The notes: generated by a model from the sequence alone, not told the origin. A stretch of 64,000 bases of DNA from Raillietiella orientalis (GCA_036172245.1 JAYWIR010000003.1:6076001-6140000), one strand, 5' to 3'. Counted from the stretch's first letter, positions 1 through 64,000 are shown. Numbers and translations are program-made.

Positions 1-997
1 GTTTGTTTGGTAAAGCAGGAAGAGAGAGTCCAGATTTAGTTAACTTGGACTGGATCTGTGCCTGAAAGTATATATATTATTGCCATACAGATACATATTT
101 TAAAATAACATTACTAAGAACATATGCATCTTTACTTCAGTATACTCAGTAACAGATATAATGCCTTGATCTAAATCTCAGGACACTTTTGCAAACATGT
201 CTGCCATGTAACGTTTGGACATACCCCCAAAATTTAGAAACCTGCCAAACCTGTAGCTGAGCAATCTTCCGAGTTTTCTCCTCTGCCTCCCTTTGCTGCT
301 GTTGTTGCTGATGCTGATGAGCAAGCGTAAGAGCTACTTGTTCTGGAAGAGTAGGTCCAATCTGAGGCAGTTTTCCGATACCCAGGGCAGTGAGAGCTTT
401 TTTTCGTTCTTCTATCATCTTCTGAGCCTGAGCCATCATTTGCTTAATCTAAAGAATTGCAAATATCACTTTAAAACTGTGTCAAAACAATTCTTACTTG
501 GTTTGCTGATAAGTGATCATCAGAAGCATTTGAATCAGGTTTTTTCCTGGAATCTTCCCTATTTCGGCTTCGTTTGTTTTCAATTTCTCCTTTTTCATCA
601 TAATCCAAGTGTCGTTTCTTTGAACTTGAATGTTTTTTTTGAACATCATTTAAATATTCAAAAACTTTATCTACTAATTTTATAGCTTTATCCTTGTCCA
701 TGTAAGATGACAATTTTTCTGGAAAAGCATTTACTTTTTAATTTAAAAATCTTAGAAAGATGAAAAAGAAGGTGACTGCTCACAAAGATTAAGTTAAAAA
801 ATCACATACATTATGTATTAATACTTGAAATGCTTAATAATATACTGACCACCAATACGTTTCTTATCATATCCATCTACAAGATAATTCATTGTAGAAG
901 ACACCACTTTAGTATCTTTTGAGCCCAAGTAACGATCAACAGCTTTTTCAACATAAGGTTTAAAGGTTTCCATATCATGTTTGGCAAGTAGTGGCAT
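1..997 (-). CDS. PRPF3: U4/U6 snRNP protein Prp3, 5' portion (continues past the left edge). Exons: 997-850, 718-498, 448-251, 61-<1
   Basis: Spliced translation MPLLAKHDMETFKPYVEKAVDRYLGSKDTKVVSSTMNYLVDGYDKKRIG|EKLSSYMDKDKAIKLVDKVFEYL resembles the N-terminal PWI-like domain of metazoan PRPF3. It is followed by Q|IKQMMAQAQKMIEERKK and KIAQLQ|AQIQSKL, both typical of PRPF3. All junctions are GT-AG with consistent phases. Confidence 0.9.
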
Positions 998-3900
998 TTT
1001 TGAATGTTTCGGATGACTTTATTTCGATAAAGTTCAATTCACTCTACTGAAGTTCTGTATGTAATTTTGCCAAACTGGAAAATCAATAAAAAATGAAAAT
1101 TTTTAAATCAATAATTTCAAAAGAAAATTACATCTAAAATCAAATGCAAACAAGGAAAAATTACTTGCATCCCTCCCTTATTACACAATGGATAATAAAG
1201 ATATCTTACTTGTACTTAGTAAATTTATTTACCAAGAAATTAAGACCACATTATGGCTTAAATCCAAATCATTACAAAATAATCATATTTTTTTAATACT
1301 ACCTACAGATGATAACATTACAGGCATTTACATGTAAACCCTTGGATTCAGTGTTGCCACGTTTCACCATTCAACTAACTAAAAAATTTTGGAACTGATT
1401 GACAAAACCTTCGATATCAACATACAATTATAAGTATCCATGAAATTTGAATGTCTTTGCATGTTTATAACAGAAACACTTTATCAACATGTCTGGATAC
1501 AGGAAAATCTTATATACAATATATAGTTCTGTATGTGACATTCATATTCACCCATATGTTTGCATCAAGAGATGACATATGAGCATGTGTGCATCAGTAT
1601 AAAACAGATATAATTAAGCTCTGCAGTGCATTTATACGTATATAAATATGTTATATGCATATATATGTGAATGGATTGGATCAAGAATCAAAATGAATTA
1701 ATATTGTCATACTAAGATAATCATAAGCATTATTGTTAAGCATTTTTCCTGAAGCAAAACAACACAAGCCTCTCGATCTAATCTTTTAAAAGAAGGTAAA
1801 TTCTGGAATAAGGAAGAACAGGCTGGATAAAAACGGACTTTATTTACACAGAATTTTACGGGTGGAGTACAATTTTGAATATAAATACCGATTATATATG
1901 CATTTTAAGCTGAAGAAAGTTCATTAAAGAGGAATGAGAAGAGATACATGTGCTGAAATAAAAGAAGCTCTGAAAACAAGAATAAGAAAAGAAGTGATGC
2001 TATAAGAAAGATTTAGATCTTGCATGGTCAGAACTGAAAAAAAAATAACCTTTTAACACTTGCGATGCAAGTGCTATTGTGCAAAAAACACAGAAATCGA
2101 AATTTTGTCTAGAGAAAATTTTATAGTATTCATTGAGATTTCAAATAGATTAAATTTTTATTTTACTGGTTATCTGTGATGGTGTGTGCGGTTTCAGAGA
2201 ATAGAGTGCTGGAGGTTCACTTATTATTCGGTATTTTTCGGCAGAAGTATACATTATAAAACATTTTATTATTTTGCTGCTAACACCATAATAGAATATG
2301 TTTTCTTGCATTATTGGATGAATAATTTTTGCTTATTTTGTTTGCATCCGACAGATTGCTTTGGTTTCATTCACCGTAAAATTTAAGAACATGACGCTTA
2401 ATCCTGTTTGAATAAACGAGTAGATGATGGTTACAATTCTTCCAGCGTTCTTTTTAATCATGGAGTTAGTCCATGTTCCATATCTCCGTGAACTCATGTT
2501 TTCATTCTAGACAGAAAGCTTCAACAATTTCCTGTAATTAGGTGAATCTTTTTTACATTTGCAACACACGGGAAGTCTGATGGATTTCTTCAACTAAACA
2601 AAAATTCTTCGGTAAGGTTACTGCTATACATCCAAACATCGAAAAAATTTCTTTTAGATCTTTTAAATTCCAATAGTAACAAAAAAAGGAATGTGGATTG
2701 TAAGCTAGGATTTCAGTTTTATCTTCACATTTCAGATTTTCTCCAAATTTGATTATAAAAATAAGATATCTTTTTGATTTTACATTGTTGGCTACAAATA
2801 CCATTAAGAACTTAAAATTCCAATGCGTCATTCAAATCATGGACACTTTTTCACAAGCCATCTTCCAAGCACTCTGGCAGAAATAAAAGCGAAACTGTTC
2901 CCAAATTTGCGATCATAGCAATTTCTTTAATCTGCAAGTTTCCGTATTGTTAGAAGTCTGAGTTTATGTATTTTCCATTTTTTTCTGTTGCTTCAGTTTT
3001 GTGGTAACTTTTATTTAGTAGTCACATGTGGAAGCTGCGAATTCATAGTGGATCCTCCGTGAATGGCAGCAATACCTAATATTTATTTATCAAGAGTCGA
3101 TCAAAAGATGTTCTATGCGCACAGGAATAAACAAAAAATTATGAATTGTTTGATTCCATGTACGTAAGAATTCAAACCTTTTTGCATATAATTTCACAAG
3201 TTACGTCTTTCCATTCGTAGGGCCACATAAGTTTTCTGCTAGTTCACCTCTTCTCAAAATACCTTTCAATTTTGATGACACACACAACAGTAAGGCCTAT
3301 TTTTTGGTGAGTTTCCAAAGCTACGGCTAATTATTTTGTACTTTTGATTTCTACTGAGTACAAGTGGATACAAGTGGATCAAATTTATAGATTCTGCGTT
3401 CATGTTTTCAGTAATGTCCATATTTATGCCTATGTTGTTCGTCATGATCCTTCGATTTTCATCTCAGTCAGTCGACGGCTCAGTTAGCTAGTGTTATCCT
3501 ACTGCAGCACTATTTTCTATCTTGAATCCATTCTGCTCCACAAATCTGTGGATTCAGTATGCTCCTGAAATGTTCACTTCTACTGCAAATGATACTGATA
3601 GTTTTTCTATTGCAACTACATCACTGATACACAGTGACGGAATTTTAGTTTGCGTTCAAATTGCGACCTCTTTCCTCAAAGTCACTACCTTGATCTTCTT
3701 GAAATGGAAGTTGTATACGTTTTCTCATACTTTTCATTTTCAGATGCTCAGTTTATTTGCATGTTAGATTTCCTTTTTCTTCTACAATGCTAAGAGCGAG
3801 CCAATACAAGTTGAATTTTGGCCCTATTAGCAGCAGCTAAGAACCTAAAAGAAAGTTGTGGCCCACTGCTATATTCTTCACTATGTCTCATTTCTTGCTA

Positions 3901-6211
3901 TTCGTGATGCGTAAGCCTTGTAGAGTAAAGGACTATTATTTGCGTACCTTCTGTTTTCTCTTTTCTCTTCTCTGTGTTTTACAGCCCAGAAGATACCATA
4001 AATATCTAACAGCAGGCACTTAAGTTGTGTTTGTATCTGCTCTGTCTACATTTGCTTACTGATGAAGATCCGGTAAAGAGGTTTGAATTCTGGATGAAAG
4101 CAGAGAGCTTGTTTTCTAAAACGAATTTCGCATGCATAGCCTATTTTCAACGAAAGCGAAGAAAACAGAAGGATAGAGCTTCACAGGGACAAGACCGACT
4201 CCTAGCAATTCATGTCTGGTGCAAAGCTGATTTATCTAAAATCAGTGTCATATATGTCATCAATCAGGCTAATTTTAATTGATTTCGCTGGAAACATAGC
4301 CTATATGACAAGGCCTACATTTTCCTTTTTACCAAATCTCTAAGAAATTTCAACGTCTTTCTAATTGCTCTTATAACTAAAAAAATATCATCAAGACTTT
4401 TATTCATTCTCACTAACTGCACATATATAATCAATATTTCTCTTTTATCAGCATTGCCCTTATTTTTAATTTACCTTTTAGATCCTTTGACTTCCACTAT
4501 GAATTGGAAAATGTATTTAATTAGTACAGTTGAACCTTTGATCTATCTCCGAGTAGTCATTTCGTCAAAATCAGTTCGGATTGCGAGAACGCACAGATTG
4601 TAAATGCTAAAGAAAATTGCTGCGGAAAATGCGTAGAATATATAGAAGAATATTCGTATTTAATAGTATAGAATATAGATATTAGTTTATAGTATAGAAT
4701 GATTTTCATAGTAATCGAGTATGCTGGCTCAAGAGTTTTAATAATTTACTAGAGAAGGATGTAGAGGATTGAGAGAATCCGTGATTCCAAAGCAGGAAAC
4801 TTCGTACTGAATATGGCTTGTATTATCATAATGATATTTAATGTTTATCTTGATGGTCATTTTTCAACTCATGCAGGGACTAAGATAAATTTACAAATTA
4901 GGGACCAAAAGAGTGTAAACTGCATCATTTTTGAGAAATGCCAACTAGTTTTTGGTAAAATAATGGCTAAAACCTTATATCAGCTTAGCAGCTATATTTT
5001 TCTTCACCTATTTAAAGAGCTCTCTACTGTGCAGCATACTGAATTGTCCATTGAGAATTACAACAATTCACAATGAATTCAATAACGAAACACCGGCAAG
5101 TTTTGTATTGCAATAAATATTTCCAACTAAACTTTGGTAGCTTCGAATTTTACCACTTCGATTATTTTTTCATTTGCCATTTCCGCCTAATGATATGTAT
5201 TTCTTACCGTCTTCGAATTATTTAGACCTATTCTTTTAGATGCATTGTAGTATTTGATTTTTGTTTTCTGTGTATAAGAGCATTCTCTGTGCACTGCTTG
5301 AATAAAAACACTTTACTGATTTAACAATACCAAATGTTATTTTCTTATTCAAGCCCAATAGACAGTTATGTATTAAATGGTTCATTCCTGAGATAATCAA
5401 AAATAGCATTGATAGATAAAAGGAACATTTTTCCGTACAGTACAATTGTTCCAACTTGTTTTTTGCACACATGAAGGAAAGCCAATCTATTTGCATTAAA
5501 CAGATCACAGCGTGAAATATGCAGCACTTTTAGCTTTCAATGAATTTTATCCCCCCAGTAGAACCATTTTAGCAATTTTCCATTTCACTTTGTATTTGCT
5601 TTCGCTAATAAACCTCGGTTGCTATGATAGAATTTGATTTGTGCTTCAATATCTTTTGATAATTATTTCTAAAGTAACCCACGGAGAATTAGTGGAAAAG
5701 CTGTTTGAATGCATAATTATATATGTTCAGACATCCTGAACACAATAATTCGTGGAAAGATGAAGTGTTAATTATTGGATACCCTCTGGCGGTTTATTTT
5801 GAAAACGTAACTAGAAACGTTTGGTTTTAGCGTGGCATACTCGGTTGACAACTCATCACATGCCTGAAGTGTTGCATGAACAGAGTTTAATGTATATACA
5901 GATCTGAAGATTTTAATCAGTGTTGTCTATGTATTAGAACATTTTTTTTTGTTTTCATATTGAGGTTTTCTGTTTTTTTGCGTTAGTTTTTAATGCCAAT
6001 TTTAAAAAATGTTGTAATATAACTTTTCCTATTACAGTATTGCATGATTAAAGGTTATTTAAAAAATGCCCAACCTAAAAAGTGTGTGGAAGCTAATTCA
6101 TTGTGAATACTGTATTTTATCCGAAATGAAATTTGTTTGGTATAATGGAATATACGTAACCAACAATGTAAATGTTGCTTCAAGTTTTTTTGTTTGACAG
6201 GCAGTCATAGG

Positions 6212-7021
6212 ATGGTTTTTATTTCATCTAGAATGTTTTCCAAGAAATCATCTACATGTGTCTTCAAGCATGCTAGATGGATGTGGACAAAAATAAACAA
6301 ACAAGAGTCCATGAGTGAACATGAAAGCTTGGGTAATAAGTCTCAACATCAGTCTTTGAAAGATTTGTGCATACTGGTTGATGAACAGGATCGAGTGATT
6401 GGTTCTGCTACCAAAGAACAATGCCATCGTTTTGTTGCTCCAAACTGTAAAGGCTTATTGCATCGTGCATTTAGCATTTTAGTTTTCAACACATCTGGAC
6501 AACTCCTAATGCAACAGAGATCTCCATATAAAGTACCTTTTGCAAATTGCTGGGCAAATTCATGTTGCAGTCACCCCCTTTACACATCTTCTGATTTAGT
6601 GTGTGAAAATTATCAAGGTGTAAAGACTGCAGCACAGAGAAGGCTTGGGCAAGAGTTAGGTATAAAGGACATTGAATTGGATGACCTAATATTTTTAACC
6701 CGCATCCGTTATTGTTTTGCATGGAATAAGGGTGCCTGGGGAGAAAATGAATTAGACTACATTCTTGTAGCTAAGAAAGATGTGGAACTAAATCCCAATC
6801 CAGATGAAGTGCAAAATGTTTGCTTTGTTAGCAGAGAGCAAATGTCAAGTATGTTGCAGGAATGTAGTATTGCACCGTGGTTTCAATTATTGTGGGATCA
6901 TTGGCTTCCACATTGGTGGGACAATTTGGATAAATTAGATTCTCTTGTTGATCCACATACAATTCATTCATATAACTCATCTGATGTAAAACGTGTGAAC
7001 AGTGCTAGGCACAGTTTATAA
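6212..7021 (+). CDS. IDI1: Isopentenyl-diphosphate delta-isomerase (type 1, Nudix fold); uninterrupted CDS, 269 aa from the first ATG
   Basis: Motifs CILVDEQD, GLLHRAFS, LLMQQRS, NSCCSHPL (catalytic Cys), AAQRRLGQELGI, FLTRIRY, WGENELDYIL (catalytic Glu) and PNPDEV. First ATG is at 6212, after a polypyrimidine/AG acceptor at 6199-6200. AATAAA at 7045-7050. Confidence 0.96.
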   Translation: MVFISSRMFSKKSSTCVFKHARWMWTKINKQESMSEHESLGNKSQHQSLKDLCILVDEQDRVIGSATKEQCHRFVAPNCKGLLHRAFSILVFNTSGQLLMQQRSPYKVPFANCWANSCCSHPLYTSSDLVCENYQGVKTAAQRRLGQELGIKDIELDDLIFLTRIRYCFAWNKGAWGENELDYILVAKKDVELNPNPDEVQNVCFVSREQMSSMLQECSIAPWFQLLWDHWLPHWWDNLDKLDSLVDPHTIHSYNSSDVKRVNSARHSL

Positions 7022-7044
7022 AAGTGCATAGGATACCATGCTGG

Positions 7045-7050
7045 AATAAA
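7045..7050 (+). promoter_or_regulatory. Candidate polyadenylation signal of IDI1
   Basis: AATAAA starting 24 nt after the IDI1 stop codon. A second AATAAA lies near 7175. Confidence 0.45.
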
Positions 7051-7911
7051 TTTTTATTTAAAACAAGTCATGCTGAATATTGAATTACATCCTGAATTTC
7101 AATTTTTGCATGATGTGCAAGCCCAGATGTGGATTTAACCAACCATTTGAATTCACACAGAAACAAAAGTGCGAAATAAAATTTCAATTTAGTGCCTTTG
7201 TACACATATAGAATTTACAATGATTTGGCTTGTCAACAGCAACATCAAAGATAGTTTAATCAGATTCAAATTTTTTAATATAACCCTAACACTAAAATAC
7301 GAGTTATACACAAGCATTAGCACATGGAATGTAAACAATTTTTTGCTTGTGGCGTTGGAAAAAAAAATAGTTCAGTCTGTGAAGTACACATTAATATATT
7401 GATGCATTATATTTGTTAGTTAGGATACCAATCTGGGAATAGTAATCAGCATCCAGAGGAGTTCATTTTTTCCCTAAACTAACAATCGGTATTTGCTCAA
7501 TAGTGTATTATCTCCCATGTAAAATGCAAAGGCACAAACGTTTCGTCATATCTAAAATTTTCGACTGTAAATAATCCATTTACTCGTAACAAAATTATGC
7601 TGCATCGAAGTCGAAAGGGACAACCGCCTTTTCGCTCCGATTCAGACAAGTGTACGTATCGAAATTCAATAAAGAAAACTTCAACTATACCTAACTAAGG
7701 GTTAGATTCCATGTTGCTTACCAGTTTAATTCCTTGCATTTAAAAATCTCTTGAAACTATTTCGTCCTCATATACTACTGCATTCTCAAGTCTTGGATTC
7801 ATAACTACAGAAGAAAGCTTCTTCATTTCTGCAAGTTTTACATTATTTTGGTGAGGGCGTTAGATTTAACATTTTGAAATCTTTTACTACAGATGTGGAG
7901 CCAGAGTTTCG

Positions 7912-8519
7912 TGAGTTCGACATTAATGTTAAATGGAAATGCGAAATGATTTATCGAGAAGAAACTTAAGTAGAGCGATGTAAGTAGGATACAGGTCCTT
8001 TACGTTCTTTTGTTTCTTAATTTCTGATTACTCTTTCCTGTTAGTGTTCTTCAACGTAAATTCCATGGCTACATGAAGAGAATTTTTCTGTACTTTCCGA
8101 AAAATGATGCATAGCAGCTCAGACTCCTTTAAAATGGCATTATGGAAGTATCATTAACCAAGGGAAAAATATTTTCAAAGTAAATCTCATTTTTTCATTT
8201 GAGGATACATGTGTACTTATTAAAATTATGCGAAGGAATTTAATTTCCTTGTATTAACACGGTGTTGTAAGCCAGAAACTCATGCTTACTTCTAAATCAA
8301 CAGTGAGTTAGTAAATTCCTGCTTCTGGAGAGTGCATTTACGTTTTCTTTCTGACGTTTCTGAATAGATCTCCACAAAAGTTTGTCTGACCATATGTTGT
8401 AAATTTTATTTTCAGCTCCATAAAATCAATGTGATTCACGTGTTCATTCTGAACCTCTCATTAAGTTTCTTCCCTATAAATTATTTCACACCTTTCATTT
8501 AACCATAATGTTAAACTCA
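7912..8519. repeat. Diverged inverted repeat pair (7912-7969 and 8461-8519), probably decayed paralogous coding 3' ends
   Basis: Hand alignment of 7912-7969 with the reverse complement of 8461-8519 gives about 48/59 identities. Both copies translate to ...CE(M/I)IYREET*. Confidence 0.75.
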
Positions 8520-11500
8520 TCAACCTCTCCATCTTCATCAGTTCAATTCGAAAGGGTCCACAGAATTTCACAATGCATATCCCCGTTTTCAAATTTAAAC
8601 AGGGTTCGAATCCCAATTCTAAGGCTAGGAATACTTTTTTGAAAATCTGCACCGTAATGAATATAGAATTCATCAGAAATTGACATTCAAACTGAATATC
8701 GATTTCAGGAAAAGTTCTGTCATTTAAAGTTTCTCGCCTTTGAGATTGCATAAATGCTCTATTTTTGAATGCATTCCTTCATATTTCACTTCATTGGAAG
8801 ATATCTATAGATTATTGAGATGCTCACTGATAATGCTATCGCTGTTTTGTTTATCTCCATATCAAAAAAATAAAACGAGAAACAAATCGAAAGAGAAATT
8901 AACATCACTGTTACAAGATGAACTGAGATTTAAATGGAAACGTAAATACATATCTGTAGGTTTTTTACTTTTTCTATGGATCTGATTCTCTGGCTTTTTT
9001 TCATAAGGTATTTCAAAAATCTGCAAAGAAATTCAAGTGACATTTGTTCATTAAATAGAATATTAACAATTGAGTTCCGTAGAGCATACATGCATTTTGT
9101 TTATTCATGAAGAATTATCGTGATATTTCCGTGAATATCCGTGAACTTGCATATATAGCCTAATTCTTTCCAGTAGCCCCTACATCTGAATACGACAGCG
9201 ATTGTGCTGAACTTTCAACCATCCGTATTTTATCCAAAATTGTTTTACAGTAGAATGAAAAAAAGACTGATGAAAACTAATGTAGAAAAATGTCAAAGAT
9301 CATGAAGGATGAACAAAAAATTTTTTTCATAAAAGCATTTATGGAAGCGTTTCGCAATAACAATAAAAAAAAACAAGAACTAAAATTTCCAAAATTAAAC
9401 GTGCATGTAAATGATTTTTTCGTGTCACTAATATAGGTATGCTTTTCTTTCTTCAACATCTTTTAATCGTTTATTTTAATTGTTTTGGCATATGACTATA
9501 CATACTCGAGAAAAAGCACGTGAATGCATCCCTTAAATGCAGTTTGGAAAATAATTTCTTGGATTTTGCTTTGTCCATTGTTATGATTAAATCATGTGTT
9601 TTCTGTACATTAGTGGTCTTAGGATGACCCCTTTGATAAACTTTCGTTCTCGTATTGTAAAAAAAAAAATTGTTGTTTCATGTAGCTTAGAGAAACATGC
9701 ATCACTAGTCATATTGATGCCGTTGTTATTTTATGACGCGTACAATCCATTGTGCGTCTAATAAGGATCGAATGTATAATTTCAATCTCAATGAAATTAT
9801 CATTAAATTTGTTTTTGCTTTTTGTGTTCAAGAGTATTCGAAGGTGTTTTGGAAAACACTTTAGCAATAAATGTTTCCTTTGCAAAGCGAAACAGGAGGG
9901 ATCAGTGAAATAAAACGTTCTAGTACTTTTGATATCGTGTCATCAGTTTGCACACCGTTGTTCCTCGTAATATGGAGAGCGAATTAGAAAACACCAAAAA
10001 CTTTCGTTTAATCCACGCTGGAGGCTAGATCCTAATAAGTAGAAGCTGATCTATAAATGTAATGTAAATCGAAAAAGTACAGTGCACAAATACATTTAAA
10101 AAAAAGCCCCAATTAGCGTGCTTCATTACTCAATTAATCATTGCTGTATACTGTTTTTCTTTTTACCACAAAAATCTCAAAAATCTTTTAGCAAATATAC
10201 TTTACCATAATGGAAGAAAATTAAGCAGCGTATTGAAAATTTAGTTTCAGTTCACATGAATTCTAGTTTATATGAGTGCAATGTTAATAGTTTTAGTAAA
10301 TATTGTTCTGGTACTTCTTGCTAGCCCAACGAGACTTTTGACGGTGTTGTGGAAGAAAATCCCTAATGTAAACCGTTTGAGGCAGCGGCCCTTCTAATTC
10401 GTGAAAATGTCATTTCCAACAAGTATTGAAATCCCTTTAATTATAAATGGAGACCTTACATTTACGAAAATTATTCCTAAGATGAATATTGGTAATTGCC
10501 AAAACGTATAATGGTTTTTTAATTTTATTATTCATTCTCAGCTTCTTGAGAATAATGCATAATAAGGCTGCTTGTCTAATTTAGGATGACAGTGGACATA
10601 TGCATTTTTCTGCAGCAGTACGTTTGTACTTGATTAATCTCTCCAGACGTAAATTTTTTAAGTTTCTCTTTCAAGAAGTCAGCTATTACTGATAGCAATT
10701 TTTACCTTGTCAGAAAGGTTGAGATGAACAGATGTTTTTATATGTAATGAGATAAAGATAGATTGGGATCATGTCAAGAATTCTTCGTCATGTGAGGAAA
10801 CTTAGAGACCCTCACATTTGATCGATCTAGTAGGGCTTTAGTTGCTGTTCGGAAAAGATCCTTCCTAGTTATTTTTGTGGTCACTGATTATGCGTTTACG
10901 TTTGATTCAATTACCCAGATGCCTGCTTGGAAATCTTAAAATTAATTTAAAACTCGAGAAAACATTGCTTCTGTGCAGTGATCAATTTCTTTTTGTTCCA
11001 GTTCCGATTATTTCTTTAAATAAACATTTGAGCACACTGTAATACGGACAGTTACGTGAACTGCAAAGTGATAGGTAAAGATTACATGGGTTGGATCTCA
11101 ACTCATTTTATAATGCAAGGATCGGAAACTGAGTATTTTCTTTGTAAAAGGGAAATATCGGATCGGAATATTGAATAATTGAAGTTTAACATAATAAGCA
11201 TTTGGGATGTTATATCTTCGGCACATCAAATTGTGAGTGCAAATTAGGAAAAGCACTTCCTAACTGACATGTCATCTGTACATCTGCAGTACTCCTTTTG
11301 AATATAAGATAAGGATTCGGTGGTTTTGGATCCTGGAATACTTAACTGAAAGTAAGGAGTTTTGTCTACTCAGTTCAAAAATTGCCCATCTTGGGCAGTG
11401 TGATTTAACAATCTGTTACATTGTTATTGGCAATCTTCCATACAGTTTAAAGTATTGAATTGAAACAAAAGTTCGTACCTTGATAAAATCAAGCTATTAT

Positions 11501-12219
11501 TCTTATAATGCAGTTTTAAATTCAATTCTATTTTAATTTCTATGATTTTCTGTATTCTCAAAACAAATCTCTTGTAGACAGTCAGATTCTTCACTGGTAT
11601 TCCACAAAATCAAATAGTAATTGTATCTTCTGGACACTAATAGACATGTGGAAAAAATTTTCTTTCAGTATCCGCATCCGTTTTGTATTTTAAAGATTGA
11701 GTTGTCATAATCATATGTTGTTTAATGAATTGATATTGCTTCCCAATGCGATTTACTTCAAAAGTTTTGCAGTTTTGAGTATGGGTTTCAGTATATATGG
11801 GTGGCAAGTTGTAGCCTTTATAACAAATATTAACCCACTGTGAGAAGTTTATGTTATGCGCTATGGTACTTTTAAGTGAACAATTCCTTGTTTATGTGAT
11901 TTCACATTATTATCGTACAGAATGTGAATTGCTAATTCATTATAATGCATTAAAATTTCAGTTTCTGTACTAAAATTTGTCATGCATGGACAAAGATAAT
12001 AATTTTATGTAGTCAAGCAATTTTTTTTAAATCATTAAAATTAGACTGTTTCTCCAGATAACTGTAATGCTAGTTTCCGGTACTGCAGAAGTTACAGATC
12101 AGTTGGTGTTCATTAGTTTCTTGACTTATTTGTCTGCACTATTACTTTTTTACTAGCATATTTCCATATATTGAAAATTGCTCCAGATATTTTAGAGAAG
12201 GAAAAAACGGAGAATAAAC

Positions 12220-14425
<2,206 letters not shown>

Positions 14426-14559
14426 AGTGAGCATAGTTAACAGATATCAAATCCCTCCAAGATCTAGACTATGAATTCGTTATAAAATCTATTTTAATTC
14501 AGAACAGCTTGAGGAGCAAGGAGATGACTATTTAATTCATTTCCCATTATTATGCAAAG

Positions 14560-14581
14560 TTTTTTTTTTTTTTTTTTTTTT
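14560..14581 (+). repeat. Poly(T) tract in the probable SMU1 3' UTR
   Basis: Run of more than 20 T residues. Confidence 0.8.
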
Positions 14582-17500
14582 ACAATATTGGCTGCTTTAG
14601 AGAGCTATTCCTAATACAAGTCAAGAATACTGCCATAATGAATAGAAACATAAATCTGAAATGGACTTTCAGGTAATTTTTGGGGTCATTTCATCAATGT
14701 CTGAAACATGAAATGGATAGCTGTGTAGTCATACCAGCTCATGTAAATTATGGGAAAGAGTATTAAAATATCTTGAACATTGATATAAAATATAAACATT
14801 GATAATTGATTTGTGAGTCATTTCTTTCGTATATTTAGGCTGCTCAAGCAATATCAGCAGAATTTAATTGAAAAAAGGTGTATTACTGGTGATGGGTTAT
14901 GAGTATGGAATGTGCAAGAGTGAAAACATGTAATGACTTTTATAGTATGTAGATGAGTATACACACATGTTCACTTGTGATTGCTATGCAGAGTGACATG
15001 AAAGATGAAAGAAAGCATTTGTATGTTCTTCACAAGCCAAGATAGGGTCAAATTCTCATATCAATACTCGCAACTTTAAATTAATAAAAAGAGCTTCTTT
15101 CATAAAAATTGTTTTGACAAATAAGATTATTGAGAATAATTTTGCGGGCATAGATGCATTAGTGGGTATTTTGAAAATGTGAAATCCATGAGAAATCGCC
15201 TAACACTTATTCAGAACTTTCAGTATTTATTAAACAACCAGCACATTCTATTCAAATCAAGGATTCGTGTAAAAGAGTTCTTCATATTGGTACCGTTCAA
15301 AGAATGTTTCGTGATGACCATACTATATCAAAGACCCAGACAAAGTGTGATTTCACAAAATGCTTAAGATAATTCAGGTTTTCCATTCTTTATCAAACTT
15401 ATTTGGAGAATGCTTGTTTGTGCACCGTGGAAGCAGTAATTTGTTATTACACAATAATTTTAGTCGCTTCCTTGAATACGTTCGAGTAAAATCTGTAACT
15501 TCGGTTCATGGGCATCGAGCAACAAAAATGAGAGTTCCGGTAGTGATTATAAATCTAAAGTGAATGTTTATGGACTTGAATGGCTTGCACGGATATTCAG
15601 ACATTGACCGTAATAATTCTGTGCAAATTTCGCAACAACCTTGAAAAAATTCCCTCATGGCATTCTTTTGAATTTATAACGCTGGGCACTTATTGCCAGA
15701 AGTCGACCACAATATGTATTCGCGTGTGTGTTTGCATGTGGAGATTGCAAAGCATTTCAGGTGTATGTGAGAAATTTCCTTGAAAACATGCACACATGCC
15801 GACTGTGGTGCATCGTTTAGTATTTAGTGTGTAAGACTGGATTGAAATTCGGAAAAGCTCTCTTGCTGCTTCTGCCAATTTTGAGAAAAAGATGCGTTGG
15901 CTGAATTCTTGTAAATCGACAAACGCGACAGTAAAACAAAAAAGTTTTGCTGACTTTGCGAAGCACATTTCCAATTCTAATTTCAATGCAAAATTGCTCA
16001 TGAATTGGAACGTTTCACATGTGAGATTTTACGTTTACGACGATGGAGTTCATTTTGATCATATGCGTTCACAGGTGCAGTGTACAGTACTGTGCACTAC
16101 ATTAGAGAACACAAGGATGTTTAAGATAAGGTGAATTAGTAAACGAAGATGTAAAAGATTTGGCAGCAGCGGAAAAGTGAGTCTTTGGAATTGCAAGATC
16201 AACTGACCAGCATTCATTCATTTGACAATTTCTGGATTGCAAGTTTAAATGTGAAATACTTGGAGTGCTCTACTGGAATGCTATTGAAAACATCTACTAT
16301 ACATAGTGTTTTCAACAAAATGCACGGACTGAAATTTGGTGAAATGGTTTTTCTCAATGCCCCTAGTGTAATCATAACTTCCATAATCCATGTATGCTTA
16401 CGGAAACCAGATGGAAGCAACTCCATGCATTTCAGTAGTTCAGCGGATTCAATGGGGAAAAAAATTCCAAGCATACAGTTAATTCCCAACCATGTTAGGA
16501 ATTTATAAAATGTAAGAAATCTCACTTCGGCATATCATCACCGGAAGCTTTATCACCAGCCAAAGCAAGTAAATTACCACGTACTTAGTCAAAGGAGAAA
16601 AAAGTTCCGAGAAAAGAAGTCACCATTAATAGAAATCCTCCGTGTTTTTTTCATGCAATGTGAAAGTCCACCCTGTGTGACAAAGTACAAGAGAATGCGT
16701 TTCGTTTTTGGAATTTGATTTTATTCCCAGGATGCTGAATATTGCTGTTCTTTGAAAGAGTCGGCATACACCGCGCTGACTGCAAACCTTTCGGTGTTCC
16801 CAAACTTCAAAACGTCCTGCAGACTTGACTCATGACTTTCACTCATGAATTTTTGATCGATGCCACACAAGAAAATTTCAAGAATTCCACATTTCGAAAT
16901 CCATCATAATTCTTAATCTTTTAGTACTTTGCTTGATGAATTTTTAGTTGCCACGATTTTAGCGAACAGAGTAGAGGCCGGATATCTTGAGATTTTGATG
17001 CTGCGAAGCTTATGGATGAATCCATGATCTGTTTCAAGAATCCCGCGCCATTTTTTTTGGGTGTGTCCTTCACTGACAGAATCACAGGTGATGAAAATGT
17101 CGATGTCCCTTAATAACTGTTATCGTCTTTTTCTCTTTTTCATCTTTTTGGCTATCTTTGTAAGATGCCTAACTCGACGGTTGTTTCCACTCTCAAAGAA
17201 TTAGTACACGAAAAGAAAAAGTATTGTTTTTATATTTGATATTGAGTTGATTTTTTTACGTAATTAATAGTAGCAATTGCAAGCAAATGGATTCGCAATG
17301 TTTGGAAGATCTGTTTTCACTTTAGCAAGCCCTTTATATAGCTCAGAAAAGAAACGTAAGTAAAAACGTGTGGAAAATGTTGAAATCGAGAAATTTTGTG
17401 AAGCACTGCCATATTTAAGAAAATATAGTACAGAGAGACCATGCTTTTTTCATCAGAGAAACTTTCAAAAGAGTACTGACGTCCTGCAAAATTTCATCTT

Positions 17501-18397
17501 TTAAAGCAATAAGCATATTTTCTTGGAGCGTTTCATTAACTGATGAACACTTATGGAAACAAGAGATCATGTATGTACGAAAAAAATCACATCAAATGAG
17601 CTGTAGGAAGACCAACATTTCCATGCTTTTCTTATTTGACTGCAGTCAGATGAACGATCACACTCTTAGCAACCGACTTCCAAATGCATCACAATTGCCT
17701 TAAATTTCGTAGCTATTATAGCCTGGGGCGGTTGACGTGAACACTTTAATACAAACAATTTACGTATAGAAGCAGTAGTAAACATTTTGTGGAAACTCTA
17801 TTTGTTTAAAAAATCTTCGAGATGTGCTCACGCTTGCTAATCTCCGCATAAATCGAAAGCAATGAACAAATCCGAAACACGTTAATTAAAAACTTCATGT
17901 GACCACATGAACATGAAAAACTTGAGTTCCAACCAGCGAACTTAATGGATGAAAAAGAAAAAAAAGACACTGTTTTGGATTTTCTGTCATGTAACGGGCA
18001 TTTTGCTTTCAACTTATACTGATACGTACCAAAGGAAAAAACAATTTATGAAACATTTAATGAAAGCGAGAAAGAAAAAAGCCTTCTTTGGCGCACAATA
18101 AAGTTTCCTGTTTTTTTTTCTAACAGGGATGTGGTTCGTATTAAAGCTAAAAATTATTTAAGTCTTATAAGCAACATCCACTGTTTCCATTCATTAAAAT
18201 ACTCAGATAACTTGCCGTACTATAGTGCTGCAGGCTATAAATTCGAAACGCAAGGAGAATAGAAGTAGCAGATACAAAATGGAGCATCCACCAAAACAGG
18301 GCACCCTATTCTATAGAAGGATGTTTTCGTTTCATATATTGTTAGCCTTGCAAACTATTATTTATTTTAAAAGGAGGAAACTCACTAAAAAAAAGTC

Positions 18398-18438
18398 GTG
18401 AAAAATTCATGTGGTTGCTAGCCACATGAATTTTTCAC
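18398..18438. repeat. Perfect 17-bp inverted repeat (hairpin) with a 7-nt spacer
   Basis: gtgaaaaattcatgtgg (18398-18414), spacer ttgctag, then ccacatgaatttttcac (18422-18438), the exact reverse complement. Confidence 0.92.
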
Positions 18439-21400
18439 AAGCCAGTAAACAAGAACGCTACATACATATATTTTCCAGAAAGTACAATGCACGTATAAGT
18501 ATCAAAAAAAAAAAGCAGTATAAACAAGCAGAAACAGAATAAGCAGATCACAAGTAAACAGAACAGAAAACATAATCGAGTTTAAAAAGAGGAATATTTG
18601 CGAACTAGTTATTTAAACACCAAGGGTATCTAACTTTCATACATGAAAAAAAGAAAATTCAAATCAAGACTGGTTCCCTAAAAAAAATTAGAAAAACAGC
18701 TGATTGCAATCTGATGTGTTAATTCTTCGACTTATAGCTGCTCGCTACATTTATAATAATAAATAACAGATGCATTGAAGACACTAAACGTAAGAAAGCG
18801 AAACTTTAATCGGAAGTAATTTGAAAAAAAAAAAAATAAAAATTTGATCAAAGATGCATGAATACTTTCAGAATTCCGTCCAGAGTTGAAAAACACTTCA
18901 GCCCCGTATTACGCAAGCATACCAATTTACGACATTTTAAAGATTAGGTGAATTTTGAAATAACAAAGAGACATTTTTAAAATCATGAGAACTATCTCGT
19001 AGTCATTTCCAGAATATATAATTTGATTTATTGTAAGTGTTCTTTTCATTAAAGAATTTGGGTTTCGAAATTTGATCCAAGAAATGGAAACAACTGTAGT
19101 AAGTACGATGTAAGAAAAAAAAAAATTTGTTTAATCCTTTCATTTTTCTGTGAATCAGCTCAAAAGTTGTGCAGTCTTTCATTCATCTTGAAATCTATTT
19201 TGAAATCTCACTTTTGAAATCTCAATCTCAAATCTGTAGAGTAAAGAACCAAGTGTGATACTATAAGGCTTTGTACGAAACAAATCATAGGGCAAAAAAA
19301 TTTAATAGAGGAAGTTTTGATTCAAACTTTGAATGTTTGCCATTTGCATCATTTACTATTTAAAGGAAATTAGATTTTTGAGGAAGAAAAATAATTTTAG
19401 CTTAAAAGTACAAATAAGAGGATAAAACGAAGGTTGATTAAATACAGAAAATCAGTGAGCAATACCTTTGATCACTTGATGAGGCATTCATTCATTCATG
19501 TGATTCCTATTTTCCATCTGGATGTGTGCATTTCTTAAGGATCGTTTACTGAGAAATTTGCAGTGCTTGAATTAAATGCCCTATGCAATTCCTAGGTGCA
19601 TTTTAATAAAGTCAACGAAGGCAAACATATTATAAGCTTGATAAATATCGGATAGAAAGCAAATCAGTAGCCTGAATTGAGTTCAGCCTTACTCAGAACT
19701 TGCTATCGACACAATGACCAGCAGGTAGATCATCGAATTTTAAAAAGATTTAAAAAAATACATCACACTGTAAACATAAAAGAAAATTGCAACAAAAACA
19801 AAACTATCAGAGTTTATTAAAAATGGTAATGATGAATTCTGGTAAATGATGATTCTATATTTGTTCTTAAATTGTTTCGGTGGAAGATAAGTGAAATAAA
19901 CGGTAATGACTTGTATCATCCAAGTACTTCAGTGGAGTGTTCGTAATTCCCAATACTTAGTGATCAACGAGTTTGAACCTCCGTGATTTGTTCTGAAAAG
20001 TTTGAAACTCCATAAATCCATAAAAGATGATGCATTTTAAAAAATTCTAATTGTGCAGTTTTTTTGGTAGTTAAGTAGTTTTAATCTAAGAATTTAATTT
20101 CCTAAGAATCAATACAGAAGTTCTTAATTAATAGAACATAACTTTGGGAATATCTCAATTACAATTTGTTTATGTCAGTTGCAAAATTTAATTTTTAGAA
20201 CATCGGTTTCACATACATTATTGTACATCATGCACACTTGTATATTGATATTTTGCAGATGTGTTTAAACACATAAGTATATTTCTCAATCAAAAAACTA
20301 TATTTCACGTTCAAAATTCCACCACATGTATCTACTAACCTAAAATCTTTGGTATTCAAGGAAGTGGTGTTTTAAATTCATTCATCCTTGGTATTTTAAA
20401 TTTCCTATTTTAGCTTATCTTGGAAGTAACTGAAAAAAAGTATTTCAGAAACTTACATCTCAGAAATAAAAAAGGTGGAGTGAATGCTTTTTACTACTAC
20501 TTCTGAATGAATCTACAATTTCTGTTTTCCTCTATTTTAAACTGTCGAGGGAATATGAACACTAATGGACTTTGTTAGCTGATTGAATTAGAGAGATATA
20601 CACAACTCACATACATGAGGGAGCCGAATCTGATTCCGAATATTTTAACAAAACAATCCAAAGATTACCACAAAATGTCTGTGTACTGTAGGATGCTGTA
20701 AAAACAGCAATATCTAATAATCAGCTGAAAAAGATTGCTAAGAATTTTTCTAATTTATTCATTTTCTTAAATCACTTTTTTCGTTCAAAGAACCTTTTTT
20801 GAAAGCCAAGATTTCATCTATAAAATCAAAATACTATTCCAATTTTTCTCTCAAGTAAATACTTGTTATTACTAATCATAAGACTATTTCTAGTTGTGTA
20901 GAAGAAGCTGTTTGTAGAGTTTGTATTTTTAGGAAGTAAGGCGAATGCTTTAAGGCTAACAATACTTTGTTTGCTGGCATGTGTGCGATTTAGGTGTTCA
21001 TTGTCATTTCTAAAATGATAATACTGAATCTCATTTATGAAAGTTTGCATCTGGTAACATTTCCTGATTGTTATTTCTGACTGCAGTAACCTTAAAAAGT
21101 GTTTGTTCCTGATTTCCCATATTCGGCATAATTATCTGTAGTTTGTAATCTAGTATGGTCTTGAAAATGTTTTTCTTTTGGATTTATTTTAAGGCTAGCA
21201 GGTGATAATACGTGTTTATTACTTCATTTATGTTATAAGTGCGCATGCCGTAGTATTCACGAGGGTTTTTATTCTTGCATAATACTCATGGCCGTGAGAT
21301 TCTGGTTTGTATTTTTCAGTATAGTATTAAGCATCGGCATTTTCCGAGACCATTATTACATTGAATCGATTTGTGAGATTTAATTCAATTACATAGACTT

Positions 21401-21674
21401 TTTATTTTGGGAAATTAGGTTGCAAACAAAGAAATAGGATCTAGATCCAAAAACACACCTAATACTGTAAGGTAACCTGTTAGCATCTACGTATAATAAT
21501 TTCTTGAATAATTTTATACACATCAAGTTATTATAACTTTAATTCGAAATATCAATGAATATTGATTTTTTTCCAGAATATTAATCTTATGTAAAATTAT
21601 TAAATTTGTGATATGCAATTCAATCAATTGTACAAAGACTTTAGTATATGGGATAGTAAAGGGTAAAATTTGCA

Positions 21675-24600
21675 ATGACTGATGTGAAGGAAGATGATGA
21701 CAAAGTGTTACTTTCATCTGTGGAAAATGCAAACCTTCTCTCAGAATTTATCAAGTTCAGTAAAGAAGAAAAAGAATTCCATAGAGACACCACTAGTCTT
21801 ACCAATAAAATTCTCAGTGCAGAATTGTCTCATTCAAAGTTAAAGTCTCAAGTTGATTCATCAAATGATGATGATGTGAAAGAAATATACCTTCCTAATC
21901 CATCTCTTTTGTCAGATGAACAAGAACTGGGAAACATACACAACATTTCTCATTGTTTTAATCTAGAAGAAAATACCAAAACTTTCAATAAAAGTAATTT
22001 TACCTCAAATTTGCAGCATGACACAGGTCATGAAATTGGAAGTGAAGTCACTTCCAAAGATCTCAAAATTAAGGTAGAATATTTTGCTCAACTTCCTCAA
22101 GCATCTGGTGGAATTCAGAGTCATTATTCAGAAGGTTTGTTCATTAATTTTTTCGATGCTTGTTTTCTCTTAGTAAGTGCCCTGAATGTCTATGTTTTTC
22201 ATTTATGATCAGTTATTAGATCAGATTTGTTAGTTTGCCTGATGTTTTGAATTTGAATGTTTCTCAACATGAAAGAGTTTACATGCCTATTAATATGCTG
22301 AAATTCTTTTTCAGTTCCAGTTCATTCAAATAATTACAAGTTTTTAGTCTCTGTTAGTACCCCAAAGAATGTATTTTTGCTTATATTTTTAAGAGTAGTT
22401 ATTGCACCCATGTTTTTTAAAGATTGATTACTAGTTTGCATGGAGTATTTGAGTGAATATACCTGTTTAATAATTAAGGAATTAGGAAATTTCCAATCTG
22501 ATAAGTGTAAATACGCCAATAAATAAGTATTATATTACGAATTCAAGGAAGAATAGCAATCAGAAATAGAAAAAGTGTACATCAGAAAACAGTTTTATGT
22601 AAACTGAGTTAAAGTCGAACATTATGGAGTTCAGTAGGATTGCAGGAAACAATTATTATTTGAGTAGGATTGTTTATTTGATGAATGTGCACAAAGCATT
22701 TTATGTTCAAATTAGAACAGGTTTTTAAGGTACTAGTGAAGACAGAAATATTTAAAGGCGAATTCATAGATAAGATGTAATTAAACCATGTAAGGATTTA
22801 AATTAAATTACATTTTAACATACGTTCAGGATTTAAAATGAACAGTTTGCCAAGTGTGACTCATTGCAATAGTCTTTTGCGCAAAGTGTGCATGAAAGAT
22901 TTAGAGATTGATATTATTCATTGGACTGCTGCACAGTTGAGAAGAGGCTCTTCAGCTGTAATATGCATTTTATGTATTTATTGTAGATAAGCGAATGAAG
23001 GTCTGGAAAATACCAATCCATCAAGAATTTTTTTAAATTACTTTTGGTTCTGTAAATATTTTATTTGTGCAATGTAGTTAGGAAGTTAGGATTTGTATAA
23101 GTGCACTAAAGGAGTTCTAAAACCTACACACTGAGCTTGCTGTTGAGTAAACTTATATTAGAGATAAGATTTTTGAATGAATCAACATATTATTGGGAGA
23201 TGTGAAAATTCAATTATCTGAGTGCAATTGTCCATCAGGTTTTTCCTAACAATGATTTTATGTGGAACTTTGATGTCTTGTTATTCAGTTTTTTTTTTTG
23301 GATTAGACGATTTTTCCTTGAAAAATGAGTTATTCTGAGTTTGTTTCTTCAGTACTTGTAGTAGTATATTTTTAATGTATAGATACTTGATGTTTATTAT
23401 GTTTAACATAATTCGAGTGCTATTGTTCCAAACTAAACTGCAACATGATTACTGATTATTTTAGTTTTTTTATTATTTATGACTTACATGTGGGATTTTG
23501 GGATCCTCACTAATGTATTTAATTATGCAAAAATTACTTATTATGGATATGCTGCAGTTCGATTTACCATTACAATGTGGGTTTGTATGGTATCAGATTT
23601 GTGAAGGATTTTATCAAAAGTTTTGATCAAAAGTTAGGGTTTTCATTTTTTTGTATTCCCATACTAGAAGTTCTTTACTCATAATATATTACTGTGAATC
23701 CTAATGCACTTTGAAATCAGTGTTCATTTTTCAAGTTTAATGATAAGCAGAGTTCAAATCATGAAAACTATTGAACTTGAATTATGAATATCTTTAAGAC
23801 ATCGAAATGTTTGAAGGAAAGTTTCTGTAAAGAATTCATCTTTACGAGAAATCAAAGCAAATCAGCCGTTAGAAATCAATACTATTAATGTTTTATCTCA
23901 GAAAGCAAAAATGGTATATTGGTCCATAAAAACTCAAGTAAAATGGAATTTCATTTTCCAGCTTTATGAATTTTCAAAATTATGTTCAAATGACTGCGAT
24001 TTTCAAAATTCATGAAGTGTGAAACCTTGTAAGAAAGGTTCCAGGCTTAAATTTTGAAGATGCTATTCAATGTACTTATCAATGTACTTAGCTGTTGCAT
24101 GCCTCTTTTCCAATGTTTTCGATACCTTTAGGGTTTAGAACTTTTTTAATACTTTTTAATCACTTTTGATTCTACATTGAGAGGATGTCATAATTTTTTC
24201 AGTAAAAGATGAATTAAAACGAAGAAGTTGAGATTGACTTTAGAGTGATTAAATGGAAAGCTTTTTAATGCTTCATAGGTAGATCATTAATTCCTCAGTT
24301 TTGGGTGTACATCTCATCAAATTATATGGTTCTATGGATACATTTTGTTGTTTATTATTATTTCAATTGTGCATGGTGAATGGTGCTTGGAGTTAATAAC
24401 AGTAAAGGTACCAATTCTGAAGGAAATTTTAGCCTTCTGTTCCATCACTAAAGTCAGTTTAGTGCTACATTTTATGTTTTTGTATATTCTCAGAAATAAT
24501 TGGAAATAATGAAAAATGCTGTAACTATTAATTTCAATTGCTAGTTACAGCATTTCTTGGAATATTTGTCAGCATTCTTCGGAATATTAATTGAGCTTGT

Positions 24601-27600
24601 TGTTGGTGATGTAGTTTTAATATTTAGCATTAAATAGTACACAGATTTACAATAGTGCACATCTTAATTCAAAGACAGTACAGAAACTTGAAAGCATTTC
24701 ATTCTGAAACTTACGGGTTTGTATTTCTGGATTTTATTTATACATAATATCTAAAAGAAGGAAAAAAATACTGGAAATACAAAAAAGGAATAGGATCACG
24801 CACTTGTGTGAGATGCACAATTCAAAGATTACAATAATATTAGGTGTACTAGGGGTGCTTGAATAATTGCAAAAGGTGATAAGGAAGTCTCATTTGAACC
24901 AAGGATTTAAAATAGAAAACAAACTTTAGAAAGCAGATCATTTTGTGCTTTGTTCTGTTACCTATAAATTTTGTTTCACTTTCTATTTTTCACTTTCAAT
25001 TTATTAATACTCATTAATTTTCTGTCAGGTTTAAAATTTATTTTCATTATATTCATTTTGTTGAATCACAAACATTAAACTGTTATATTCTGCTAGTCAA
25101 AAAACAGCAAGAATAGCAATTCCTTATTTGCTATATTTTCATGTAGTTTTTGTTCAGGACTACAGAAAACGAAAAGTGGAAGTAAACATAATTTTGCATT
25201 CTTGAAAGCATAAATTCATTTCATTCTGTGTGTAGAATATTCCTTATTATTTTCATTCTAAAGTTCAAAATGCAAAGGTATAAATTGCTTTTGCTCCTAC
25301 AAAGTACGAGAAAGATATACTCCAAAAATGAACTTTTTTATTTCATTTTTAAGGTATAATATATTTTCATTTCACAGAATGTATATGTATACAATATATA
25401 TATATGTATTCCGAAAGTTCAAACTTTATTTGGTACTTTCTTTGTTGAAATGTGTGAACTGAAACAATTTTTGTTTTTGAAATTCCAGGAACTTAACCTG
25501 AAAAATTTTTTCCCATTATGTTGATGTAATTGATAGATCTCGTTTTTTATTTTTTTTAGATTCTCTAAGTTCGACCTCTTTACCAGTCTTAAATGAAGAC
25601 GTTTTATCTTCTACAGAACACCCACCAGTTGCTCCAAATGTAAAAGCAATAGAGAAAACGGAAGGGAGACAATCCATGCAACAACAAAAAGCTCTTCCAT
25701 CACATTCAGATTTGAAGCTCAAAATAAAAATTAAAAGACTAGGAAGGTTGGCAAAATTTATTTAATTTTCTCGTGATGACATTTTAATTTGAGTTATTTA
25801 TTTTTTTAATGCATTTTGATAATAACAGTCATCAATTTTTTTTTAATTTGAGCATGCTTTTGTTTAATTGTATGTTTTTTTTGTGGATAACAATTTATTT
25901 TTGTCAATAGTAGTCTGTCATCCCACCAAAAAAATTTGATATCTACTTATGAGAAATTAACGTGCTTGTCATTTATTTGCAGTACTCAGTATGGGCGATC
26001 AGTATCGAGTTTAAAAGTAAAAGCCAATAGATGTGCTTCATTAGATTTGTCAGACCTCAGCACATCTTTCAGTTTAACCAACAGTCATTCTGTGGGATGT
26101 TCAGCTTATGATAATAATACTTGTGATCCAGACTGTACTCATGTTCCACCCATTAACAAAAAACATGTTTCAGAGGATGTAACAACCTCATTACATGAGA
26201 AATGGTATGTGATTGTGATAAATAGTAAAAATTAAGTACTATTAAATTAATTCTCCAGATAAGTTTTATTTTTTCTGTAAAATGCAGTAAGGTGTAATAA
26301 ATACACTTTTGCATGCAACATTAACATTGAAAACAAAAATCTTAAGTGTTTACAAGAAACTAATTAAAAATATCATAAAGGGAAAATAAAATAGCCAGAT
26401 GTGCAAAAAGGCTTCCCAAGGTTTTATTCATAATAAGTACATATAAACAAGCTGTTAGAGAGTCACTAAAGAAGCGTGTTTTGTAATTATTATCGGTTCT
26501 CCTTCAACTTACAAAAACATTTGTGGTCAAAGATCGTTACGAAATTAGTTTAGCTGACTTTTATAACAAATGTAATTGGATCACTGATAGATAACTAATA
26601 ATAATTATTATCTGTATAACATAATATATAATTTTATAACATTTTCAATGGTGATGATTGAATTCAAAGGATTCTTTTATATTGAAGGCCTGGAAAACAG
26701 TGTGCTTTGTGCAACCTCAGTGAGAAGAGTTGTCTTGGCCAAGGAGAACTGTTTCGTTGTGATCCAACTTTTAATTTTGACCCTTTTGAAACGAGTGCTG
26801 TGAAGGAAAAAAAGGCATGCACAAACTCAGAGAAGGAAGTATATGTACAAAAAAATTATTCTGTAACCAATCTAAGGAGGCAGAAAGGAACCTTGAAATT
26901 CTGGTAAAATTACATTTGCACATCATCTAAAACAAAATTATTTGCTATCTATTTTAATCTAACAATTGCAAATTTTAAGGGATGTTCAACAAGCCAAATT
27001 ATTAAGAAGGGATTTGAGTACTGGTCCAGTGGATGAGTTGCATTTGGTAGGATTCAATGAAGAACCAGATTTATCTTATCTCTTTGAACCCACAGGTGGA
27101 AAGTCATTGTTTATTACCATGATTACTTTTTCCAATTTAAGGTCATTGCTATGCCCACTTCTGGTGTGCTGCTTGGTCAGACGGAGTTTCACAGTCTGAA
27201 GAAGAAACGTTCATTTGTGTAGACAAAGCTGTAGTTGCTGGTTCTACACAGAAGTGCAACTGTTGTAAAAAATTTGGAGCCACTGTGCACTGCAAATTTC
27301 AAAATTGCAATTCTGTTTATCATTATCCCTGTGCAGTCAGTGGAGGAGCTTTTCTGGATGTTAAGTCAATGTGTTTGCTGTGTGATATTCATATGGATGG
27401 GGCTATTGCATTTGGTAATATAGCATCTACTCGTAGCTGTTAGTATGTGTGCTAATATTATGTGTTCAGTGGGCAATGATGTAGTTTGTTCAGCCTGTCA
27501 TATGAGCAAGGATTTCCAAGGCTTATTGTTTTGCACTATCTGTGGACAACACTTTCATGGAAGGTGTTTAGAACCACCTCTTTTAGTCAATACAGGTAAG

Positions 27601-30600
27601 TTATTCATGCATCTTTTTCTTTTTCTTCATCTAGTGTATACTTAAGGGGTGAGAGCAGGTTGGCAATGTCCTAGCTGCAAGATCTGCCAAATCTGTCGCC
27701 AATCAGGCAATGAACTTCAGCTGATTGTCTGTAGTTCTTGTGATAAAGGTTATCACACATCCTGTGTTCGTCCTGCTATTAATTCTACCCCTAAACATGG
27801 ATGGAAGTGCAAAGTAAGTTTAGTGTGGAATTATTACAATAGTATCAAGCGTTGTATTCAGAATTGCAGAATCTGTACAGACTGTGGATCACGAACTCCT
27901 GGTTCTGGACCATCATCTCGCTGGCATAATAATTTTACTGTTTGTGATTCCTGTTATCAGCAGAGAAACAAAGGACAATGCTGCCCAGTTTGTAAACATG
28001 CATACCGTCATTTTGCACAGCGTGATATGATTCAGTGTTGCATGTGCCGCAAGTAAGCATATGGGTTTCATTAGTAATGTTGTTATTTTTATGATATAGG
28101 TATGTGCATAGCCACTGTGATACAGAGGCAGATCCAGCCACATGGAACCAAAAATATAAGCTCGTACCCCATTTTAACTATAAGTGCCCCTTATGTAGAG
28201 CAGGAGGTTTTTCTTGTCAGCTTCAATGTAACCGACAAATTCTTAATAATGTTTGATTCCTTCTGTTTCTTTGTAGCAAAGGAGAGGTTTGCATCTGATG
28301 CTGATGGAAATAGCTGTAATGTAGAATCAAGTTTAGCTCGGGATATTGATATGGTAATTGAAATGGTGATGCAGTAGTGACTAACAATTCATTTTTTTTT
28401 TCTACAAAAACTTACTGCAGGATGAGGAACCTCATTTGAGCAGATCTCATCTAGGGTTAGGTCGAGGAAAGCCCTTATGTCAACTTAGCAAAAAACGTAT
28501 TGGTTCAGGACGTCCAAAGGGATCAGGAAAGCTTCATGCCTTGACAGGAAGATGTGGTTTTCAAAGAAAAACTTCCAAGTTTATGGATTTTCGCAGGAAA
28601 AAAGAATCAAGAAGTCGGCTTCGTCCAGCTCTTTTGGGTGTGACAAGTCCATCAGCTAACAATAGTACTTTCCATGGACCAAAACCAAAAGAAGATCTAG
28701 GAGGGGAAAATCGCATGATTCTTTGTTCCGGAGAAGATGAGTTTGTACTCAGTCAAGATGTGTGTGTTATGTGTGGCGCACTTGGTCAAGGTCAAGAAGG
28801 ACGCTTAATTTCTTGTGCTCAGTGTGGTCAGTGTTACCATCCTTACTGTCAGAGAGTTAAAGTAAGCACACATGGAAATTAAATGGCAGAATTCCGTTTG
28901 ACTTCTAGGTAACGAAAGTAGTACTGCAAAGAGGTTGGCGTTGTTTAGATTGCACTTTCTGTGAAGGATGTGGTCAGCCACATGATGAGAGCAAGCTTAT
29001 TTTATGTGATGAATGTGATGTATCCTACCATATCTATTGTTTAGACCCACCTTTGTCATACGTTCCTGAAGGAACTTGGAAATGTAAATGGTATTTGTAA
29101 TTAGCATATTCAAACCTGTCGATGCTTACACATTTGTTTAGGTGTGCTGTGTGTCAGCAATGTGGTGCTTCAAGTCCAGGTGTCAATTCTGTTTGGCAGG
29201 CTAATTATACTCTTTGTGGGCCATGTGCATCTATTAGTATTTGCTCTGTCTGTCAGCGTGCTTATAATGACAATGACCTTGTCATTCAGTGTGTGCAATG
29301 TGACCGTTGGCTACATGGAATATGTGATGCTATTAAGAACAAGATAGATGCTGAAAAATGTGTAGAACTGGGTTATACATGTATCTTATGCCGACCTAAA
29401 GAGTCCCTTCCCCCTCATCTCAATCCTCCACCATCTCCAGTTAGACTTTCTTTATCACCCACAAATTCTGGTGAGGAACAATTTGGGAAATTATTCATTT
29501 CTTTTGTATGTTTGTAGACACATCCCGCTATAAATCTCCAATGCATTTCTATATGGATGGAGTGTTTCTCTCAGAAAGTGGCATTCAACATATGCGTTCA
29601 TTACAACTTGGAGCACCCAAAAAGAGAAAACCTAAACGAATAGAAGGCCCTGTCAAAGGAAGTGACACCATATTGGCAACTATTGAGTCTGTTGTGGCAG
29701 GATGCAGTGATGTAATGCTAGAAGCTCCTGATGATTCCCAAGATAGTACAGAAAGCAAAGGAAGAGAAAAAGAGTGTGATTTGTTATTTCTTGATGAAGA
29801 AGCTAGGAAGCGTAAGAAAGCACGTAATGCTCAGCGTCTAGGTAATTTTTACAAATTATTATGTGAGCTGGAAAGCATAATTCTTGCTAGGAATTGGAGG
29901 CTTTCTTGTTAGATCTCGTTTCAAACGACCAGATGATCATGGTGACAAGGAAGATAGTGAGTCTATGTATTCAATGGAAACTGATAAATTTAAAAGAAAA
30001 GCACGAAGACCTCTTAAAAGCAGAGGCAAAATTTTGGAATCTTTTCCTCCTTACATCCAGGTAATGGAATTTCTATGGACCTAACTCTATTTATGAAAGC
30101 AGGAAGCTTTCTTTGGTAAATTGCTCATTGATTCTTTACAAATCCCTAAAGAAGAGGACATAATAAGCAAAGAGAAAGGAAATGAAAAGTTGGCAGATGA
30201 CTCTCTCTTTCCAGTCACTCAAGTAAGATCTCTTGCTTTGTCTGTTCTATACATGGTCTTTAGGTCAAGACTTTGCAACCATCTCCTATTAGCCCTGAAT
30301 TAGTTCCTTGCAACCCTGAAAAGCCATTGGTTCATCGCCCTCTTGCACATGTTGTCAAGGTAAACATGCACTTATAAAGTTCTAACAGTTCATTACAGTT
30401 TCAGGAAGAAGAAGAAACAGAGTCTGAATCTTTAAAAGATATTCTTCCCGGAGATCTTTTTAGTGATGATCTTGTGCAAACTATTTTTAAAGAAGAAGTA
30501 TTGATAAAAGAGGAGCCTTCAGATAGTTCTTCAGCAGAATCTAGTGCAGTCCCTGGGGCATCCAAAGACCATCTCACTGATATTCTACATTCTACATTTA

Positions 30601-33600
30601 ACATTTCTACGACAGGTATAGCTCAAGTGCTTTATAATTCAAACATTGATTCAAACATTGTATTCTTTTTTTTTAGGGCTACCTGCCATGGACAGCAGAG
30701 ATGTTGAGGAGCTACTCAAGGATATGGAAGGAGTCCGGAAAGGTGACAGAAGTCAAGTAGTATCACAGCAGGCAGAATGTCTATCTCCAGATACACCAAA
30801 GGACATTCAATCCTCTGTCTCTAATAAGAACATTATACTGTAAGTTTCCAAGATTGTGACATTCGCTTATTGTTTAAAGCAGGAATCCTACTGATACCTG
30901 GCCTCCAACTCCAGACCAAGAAGAAGGTGAAAAAGTAAGCTGCAATCAACGCAGCTTTTATAAGTGGGAATCAGAAGAGCAGTTAGGAGCCAGTGCCACA
31001 ATTTCAGCTGTTCTTTTTGCAAATTTAAATCATCCGAATTTAAAAACAGATTTCCCAAGTAAGAGCTCCAATGATAAAAGTAGCACTAAAATGTATTGTA
31101 GAGTGGCCAGAGCGTGCTAAACAAATCTATAAAATTTGGCGTTCCTTGCCAGGAGAGAAACGGGCCCCTTATTTGCAGAAGGCTAAAGAAAATCGTACTT
31201 TGCTAAGGGCTCAAAAAAACCAACAGGTGAGCAAATGTTTCATATTCATTTTTATTGTATACCTCTTTATTTTGGATTAATTATAATATAAGCAGCCTGC
31301 TTTTTCTTATCAGTTCTTACTGTTCCTTTTTTTGATCTTCCTGATTCTCTGGTATTTCATAGGGTAGGTAGTGATTGAGTTCCATGTTTTTGTGCCAATG
31401 CTTTTCTTCATATTTTATTTGACTCTGTCGTTTCTAATAGTTGTGTTTTGGTGCCTAAAATTGAGTACTTTTTCCATTTTAAAGATGAGTATTAAAAGCT
31501 TTTGAATCAGTTTTTCAGATTAAAATAAAAAGCATTCATGAGTTTTTTCAAATTTATTTTTAATAAATTGCATCTACTTATTTAAGTCTTGAATGATGGA
31601 GTTAGCCTTATTGTAATAATAAATAACAATTCATTGAAAGATTCGATTGTAAACACAGTAATAAATTCCAATCAGTTTGCAGTATAACAAAAAAGTATGT
31701 TTTGTTTTGCAAGACAGCAAGGTTACAATGTATGTTTCAAAAATAGAAAGCATGAATTTTATTAAATTGTTCACGAACATTTAAAGGGTAGAATAGTTTC
31801 AAAGGAAGTGAACTTTTTGATATAAAGACAATAGAATCCATTCATTTGAAATTAAAAAAGAAAAATTCTGGGTAGATTTGACAAAGTTGAAATTTACATA
31901 AATTTCGAGATATTCCCCAGATGATTTCGAGATATTTTCGAGATGAAAAAGTGAAGCATTTGTTTAAAAATTCCATCATTCCAACTGGAGTTTAAAATTT
32001 TGCTATTTTCTAATCAGAAACCTTTGGGTTACTGTTTTGACTTTGATGTCTTGCATGTTGACTTTTTTTGGATGCGTGATTTAGAACATGACCACAATTA
32101 TTATTCCGAAGTTCTTAATATAGATTTTGTAATGTGCTCTCCTATGGGATAATTTGATATATTATGCAGTGAACAGAGTCTCCCAAGAAAATTACCCAAT
32201 TTTGCTGATTTGGGTCAGCAGCATTATTTTTACTTAGTCATATTTAAGTTTGTTTAAAAGATATGCTGCACCTTGTGCTTTAGGGTTTCGGCATTGCTTA
32301 CATGATTATGTTAAGAGCATTGCTGCATTTTTAAGCATAGCAAAATAAGTAAACTACTTGATGCCACTTTGCTATGAGTTGGAGTCTGAATTATGTGCTA
32401 GTTGGAGAACATAAAGCTTAACTGGTGAGAAGTTTGTATCTGGAAAATGTCTGTGGGATGCTGTTCCTATGGTCAAATGTTCTATGTTTCTGAAACTTTT
32501 TTTTTAGTTGTTTCTTTTCTTAAAGTGTGCAAGATATCTGGAGTACCCCATTAATTTGTGCATTTACCTGATTGGTTATTCACTTAAAAAACAAAGTTTT
32601 AGTTTTGCTAAGTAATGTGCATACATACCAGTGGTTTATGTGCACATCCTTTAGCATTTTTCACTCCTAGCAAAGCACGGCCAGTTTATTAGCTGGCATC
32701 TTCTTCAGCAAATAAAATAAATCGTTATCATTTTTTATGAATCTCTTGGGGTACTCAAATTCGAAAATCAGAGGCAGGACTGTGTCTTATTTCAACATAG
32801 AAAATGTTTTGATACTCTTTGTTTGATAAAAGACACAAGTCAAGTTGAATCAGAATATCATTAAAAAATAGATAAAATGCAGACTTCGTTTTTTCCAAAA
32901 AAGGAATTTAAAATCAAGTTTGTTGAGTTTTTGCTAATCAGTTCGTAGCCCACAATTTTTCTTTTTCTTAACTCGTTTTATCAAAATCAATGTAGCATAG
33001 TTGTTTTAAGTGAATGGTTTTGTCCTTCAATCCATATTATGTTTTATCGAATTGGTAGCCTGAATTTAGATTTATATTTTATACATGTGTGTCTTTGTTA
33101 TTTCCGGAATTCCAATATGTATTCTTTGTGACTGGATGGTCATTAACATCCTTTTGAATTCACAAGTTTAGCATCCCTGGGTGATAGTATTAAATTTGGA
33201 ACTCATCTTTGTTTTGTTACAGGAGACTGGAGGTATAATAACAAAATCGTGCAGGGAGTTGGAACCTGGGCAGCACTGGAGTTTGATACAGATTGCAAAT
33301 TCCAAAAAAGGAATAGTGGAGATGCCCCAAACAGGTATTTTGTTTTCTATGGTTTTTGATTTAATTTTTGTTGTAGTTCCATCTTCTAACTTTGTAGAGA
33401 TGTCTCCTGGAGATAACAGTATGCCAGTGACTTTTCATCAGGTAAAATTAAGTGTTTAACTTTCATTGTTCTAAAGTTTTATGGATTTTGTGTTTTGGAA
33501 ATGTGCTACAAACAGTATATTTGTAAGGCATATTTCTAAAATAAAGGCATTTTTGTTTTAATTATAGTGCAGACCTTCTAGAATCTGCTAGAATTCTCCT

Positions 33601-36600
33601 TTTATAGCATTTCTAGCTGCTTATCGTATTTATTTGCAATTTGATTTATATTCTGTAGTGGTGTTAGGGTTTATTAATAGATGTATATGGTCCCTGTTTT
33701 TGTTTGGCATTGAATTTCTTTCCAGAAACAAAAAATAACTCAGTTCCAAATAATGAGTTCCTACTTGTTTCAGAAATAATTTGTTCCAAATAATTTGACC
33801 AGAAACTCTTATTAATTCTTAACTAATAATAATATGGTAAGAAAGAATGGAGTAGGGGCAGAGAAAAGCAGAAGGAAAAACAAAAAAAAAAGATTCTAAA
33901 GTTAAGAGCGTAGTTTTGTTTGCATGTACTGAACATAAAGAAATTTTTGGAAATAGTAATGTGGCTTATCCAAAGAATTGAAAACTAAATCGAAATCAAG
34001 GGGGGAAAGGATACTAAAAAGCAATCATTATACGAGAAAAAACAAACAAAAACAAGGAGTCAGGCGTGCTTATTTTAAAAACAAGTGAATGAAATTACCT
34101 GAGCAGGTTACTTGAGACAGTAAGCTGTCTAAGAAATCAATTCAAGAAAATAATGTTGGCATGTAGGCAAATTTGCAAATTGTGAATATGAAACATCAAA
34201 GGGGCTCATTTCTCTGTAGAATTTTCCAGGCAAACAAAGGCATTTAAAATGTAATGTCACATTGTACTCTAATTTTTCTATTGTATCGAGTGATCAGCGA
34301 TAAAAATAAGTTTCTTAATGAATGTAGAAGAAGCCGAAAATTGGTTGCAATGGAGTCGAAAATTTATTGTAATATAGTTTTAAAGTAAAAACGTAGGGAT
34401 AGTAATGCAGATGTTTGTGTAATTTGTATGAATTGTCCTTCGTTTTCGTTGAAGGGTAATTCATACGAAGTATATAGAGAAAAACCAATTATAAGCGTTT
34501 ATTTCTGTAAGGCAAATAAAAAATAAAGAAGGATGAATGGAACTATTATCTATGTATTGTATGTTATAACAATTAATATTTATGTACTTGTGTATGCTTA
34601 GTAAATAATAGTAGAGTGCAAGAGGGAGTTATCCGTGATTCCGTTTTAAATAATGAGTGTAGCAATTACCAATGACACTGTAAATGATATGATAGTTACC
34701 ATTAATGGTTTGATTGAAAACAAAACTTCTCAACATATTCCTAATATGGATTACAATGCTCATCATGGGCTATTTTCTCCTTACATTTTTTAATGTATTT
34801 TTCTCCCAAGAATAACATAAACTGATAAAAAGTTTAATAAAATGAGAGTGTACATTTCCCCCACTTTCTCGTATGGTTAATTTCTGCCTCGAAAATCTTT
34901 GTGTATTTGTTGAAATTGTTTTAATTTTCAACATCCTTATTTGCAGAATCCTTTGACAAGGATACCACTCCAGTCACCTATATCATCTCAGCACATTAAG
35001 ATATCTATTCCATCGTCATCAAATGTCACTTTTTCTACTGGAAAGGCATACAGCAAAATTCCAGATTGCCAAGCCAATTTTTTCTCTGATTCCATTCTCC
35101 ATTATACAGTTTCATCCTCAGCTGATCATCTTGCTTCTTGCAGAGCTTTATCCTCAAATACTGTGGAGTCTGCTGCTTCTCCATCCACAAAATTTTCAAA
35201 TTTTGCAAACCAATTTCCTCATTGTAAAGAAATGCCATCCCACCCATTATCCCAGCCTAATGTTCCTGCAGAAAGTTTTTTATCTTCTTTGGATAAGTCC
35301 GATCCACTTGATGTATCATTAAACCAGATTTCTGTACAGTCCAAATCACCACTGCAGCCTCCTTCTGGATATGCATCTAAGCCTTTTGAATCTTTAGGGC
35401 ACCTTCAGTCTTCACAGAGTTGTAAGAATAGTTCAAAGACAGTGCAAGAAGTATCCAGTGGCAAACCAGTTTATCACATTCAGCAATCCCCTGTAGCACA
35501 GCATTCAAATTCAAAGCCAAGTTCTCCTGTGACCAATTCCCTAGCACTATCATCAGCGTCAGATGTTCCAACTGTTAATAATGTGACTTTGACAGAAAAT
35601 TGTCATGCAATGCCAAGACAGCAGCTGAGAGATCTTTTGTCACAAGAACAGCAACAAGCAACATCGAAAATATGGTCTCAGGGTAATTATTTTTATTGCA
35701 GCATTCCTATTTTTCATTTAGAGAAACAAGGCAATGTCAAGATGAATCCACAATTTCGTCAGCCTTTCCCACCAAATTTGTTGATCCGATCACCTGCATC
35801 CGTCACAATTCCTGGTAGTCCTGTGGATACTCCAGTAAGATCTGTGCCTGATAAAAGAGAAATTCCTTCTACTCAAGATCACCAATTTATGCAGGGTAAG
35901 TGTTTGTTATTCACCTTTTCCTGGTTTATTGTAGTAAATGCACAAAGGAATACATAAATGCATTTCTATTTTTTCTCTCTAAATTATTGATATGTGAACA
36001 AAATAGTAAAGTATTCTTTACAAACAATCTATAGTGTGGATTTTTCTTGCATTTTCTCATCAGTAGTGTACATGTATGTATTTAATTTTTCGATATAAAA
36101 ATTGAGACTGCAGCTTGTCTTTAATAAATCAATGAAATCATCATGAAAGCCTTGTTAAATTATTCATAGAAATGACCGAGTTGCTGACTTATATAAGTTT
36201 CCTTTTATGACTGTTTGTCTATAATAAGTTTCGAGTTTTCAAGGGATACCTGCAAACATATGTAAATTTAATATTCATTGTTACACAGAGAGAATACGAA
36301 TGCAACAGTGCGAGCAGTTGTTGGTAATGTTAACTATCTTGTCAGAGTACCTTTATTTAAAATTTTTTTCAATGAACCAAAGGGCGTTGTATGCTTAGTT
36401 AATAAAATAAAGGTCAAATCCTAAAATGTAATGTAAGGAGACTGTTGTATGCAATTTGATCATGAAGAGAGAGAGACATACATATTTCTTTTTATTGGTG
36501 TAGTTCAAGATCCATGTTAAAAGTTATTGTATGAAAAGTGAAAAGTAGAAGACTTTTGGAATAGGTCATCTTGTAAGCCTTATCTAGAGAAGGTACAAGA

Positions 36601-39600
36601 AAGGATTTAAAAAAACCGATCTGATTTTGAATTATGATATGAATATCACAATTTTAGGCATTCAGTTTTATATGTATTTGTATTGTTGAACTCATTTCTA
36701 GTTTTCCAAGTTATTGATTTTCATCATTCTCTTTGAAATCCATGTTTCTGATGAGCAGTAACAATAATTGAACAGAAACAACATAATTTGTTTTTTTCTT
36801 GTTTTGTTTAATTTAATTGCAACTCTTCTCAACTGTAGCATTTATCTTCACTGTCTCCATCTTTTTTTAAATAAACTTTGTTGCTAATTTTCAATCATTA
36901 CTTCTCAATATTTGATTGCAATCTGTTTACTGTCCCTATGTTTAATTTGATTATTCTTCATACGTTGTGATTTTGGGACCCGGAAGCCATTTTGCACCAT
37001 ATTTTATGGAACTTGGGGCCTCTTCTACAGCAGCAGGTAGTCAGAAATCTCTCTCCATCATCATCTCTATCATCTCTTTCCGCTCTTTAGAAACGCAATG
37101 CGTGCATCGGAATATTTTTTTGTTTGCCAAATATTCTTTTAATGCCCTGGGCCTCGAGTGTCCCGTACCGTGCATAAATTCTAATATTGAAGATCCAGTT
37201 TGAGTTTATATTTTTCGTCATGGCCCGATCATAATATTTTCTTTTTTTTTTTTTTTAAATATTATCTCTTTTTGCTCTACAGTTAGCCTTAAGTAATTAT
37301 TTTTTTTACTTTTTGTAAACAAATGATTTTAGCAAACTGATTTCTACATTATTCGGTTGTTTCTTCCTGTGTATTTTTTGAAGTTGAGACTTATATTGTT
37401 TCCGCAAGATTCTCAAAACGCAGACCCTAGATTCAGAAAGTAATGTGCATATTAAAAATCGGGAATTTAAAGCGAATTAAAAAGCCGAAAATACGCAAAG
37501 AGAATCTTGGTAATAGGTTGAAATCAAGTTAAGACGTTTTTATAAAACTCAAATGCTTAAAGAAACATTTAAGATGTTTGCTTTCCTTTAAGCTGTATTC
37601 AGAGTTAATATGTATGCTTTAGTTGTTTTAATGGGATGTGAAAATTGACACATTTTGGTTGTGAACTTAATATTTGATAGTTTCGATAGATGATAATTCT
37701 TAATAACTGATTTATTTCATCGGACTATGTTTGAGCTTTCCATAGCACCAGGTTCAGTGAATGCCATAGAACAAATATTGACTGTAGTTTCCTTCTGTGA
37801 TCAAACTACCTGTTCATCATTCTATCATTGTAATTGTGATCATTGGACCTGCGTAAAATTAGCTTTTTAAGTATTGCAAGTGATTAATGAATGAACCATG
37901 AAGACATCGATAGCAGTTCTTAATGAATAATAAGTTCTCAATTCAAGCACGTGCAGAAAAATTCGCAAAGTAACTTTTCTGAACTTGAAATGATACTCTG
38001 TGAGAGCATTTTTGAGAGCATTGGCATTAATTATTAATTCCGAGTAATTTGCTTGCTATTTATGGTTGACCATTTAATATTTATAGTTGATCCATGTTTG
38101 AAGACTTGCTTGGCGTTTTTCTTCAAGAGCAGTCATGGAATTGTTAACTTTTGTGTACTTATACAAGTATTTGCCTGTTGATCCAATTACCCATTTTGGT
38201 TGTTTCGTAAGCCTTTTGTAAAGAGTTTAAGCATCTTTGGACACATGTTAGTTATGTGTTGCAATGATTTACAATGATTGTGGCAGTAAATCACAAAACT
38301 GTTGCATCATGCCGATTTTACACAAGGAAAGTGGCATTGCCTTTGTTAAATACAATGAAATCCCGGGTGAAAGTTTTGCGCATTTTAAATCCATTTAGGT
38401 GCTGCACAAACTATTTGAATGTATGATTATGGTTATGTGTACTGGTTAGATTGTATGAAAGCTGCTGATTCATTGATTCATTGTATGAATGCTTCATCCA
38501 GAGAAACTGTCAGAAATCGGTCACAATTTTATTGTTGCTCATGAGTATAAGCGTGTGTGTTTTTTTTTTTCTCCAAGGACATTTATCTAATACGGGAAAT
38601 ATTAACAAGCCTCCAGCAAGTTTGAAAACGGAATTAATACAGAAAGCTAGTGCTCCAGGATGTGTTCCAGAATCCCATGCTTTTGTAGAACAGTTTGTTG
38701 CCAAACTCGAAGGTCTGCATGAGAAAAATAAGCAGCGTTCATGCCCCTCTGCTATGGGCTCTGCAGAATGTGTCAAAGGCTCCAGTGATCCCAAGCTTGG
38801 AGCAGAAATAGGAAACTCGGAAACAGTAATACCTGAAGAACATCATGATGAAGTGGGTGATTTGGTTTTGGAAGAGGAAGATCTTCTTGGTAAGAACACT
38901 ACAAAAATGCGGATCATATACTGATTTGGTGTAGGAATCATGGGGGAGTTTGATATTCTAGAATATGCTGATCCTGAGTTACTTCAGGGAGGGGAGACAA
39001 GAAATGCTAATCTTTTGGAAGATCAATTGGAATTACTTCAAGATGTTCGATTAGACAGGAGAGAGTCACGTCTTCAGACAAATGAGTATGAATGTCGATA
39101 TGTGAACTGATTGATGCCAAGTTTTCCCAGAACATCAAAGAGCTGTTCCAGTGAAGGACCTACATATATAACAACTGCTGAAGCTCCCTTATTAGCTGAA
39201 GTAAAACATCCAGTTACTCTTAGTTGTGAGTACATGAGTGGTGCAGTTTTCATTTAGCTATTTTCTTCTCTTTTTTTTATTTTGGTGAAATTTAGTGGGA
39301 CTAACTCCATCATCAAAAACAGTGGTAAATGAGCCAATTTATTCTTTTGCTGCCAGAAGAATGCCATTTGAGATGCAAGAAATCAAAAGACCTTTAATAT
39401 CTTCCCCGTATCGTGGACCTCCCCCTCCTTATCCTGGAGTACAGGTATTAAATCTGTTGTAAACGTTTAAAAATAAGACGTATATGTCTATGTTTTTTGT
39501 ATACCTTTATTCATAAGTTTAGTCACTTTTACAAGTTTCCGTATCATTATAAAGTATTCATGTTTGTATCCAGCAGGATCAGGCTTTGCTCTTGGATGAT

Positions 39601-42600
39601 TTTCTTGAACAAGAAAAAAGGAAACAACAGCAAGCTCTCATAGAATCTTCACCAGTTTTGCTATCGGATGTTGAATTTGAGAAATTGAAAGCCGATATTT
39701 TGAATGTTCCTTTGACCGAGGGGAGACCTGTTATTCAGCCTACGTATACTCAAGTTTCTGACTGGCAAAAAACTGAAACTCAATCTTCTCAGCCACCAAA
39801 AGATAGTAGTTTCCATTCCGGTAAACATTATATTTTATGACTGCCATCAGTTTCCAGTTTGTTTTCAGCCTTATTGCAAGCACCATGCCCCCCTTTACCA
39901 ATCTGTACATTTTCGGCTCCTCCTCTTCCACCTGAAAATCCTGTTACCGAACAAGATCGGCAGCTTCAGCAACAGTATGAGAAGTGGCTAGGACAGTATC
40001 TCCAGAAACTTCATTCTCAACAGAAGTTCTTTGAAACGGAAGTTGGTAAACTTCGCAAACAGCGAAAGGTGTTGTAAAATTTGTAACCATTGATTATTTG
40101 TGGTTGTTAGTCCTTGACTAGTCGTCAGCGTCAGCTGCGCAAAAATGGTCAAGAGTTGAATGATGGTGATCAGCTGGAGCTGAGTCGGATCACTAGTGAG
40201 CAGCAAGGGCTGCAGAAACAACTCGAGCAGATCCGCAAGCAGGTTCGCCAGCATTCTATGCTCATCCAAGATTACAATAATAAGAGGCAGATAGCGTCAT
40301 CAGTTGGGGGGATGGTTAAGCCTCCTACTCCTGGAACAAGACCTTCTTCTTCTCCTCTTCATAGACCCAGTACCCCGATGTCTACACCACATTCACCACT
40401 TTTGTCACCATCCTCAATGCCTAGTCCTATGACACCATCTCAGCAACAATCTCCCAGTCCCTTACTGTCTCCTCATTCTGTTGCTATGACTCCTTCCCCC
40501 CGTATGCATGGCCCTTCAACTCAGGTAATGAATCTTGCATTGGTTATGTAGTGTATTCTCATGTGTTTCATAGGGAGATTCAGCATATCATGTTGGCACA
40601 CGTTATTCAGTGTTATCAGATGAAATACCTTATGTGATGGCAGCGCAACGTATGTATGGTGGTGACCAAGCTCCTCGAATGGTTCGATCGGACACGCCAG
40701 CGAGGTAACTTTTTCAGCACATGTTTGCCGTTTTCACCATATTTCCTAGAGCTCCTATGCACCCAGCTCAAGGACATCACTACCAGCGGCCTCCAGAACT
40801 GGTTAGGCCCCGCCTTCAGTATTCTCCAGCAACTACAAATTATCAATACTCAAATGCTCAGAATCAGCAGCTTCTCTCACCACATAGCCCCTACTCACCA
40901 TTATCTCCACAACTGCGATCTCCTCAAGGGACAAAAATTAATCTTATTAATATGGGAAATTTAATTCATCAGCCATCACCACATACTTCCCAGTACAGTC
41001 CACAGGGACCATCTGAGTCACAATGTGTTGTAAGTCCCGGATCCCTTCCAAACATCAGTGGACCTCCAAAAGTCATCACTTCCGGTATCCATATGCGACG
41101 CTCTTCGGGTGGCATGAGTGTTGTTGGATCACCTATAAACAGTGAATTTGAAAAGCCCCAAAGTGTGGACACATCTCTGTCTCTAATGCAGCCTTCATCA
41201 TCTCCCAGTAGGGTTTCCACTCTTAGTGACTCAGCATCTTTGACCCCACTTTCTGATACGAGAACTTCTGGGAATCAGGGAATTAGTTTTACTCCTTTAT
41301 CAGCAGTATTTAATAATCCTCAAAATCCAATGGGCAGAGGAGGCGGTGGTTCCAACAGCAGCATGTTGCCCTTCTCTCAAATCGATATTCTGGCAGTATT
41401 CAAAACTGGATTGAAAGGAGGGAATCCGATGTATGCAGGAGATTCCTCCAATAAAGCTGAAGGACAGTCTGGTAGCAATGCAGAAAGCTTACCATCTTCA
41501 TCATATCAGGCAGCTTTGCTCCAGCCTCCAGTTAAAGGAGAACTGCCATCAGTGAAATTAAATGTGATTCCTGTTACAAGTACTAAAGTAACTACTTCCA
41601 AGTTTCTTTATAAGAACTCAGGTGACTCAGATGCTTTTGTTTTTCCCAGTTCACATGGAAGGGAATCAGTTCAGACTAGTACGAGTGGAATGGAGCTGTC
41701 TTATGCAAAAGAATCACTTGTTACTGAGCACATGAAATCTAATGAGTCTCAGTTGTTTCAGTTGTTAGCATCTGAACTGTTGCAGAAACCAGAAACTGCT
41801 CCTGCTAAAGTAGGAACTAAAATCGAAGAATCAGGAAACGTGCTTTTAAAGCAGTTGTTGGAACATGCTTCTTCGAGTTCTGGCCAGCTCACAACCACCA
41901 TGTCTTCCACGTTGTCGAGTAAAGCATCACAAGTTCCTCAGCCCCCAATGCCATGCCTTGCCACCACAGGCATTTCACCCGTAGCGTCCAAAATTCAACC
42001 AGTTCCCAGTTTGCCTTCTAACCAAGCTCCTTCCTTACTCCAAAATACTTTAAGCCCTGCAGTTGTTGCTAATGCTCAGATGGAAAGTGAAAGCATATCA
42101 GAAAAACAGTCTTTGCAGACCGTACCAGGCTCCAAGACCACCAGCGGTATTTTTTTCCAAGAAAGCAAACTGCAAGAGTCGAATCAAATGGTTCGGTCAC
42201 AGGAAGTTACAGTGCCTTTGCATAACGAAACCTTAATGGAGCAAAAGCTACTCTTTTCTAAAAAGGAGATAACTGATTTGCTAGGATCCCCGTCTGATTT
42301 TAACAGTCTTGAAGCAGGTTTGTGGTCAGTCATGTATTTTCCTAAAGAAAGTTTTATGCAGAGCGTAAGCGGCAGAAGGAATTGGAAATCCGTCGGGCGA
42401 AACGTCGCCTGTATCAACAGAAGCGAAGACAAATTCGCCAAGTTAATAAGGATGCAGGCGTTCCTGCTAATCTAGTACCAAAAAAAAAGCCTCGTAAAGT
42501 TCCCAAAGAAGAAGACTATGATGCCTATATTGCCAGCATGATGAGCCAGTTGCGATCTCTTCCATCCTTGAAGATCTGCGAGCCGTCGTTGAAGCCGAAT

Positions 42601-45600
42601 ATGAATGTGTGCGTGGTGTTTGGCAGCGATGACCTATCCGATGTCACGAGTCCGGAATTTAATTTCACACGTGGCAAACTTTTGGGGACTTTTGGCAATT
42701 TCTTTTTAGCAGATAAAGGAGATTGTTATAACAATCCTCCGTACGGAGATGTGCCTTTCTCCACCCCCACTCCTCAGCCTGCTTCGCATCCAAGAGGCTT
42801 TTATAGTCAAGAATTTTCCCCCCTGCCCAGGGTCGGACAAGGTAAGGATTTTCCCACGTAAACTCACATCGCTTTCGCGTATTTCCAGAAGCATCCTTGG
42901 AGAGAAAAGACACCGATACCCCCGATACGATCGTCAGCATGTCATCTCCGGAGTGCGTTGGAACCGAAACAAATTCTTGCTACAAAGGTCAGGAATCATT
43001 TCAGTCATCGTCGGTTAGCTCTTGCCTTCAGGTCTTCGGTTGATTCGTGACGACAGTGAAGATGAACGATCAGCAGGTTCGCGGCTGTGTTCGAGTCCGG
43101 TAGTGCCATTGCTTGCTCCTGTGCCAGTGCGCATTAAGGGCTGCCTTCCCATTCCGAAATCGGAAGAACAGGTATGATAGCGCAGCGTGCCTAAGATGGG
43201 GAGGAACACGTCAAAACGAATTCTGGGTTTCAGAATAAAGAAAATCTGGGAGCAGGAATTTACATGAACAGAAAGGCGAAGCCTATCAACCAGTCTCCGC
43301 TCGTCCCTTTGAAGGATTCTGGGAATATAGCAGTTACCCTCACTCTGACGTCGCAAGCTGCGGAGGACATGATGGGGGTGCTGACAAGATTGGCTAGTGT
43401 TCTCAAAGTAACACCCCCCGCGAGCTACAAAGTCATCGAGCGCACGTCGACTCCTCCTAGTCAGAAGCTGGGATTGTACCGCCAGCTGGAGGGGAAAGAC
43501 ACCGGTTAGCCGGATTGTACCTTTTAGATCGCGCCACTCGTTTTTTTACCTACCTGTTCCTAGATTTGCAGAGCATCCTCAAAGGGCCAGCGCGGTATTG
43601 CCGTCACTGCGACATGCTGGTTCTTGCGACGGGCATAACGAAGAAGGCGTCGGAGCTTCCCTTTCTCGACGTGAAGCTCGTGGACGAACACGAACTGCCA
43701 TTTTGCAGCCATCACTGTTACCTGCAGTTTGCTCTCACTCATCGTTCAGTGATCGAGGAGAAGGTGGTGGGATGCTATGCGCTCTGATGTTTTCACAGCC
43801 CGTTTGCGATCCTTAGGAAGCAGCAGCCGTAATAGAACATGTTAGTGATATCTTCCGTTCGATCCGGCCGAAACTCAAACGCGAAATAAAAGCCCCCGCG
43901 GAAGGAGTCAAATCCGAACCCGTAGAATCACCGACGGCCAAAGTTCCTCGGCCAGCCGCCTACCGGTTTTGGAACAAGAGCATTCTTCCCGCAAAGAAGT
44001 ACAGACGCCCGACGGAAAACGAGATGACGGATATGCTGTATCGCATGGCGATCTGCCTGACCCCAGCCCGCGCGAGCACCGACACGCGCCAGTGCCTCTT
44101 CTGCGGGGTCCAAGGAGATGGTGTGACGGATGGGCCCGCCAGGTCTGTACGCCGTTTCCAAGGCTTCCTAGTTCATTTCCCTCCAGGCTGCTCAACTATG
44201 ATGTGGACAAGTGGGTGCATCTGAACTGTGTTCTTTGGGCCGAGGATGTGTACGAAACCACAAACGGGGCCTTAGTGAACGTGGAGGTGGCCCTGCGAAA
44301 AAGTGTTCAGCTGACGTGCGTCATATGTGAACGTACAGGTGCAGCAGTGCGGTGCTTCAAGCTGCGTTGCTCGAATGCATATCATTTGAATTGTGCAATC
44401 AAAGGAGGATGTGTGTTTTACAGAAACAAATCAGTGTACTGTCCCCAACACGCGCTCAAGGGGGAGAAAGAGAACGAACTGAACACGTTGGCAGTTTTCC
44501 GCCGCGTCTACGTCGAAAGAGACGAAGCGCGCCAATTAGCAGCTCTTATGCGGCACCATCATGCAGACCAAAGTCGCTTGCTGCGCGTAGGAAGCCTCGT
44601 GTTCTTATCGGCAGGACGTTTGCTTCCCCACCAGTTGTTGGCTTTCCACACCCCGGATCACATTTACCCCATCGGTTACCGAACACTCCGCATGTTCTGG
44701 AGCATGCGGCAACTCAATAAACGCTGCCAGTACGAATGCTCCATCGTGGACGCGCAAGGACGACCAGAGTTCCGTATCCTGGTGCGCGAGCCCCCCCACG
44801 AAGATGTCGTGATCGTGGGATCGACGCCGGGCAATGCTTGGCGGCAGATTCTCGAACCGATAGAACAGCTCCGAAGGAACGCGCAGATGGTGCGCATGTT
44901 TCCCAAGCACTTAAGAGGTGAACAACTTTTCGGTCTTACTGAACCATATGTTGTCCGTATTCTTGAAAGTCTTCCCGGTGTAGATTCTTTGCCGGATTAT
45001 AGATTTCTGTATGGACGCAATCCCCTGTTAGAACCTCCTCCAGCTGCCAATCCCTCTGGCTGCGCTCGTGCGGAATCGAAATTACGCAATACCCATTTCA
45101 AGCGACCACTAACATGCCAGCGAAGTTCTAGTGTGAGTGGACTAGTCCCCTTTGGCCGTCCATCTCTTTCGCTTCCCTTTTGGGAGTGGAACAGCGGGAC
45201 TTACGGAAAGCAACTAGTCACATCGAAGTCTTCTCAGTACAAGAAAATGAGACAGGAATGGCGGCACAACGTGTACTTGGCCCGATCGAAAATCCAAGGC
45301 TTGGGTCTGTACGCGGCCCGTGACCTCGAGCGCCACACGATGGTCATCGAATACATCGGCGAAACGATACGTTCCGAAGTGGCCGAACTCAGGGAGAAGC
45401 GTTACGAGGCACAGGTGAGGATATGCCGCCGCCTTTCCCTCAGCAGCCCTCCTCTCAACGTGTTTCGAATCAGAACCGTGGCGTTTACATGTTTCGCCTG
45501 GACGACGACCGCGTCATCGACGCGACGCAGTGCGGAGGATTGGCGCGGTACATCAACCACTCTTGCAGCCCCAACTGCGTGACGGAGACCGTGGAAGTGG

Positions 45601-45802
45601 ATCGCGATCTGAAGATCATCATCTTCGCGAAGCGCCGCATCTCGCGTGGTGAGGAGGTAGGAACGTGTGGGCCTGGGAGCTGACGTCACTGATGCCTGTT
45701 CAATTCAAGCTTTCTTATGATTATAAATTTGACATCGAGGATGACCAACATAAAATACCGTGCCTTTGTGGTGCACCGAATTGTCGAAAGTGGATGAATT
45801 GA
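21675..45802 (+). CDS. KMT2C: Histone H3K4 methyltransferase KMT2C/D (MLL3/4; trithorax-related with the Lpt-like N-terminal half); multi-exon gene
   Basis: Exons join in phase from 21675-22134, 25560-25746 and 25983-26204 into [22 protein letters not shown] (26688). These are followed by a PHD finger cluster, an HMG box, PPPPY and LxxLL motifs ([13 protein letters not shown]), a second ePHD, FYRN/FYRC, the Win motif GCARAE, SET (LARYINHSC) and post-SET ([13 protein letters not shown], stop 45800-45802). The start codon and the low-complexity middle exons are less certain than the domain exons. KMT2C versus KMT2D is not resolvable for an invertebrate single ortholog. Confidence 0.93.
26688..29400 (+). 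other. KMT2C/D N-terminal ePHD + PHD finger cluster (Lpt-like region)
   Basis: [123 protein letters not shown] and [12 protein letters not shown]. Confidence 0.93.
30946..31226 (+). other. KMT2C/D HMG box
   Basis: [69 protein letters not shown], across a 43-nt intron (31059-31101). Confidence 0.88.
44081..45802 (+). other. KMT2C/D C-terminal ePHD-FYRN-FYRC-Win-SET-postSET module. Exons: ...-44142, 44187-45414, 45474-45656, 45710-45802
   Basis: [102 protein letters not shown]. Confidence 0.96.
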
Positions 45803-45984
45803 CACTGGTGCAATACTATTTGTTGATGGCCATTTTATATTCTTGTTTCAGAATTTATGTCTAGTTTTTACAAATGATGTTTGAGATAAATCCAAAGATT
45901 TATTCTGAGCACGCTTTCTTCGCGCATATATTTATTTCTACTAAAAAAGAAAGTTATATTTGAAGAGCCTGACATTATTCCTTT

Positions 45985-46007
45985 CTCTCTCTCTCTCTCT
46001 CTCTCTC
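45985..46007. repeat. (CT)11 microsatellite at the AT-to-GC step
   Basis: A run of CT units separating the AT-rich KMT2C 3' flank from the GC-rich region. Confidence 0.9.
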
Positions 46008-49000
46008 CTGCGGGATTTTCGGTCCTGTTGGGGAGAGAGGGGAGCGAACTTCAGCCACCACGTGCTTGTCTCCTCGGGGGCTAGCTGTGTGTGCTCTCCC
46101 TGTGATGCTCGGGGCAGGCGGCAGCGTGACCCGGTCTTCCCGTGACCCGGTCGGAAGCGAGGATGGCAACGTGTGGACAGAGTCCAAGCGAGCGTGGACT
46201 CGGAAGAGGAGCACGAGTCTCCGAACCTCCCGGTTGCGTTGCCGAGAGCAACCAGGGGCAGGGCGGCATCCCCGTAGATTCCCTCGTCGTTTCCATGTGT
46301 CTTGGCGCCATGCACCGGAAACATCGATTGCGAAAGCTTGGGGACCGGGGAAGCTGGAAGCTGACGTTCACCCCCTCTCCCGGAAACAGATCCCTCTCGT
46401 GTTTTCTTTTTCTTGTGCCCTTTCCGGCGTAGTGTTCCATGCCGGTGTGCGACCCGGTGCCATCGCTGTTACGATGGTTGCCGGCTGACCTGTGCATTTC
46501 CACCGGGTTCTTTAGTGCCTTAGGCGTCGTCGTGTTTGTCCCCCGAGTGTGCCTTCCCACAACTGTTTCCCCCGAGTCGTGGGATGAATGTGAGGAACGG
46601 ATGATTCGATCGCCGTTTCTCTCGGCAGGTAAATTTGGATGCGTCACGGCGCGCCTCATTTTCCACACACACCGCATTTTGTCTCTGTGTCCCGAAAAGG
46701 CCAGAGGTCAGGTCAGTTGCGGATGGATCCGCTTCCTGTAACACCCTCACAATGCGGCCCTTGTCGTGGAAGGGGTGGGCTGCTTTGCGTTGCTGCTTGG
46801 CTCGCATGCGCACTGGACGTACGCTCAGAAGCCGTGATTTCTGTAAGGGAATCCGCATCTTGACGCCTTGACGTAAAGGTCATTTTGACATTCAAAAAGC
46901 ATCCATGCTGCTGCAGACCTGCATGTCGTGGGGAATGACGGCAGTAACGGCCGTCCACCTCCAAAAGTATTCTCCATGCCCTGGGCCTTCGGTGGTGCAT
47001 ACCGACAGTGTTGCGCATGGTAGGTTGACGTGGCAGCCATCACTCGGGCCGCGCTGACGTGTTGATCTTCCGAGGGAAGAAGATCGTGGGGGCGTTCTGT
47101 CCACATGAAGCGTGTGCTCGCATGAATGACGAAGTGCTTCCGACGTGTCTCCTGCGGAGGGTTCCATCCCATCTGCCTGCTCTTAGCTGTGTCATTTGGG
47201 AGAGTGGCTGTTCATTACGTCGCCGATCACTGTGCGTGCTCGACGTCGGCGGATCGCGCGTGGGGCTCCACCCAGGCGTTGCTGGCGTTGGTACTCACAG
47301 GGTTGCTGGCGACGTGGTTTCCTCCACCCTTCTTCAGAGTTGCACGTGTGGGTGGTGGGGGGTCGAGAATCCGATCCACACCACTCGTTGCGTGCGCTCC
47401 AACCGGTGTTTACCATCTCCGGTCCACGCGACCTGCGGAGCTGCTGCGAGTTTGAAGCGGTAGCAAGTTTCGTTCGATTGGTCCTTGGAAGCTGGTTCGT
47501 CTCAGTTCCGGATCAGCATGCTGAGTTGCGCGCGTCTTTCGGCTGCTCCGGTGCCCCGTTCTTAAATTCCACCTCCACTTTCTACCCAAAAAGCCAAAAA
47601 CAAAACCCAATTGCAGAAAAGGCCCCTTGACCGTGGATTAACAAGCACTTCACTACTCAACCTGCATGATCACAGGTTGCAGCTCAAACAAATGACACAC
47701 CGTAGAACGACGGAAGACAAAGATCTTCCTCCTGATGGTGGCAGCAAATTCGTGCGAGGATACGCAGGAGAGTACAGTACGTTTCTGATTCTGGCTACTT
47801 GTCTGACAAAAATGTATTCCTCCATGCATCGAAAACATGCTTTCGCCTTCTCCCACATCCGCTTGAACTGGAACCAAAATAAAACCCCCGCTGTTCTTGT
47901 GTTTGTCAACAGAATTGGGGGGGGGGGAACGTGAAAGTTCAGCTTTGAGGTGCACCCCAGGCGCAAGATGGGGAGGAAATTTATTCTACTGCATCCTTTT
48001 CAGCCTCCCTGACTCCTGGCATCCTTCGTCACTCCGGACTCGGTTTTTTTGGAATTCTTCGTGCACGTGGTTCCGGATTTGTTTGCTTTGTCGTTCAAAG
48101 GACGCTTCGATCTGGCACGGAGGAAAGGATGCCCGGACGTCACTCGAGTTGCTTCCAGGTCAGAGGCGCCGGCGCTCGAAATGGCACCTGAGAAGGAATC
48201 TGTTGGAGCTGCTTCGGAGTTCGCTGAAGAAGGGAAAAGAAGGCGCGCGTAGTCCGCTGGTCGACGCGCTTGGGCGGGGCTGTTCGCGAAGCTGCGCTTA
48301 CCATGAGAAAACTGGAAGCAGCTGGGGAAGAGGCGCAGGGCTAGAAACTAGGAGGCGGGATGTGGGTGCCACCATGAAAGCAGTTGTCCGAAGACGTAGC
48401 TTCTTGCTGAAAGGTGCCCTTTCCCGCAGCCCCAGGATCACCGTGGCTGCGTCTCACGCAGCAGCATCGAGGGAATTTGGAAGTCACTGCGGTTGGAAGT
48501 TTCGACTCTGCGACCTTTCCCCGTTTGTTTTGCCCACGAGGGGTAGCTGGAATTCTCCCTACGAAGATCAAGTTGCATCGGGACGACCTTGCATGGGAAT
48601 TGATGCGTGACTGATGAAAGCAGCTTGAAAGGGTTCCATTTTTTGTTTCCGTGTTTTTTTTTTTTCTTCTTCTTTTTATTCCTCATAGACCGGAGGCGCT
48701 CGCCTTTCTTGCATTTATTCGTTTTGCAAGAACCTTTCGCCATCCTGGCTTTCCGCTTGCGGGAGCCGTTTTCCAGTATCCTATCTGCCTCGCCTGTTTC
48801 CCCATGTCGCGTATTCGTGGGCGATGGGGGAGACATCAACTCAGCCGCTCCTCAGCCTTGTTGTTTTTTTGTTCAGGCTCTCTTCCTCCTCCCTTGCCTT
48901 CTGAAGGCGACGGTTCTTGCCATGGCTTGCCGATCTTTGCTTGGGTCTCCACGCAGCTCCTCGCGTCCAAGGGATGGACTGCTCCCCACCTTTCTCCTTC

Positions 49001-50999
49001 TCAACCGGCACCTCCGTCTCATCCACTTGGCCTCTGCTCGCGGATCCATGCGTGGGTGAAGGACTCACCAGATTGAAGGTGCAGCTCCGACCGACGTGAA
49101 GTTTATGGATAGCGGTGAATTCAGCATTGGTGGTCTCGTGAGCACCGACGCAGACAACCAAGAGTGCCTGGCAAAGATTGAACTCAAAACAGAAACTGAG
49201 AAATAGGGATGGGAGCTGCTCGGTTCATCTTCCTGTAGTTTTTTTTTTTTTTTTTTCCTTCCTCTTCGTGCACTCCTTCAAAAAAAAAAAAAAGGTAAAT
49301 AAACACTCCAACTGGCAAAGCAGGCAGGCGAAGTGTCTACCCTCGGTCCCGATATTCAGGAGAAGCGAGACTGAGTGGACCAGCAAGCAGGAAGGCAACA
49401 GCCAGCGACGCCGATGTCAGCGGCTTCCAGCCCTCTGCAACGCAGCCTTCCGGGAAGCTGCCCGCTCGCTGCTGCTTTCCGATCGGCTCCAGCAGGGGTG
49501 TATTCCAGAGCCTTTTTTTTTCTCTTTTCCATGTTTGCTCCTCCCCCCTCCTTCCCTCTCTCCCTGCGCACCCGTTCTTTCGGCAAAGGCATTTCAACCT
49601 TCTCGTGCGAGAATGCAGGCGCTCTCGCCCGAACGGACCTTTCGGCAGGAGTGGGAGCTGTCTCCGTGGCGGCCGGAGAGTGACACGGACCTACAGAGCC
49701 GACGCCGACGCCACCCGGTGCGTTCGAGAGATGCACTTCTCCTTACCCTGGCTGCTGCTCTTTGCCTTCCAGCCCCCAGCATTGTTCTTGTCAGCGGCAG
49801 CAGGTGTGATGGGACCCTGGCTGAAGGAAGGAAAAGCCCTTCGGCGCAAGCGCTCCGGCACACCATTTTCTTTCTTTCTTTCTTTTTCTCTTCCGGTCAG
49901 CAGATCGCGTCGAATGGTCTAAGGGAGGAGCGCTTGGTTGCTGCGCAACACCTCCTGCGAGAACCTTTTGGTGGTCAGGGTGTACTAGCGGGTGGGTGAG
50001 GCACGCTGTTTTGTATGGATTTCCGTGTTTCGGGAATTCAGTTTCTTTCCACTCTCCCTGCAACCACGGTCACAAACGCCGGTGGCGTGCTTACGTGTCG
50101 TCGGCACGCTTCCGCACCTCGCGACGTGCTTGTGCGCAGATGGCGCGCTTACGTGCAGCTGGCATGGCCACGCATTCCCTGCCGAGAGATGCACGCAACT
50201 GGAGACCTACCGATGGCACGCTAGAGCACCGAAGGATGACACCACGTTACGTCACAGCAAGGAGCAAGGAAGCAGCGTCTCTTCCCGGAGGGTATCTCAT
50301 GCCCCCGCTCGGGGAAGAAGGGAGCCGTCAAATGGACAACCAGCCGGCAAGATGCGGTCGCAAACCACGTCACGGCCACTGAGGAAGGCGCTCCTCCCTT
50401 CCTGGGCTGGCCGCCGCGTCGTAGCCGGGGGGTACGATGGGTTCCGGCGACCGGATAGTCCCCGGAGAACAGGAGGCTCGTCGTTGCCATCTCCAGGACA
50501 TCTCGGCCACCGCGGACCCCTGCTGGCGGGGGAACAGGGGAAGACATCGATCCTTACGGTGGGCCCGGAGAGAGACGTGGCAGCGGTGCGGGCAGGGCAG
50601 TGGGCCGGAGTCCGGCGGAAGGAATGAGCGGGGGCACCTCCCGCTTGCCTGGGAAGATGCGTGGGTTCCTGGCCCTCTGGAAGGCCGGAAGATTGGGGCA
50701 AGCGTGCGCTACTCCCCCCCCCCCCCCCCGAAAAGGAAGAGACGAGCGGGCATCCCGAATGTCCGCGCTCCCTCTGCTGCGCCGACCCGCAGAAAGAGGG
50801 CGGAGGAGGGGGCGCCCCTTGCCTCGAGGGGGGCAGGTCGGAGGGCGGGCATTCCGCCCGTCCTCACTCACCCCTACTCCTCCACCGTAGAGTGAGAGCG
50901 GCGCTGATTCCTGAACCGGCCCCAACCCGCCTTCCAGGATCGGGAGGGAAACTAAGAGGGAGCAAGGAGGAAGGGGGCCAGGGCAGGCGTGCAGTGTAT

Positions 51000-53900
51000 T
51001 CAAAAGTCCAAGGGGCCGTCGGGGCAGTCCCTGCCGAACACCGCAAGCTTCCTCCGGGGGACTCCCCCTCCGGGGCCGGACCAGCTGCTCCTCCAGCTGT
51101 CGTAAGCCGGGGGCAGGGCCGCGTCCCGTGCAGCCCGCCGGCCCCAGGCGCGAGGGATCCTCCTGTCGAATCGACGGCTCTCGCGCTCCCAATCTGCGTC
51201 CTCCAGAAGGTCCTTCCTGTCCGGGAGGTCGTCCGGGGAGCCTCCGGCCCCGCCGCCCCCGCGGAGACGGCGGGGGCGCCTTCGGCGGCGGCCATCGTCG
51301 TCGTCCTCGGTCCCTCCTCCGCTGCCGTCCTCCTCGTCGGGCCGGGAGCGCCCGCCCTTCCTCGTCTTCCCGCTCCCGCAGACGACCTGGTAAGAAGGGA
51401 AGGTCCGTGTGTGCGCCCTCAGGACCCGCGCGCACCCCCGGCCTACCGCGACCAGCAGGAAAAGCAGAACGAAAGCCAGGGAAGCGGATCCCACGCCGAT
51501 GACCGCAAACCCCCAGTCCGGGATGGGCCGCGCCCTCGCCGGGCCGCCTCCGCGGCGGGACGACGCGTCGCGCTCCTGGAGCACTGCGATGGGTTGAAGC
51601 ACGGGGTCGCTGGGAGAAGGGGAGGTGGGAGGAGGGGAAGCTTCTCACCCACGAAGTCGGTGTAGGCAGGGTCCAGGACGTATCGCCCCAGGCGGACCTC
51701 CCCATCCGGGCGCAGCAGGTTGTGGTTGAAGTAGGCCCGCAGGTCCTGTGTGTCCACAGGCCGGTGGATGCCCCGAAAGACCACGAAGTAGTCCACCAGC
51801 ACGCTGCCCTTCCTGCGGAGGGGGGAGGGCGCGATTGGTATGGCGGCGGAAGGGGAGGGGAGGAGACTCACAGGAATCCGTCGATCTGCACCCCGGCGTA
51901 CCAGTCGGACAGGACGCTGCTGCGGTATACGGCGTCCAGCTGGGGAGGAGACGGAGGCTGGGGAGGTCCCGGGGCACCCCCGCCCCATTTCCCCACGCAC
52001 CTCCTTCTCCAGGGTTCCGGCGAGGCGCTTCCAGTGCTCTGTGTTGCGATCCAGCAGCTCCGGGCGCCACTCCTCGCCGTGGACCACCCGCAGGGTTGCC
52101 GCCAGCCGGCAGAGCTCGCGGCAGAGGCCGGGGGTGGTGGGCCGCGTGGACACCGTGGTCGCAGCGGTCGCCGGAGGGGACGGCTCGGGCCCAGGGCCCG
52201 CCCCCGACTGACGCTGCCCTTCCTCCTCCGCCACCGCCCGACCTTCCCCCGCGGGGGAAGACGAGGGTGCGCGAGGGGCCGTGGGGACCGTCGCCCAGCC
52301 GGTGAACCCGGCCCTCTTCCTGGGGGTGGGAACGACCGTGGTTGCCGCTGGCAACGCCCCATCCCGCCACCGCCTACCTGCTGAAGGGCCGGAAGCTGAT
52401 TGGGGGCGCGGGGGAGGGGGAAGAGAAGGGCCGGAGGGTGGGGTAGGGTCTGCGCTCCCGCTTCGCCCCTATCGAGAAGCGCAGCCGGGGAATGGGTGTC
52501 GTGGTCTCCGTCCCTCCGCGGGCGACTGTCTCCGCCTCCTTCCCGCCGTCCTCCGAAGGGGGAGGGGAACCACCCGGGACGGGGGCCGCGCCCTCTTCCG
52601 GGTCCTGGACCTCCTCCTGAGACGTGAACCCCGGGGGGAGGAACGCTCGAACGTCCGTCTTGGGGACCTCGGCCCACAGCCGGGAGAGGAGGTCCTGGAG
52701 GGACGCCGCCGCAGCGGCTTTCCCCCCCTCCTCCCCGGGAGGGCGGGACGTTGGTGGAGCCTCGGAGGTGTCCGCCGGTCCTTCCGAGGGGGCGGGGGAA
52801 GACCCGTTGCCCCCTTCCCCCGGGGATCCCGGGCGGTCAGTGTTGCTCACGTTGGCAGCAGGGGTCTCACGGGTCGTCGCCGCTGCCAGCAGGTTGTCGG
52901 GAGTCTCCCGAGGACCGGCCCCGAGGCTGGGCTCCTCTTCCAAGGTGCCCCGCTCGGTCGTGGTCGCGTCGGTCGCCGGGCTTGCCGAAGGTCCCGTCGT
53001 CGTCGTCGGCGCCGGTCCTGTCTCCTGTATCTCTTTGTCATTGAGGTGGCCTGGGCCGGCCGGCGGACAGCCTCCCGATCCAGGAGCACCCTCCGCGAGG
53101 GCAGCTGCCTCCGGAATGGGCTCGCAGGTGGACAGCGTGTCCGTGGGCAGTTCGTGGGGGTCCTCCGTGGGTTGTCCTCCGCTGCCCTCGGGCACCAACG
53201 GAGCGGCGGTGGAGGCGACCTCGGGCGCGACCTCAGCCTTCCTGCGGATCTTCGCGGTCGGGGGGTGAGCGATGACGCTCCGGGACGTCACCACGGAGAT
53301 GATCACTGGCGGGGGAGCGCCGGCGGGCCAGCCCTCCGGACTCTCCTCTTCGCCGAACCGCTCCGCGGCGTCCCCGCTGCTGCCAGCCTCTGCCCTCGGG
53401 AAAGGCAGAAGCAGCTCGGGAGACGGGAGGGGGCCATCTTCGGCCTCTAGGGACGGTCTCGCGGACTCAGGGGGCCCTCCAGGATGTGAAGGCTGCTCAG
53501 AAGGGGCTTCCGCGGCGATCCTACCGGGACGTCTCCTGTCCGGCTGGATGCGCCTCCCCTGCCTCTCTCCGACCCGCTGCGGCCCTTGGGGCGACTCCCC
53601 CTCCTCTTGTGACCCCGCGAGACCGCGCAGGTTTAGCAGCAACGCCCCAGGAGCAGGGGCCCTCCGGAGAGAGGGGGCATCGTCACGGATGGCCCGCGTC
53701 CCTCCAGGGGAGTTGAGCGAGGACGTCAAGCGACGAGGCCTGCCCTCCGGGCGCAGACGGACGCGCAGGGCCAACGGCAAGCTACCCGAAAGGGAGCTTC
53801 GGGAGGGCGCCGCCGTTCCGGCTACGGGACGAGCGGGCCCGAGGCGCTCCCTGCGCAGGAAGGCGAGCGGGCGCTCCTCTCCTTCCCCGCCGTTGTTCCA

Positions 53901-54745
53901 AAGCGGGGGAGCAGTAGGGACCCGGTACTCCCCGAAGATCCCGTCGTTCCTTCGGGGGGCGGCGGCGGACGGGGAGCCTGGAAGCAGGGAAAAAAAAACG
54001 GGATGAGCGGGTGGGCCTTTTGCGAGCCTGAAAGATCCGTGAAGGCCTCTTTCCCACGGAAAGAGGGAAAGGGCCCTGTTGCCCAGGAGAGGGGCCGCGC
54101 CATGGACTCCACAGAGGGCCTGGAAGGCGAATGGTAAGGGGAGGGGGGTGGATAAAGAAATTCCCCTCTCCCTTCCCTCATCTCCCGTCCGGGAGGATGG
54201 CTGTGGTGGCGGCTTTCCTCAGGAGAGAATGCGGGGGCGCTTCGCGCAAGGACTTCCCTTTCCCTTCCTCGCCCGCCTCCTCCCCGATCGCGAACCCCGC
54301 CGTCGACCACGGACGGACGGAGTTCCCCCGAGTTGACACGTTTGCCTCCCGCGCGCGCGAACGCTTGCAAGTCGCCATGCCGAGCAGGAAGGAGGGAGAA
54401 GGAGTGGCGGTCCCCTGAGAGACTGAAGGGAGGCTGGACGGCTCGGAGGGGAGGGGTGGGGGGCTCTGCAGGAGACGAGGCTGCCCTCAACACTTCGTGG
54501 GGTGTGCAGAGATCTTCCTCCATCTCATCCTCCTCCTCGTCTTCCCACGTCCCCGTCGCGAGCGGGGTGGGTCCGTCCCGCTCCCTTCCTGTCGGGAGCG
54601 CGTCCCTCACGGTGCGGACGCTTCCCGTCACCGTCGCCTCACGCGCGCGAGGAGTCGAGTCATGCTGGGAGGAAGACGGGCGCCTGGCGACGGCATCCGC
54701 AGCGAGATGCGCGCGCAAGCGAATCGCCGTCCTCGGAGCTGCCGG
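51000..54745 (-). CDS. Single-pass transmembrane mucin-like protein with a juxtamembrane SEA domain; 5' end not found. Exons: 54745-54058 (tentative), 53977-52378, 52319-52001, 51939-51872, 51812-51649, 51583-51447, 51386-51000
   Basis: All seven exon phases close (3363 nt). A Pro/Ala/Glu/Thr-rich ectodomain precedes the SEA domain CRELCRLAATLRVVHGEEWRPELLDRNTEHWKRLAGTLEKE|LDAVYRSSVLSDWYAGVQIDGFL|KGSVLVDYFVVF..., with a GSVxV motif. A TM segment WGFAVIGVGSASLAFVLLFLLVA|VVC is followed by a basic stop-transfer sequence (KTRK) and a cytoplasmic tail ending GPLDF*. Confidence 0.85.
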
Positions 54746-57700
54746 CTGGGCGGTGACCGGAAAGAGGCGGTCCGGCCGAGAGGAGCGCCCAGGAGCGCGT
54801 GCGCGAGAGCGAACGCAGGAAGAAACTCCCGGAGGCGGTGCCCTCCCACCTTCGCCACCGCGACCACCGTCTGGGGTGCGCGCTCGGTCGCTCCTGGTTC
54901 CCGGAGGAGCTTGTTTCCATGTGACCCGAAAGGTCGGTCATGGGCACGCTCGCCAACGGAAGGGGAGGGAGGGAGGGTTTTTTCTGCCCGCCTCCTTCTC
55001 GCCCAGGGTCCCGCCCACCTTCCTCCTGGGTACGGACCATCCCGATCTACCAGTGGGGCACCAGCACGGACTGGCTTCTCCGTCTTGCTCCTCCTCCGGA
55101 AAAAGCAGAGAGGGGCGGGGGGGGGGGGGAAGGAGCGTGAGAGGGCGATCCCCGCTCGGCGCGTTGCGCAGCGCACCATTCGTCCCCCCCCCTTGTCAGC
55201 AAAGGGAATGGAGAGCGGGTCCGCGCGCGCCCCGTGCACCCGCACAGGCGAGTTCGCCGACGCAGTCGCCGCGAGGCGCTCTCCGCGTGCGCCCGGCAGC
55301 GCGTGCGGACGCGAGCGCGACGGCGTCTCCGCGGGGGCTCTCTCTCGCGGCTCCCCTCCCTCCCCCCTTCCCGTGCAGTCCGCGCATGCGCCTCGACAGT
55401 CCCTCGGAAACCGAAAGAAAGGCGCCCTCCCTCGAGTGGCAGCATCCTCTCTGCGACCCGAACGGCGCGGACCCCGGGGACGGGCCTCCGGGGTCCGCGC
55501 CGCAAGGGGCGGGCGTGTGCGCGGCGGGAACGGAGCCGTGGCCCGCGCTCCAAGACGGGGCCTTCCCTCCTGCCATTAGGGCTGAACGGTAGGGGGCCCG
55601 TCGTGCGGCTCCGCCACTCTTCTTCTGCCGTCCCTTGGTCCTTCAGGCGCCAAGGCCACGCCCGTCGCGGGCAGAGAGTTTTGAGCTCGGAAGGCCTGCA
55701 CTTTCCTCGCTTACGGGAGGCTTCGGGCTCCTGGACGGTTTCCAGAATGAATCACGCGTTCCGCTTGCGGGGAGATTGCTTCGCTCACGTAACCAAGGCA
55801 GCCACGGCCACGGAACAAAGGCAAGGGAGGGCAGAAACCCGAATGGGTCTGAGCGTGTTCGCCTCACGCGCGGTGTCGTACACTTACGAAAACGCGTTGC
55901 GGCATTCGCTGCGATTCGGCTCATGCAATCGGCAGGGCTGCCTTGAAAGGCGGCTGTTGCACGATCGCGAGCAGCCTACTGGGAAGAGACTTTTGTGATG
56001 CAGAGGGAGGCAGCGTGCAGGAAACTGCTGGTGTGACGCGAACTGCCCCGGAGGAAGGGCCCCGGCTCAGACGGACACCCTGAGACGGGCATCCGCTGAG
56101 ACGCGAGAGTCTGCCGCCGCGCTGTGACGAAGAGAATTTGGCAGCGCGGATCCCGGGGCGAGAACCGAATTCTGCGGGGGAGCTCCGGAGCGTCGTCGTC
56201 CTTAGCAACGCGCTGCGTTCCCTCGTGTCCGGGGGAAGTTGTCGGGCGCGCGCACGCACCGCGAGCCGCCGCGGCCGGGTGGGCGCTTCTCTCTCTCCGG
56301 CAGGGGGGCATCGGCGCTGCGCTGGGCGAGGTCCGCAGTCCCTCCCTTTCCGCACAGAGCAGCCGGGTCACACCTGACGGCGACTTCCTCTTTGCGGCAA
56401 AGGAGCTTTTTATGGACGCGGGGCCTCTTTTTCTGGCGAAAAAAATCATTTTGGAGTGTTTCCGCGGAGTGGACTTCGTCCCACTTTCTCCGCACTCGTT
56501 TTCGGCTCGCGTGTCGGGTTGCGGGGGCGGAGGCACGTATCTCTGGAAACGAACCCGAGGGGGAGACTCCCGGAACCATCCACCCGACACGGGGCTGTGC
56601 CATGAGCAGGCGAAGGGAGCGAACCGGAGAGGCCGCGGTCTCCTGCCCTTCGGAGATGCATCGGCGCCCTAAGGTCGGGAAATCCGGGTCTTGGCGAAGG
56701 AGACGGCTGGGGCGAGGGGGGAATCCACCTGGGTACTGGGGTCGGGCAAGAGAAGGCGGGAAAACGGTCTAGGACACAGACCAACGGGTCTTCTTGGCGT
56801 GGTTGGTCCGTCGGCCGAGACCGCCGCGGCCAACTTGCCGGAGGGGACGCGGGGTGGCTGAAGTGGGGGTGGTGGCAGCTTCACGCTCTGCCGCTCCTGG
56901 CTTTCCTTGCCGCGGAGCTGCCAGGGCGGAGGAACTCCCGGAAAGCAGCCACATAACGGAAGAGACTGTGGGAAAATCCGGCCACTTTCCCTTGGTGCGC
57001 GACGGGAGGTGGGCAGCACGCCCGTGTGGGGACATCCGGCCGAAGACACCCGAAGTGTCGCATGGAGACGGCGATACGCTCGAAGGCCGCAGCGGATCAG
57101 GGCTGGGTGGGCGGCGGTGGCCTCCTCGATGTCCTGCGCCCCACTTGGACACGAGGGGGGATGACGCCATCGCAGAGCGGATGGCATCCGTCCCGGAGTG
57201 ATTTGGTGGAGCGAAAAAGGGAACGGGACGACGGCAAGGGGAGGGAGGAAACATTCACCCTTTCGGGAAAGCCAGTGCCGGTGGACGCCGCGCGGGCGGA
57301 CAGTGGCCTTCCCCTCGCTTCGCCCTTCACTCCCTTTTCGAGGAGGACTGCGCCTTCCGGGAGACGCAGGGAAGGAGGGAGACCCGCTCTCGACGAGACC
57401 CACGGGCGCATCTGCCCCGTTTGGCGGCGCGCAGGGACGCGCATCCCGCGGACGCGCCGCACGACGGCCGAGCGAGCGACCTCGCCCGTGGGAAGTGCCT
57501 CCGGGATGGAGCGGCTCCTAAAGAGGCAGCGCCGTTATGCTGCTGGGGCGAAAAGGGAGTTTCCCCTAGACGCTGGGAGGAGGGGCGGGCGTCCCTTTCC
57601 TTCGCCGGTCACCGGCGGCTGCGAGGGCGTTCCCGGGGCGTTCCCCCGTCCGGTGTGGCGCCGCCTCTCCCCCCCTCCGCTCCCTAGCGGGACAAAAGGG

Positions 57701-60700
57701 AGCCGGGAATAAGCGGGAGTAGAGCCGTCCGGAACAGCGTGGCGTTCCCCCCTTCCTTTCCCTTCCTGCCGCGGGACCGAGTCCTCTTGCACCTCGCGAG
57801 CGGCAGCCGCCCACTTTCATGCTTGGGTCTCCATGGTAAACGCAAGGCGCTTATCGGCTGCATTAAAATCTCATTTTCTGTTTTGGTCCATGGACAAGAA
57901 GGTGGAGAACATTCCTCCGTCTCCCCTCCCCCTCCCTCCCTCTCTCCCCATGCGCCCGCCGCCACTCCCCTCCTCCTTTTCCGAAAAAAAAAAAAAAGTT
58001 GAGAAATCTCTTGCGCAAGGTTCTCCCGGGTGACCAATCGCCCTGAAGGCAGCGCCACCTACCGGCACACGAAGGAAATCTCCCCCCTCCCAAATCGCAG
58101 AGTTCGCCGCTCGGAAATTCCTGGCCGCGGGAGCGCCTGGGGAAAGGCGCTCCCGCTGCTTCCCATCCGGAGACCTACCCCACCCTCCCGGACCGGAGGT
58201 TCAGCAGGGAGGTGCCTCCATCGGGGATGACGGCGCCCTGCTGCTGCAGGCGAGGGCCGGTTGCCCTCTCGATCGGTCGGGGAGCCTCTTCGCGACGGCG
58301 TTCCGCCGGCAGCGTTCACGGAGCGGCCATCTTTGGGAGGGGAAGGAAGCATCAAACGGAGGACATCTTTTGGGAGCTGTCCCAAGGAAGGACGTCCTAG
58401 GGTGGCGACGAGGAGCGCACTTTCTCTCCCCCGCAGATCCCCTCCTCATAACCGCTCCTCCCTTCCGAACTCTCCTCGGAGGCTTTCGCATCCCGAGCTT
58501 CCGCGCCACGTGGTCCAGGCGATTATTTCCTACGCCACCTCAGTGGCTTCTGGGGGGAGGGAGAGGGAAGAGTGGGCTGCGAGGTTCTTCCTACAGCCAC
58601 CTCCCTCCCTCTCCCCCTGAGCTTCCAGCGGGGCGGAGGCGCGTTGCTCGGCGCGAATTCTCGGAAGGCGCTCTTTCTGTCTGCCTGCTCCTTGGGGCCA
58701 GGGAGGTTCCGGACGGAGGATGGAATATGCTGGCAAGGTGGACCAATGCGCGCAGTCCTCGAGGAGGAGGAAAGGAGGGAAGGAAGGGGGAGGAGGAAGA
58801 TGGGAAGGTGGACGCAAAAAGAATCCCCCAGCCTTCCCGGAAGGGCGCCTGACATCCGTCCACGCTCGTCTGAAATGATGAGCCTCCCACGCTTCAGAGG
58901 AGGGAAAGCAGGATCGCAATGAGGGGTGGAAGTGCTGCTAAGGGAGGGAGGGGGTGTCAACCCTGGAAATGATGTAGCCGTTCGGCGGTGGCACTCTCAG
59001 CCTTCTCGGGCGGCGTCGAGCGCTGCCGAAGCTCTCTGGTGCACCCCCACACCCTACCCCTTGTCCTCAGCCCACTGCCTGCCGGTGGCGAGCGCTCCAC
59101 GCCATCGAGGAGGAGAGGAACTGAGGAAGCAGCGAGGGACCGAGGGGAGCTGATTCCCCCCTTCCTACTCACCCCTCCAGTCGGAGTTTCGCAGGGGATG
59201 GGGACGTCGGTCCTGAAGTTCGGAGGTCAAATTTCCCCTCAAAATCTCTGCTGCTCCCTTTCCCCTCCTCGCCACGCACGCAGAGAGAGCCGATGGGCGC
59301 GCCATGCGTCCGCATCTACCGCACGCGGTACAAGGCCGGTAGGAGCCTGGGGTGAGGCGTGGGGAGCGCTGCACCGAGGTCGATTTCCGGAGGAGGCGGG
59401 CTGTCCCTTCCCTCTGTAAGGGTTTCCTTATGGCGGCGGGGTTCCCTCGGGGCGCAGCGGGCCACTTGAACGACGGGCGGCGCGCGCGCCGTTTTTGTTA
59501 ACCTACCGGCCGTGGAAAGGCGCGGCAGCGCAACCGCAGCGCTCCAGCGAGATTTGCTCGTGCAGGGAGAGAGAGGGGCAATCGGGAGACGAGGTCTCCT
59601 CCTCCTCCTCTTCCCCTCGCCTTCTCGCTCTCCCTGTCTCTCTCCTGCGTGTGCGCGCGTGCGCAAGGAGGGAGGAGTTCGCTGTCGGCAGCTCGCTCGG
59701 GAAGGAGTCGCGCCCGCATGGCGGCAGCGTCGGCGGTGCCATCAGGGCTAATTGGTTGTTTCGTGGGTTCCCCCTCTCACGGGAACGATCTGCAGCGCCC
59801 GCCGACCAGAGGCGAGAGAAGACGGCAGTCGCTTGGAGGCATTTTGCTGGTGGGAACAAGTCGGCGGCGGTGGGTCCCCCGAGCGGACGGCCGCAGTTTC
59901 CCTTGGAGACGGGCCCCGCGGGCTGCGTCCGCCGTCGCCGCAGCGAGGGGAAGCGCCGCCGCGCAACGCTGCGCCGTTGCCGCTCCTTCCGCAGGAAGGC
60001 CGAGGCCTTCCTGCGTCACCGTCCGGAGGAGCCGAAAGGAGCTGTCGGGCGAAGTCTCGCGGACCCGGGGCAGGGACGGGAGGGTGGGAAGAGGAAACGG
60101 GGGGAGGATGTGAGCAGCGGGATTCGGACGGATGAACCGTAAGGAGGGCGCGAGAGATGGCAGGGAGCCATCTGCCTGCTCTTCGGTCGCGTCTCTAAGG
60201 AAGGAGAGACCAGCAGACAGAAGGAGGGAGGGAGGACTCGCCCCGCCCCGTCGGAGACGGAGGTGTCCCTGTTCCCGGTCAGGATCTCGGGTGGACGCCT
60301 CCGCGCCCGCCTCCTCGGGGCGGATCGGCACGCTCGAGAGGACATCGGGGTGGGAGTTTCCCTCTGCTGCTCTTCGCCTTTTCCCTCGGAAGATGCCGAT
60401 TCTTCGGGATGGGATCCTGGAAAAGCGCCTTCGGGTGCCAATGCCCACGGTCCGCTCCCGAGAGAGGTGGTCGCCACGGATAACACCATGAGGCGGGCTC
60501 AGCGGCACCTCCCCGCACTGCCGGACACGCCGGAAGATTTCGGGAGCGCCGGCGAACGTCCACGGTTCTCCCCGGGACCTCGGCGGGAGTCCCGCCAGAA
60601 CGGGAGGAGAAGGAGGGAAAAGATGGAGAAGGGAACCCACTGCCCGGAGCGCCCGACGATCGCACCGTCCTTTGCGCCTCCTCTCCGACTTCCCGTGGGA

Positions 60701-63700
60701 CGTCCCGGACGCGCCGCCCTTCTCCTAGATCAGGAGGAATTGCGAGCGAGGTGGAGGGGACTCGGGACATTCCTCCCGAGGTGCTCTTGCCATGCCTCCT
60801 CCCGTCTCGGGAGGGAAGCGACTTTCCTCAGGGAGTCTCTGCAGGACGAACAGGTGCGCGTGCGACCGGGAAGGGATCTTTGATAGGCGAGGCGTCCGGG
60901 ACCGCCCACGCTCGGCGCGCAGGACTGGGTCAGGCCACAACAAGAGGAAAATCCTCCCAGTCCTCTGTCTCCTCCATGACTGTTGGTCGTCGGGGGAGAG
61001 GCCAGAGGCGACGGCCTCCAACGACCTGCGCCAACGAGGTGTGAGAAGGAGACAACGCCAGCTTTGTTCCCGAGGAACCCTTCGCGAGCGAGCTGCTACC
61101 GTCCTTCCTGGAAGGCTCGCGGCGGAAGCTGGCGTGTCGCGGGACGCAGCCTCCCTCCGAGTCGCTGCTTCTCGCCTTTCTGGTCTCCATTCCCTCTCCC
61201 GGGTTCTCGCAAGCCCGAGGGAGAAGCCGACGCCGGTTGCCGGGTGACCCTTGGTACGACGCAGCCGGGATTCTTCCCGGATGACTTTCTCTCCTTCGAG
61301 GAGGGAGGAGAAGCTTGAAGGGACTGATGTCACCCACCCGGGGAGAGGCGTACTGCAGGAGCCTTAAGCGGGAGCGTGGGGCTCCTGGCGCGCTTCCCTC
61401 GACCCCTCTTCCCACAAGGGAGTTGGGATGGTGGGAGGATCTCCTGGACTGACTCTCTTCGGTTCAGAGGGGAAGGAAGAAAGGAAAAGGAGGAGGAAGA
61501 GAGGGGGAGCGTGTCCACCCCTTCGGAAGTGACGGACGGTCACCTCTCCTCTCCCCTTCCCGGCTTCCCGTCTCGGCGCGTGCGGACGCGCCGGGATGCG
61601 GACGTCGCGCCAAACCGCCCTCCGGGATCTTCGTCGCAGCCCTGGCGGAGGGATGAGAGGAAGAGAAAGAGAAAAACGAGGCAGGGGGAGGAGGACTGTT
61701 CCAGCACCGGCAGTCTGTGGCTTCCGGGAAAGCTCCGCGACCTCGGCGGGAGAACGGGCGAGGGAGGAGTGCCGGAGACCGGATGGGAGTCCCGAGTCTC
61801 CCGAGTAGGTCGCCCCCCTTCTCTTCCGTTAGCAAGCGCGGAGGGAACGGACACGCGGCAGGGTCGTCGCCCAGCAACGGGAGCGCACCCGACCCCCGGT
61901 TTCCAGCACGGCAGGGTCGTTCCTGATCTGGGAGGGGGAGAGATCGAGAGGGGAAGAGCAGGCAGCCGTTGGCGCGCGGTCTTGAGGGCGCGGATGCCAG
62001 GCGCGAGGCGGCGGAGGTGGAAGCAAAGATGAAATTGGGCGTCTTCCCCCCCCCTCCCTCAGCAGCGACTCGCGTCTGGACCTGCTCGAGACTCCCACGG
62101 CGGAGTTGTTCCGTCACGCAGTCTCTCGGAGGAGGCCTTCAACATCCACCTGAAAAGGTCGGCCCCCGGCACACGCGCGCGCTGGCGCGTGCCGCGGGCG
62201 AACCGGCAGCCGTGCCGGCCGGCGTCGTACAATCCCTGCCGGGCGCTCGACGGTGCCTCGGCGGTCCCTCGCGGGAGCGCGTGGCAGGCAGGCAGGCTCC
62301 TCGCTTTTCCCTTGAGCGGCTCCGGGGTGTGGCACAGAGGCGGCGGCGGCGGAAACCTCAGGCATTTTCCTGCTTATTCATGGAGGGTATCCGCCAGGAC
62401 CGAATTCGTGGCTCTGGCACGGCAGCTTAGCAACCGCGCCCAGAACGAGCTCGTTCCTCTCGCTGCTTGCACGAAGGCCGCACTGATTCGGACGTCTGCC
62501 CGGTCGTGATCGGCGGCACTCGAGAGGCGGCTGGAAAAGCGGCTCCCTCGCCTCGCTCCTCCCCCGCAAAATCCGCCTGTCCAGACAAACAAACAAACGG
62601 AGGGGGGAGGTCGCAAAACAAACAGACGAAAAGATGGCGCGCGCGGTTCGTGAAGCAGCTGCGGAGCCACCGCCGTCAAGTGGGCACTGTCCCCTACCAC
62701 GCGGCGGCGATGACGAGGGGACCTGGTCCCACCCGCGAGACCCGACGATGCTTTGCCGCTGTTCGGGAAGGACACGGCGCTGCCCCGGACACCGCTGAGC
62801 AGGACGATCCCTGATCCCGGTGCGTTCGGCGTCCTACCGGACGGGACATCCTGGGGGTTGTCCCTTGGAGCAAAAGCGCTAACAGCCCAAATAGCCGGGG
62901 AGATAAGAGGAGGAACTCGTCCCCCAGATGGTCACGTCAGCTGATCAGCACCCTCCATCCTTTCGAAAGGAGATCGCCGTGACCGGCTGCCACCTACGCT
63001 CCAGAAATTTTCCCGGGAAAAGGGCAAACGCAAGGGTTGGCAGGGAGGACAGTCCGCACGGTGCTAAGGTCGGAGGTCAACGGTTGGAAACCTCGACCGC
63101 CGCACCGCGCCGTTGACAGTCCTTCAGCGCCGCAGCTTCCGCTGACAGCACCTCTTTGCTCGGGGGGCGGACCCGCGCTTGCAGAGCCTGCGAAATCCCC
63201 GCGGCTGCTCTGGACGTCGTCGGGCGCTCCGGGCTTCTTCGCCGGCAGCTAGCGGGCGTGTGGCCGGGGAAAAAAAATCTCGCTGGGGATTTTTCCTCCT
63301 CGGACCCTGGGGGTCTCGAAGGAGGCGCGCAGGCTCCGAGGGCGGCAAGTGAGCGCGGCTCCTTTATCCCCCTCGCGCTGCCACCGCCGCCACCGGGACC
63401 TGCGGCGCTCTCCTGGACTCTCACGAGTCGACGTCACGGCCTGGCGGTTCCCAATGGAGTTATCCGAAGGCACTCTTTGTGGTGGGGTGCGGAGAGGCGC
63501 CACCCGGCGGACCGCCGGAGAGGAGGCGCAAAAGTAGCAGAGTGAAGCGATATGGTCATCTGATCTCGGGAGGAAACAAAAGCAGCGGGAGCTGCCTAGG
63601 GAGATGGTTAATGGTGCGGAACGCGTGCGAGTTCCTCTGGGCAAGGCGAGTGAGCACGCGTCCTGAGCGACCGGCCTCCTCGGGTCGGTTGTCCCGCTTG

Positions 63701-64000
63701 CCTGTGGACGGGCGGGAAAATTCCGTCCCCGGCGCAGCCGCTGCTGCTCCGGGGACGGCCGACTGCGTGGCACGGCACACTGCCGAGGGCGTCGCTGGCC
63801 CCAAGGAAAAAGGGGGGTCCCTTTCGACTCCCGGCGCCCTGGGAAAAAAACGTTCGCAGCCAAAGTTTCATTTTCGCGGAGCTTCCCTCCGGTCCGAGGA
63901 CCCCCCTCTATCTGTGCCCGCCTTCCCCGCGAGGACCCCCGCGCGGGAACGGCAGAAGCGCGCGCCGAGCGCTCGGCAGCGCCTCGCGGAAAATTCGAGG

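What the first reader, a model, noticed from the sequence alone, without database searches (positions are those of the whole stretch)
42300..64000. Isochore-like AT-to-GC compartment switch that cuts through a single gene
Seen in sequence: sampled 60-nt non-coding lines are 25-30% GC in the AT-rich part (lines 23401 and 45841) and 62-82% GC after 46 kb (lines 52981 and 52141). The rise begins inside KMT2C/D (~42.3 kb), whose exons stay in phase across it, and by eye it affects introns, third codon positions and intergenic DNA alike. Inference: a genuine two-compartment genome, driven by GC-biased gene conversion or by regional mutation/methylation differences. Housekeeping genes sit in the AT/methylated compartment and a cell-surface gene sits in the GC/unmethylated compartment. 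A step this large over a few kb looks unusual for an arthropod-like genome.
Basis: partly seen in the sequence, partly recalled or inferred. Interest (0 to 1): 0.75.

Follow-up and report, generated by a model that had tools for sequence, protein, structure and literature searches.

The report
Sharp AT-to-GC switch in arthropod DNA
Within about ten kilobases this insect- or crustacean-like genome climbs from one-third to two-thirds G+C, starting inside one gene and reshaping the protein of the next; this looks real, and is an extreme example of a pattern already known from honeybees and birds.

Summary
GC is 0.333 (sd 0.037 per kb) over 1-40 kb, 0.515 over 40.1-50.1 kb and 0.674 (sd 0.027) over 50.1-64 kb. 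CpG o/e rises from 0.35-0.55 to about 0.9-1.2 at 42.0-42.5 kb, inside KMT2C/D. The rise is a 10-kb staircase affecting fourfold sites, introns and intergenic DNA. It is interrupted by an AT-rich island of about 275 bp (KMT2C last exon plus 3'UTR). The GC-rich part is not bacterial. It carries a spliced minus-strand SEA/transmembrane gene (four modelled GT-AG introns of 59-65 nt) belonging to an insect-wide mucin-like family. The SEA protein is 38.8% Gly/Ala/Arg/Pro against at most 24.9% in 118 orthologs, so the GC pressure is old and biological. Best reading: a genuine compositional-domain boundary made by a long-term AT-to-GC fixation bias, most likely GC-biased gene conversion, next to a germline-methylation boundary. 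The driver is inferred, not shown. No reads, genome, polymorphism or close relative were available. This is a known kind (honeybee, birds) of unusual magnitude. A mis-join at the (TC)n tract near 46.0 kb remains possible but unlikely.

The parts
1..40100 (.). AT-rich, CpG-depleted domain (GC 0.333)
   Evidence: Noncoding stretches have GC 0.29-0.34 and CpG o/e 0.38-0.79.
6146..7018 (+). Isopentenyl-diphosphate isomerase (IDI1, NUDIX fold), single open frame; GC3 0.32, CpG o/e 0.26
   Evidence: Pfam NUDIX E 9.7e-12. Homologs are named IDI1. Composition.
12597..14087 (+). SMU1-like gene exons (LisH plus WD40); GC3 0.28-0.40, CpG o/e 0.16-0.57
Evidence: Pfam LisH_TPL and WD40 hits; composition.
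27141..45803 (+). KMT2C/D (MLL3/4, trr-type) gene, domain-bearing part: PHD clusters, HMG, FYRN, FYRC, SET, post-SET; stop at 45801-45803
   Evidence: Pfam hits; collinear tblastn to homologs; sequence read.
40100..50100 (.). Transition zone, GC 0.515
   Evidence: Best two-change-point segmentation and 250-bp profile.
42000..42500 (.). CpG o/e switch (0.35 to 0.75 to 0.93) inside a KMT2C exon
43034..45657 (+). GC- and CpG-enriched 3' exons of KMT2C (GC3 0.45-0.82, GC4 0.52-0.75, CpG o/e 0.73-1.52), with 51-68 nt introns at GC 0.46-0.56
45709..45984 (+). AT-rich island: KMT2C last exon (GC3 10 of 30) plus 3'UTR (GC 0.293)
   Evidence: GC3 of the preceding SET exon is 49 of 60; Fisher p 1.2e-5.
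45984..46007 (.). (TC)n microsatellite exactly at the AT-island / GC-rich border; the only candidate mis-join site
   Evidence: Sequence read.
50100..64000 (.). GC-rich, CpG-replete plateau (GC 0.675, peak 0.735 at 52-53 kb) running off the window
   Evidence: 54.3-64 kb has GC 0.663 and CpG o/e 0.98, with no recognisable gene.
51001..52141 (-). SEA domain, stalk, transmembrane helix and cytoplasmic tail of a mucin-like gene. Modelled exons: 52141-52001, 51939-51872, 51812-51649, 51583-51447, 51386-51001. Introns 59-65 nt, GT-AG, GC 0.65-0.75. CDS GC1/2/3 0.73/0.54/0.87.
   Evidence: The last intron (51446-51387) is in frame and optional.
52377..54218 (-). Open frame of 614 aa, Ser/Thr/Pro/Glu-rich: probable mucin-like upstream exon(s) of the SEA gene (unverified)
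   Evidence: Weak codon periodicity at 52.47-52.74 and 53.10-53.43 kb. No similarity to orthologs' N-terminal parts.

Best explanation
This is a genuine boundary between two compositional domains of one pancrustacean (insect- or crustacean-like) genome. To the right of about 42 kb, a long-acting, strand-symmetric bias that favours fixation of G/C over A/T has raised GC at all classes of sites. It reaches about 0.66 in unique noncoding DNA and 0.83-0.87 at synonymous sites, and it has pushed the encoded protein toward Gly/Ala/Arg/Pro. The most likely driver is GC-biased gene conversion in a region of high recombination. The domain also lacks the CpG decay that marks germline-methylated gene bodies on the left, so a methylation boundary coincides with it, but loss of methylation alone does not explain the GC level. 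Shown: the composition, its reach across site classes, the gene content, the protein remodelling. Inferred: the fixation bias, its link to recombination, and the methylation states (from CpG o/e only).
For: (1) All site classes move together. KMT2C GC4 is 0.14-0.24 at 27-36 kb, 0.25-0.35 at 38-42.5 kb and 0.52-0.75 at 43-45.66 kb. Spearman rho of GC3 against position is 0.85, p 2e-6, over 20 coding segments. Introns are 0.31 on the left, 0.46-0.56 in the ramp and 0.65-0.75 in the SEA gene. Intergenic DNA goes 0.32 to 0.556 to 0.663. (2) GC1, GC2 and GC3 are about equal in the many open frames of the plateau, there is no codon periodicity outside the SEA gene, and skews are near zero. So this is neither codon selection nor bacterial DNA. 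(3) The ramp runs through uninterrupted exons of one collinear gene and includes a 10-kb intermediate zone, unlike a join of two foreign pieces. (4) Both sides have the same gene architecture: GT-AG introns of 51-68 nt in KMT2C and 59-65 nt in the SEA gene. Both genes are of arthropod type. (5) Protein remodelling: SEA product GARP 0.388 and FYMINK 0.116, against ortholog means of 0.177 (max 0.249) and 0.294 (min 0.205), n = 118 of 203. The KMT2C ramp exon has GARP 0.279 against a mean of 0.236, and 12 of 86 homologs are as high. At conserved columns, FYMINK-to-GARP versus the reverse is 15:0 in SEA, 6:1 in KMT2C and 3:5 in the AT-side control IDI; Fisher p 0.0017 for SEA against IDI. (6) Methylation is not sufficient. 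Left intergenic DNA with CpG o/e 0.76-0.79 is still 0.32-0.34 GC, and the AT island has CpG o/e 0.77 at GC 0.29. (7) The bias needed is modest. With GC* = 1/(1+lambda*exp(-B)) (formula quoted in PMC4406589) and the left side taken as B = 0, B of 1.3-1.8 gives 0.66-0.72 GC. Honeybee estimates average 5.7 (PMC4406589, passages read). (8) Five KMT2C loci of other animals in metagenomes are compositionally flat, apart from a final partial bin in L001, so the ramp belongs to this neighbourhood, not to the gene.
Against: No recombination map, polymorphism, methylation data, reads or whole genome could be consulted, so the driver is inferred by analogy. On the broader polarity measure (replacements toward amino acids with GC-richer codons) the SEA gene is no more biased than the AT-side control: 35 up / 18 down against 29 / 16, Fisher p 1.0; with a looser consensus, 87 / 27, p 0.17. 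KMT2C 6:1 against control 3:5 is not significant (p 0.12). The AT-rich island has borders sharper than about 50 bp (GC3 49/60 against 10/30 across a 51-nt intron). That is awkward for a regional process acting through conversion tracts and is unexplained. No repeat family is shared between the two sides that would tie them to one genome. The GC-rich DNA begins exactly at a (TC)n tract, a classic place for a mis-join. One window says nothing about genome-wide structure.
Confidence: 0.6

Rival explanations
1. The boundary is genuine, but the cause is a regional difference in mutation, not in fixation. For example, an unmethylated, early-replicating or differently repaired domain in which the AT-ward mutation pressure is absent or reversed, with no role for gene conversion.
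For: CpG o/e switches at the same place as neutral-site GC starts to rise (42.0-42.5 kb), and TpG/CpA excess falls from 1.2-1.27 to 0.81-0.97. The composition is strand-symmetric and equal across site classes, which a mutational cause predicts as well as gBGC does. No test here separates the two.
Against: DNA on the left with only mild CpG loss (o/e 0.76-0.79) is still 0.32-0.34 GC, and the AT island is CpG-replete but 0.29 GC, so methylation status alone does not set GC. In the insects studied, mutation is AT-biased and GC-rich regions are attributed to gBGC (PMC4406589 passages; PMC10978632 abstract and section 8).
Confidence: 0.2
2. Assembly chimera: DNA right of the (TC)n tract near 46.0 kb (or right of about 50.1 kb) comes from another locus of the same genome, or from another arthropod in the sample, and was joined by mistake.
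For: The GC-rich DNA starts exactly at a microsatellite. No repeat is shared across the join. No reads could be laid: none was listed and no genome is held.
Against: GC3, GC4, intron GC and CpG o/e are already high in KMT2C's own exons 43.0-45.66 kb, left of the suspected join, within a collinear gene that then returns to AT-rich in its last exon. The 46-50.1 kb stretch has the same intermediate GC (0.556) as those exons, not the plateau value. Intron size and splice sites match on both sides. The SEA gene is of insect type, as expected for a pancrustacean. A join to another locus of the same genome would still leave the GC-rich domain real.
Confidence: 0.08
3. Selection keeps the domain GC- and CpG-rich, for instance as a very large unmethylated regulatory island around a tissue-specific gene, or through codon or mRNA-structure preferences.
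For: The GC peak (0.735) lies on the SEA gene. CpG is fully retained.
Against: About 10 kb with no recognisable gene is as GC-rich as the gene (0.663). Introns are 0.65-0.75 GC. The protein is driven far outside its family's composition range, which looks like a cost and not an adaptation.
Confidence: 0.07
4. Foreign DNA: a bacterial, viral or transposon-derived insertion of high GC.
For: High GC and many long open frames.
Against: Open frames occur in all six phases with GC1 about equal to GC2 and GC3. 193 of 193 open frames of 70 aa or more right of 45.6 kb gave no Pfam family, except KMT2C's SET domain and one weak zinc-finger match at E 0.006. There are no Rfam families, no tandem or dispersed repeats beyond low-complexity motifs, and the one clear gene is spliced and of insect type.
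Confidence: 0.02

Closest known systems
Honeybee (Apis mellifera) GC heterogeneity driven by GC-biased gene conversion
   Same: An AT-rich insect genome (0.34 GC) with GC-rich regions. GC correlates with crossover rate in coding, intronic and intergenic DNA; gBGC is strongest where GC is highest; CpG-creating changes are favoured (PMC4406589, passages read). [quoted passage not shown]
   Different: The highest GC class discussed in the passages I read is above 0.55. Here unique noncoding DNA sits at 0.66 and peaks at 0.735 per kb, reached within 10 kb. The organism is not shown to be a hymenopteran; its genes are about equally distant from all sequenced insect orders. No recombination data exist here.
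Low-CpG (methylated, housekeeping) versus high-CpG (unmethylated, tissue-specific) gene classes of insects
   Same: IDI1, SMU1 and most of KMT2C have CpG o/e 0.13-0.58, and the SEA cell-surface-type gene has 0.94. [quoted passage not shown]
   Different: Here the CpG boundary cuts through one gene, mid-exon at 42.0-42.5 kb, and is coupled to a doubling of GC. Methylation itself was not measured.
Hyper-GC regions of bird genomes with 'hidden' genes and accelerated protein evolution
   Same: Very GC-rich regions whose genes have altered codon usage and fast-evolving proteins and are hard to find (PMC8449477, abstract read). Here the SEA product is 30-35% identical to all orthologs, while the Cotesia query is 36-49% identical to members from other insect orders. 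Pfam's SEA model fails on the window's frames.
   Different: Vertebrate, on microchromosome or megabase scale, and linked to sequencing dropout. Nothing is known here about scale or about sequencing difficulty.
Vertebrate isochores
   Same: Compositionally homogeneous domains (sd 0.027-0.037 per kb) with GC3, intron and intergenic GC covarying.
   Different: Isochores are defined over hundreds of kilobases (PMC2651174, abstract seen in search listing). Only 14 kb of the GC-rich domain is visible here, and the fine structure (a roughly 275-bp AT island) is much finer-grained than an isochore.
Feather-louse gene GC spread
   Same: Insects with GC-poor genomes in which gene GC ranges from 19.6% to 73.3%, with a long GC-rich tail in GC3 (PMC11163934, abstract and section 15 read). 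This shows that insect genes at about 70% GC are on record.
   Different: That study measured assembled coding sequences only, with no genomic context, noncoding DNA or boundaries. No evidence links this window to lice.

Membership tests
Isochore (long homogeneous compositional domain) | Length of hundreds of kilobases | not testable with these tools
   The GC-rich domain runs off the window after 14 kb, and no genome is held.
Isochore (long homogeneous compositional domain) | Internal homogeneity relative to the difference between domains | tested here: met
   sd 0.037 (left) and 0.027 (right) per kb against a difference of 0.34, but a roughly 275-bp AT island and a 10-kb intermediate zone exist.
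gBGC-driven GC-rich region | GC raised at all site classes, including introns, intergenic DNA and fourfold sites, and strand-symmetric | tested here: met
gBGC-driven GC-rich region | Excess of AT-to-GC over GC-to-AT substitutions relative to outgroups | tested here: inconclusive
   Amino-acid proxy only. FYMINK-to-GARP 15:0 in SEA against 3:5 in the control (p 0.0017), but codon-GC direction 35/18 against 29/16 (p 1.0). No relative closer than 58-64% protein identity was found.
gBGC-driven GC-rich region | High local recombination; AT-to-GC alleles skewed to high frequency | not testable with these tools
   No runs listed; no population data.
Gene-body methylation CpG bimodality (invertebrate type) | CpG depletion with TpG/CpA excess confined to some transcription units | tested here: met
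   CpG o/e is 0.13-0.58 in IDI1, SMU1 and KMT2C exons and 0.38-0.64 in KMT2C introns, against 0.64-0.79 in left intergenic DNA and 0.83-0.98 on the right. TpG/CpA is 1.2-1.27 on the left and 0.81-0.97 on the plateau.
Gene-body methylation CpG bimodality (invertebrate type) | Direct evidence of 5-methylcytosine in the germline | not testable with these tools
   No methylation data.
SEA domain (Pfam PF01390) membrane mucin-like proteins | Match to the Pfam SEA model | tested here: not met
   No hit at E <= 0.01 on the unspliced frame 51443-52468(-) nor at E <= 1 on single exons. The spliced product could not be handed to the tool.
SEA domain (Pfam PF01390) membrane mucin-like proteins | Homology to proteins that carry a Pfam SEA domain, over that domain | tested here: met
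   100 homologs at E <= 1e-3. 12 of the 12 scanned have Pfam SEA where they match. The spliced model aligns over residues 5-272 at E about 1e-43, and 203 of 203 family members were hit.
SEA domain (Pfam PF01390) membrane mucin-like proteins | G/SVVV-type cleavage motif, and a transmembrane helix after the domain | tested here: inconclusive
   A GSVLV motif opens exon C, and a hydrophobic stretch of about 23 residues followed by basic residues lies in exon D. The motif definition is recalled, no transmembrane predictor was run, and cleavage is untested.
KMT2C/D (MLL3/4, trr) histone H3K4 methyltransferase | PHD clusters, HMG box, FYRN, FYRC, SET and post-SET in one collinear gene | tested here: met
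   Pfam hits (the HMG match is weak, E 0.003). Collinear alignment to homologs. A Cys-rich post-SET ending was read. Best homologs are named KMT2C/MLL3/trr.

The most novel reading that the evidence does not exclude
This poorly sampled pancrustacean lineage may carry bird-like hyper-GC, CpG-replete, gene-bearing compartments (noncoding DNA at two-thirds GC or more) embedded in a one-third-GC genome. They would have kilobase-sharp borders that can cut through genes, made by gene-conversion bias at least as effective as in honeybee. Proteins encoded there would be driven so far toward Gly/Ala/Arg/Pro (here twice the family norm) that standard domain models miss them. A class of genes would then be systematically under-assembled and under-annotated in such arthropods.
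Probability: 0.3. Interest if true: 0.65.

Novelty: new member of a known kind. Interest (0 to 1): 0.4.

Why it matters
If the boundary is confirmed by reads, it gives a compact natural experiment. One gene (KMT2C) has its 5' three-quarters in AT-rich, CpG-poor DNA and its 3' exons in GC- and CpG-rich DNA. Next to it is a gene whose protein has been pushed to 39% Gly/Ala/Arg/Pro. That allows direct tests of how far non-adaptive base-composition pressure can override protein and codon constraints in an arthropod. It also allows tests of whether methylation boundaries and recombination landscapes coincide. Practically, it warns that genes in such domains can escape domain-model annotation: Pfam SEA failed here although homology is clear. 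Composition-based contaminant filters could also wrongly discard such regions.

Tried and rejected
- Whole genome: none is held.
- Public sequencing runs for 41-51 kb: none was listed, and no RNA holder was listed, so read laying could not be used.
- Earlier findings of this scan: nothing by place, words or sequence.
- The listing of cluster members: switched off.
- Metagenome relatives of the KMT2C exon: six loci, best 58% identity. None is close enough to replicate the junction or to polarise DNA substitutions.
- IDI1 homologs are taxonomically uninformative: a flat 47-50% identity to animals, plants and fungi.
- Shared dispersed repeats across the boundary: only low-complexity motifs.
- Tandem repeats in 38-64 kb: one 39-bp array.
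- Rfam families: none.
- Insect-type telomere motif (recalled): none.
- Pfam on all 193 open frames of 70 aa or more right of 45.6 kb: only KMT2C's SET domain and one weak zinc-finger hit. Eleven of these frames were missed at first and scanned only.
- A 4x3 nucleotide-by-phase chi-square scan was too insensitive to see even the SEA exons. The simpler phase-GC scan found the SEA gene and three weak further stretches: 22 windows against 3 of 597 in a shuffle.
- Orthologs' N-terminal mucin parts find nothing in the window, so the 5' extent of the SEA gene is unknown.
- The careful maximum-likelihood tree did not finish; the quick tree is reported.
- Literature searches found no paper describing a boundary of this magnitude in an arthropod. 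They cover only the held open-access library, and the organism is unknown, so I make no claim that it is unpublished.
- Bacterial or viral origin and codon-usage selection were considered and rejected (see rival explanations).

Full report
OBSERVATION. The window holds no N.
- GC per kilobase is 0.27-0.40 over 1-40 kb (mean 0.333, sd 0.037), 0.44-0.58 over 40-50 kb, and 0.635-0.735 over 50-64 kb (mean 0.674, sd 0.027).
- The best two-change-point model puts the steps at 40.1 and 50.1 kb (GC 0.333 / 0.515 / 0.675). It improves the log-likelihood by 2617 units over uniformity.
- CpG o/e is 0.25-0.9 on the left, lowest in gene bodies, and about 0.9-1.1 from 42 kb on. In 500-bp steps the switch falls at 42.0-42.5 kb.
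It is a 10-kb staircase, not a step of a few kilobases.

GENE MAP, all on the + strand on the left.
- An intronless isopentenyl-diphosphate isomerase lies at 6146-7018 (Pfam NUDIX; homologs named IDI1).
- A KMT2C/D gene has PHD clusters at 27.1-29.5 kb, a weak HMG match at 31.0-31.3 kb, and FYRN, FYRC and SET at 43.8-45.7 kb.
- Homologs align collinearly over 43034-45799 in seven exons separated by introns of about 50-110 nt. The gene ends with a Cys-rich post-SET exon and a stop at 45801-45803.

WHICH SITES CHANGE. All of them.
- Along KMT2C, GC at fourfold sites is 0.14-0.24 at 27-36 kb, 0.25-0.35 at 38-42.5 kb and 0.52-0.75 at 43-45.66 kb.
- GC3 rises with position: Spearman rho 0.85, p 2e-6, over 20 coding segments. 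It climbs even within the single open exon 40709-42472.
- Total GC steps up earlier (40.1 kb) than GC3 does (about 41.6-43 kb). Part of the first step therefore reflects the change from intron-rich to exon-dense sequence.
- Introns go from about 0.31 GC (31-38 kb) to 0.46-0.56 (43-45.7 kb) to 0.65-0.75 (SEA gene). Intergenic DNA goes from 0.32-0.34 to 0.556 (46-50.1 kb) to 0.663 (54.3-64 kb).
- GC and AT skews stay small.

A WRINKLE.
- The rise is not monotonic. KMT2C's penultimate (SET) exon has GC3 49 of 60 and CpG o/e 1.5. After a 51-nt intron, the last exon has GC3 10 of 30 (Fisher p 1.2e-5). The 3'UTR is 0.293 GC.
- A (TC)n tract at 45984-46007 follows this AT island of about 275 bp, and GC-rich DNA follows that.
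- Thus GC-enriched exons are flanked on both sides by AT-rich parts of the same gene. That rules out a join inside 42-45.7 kb. It also shows borders sharper than I can explain.

WHAT IS IN THE GC-RICH PART.
- Open frames abound in all six phases with GC1, GC2 and GC3 about equal.
- None of the 193 frames of 70 aa or more right of 45.6 kb matches a Pfam family, apart from KMT2C's SET and one weak zinc-finger hit.
- There are no Rfam families, no tandem repeats of note, and no dispersed repeats beyond pyrimidine-rich low-complexity motifs.
- Codon-like periodicity appears essentially only at 51.2-52.2 kb, with weaker signals at 52.5-53.4 and 54.8-55.0 kb: 22 windows against 3 of 597 after shuffling.
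- There the minus strand reads as a spliced gene: a SEA-like module in three exons, a short stalk, a hydrophobic helix, and a charged tail ending at 51001. The four introns are 59-65 nt, GT-AG, and themselves 0.65-0.75 GC.
- Pfam does not call SEA on the unspliced frame or on single exons. An exhaustive HMMER search finds 100 homologs at E <= 1e-3 (34 at <= 1e-10). All 12 of the 12 I scanned carry Pfam SEA where they match.
- The family is insect-wide: Hymenoptera, Coleoptera, Hemiptera, Lepidoptera, Diptera and Neuroptera, 1000-1500 aa, variously auto-named mucin-5AC and the like (atlas).
- The spliced model aligns over residues 5-272, across every exon junction and into the tail, to the C-termini of these proteins at E about 1e-43. 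All 203 of 203 sequences in hand were hit, with a flat 30-35% identity to all orders.
- The upstream 614-aa frame (52377-54218, minus) is rich in Ser/Thr/Pro/Glu, as expected for the mucin-like ectodomain, but shows no detectable similarity to orthologs.
- 54.3-64 kb holds no recognisable gene.

ARTEFACT OR BIOLOGY. Reads could not be consulted (none was listed) and no genome is held. The case rests on internal evidence.
- (i) Neutral-site GC and CpG o/e are already high inside KMT2C, left of the only plausible join, the (TC)n tract.
- (ii) 46-50.1 kb has the same intermediate GC as those exons, so composition changes by degrees.
- (iii) Intron length and splice sites match on both sides.
- (iv) A quick maximum-likelihood tree places KMT2C's C-terminal exon in a fully supported clade of insects plus a copepod (SH-aLRT 100, 11 rows; position within it unresolved; the careful search did not finish). 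The SEA gene belongs to an insect family.
- (v) Over aligned regions the SEA product is 38.8% Gly/Ala/Arg/Pro and 11.6% Phe/Tyr/Met/Ile/Asn/Lys. Its 118 orthologs with long alignments (of 203) average 17.7% (max 24.9%) and 29.4% (min 20.5%). The KMT2C ramp exon is mildly shifted: 27.9% against 23.6%, with 12 of 86 homologs as high. Such remodelling takes long evolutionary time in GC-rich DNA and cannot be made by an assembler.
- I put a mis-join at about 8%. A join to another locus of the same genome would still leave the GC-rich domain real.

POLARITY. No relative closer than 58-64% protein identity was found, so DNA-level polarity could not be measured. I used orthologs' consensus as a stand-in for the ancestral residue.
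- Replacements from FYMINK to GARP versus the reverse are 15:0 in SEA, 6:1 in the KMT2C ramp exon and 3:5 in the AT-side control IDI. SEA against IDI gives p 0.0017; KMT2C against IDI gives p 0.12.
- A broader measure, replacement toward amino acids with GC-richer first and second codon positions, does not separate SEA (35/18) from the control (29/16; p 1.0). With a looser consensus it is 87/27, p 0.17.
- The test is therefore suggestive, not decisive. Only 70 of the 98-118 eligible homologs per gene were aligned.

MECHANISM.
- Equal enrichment of introns, intergenic DNA and synonymous sites, strand symmetry, and a protein pushed outside its family's range all point to a non-adaptive regional bias, not to selection.
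- Methylation differences, inferred only from CpG o/e and TpG/CpA excess, coincide with the boundary but are not sufficient. Left intergenic DNA with CpG o/e 0.76-0.79 is still 0.32-0.34 GC, and the AT island is CpG-replete at 0.29 GC.
- By analogy with honeybee, I favour GC-biased gene conversion in a high-recombination region. In honeybee, GC correlates with crossover rate in coding, intronic and intergenic DNA, and the fixation bias is strongest in the most GC-rich class (PMC4406589, passages read). In other insects GC3 rises toward chromosome ends (PMC10978632, abstract and section 8 read).
- With the equilibrium formula quoted in PMC4406589 and the left side taken as the unbiased equilibrium, B of only 1.3-1.8 would give 0.66-0.72 GC.
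- A purely mutational regional cause cannot be separated from this with the data in hand.
- Five KMT2C loci from other animals are compositionally flat, apart from a final partial bin in L001. So the ramp is a property of this genomic neighbourhood.

COMPARISON AND NOVELTY.
- The kind is known: honeybee GC heterogeneity with differential codon and amino-acid usage, low-CpG housekeeping versus high-CpG tissue-specific genes (PMC2975444, passages read), hyper-GC bird regions with hidden, fast-evolving genes (PMC8449477, abstract read), and feather-louse genes spanning 19.6-73.3% GC (PMC11163934, abstract and section 15 read).
- What stands out is the magnitude and sharpness: unique noncoding DNA at two-thirds GC reached within 10 kb, a boundary cutting through one gene, and a twofold shift in a protein's composition. 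The lineage also has no close sequenced relative.
- My three literature searches turned up no description of such a boundary in an arthropod.

LIMITS.
- There is one window and one gene on the GC-rich side.
- There are no reads, methylation, expression, polymorphism or recombination data.
- The extent of the GC-rich domain is unknown.
- The AT island's sharp borders are unexplained.

Noticed in passing
window 45709-45984: An AT-rich island of about 275 bp (KMT2C last exon, GC3 10/30, plus 3'UTR, GC 0.29) sits between GC-rich DNA on both sides. Its borders are sharper than about 50 bp, and CpG is not depleted in it (o/e 0.77). No explanation so far; constraint on the 3' end, or a gap between two conversion hotspots, are guesses.
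   Followed up: partly
window 45984-46007: A (TC)n microsatellite of about 12 units lies exactly where the AT island gives way to GC-rich DNA. It is the one place where an assembler could have mis-joined.
   Followed up: partly
window 151-600: Strong three-base periodicity (phase GC 0.66/0.38/0.35; chi-square 49.5) at the left edge of the window suggests another coding exon. Frames 257-685(+) and 146-448(-) gave no Pfam hit.
   Followed up: no
window 27141-45803: KMT2C/D appears unsplit here: the N-terminal PHD clusters and HMG box and the C-terminal FYR/SET part lie on one strand in one collinear locus. From memory, Drosophila has them as two genes (Lpt/cmi and trr). The exon chain between 31 and 43 kb was not fully modelled.
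   Followed up: no
window 48986-59644: Nine loosely similar pyrimidine-rich 31-mers (C/T runs of the CCCTCCCTCTCTCCC type, 65-84% alike) are scattered only through the GC-rich part. They are possibly just low-complexity composition.
   Followed up: no
window 48633-49312: Long T and A homopolymer runs (12-18 nt) in inverted arrangement lie inside the intermediate-GC zone, flanking about 600 bp. Their meaning is unknown.
   Followed up: no
window 54300-64000: Nearly 10 kb of unique DNA at 0.663 GC and CpG o/e 0.98 has no recognisable gene, repeat or RNA family, in a locus where genes otherwise lie every few kilobases. It may hold genes too remodelled or lineage-specific to recognise, or 5' exons and introns of the SEA gene.
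   Followed up: partly
window 6146-7018: The IDI1 homolog is a single uninterrupted frame, and its best identities are a flat 47-50% to animals, plants and fungi alike. This points to a long-branched or poorly sampled lineage.
   Followed up: partly
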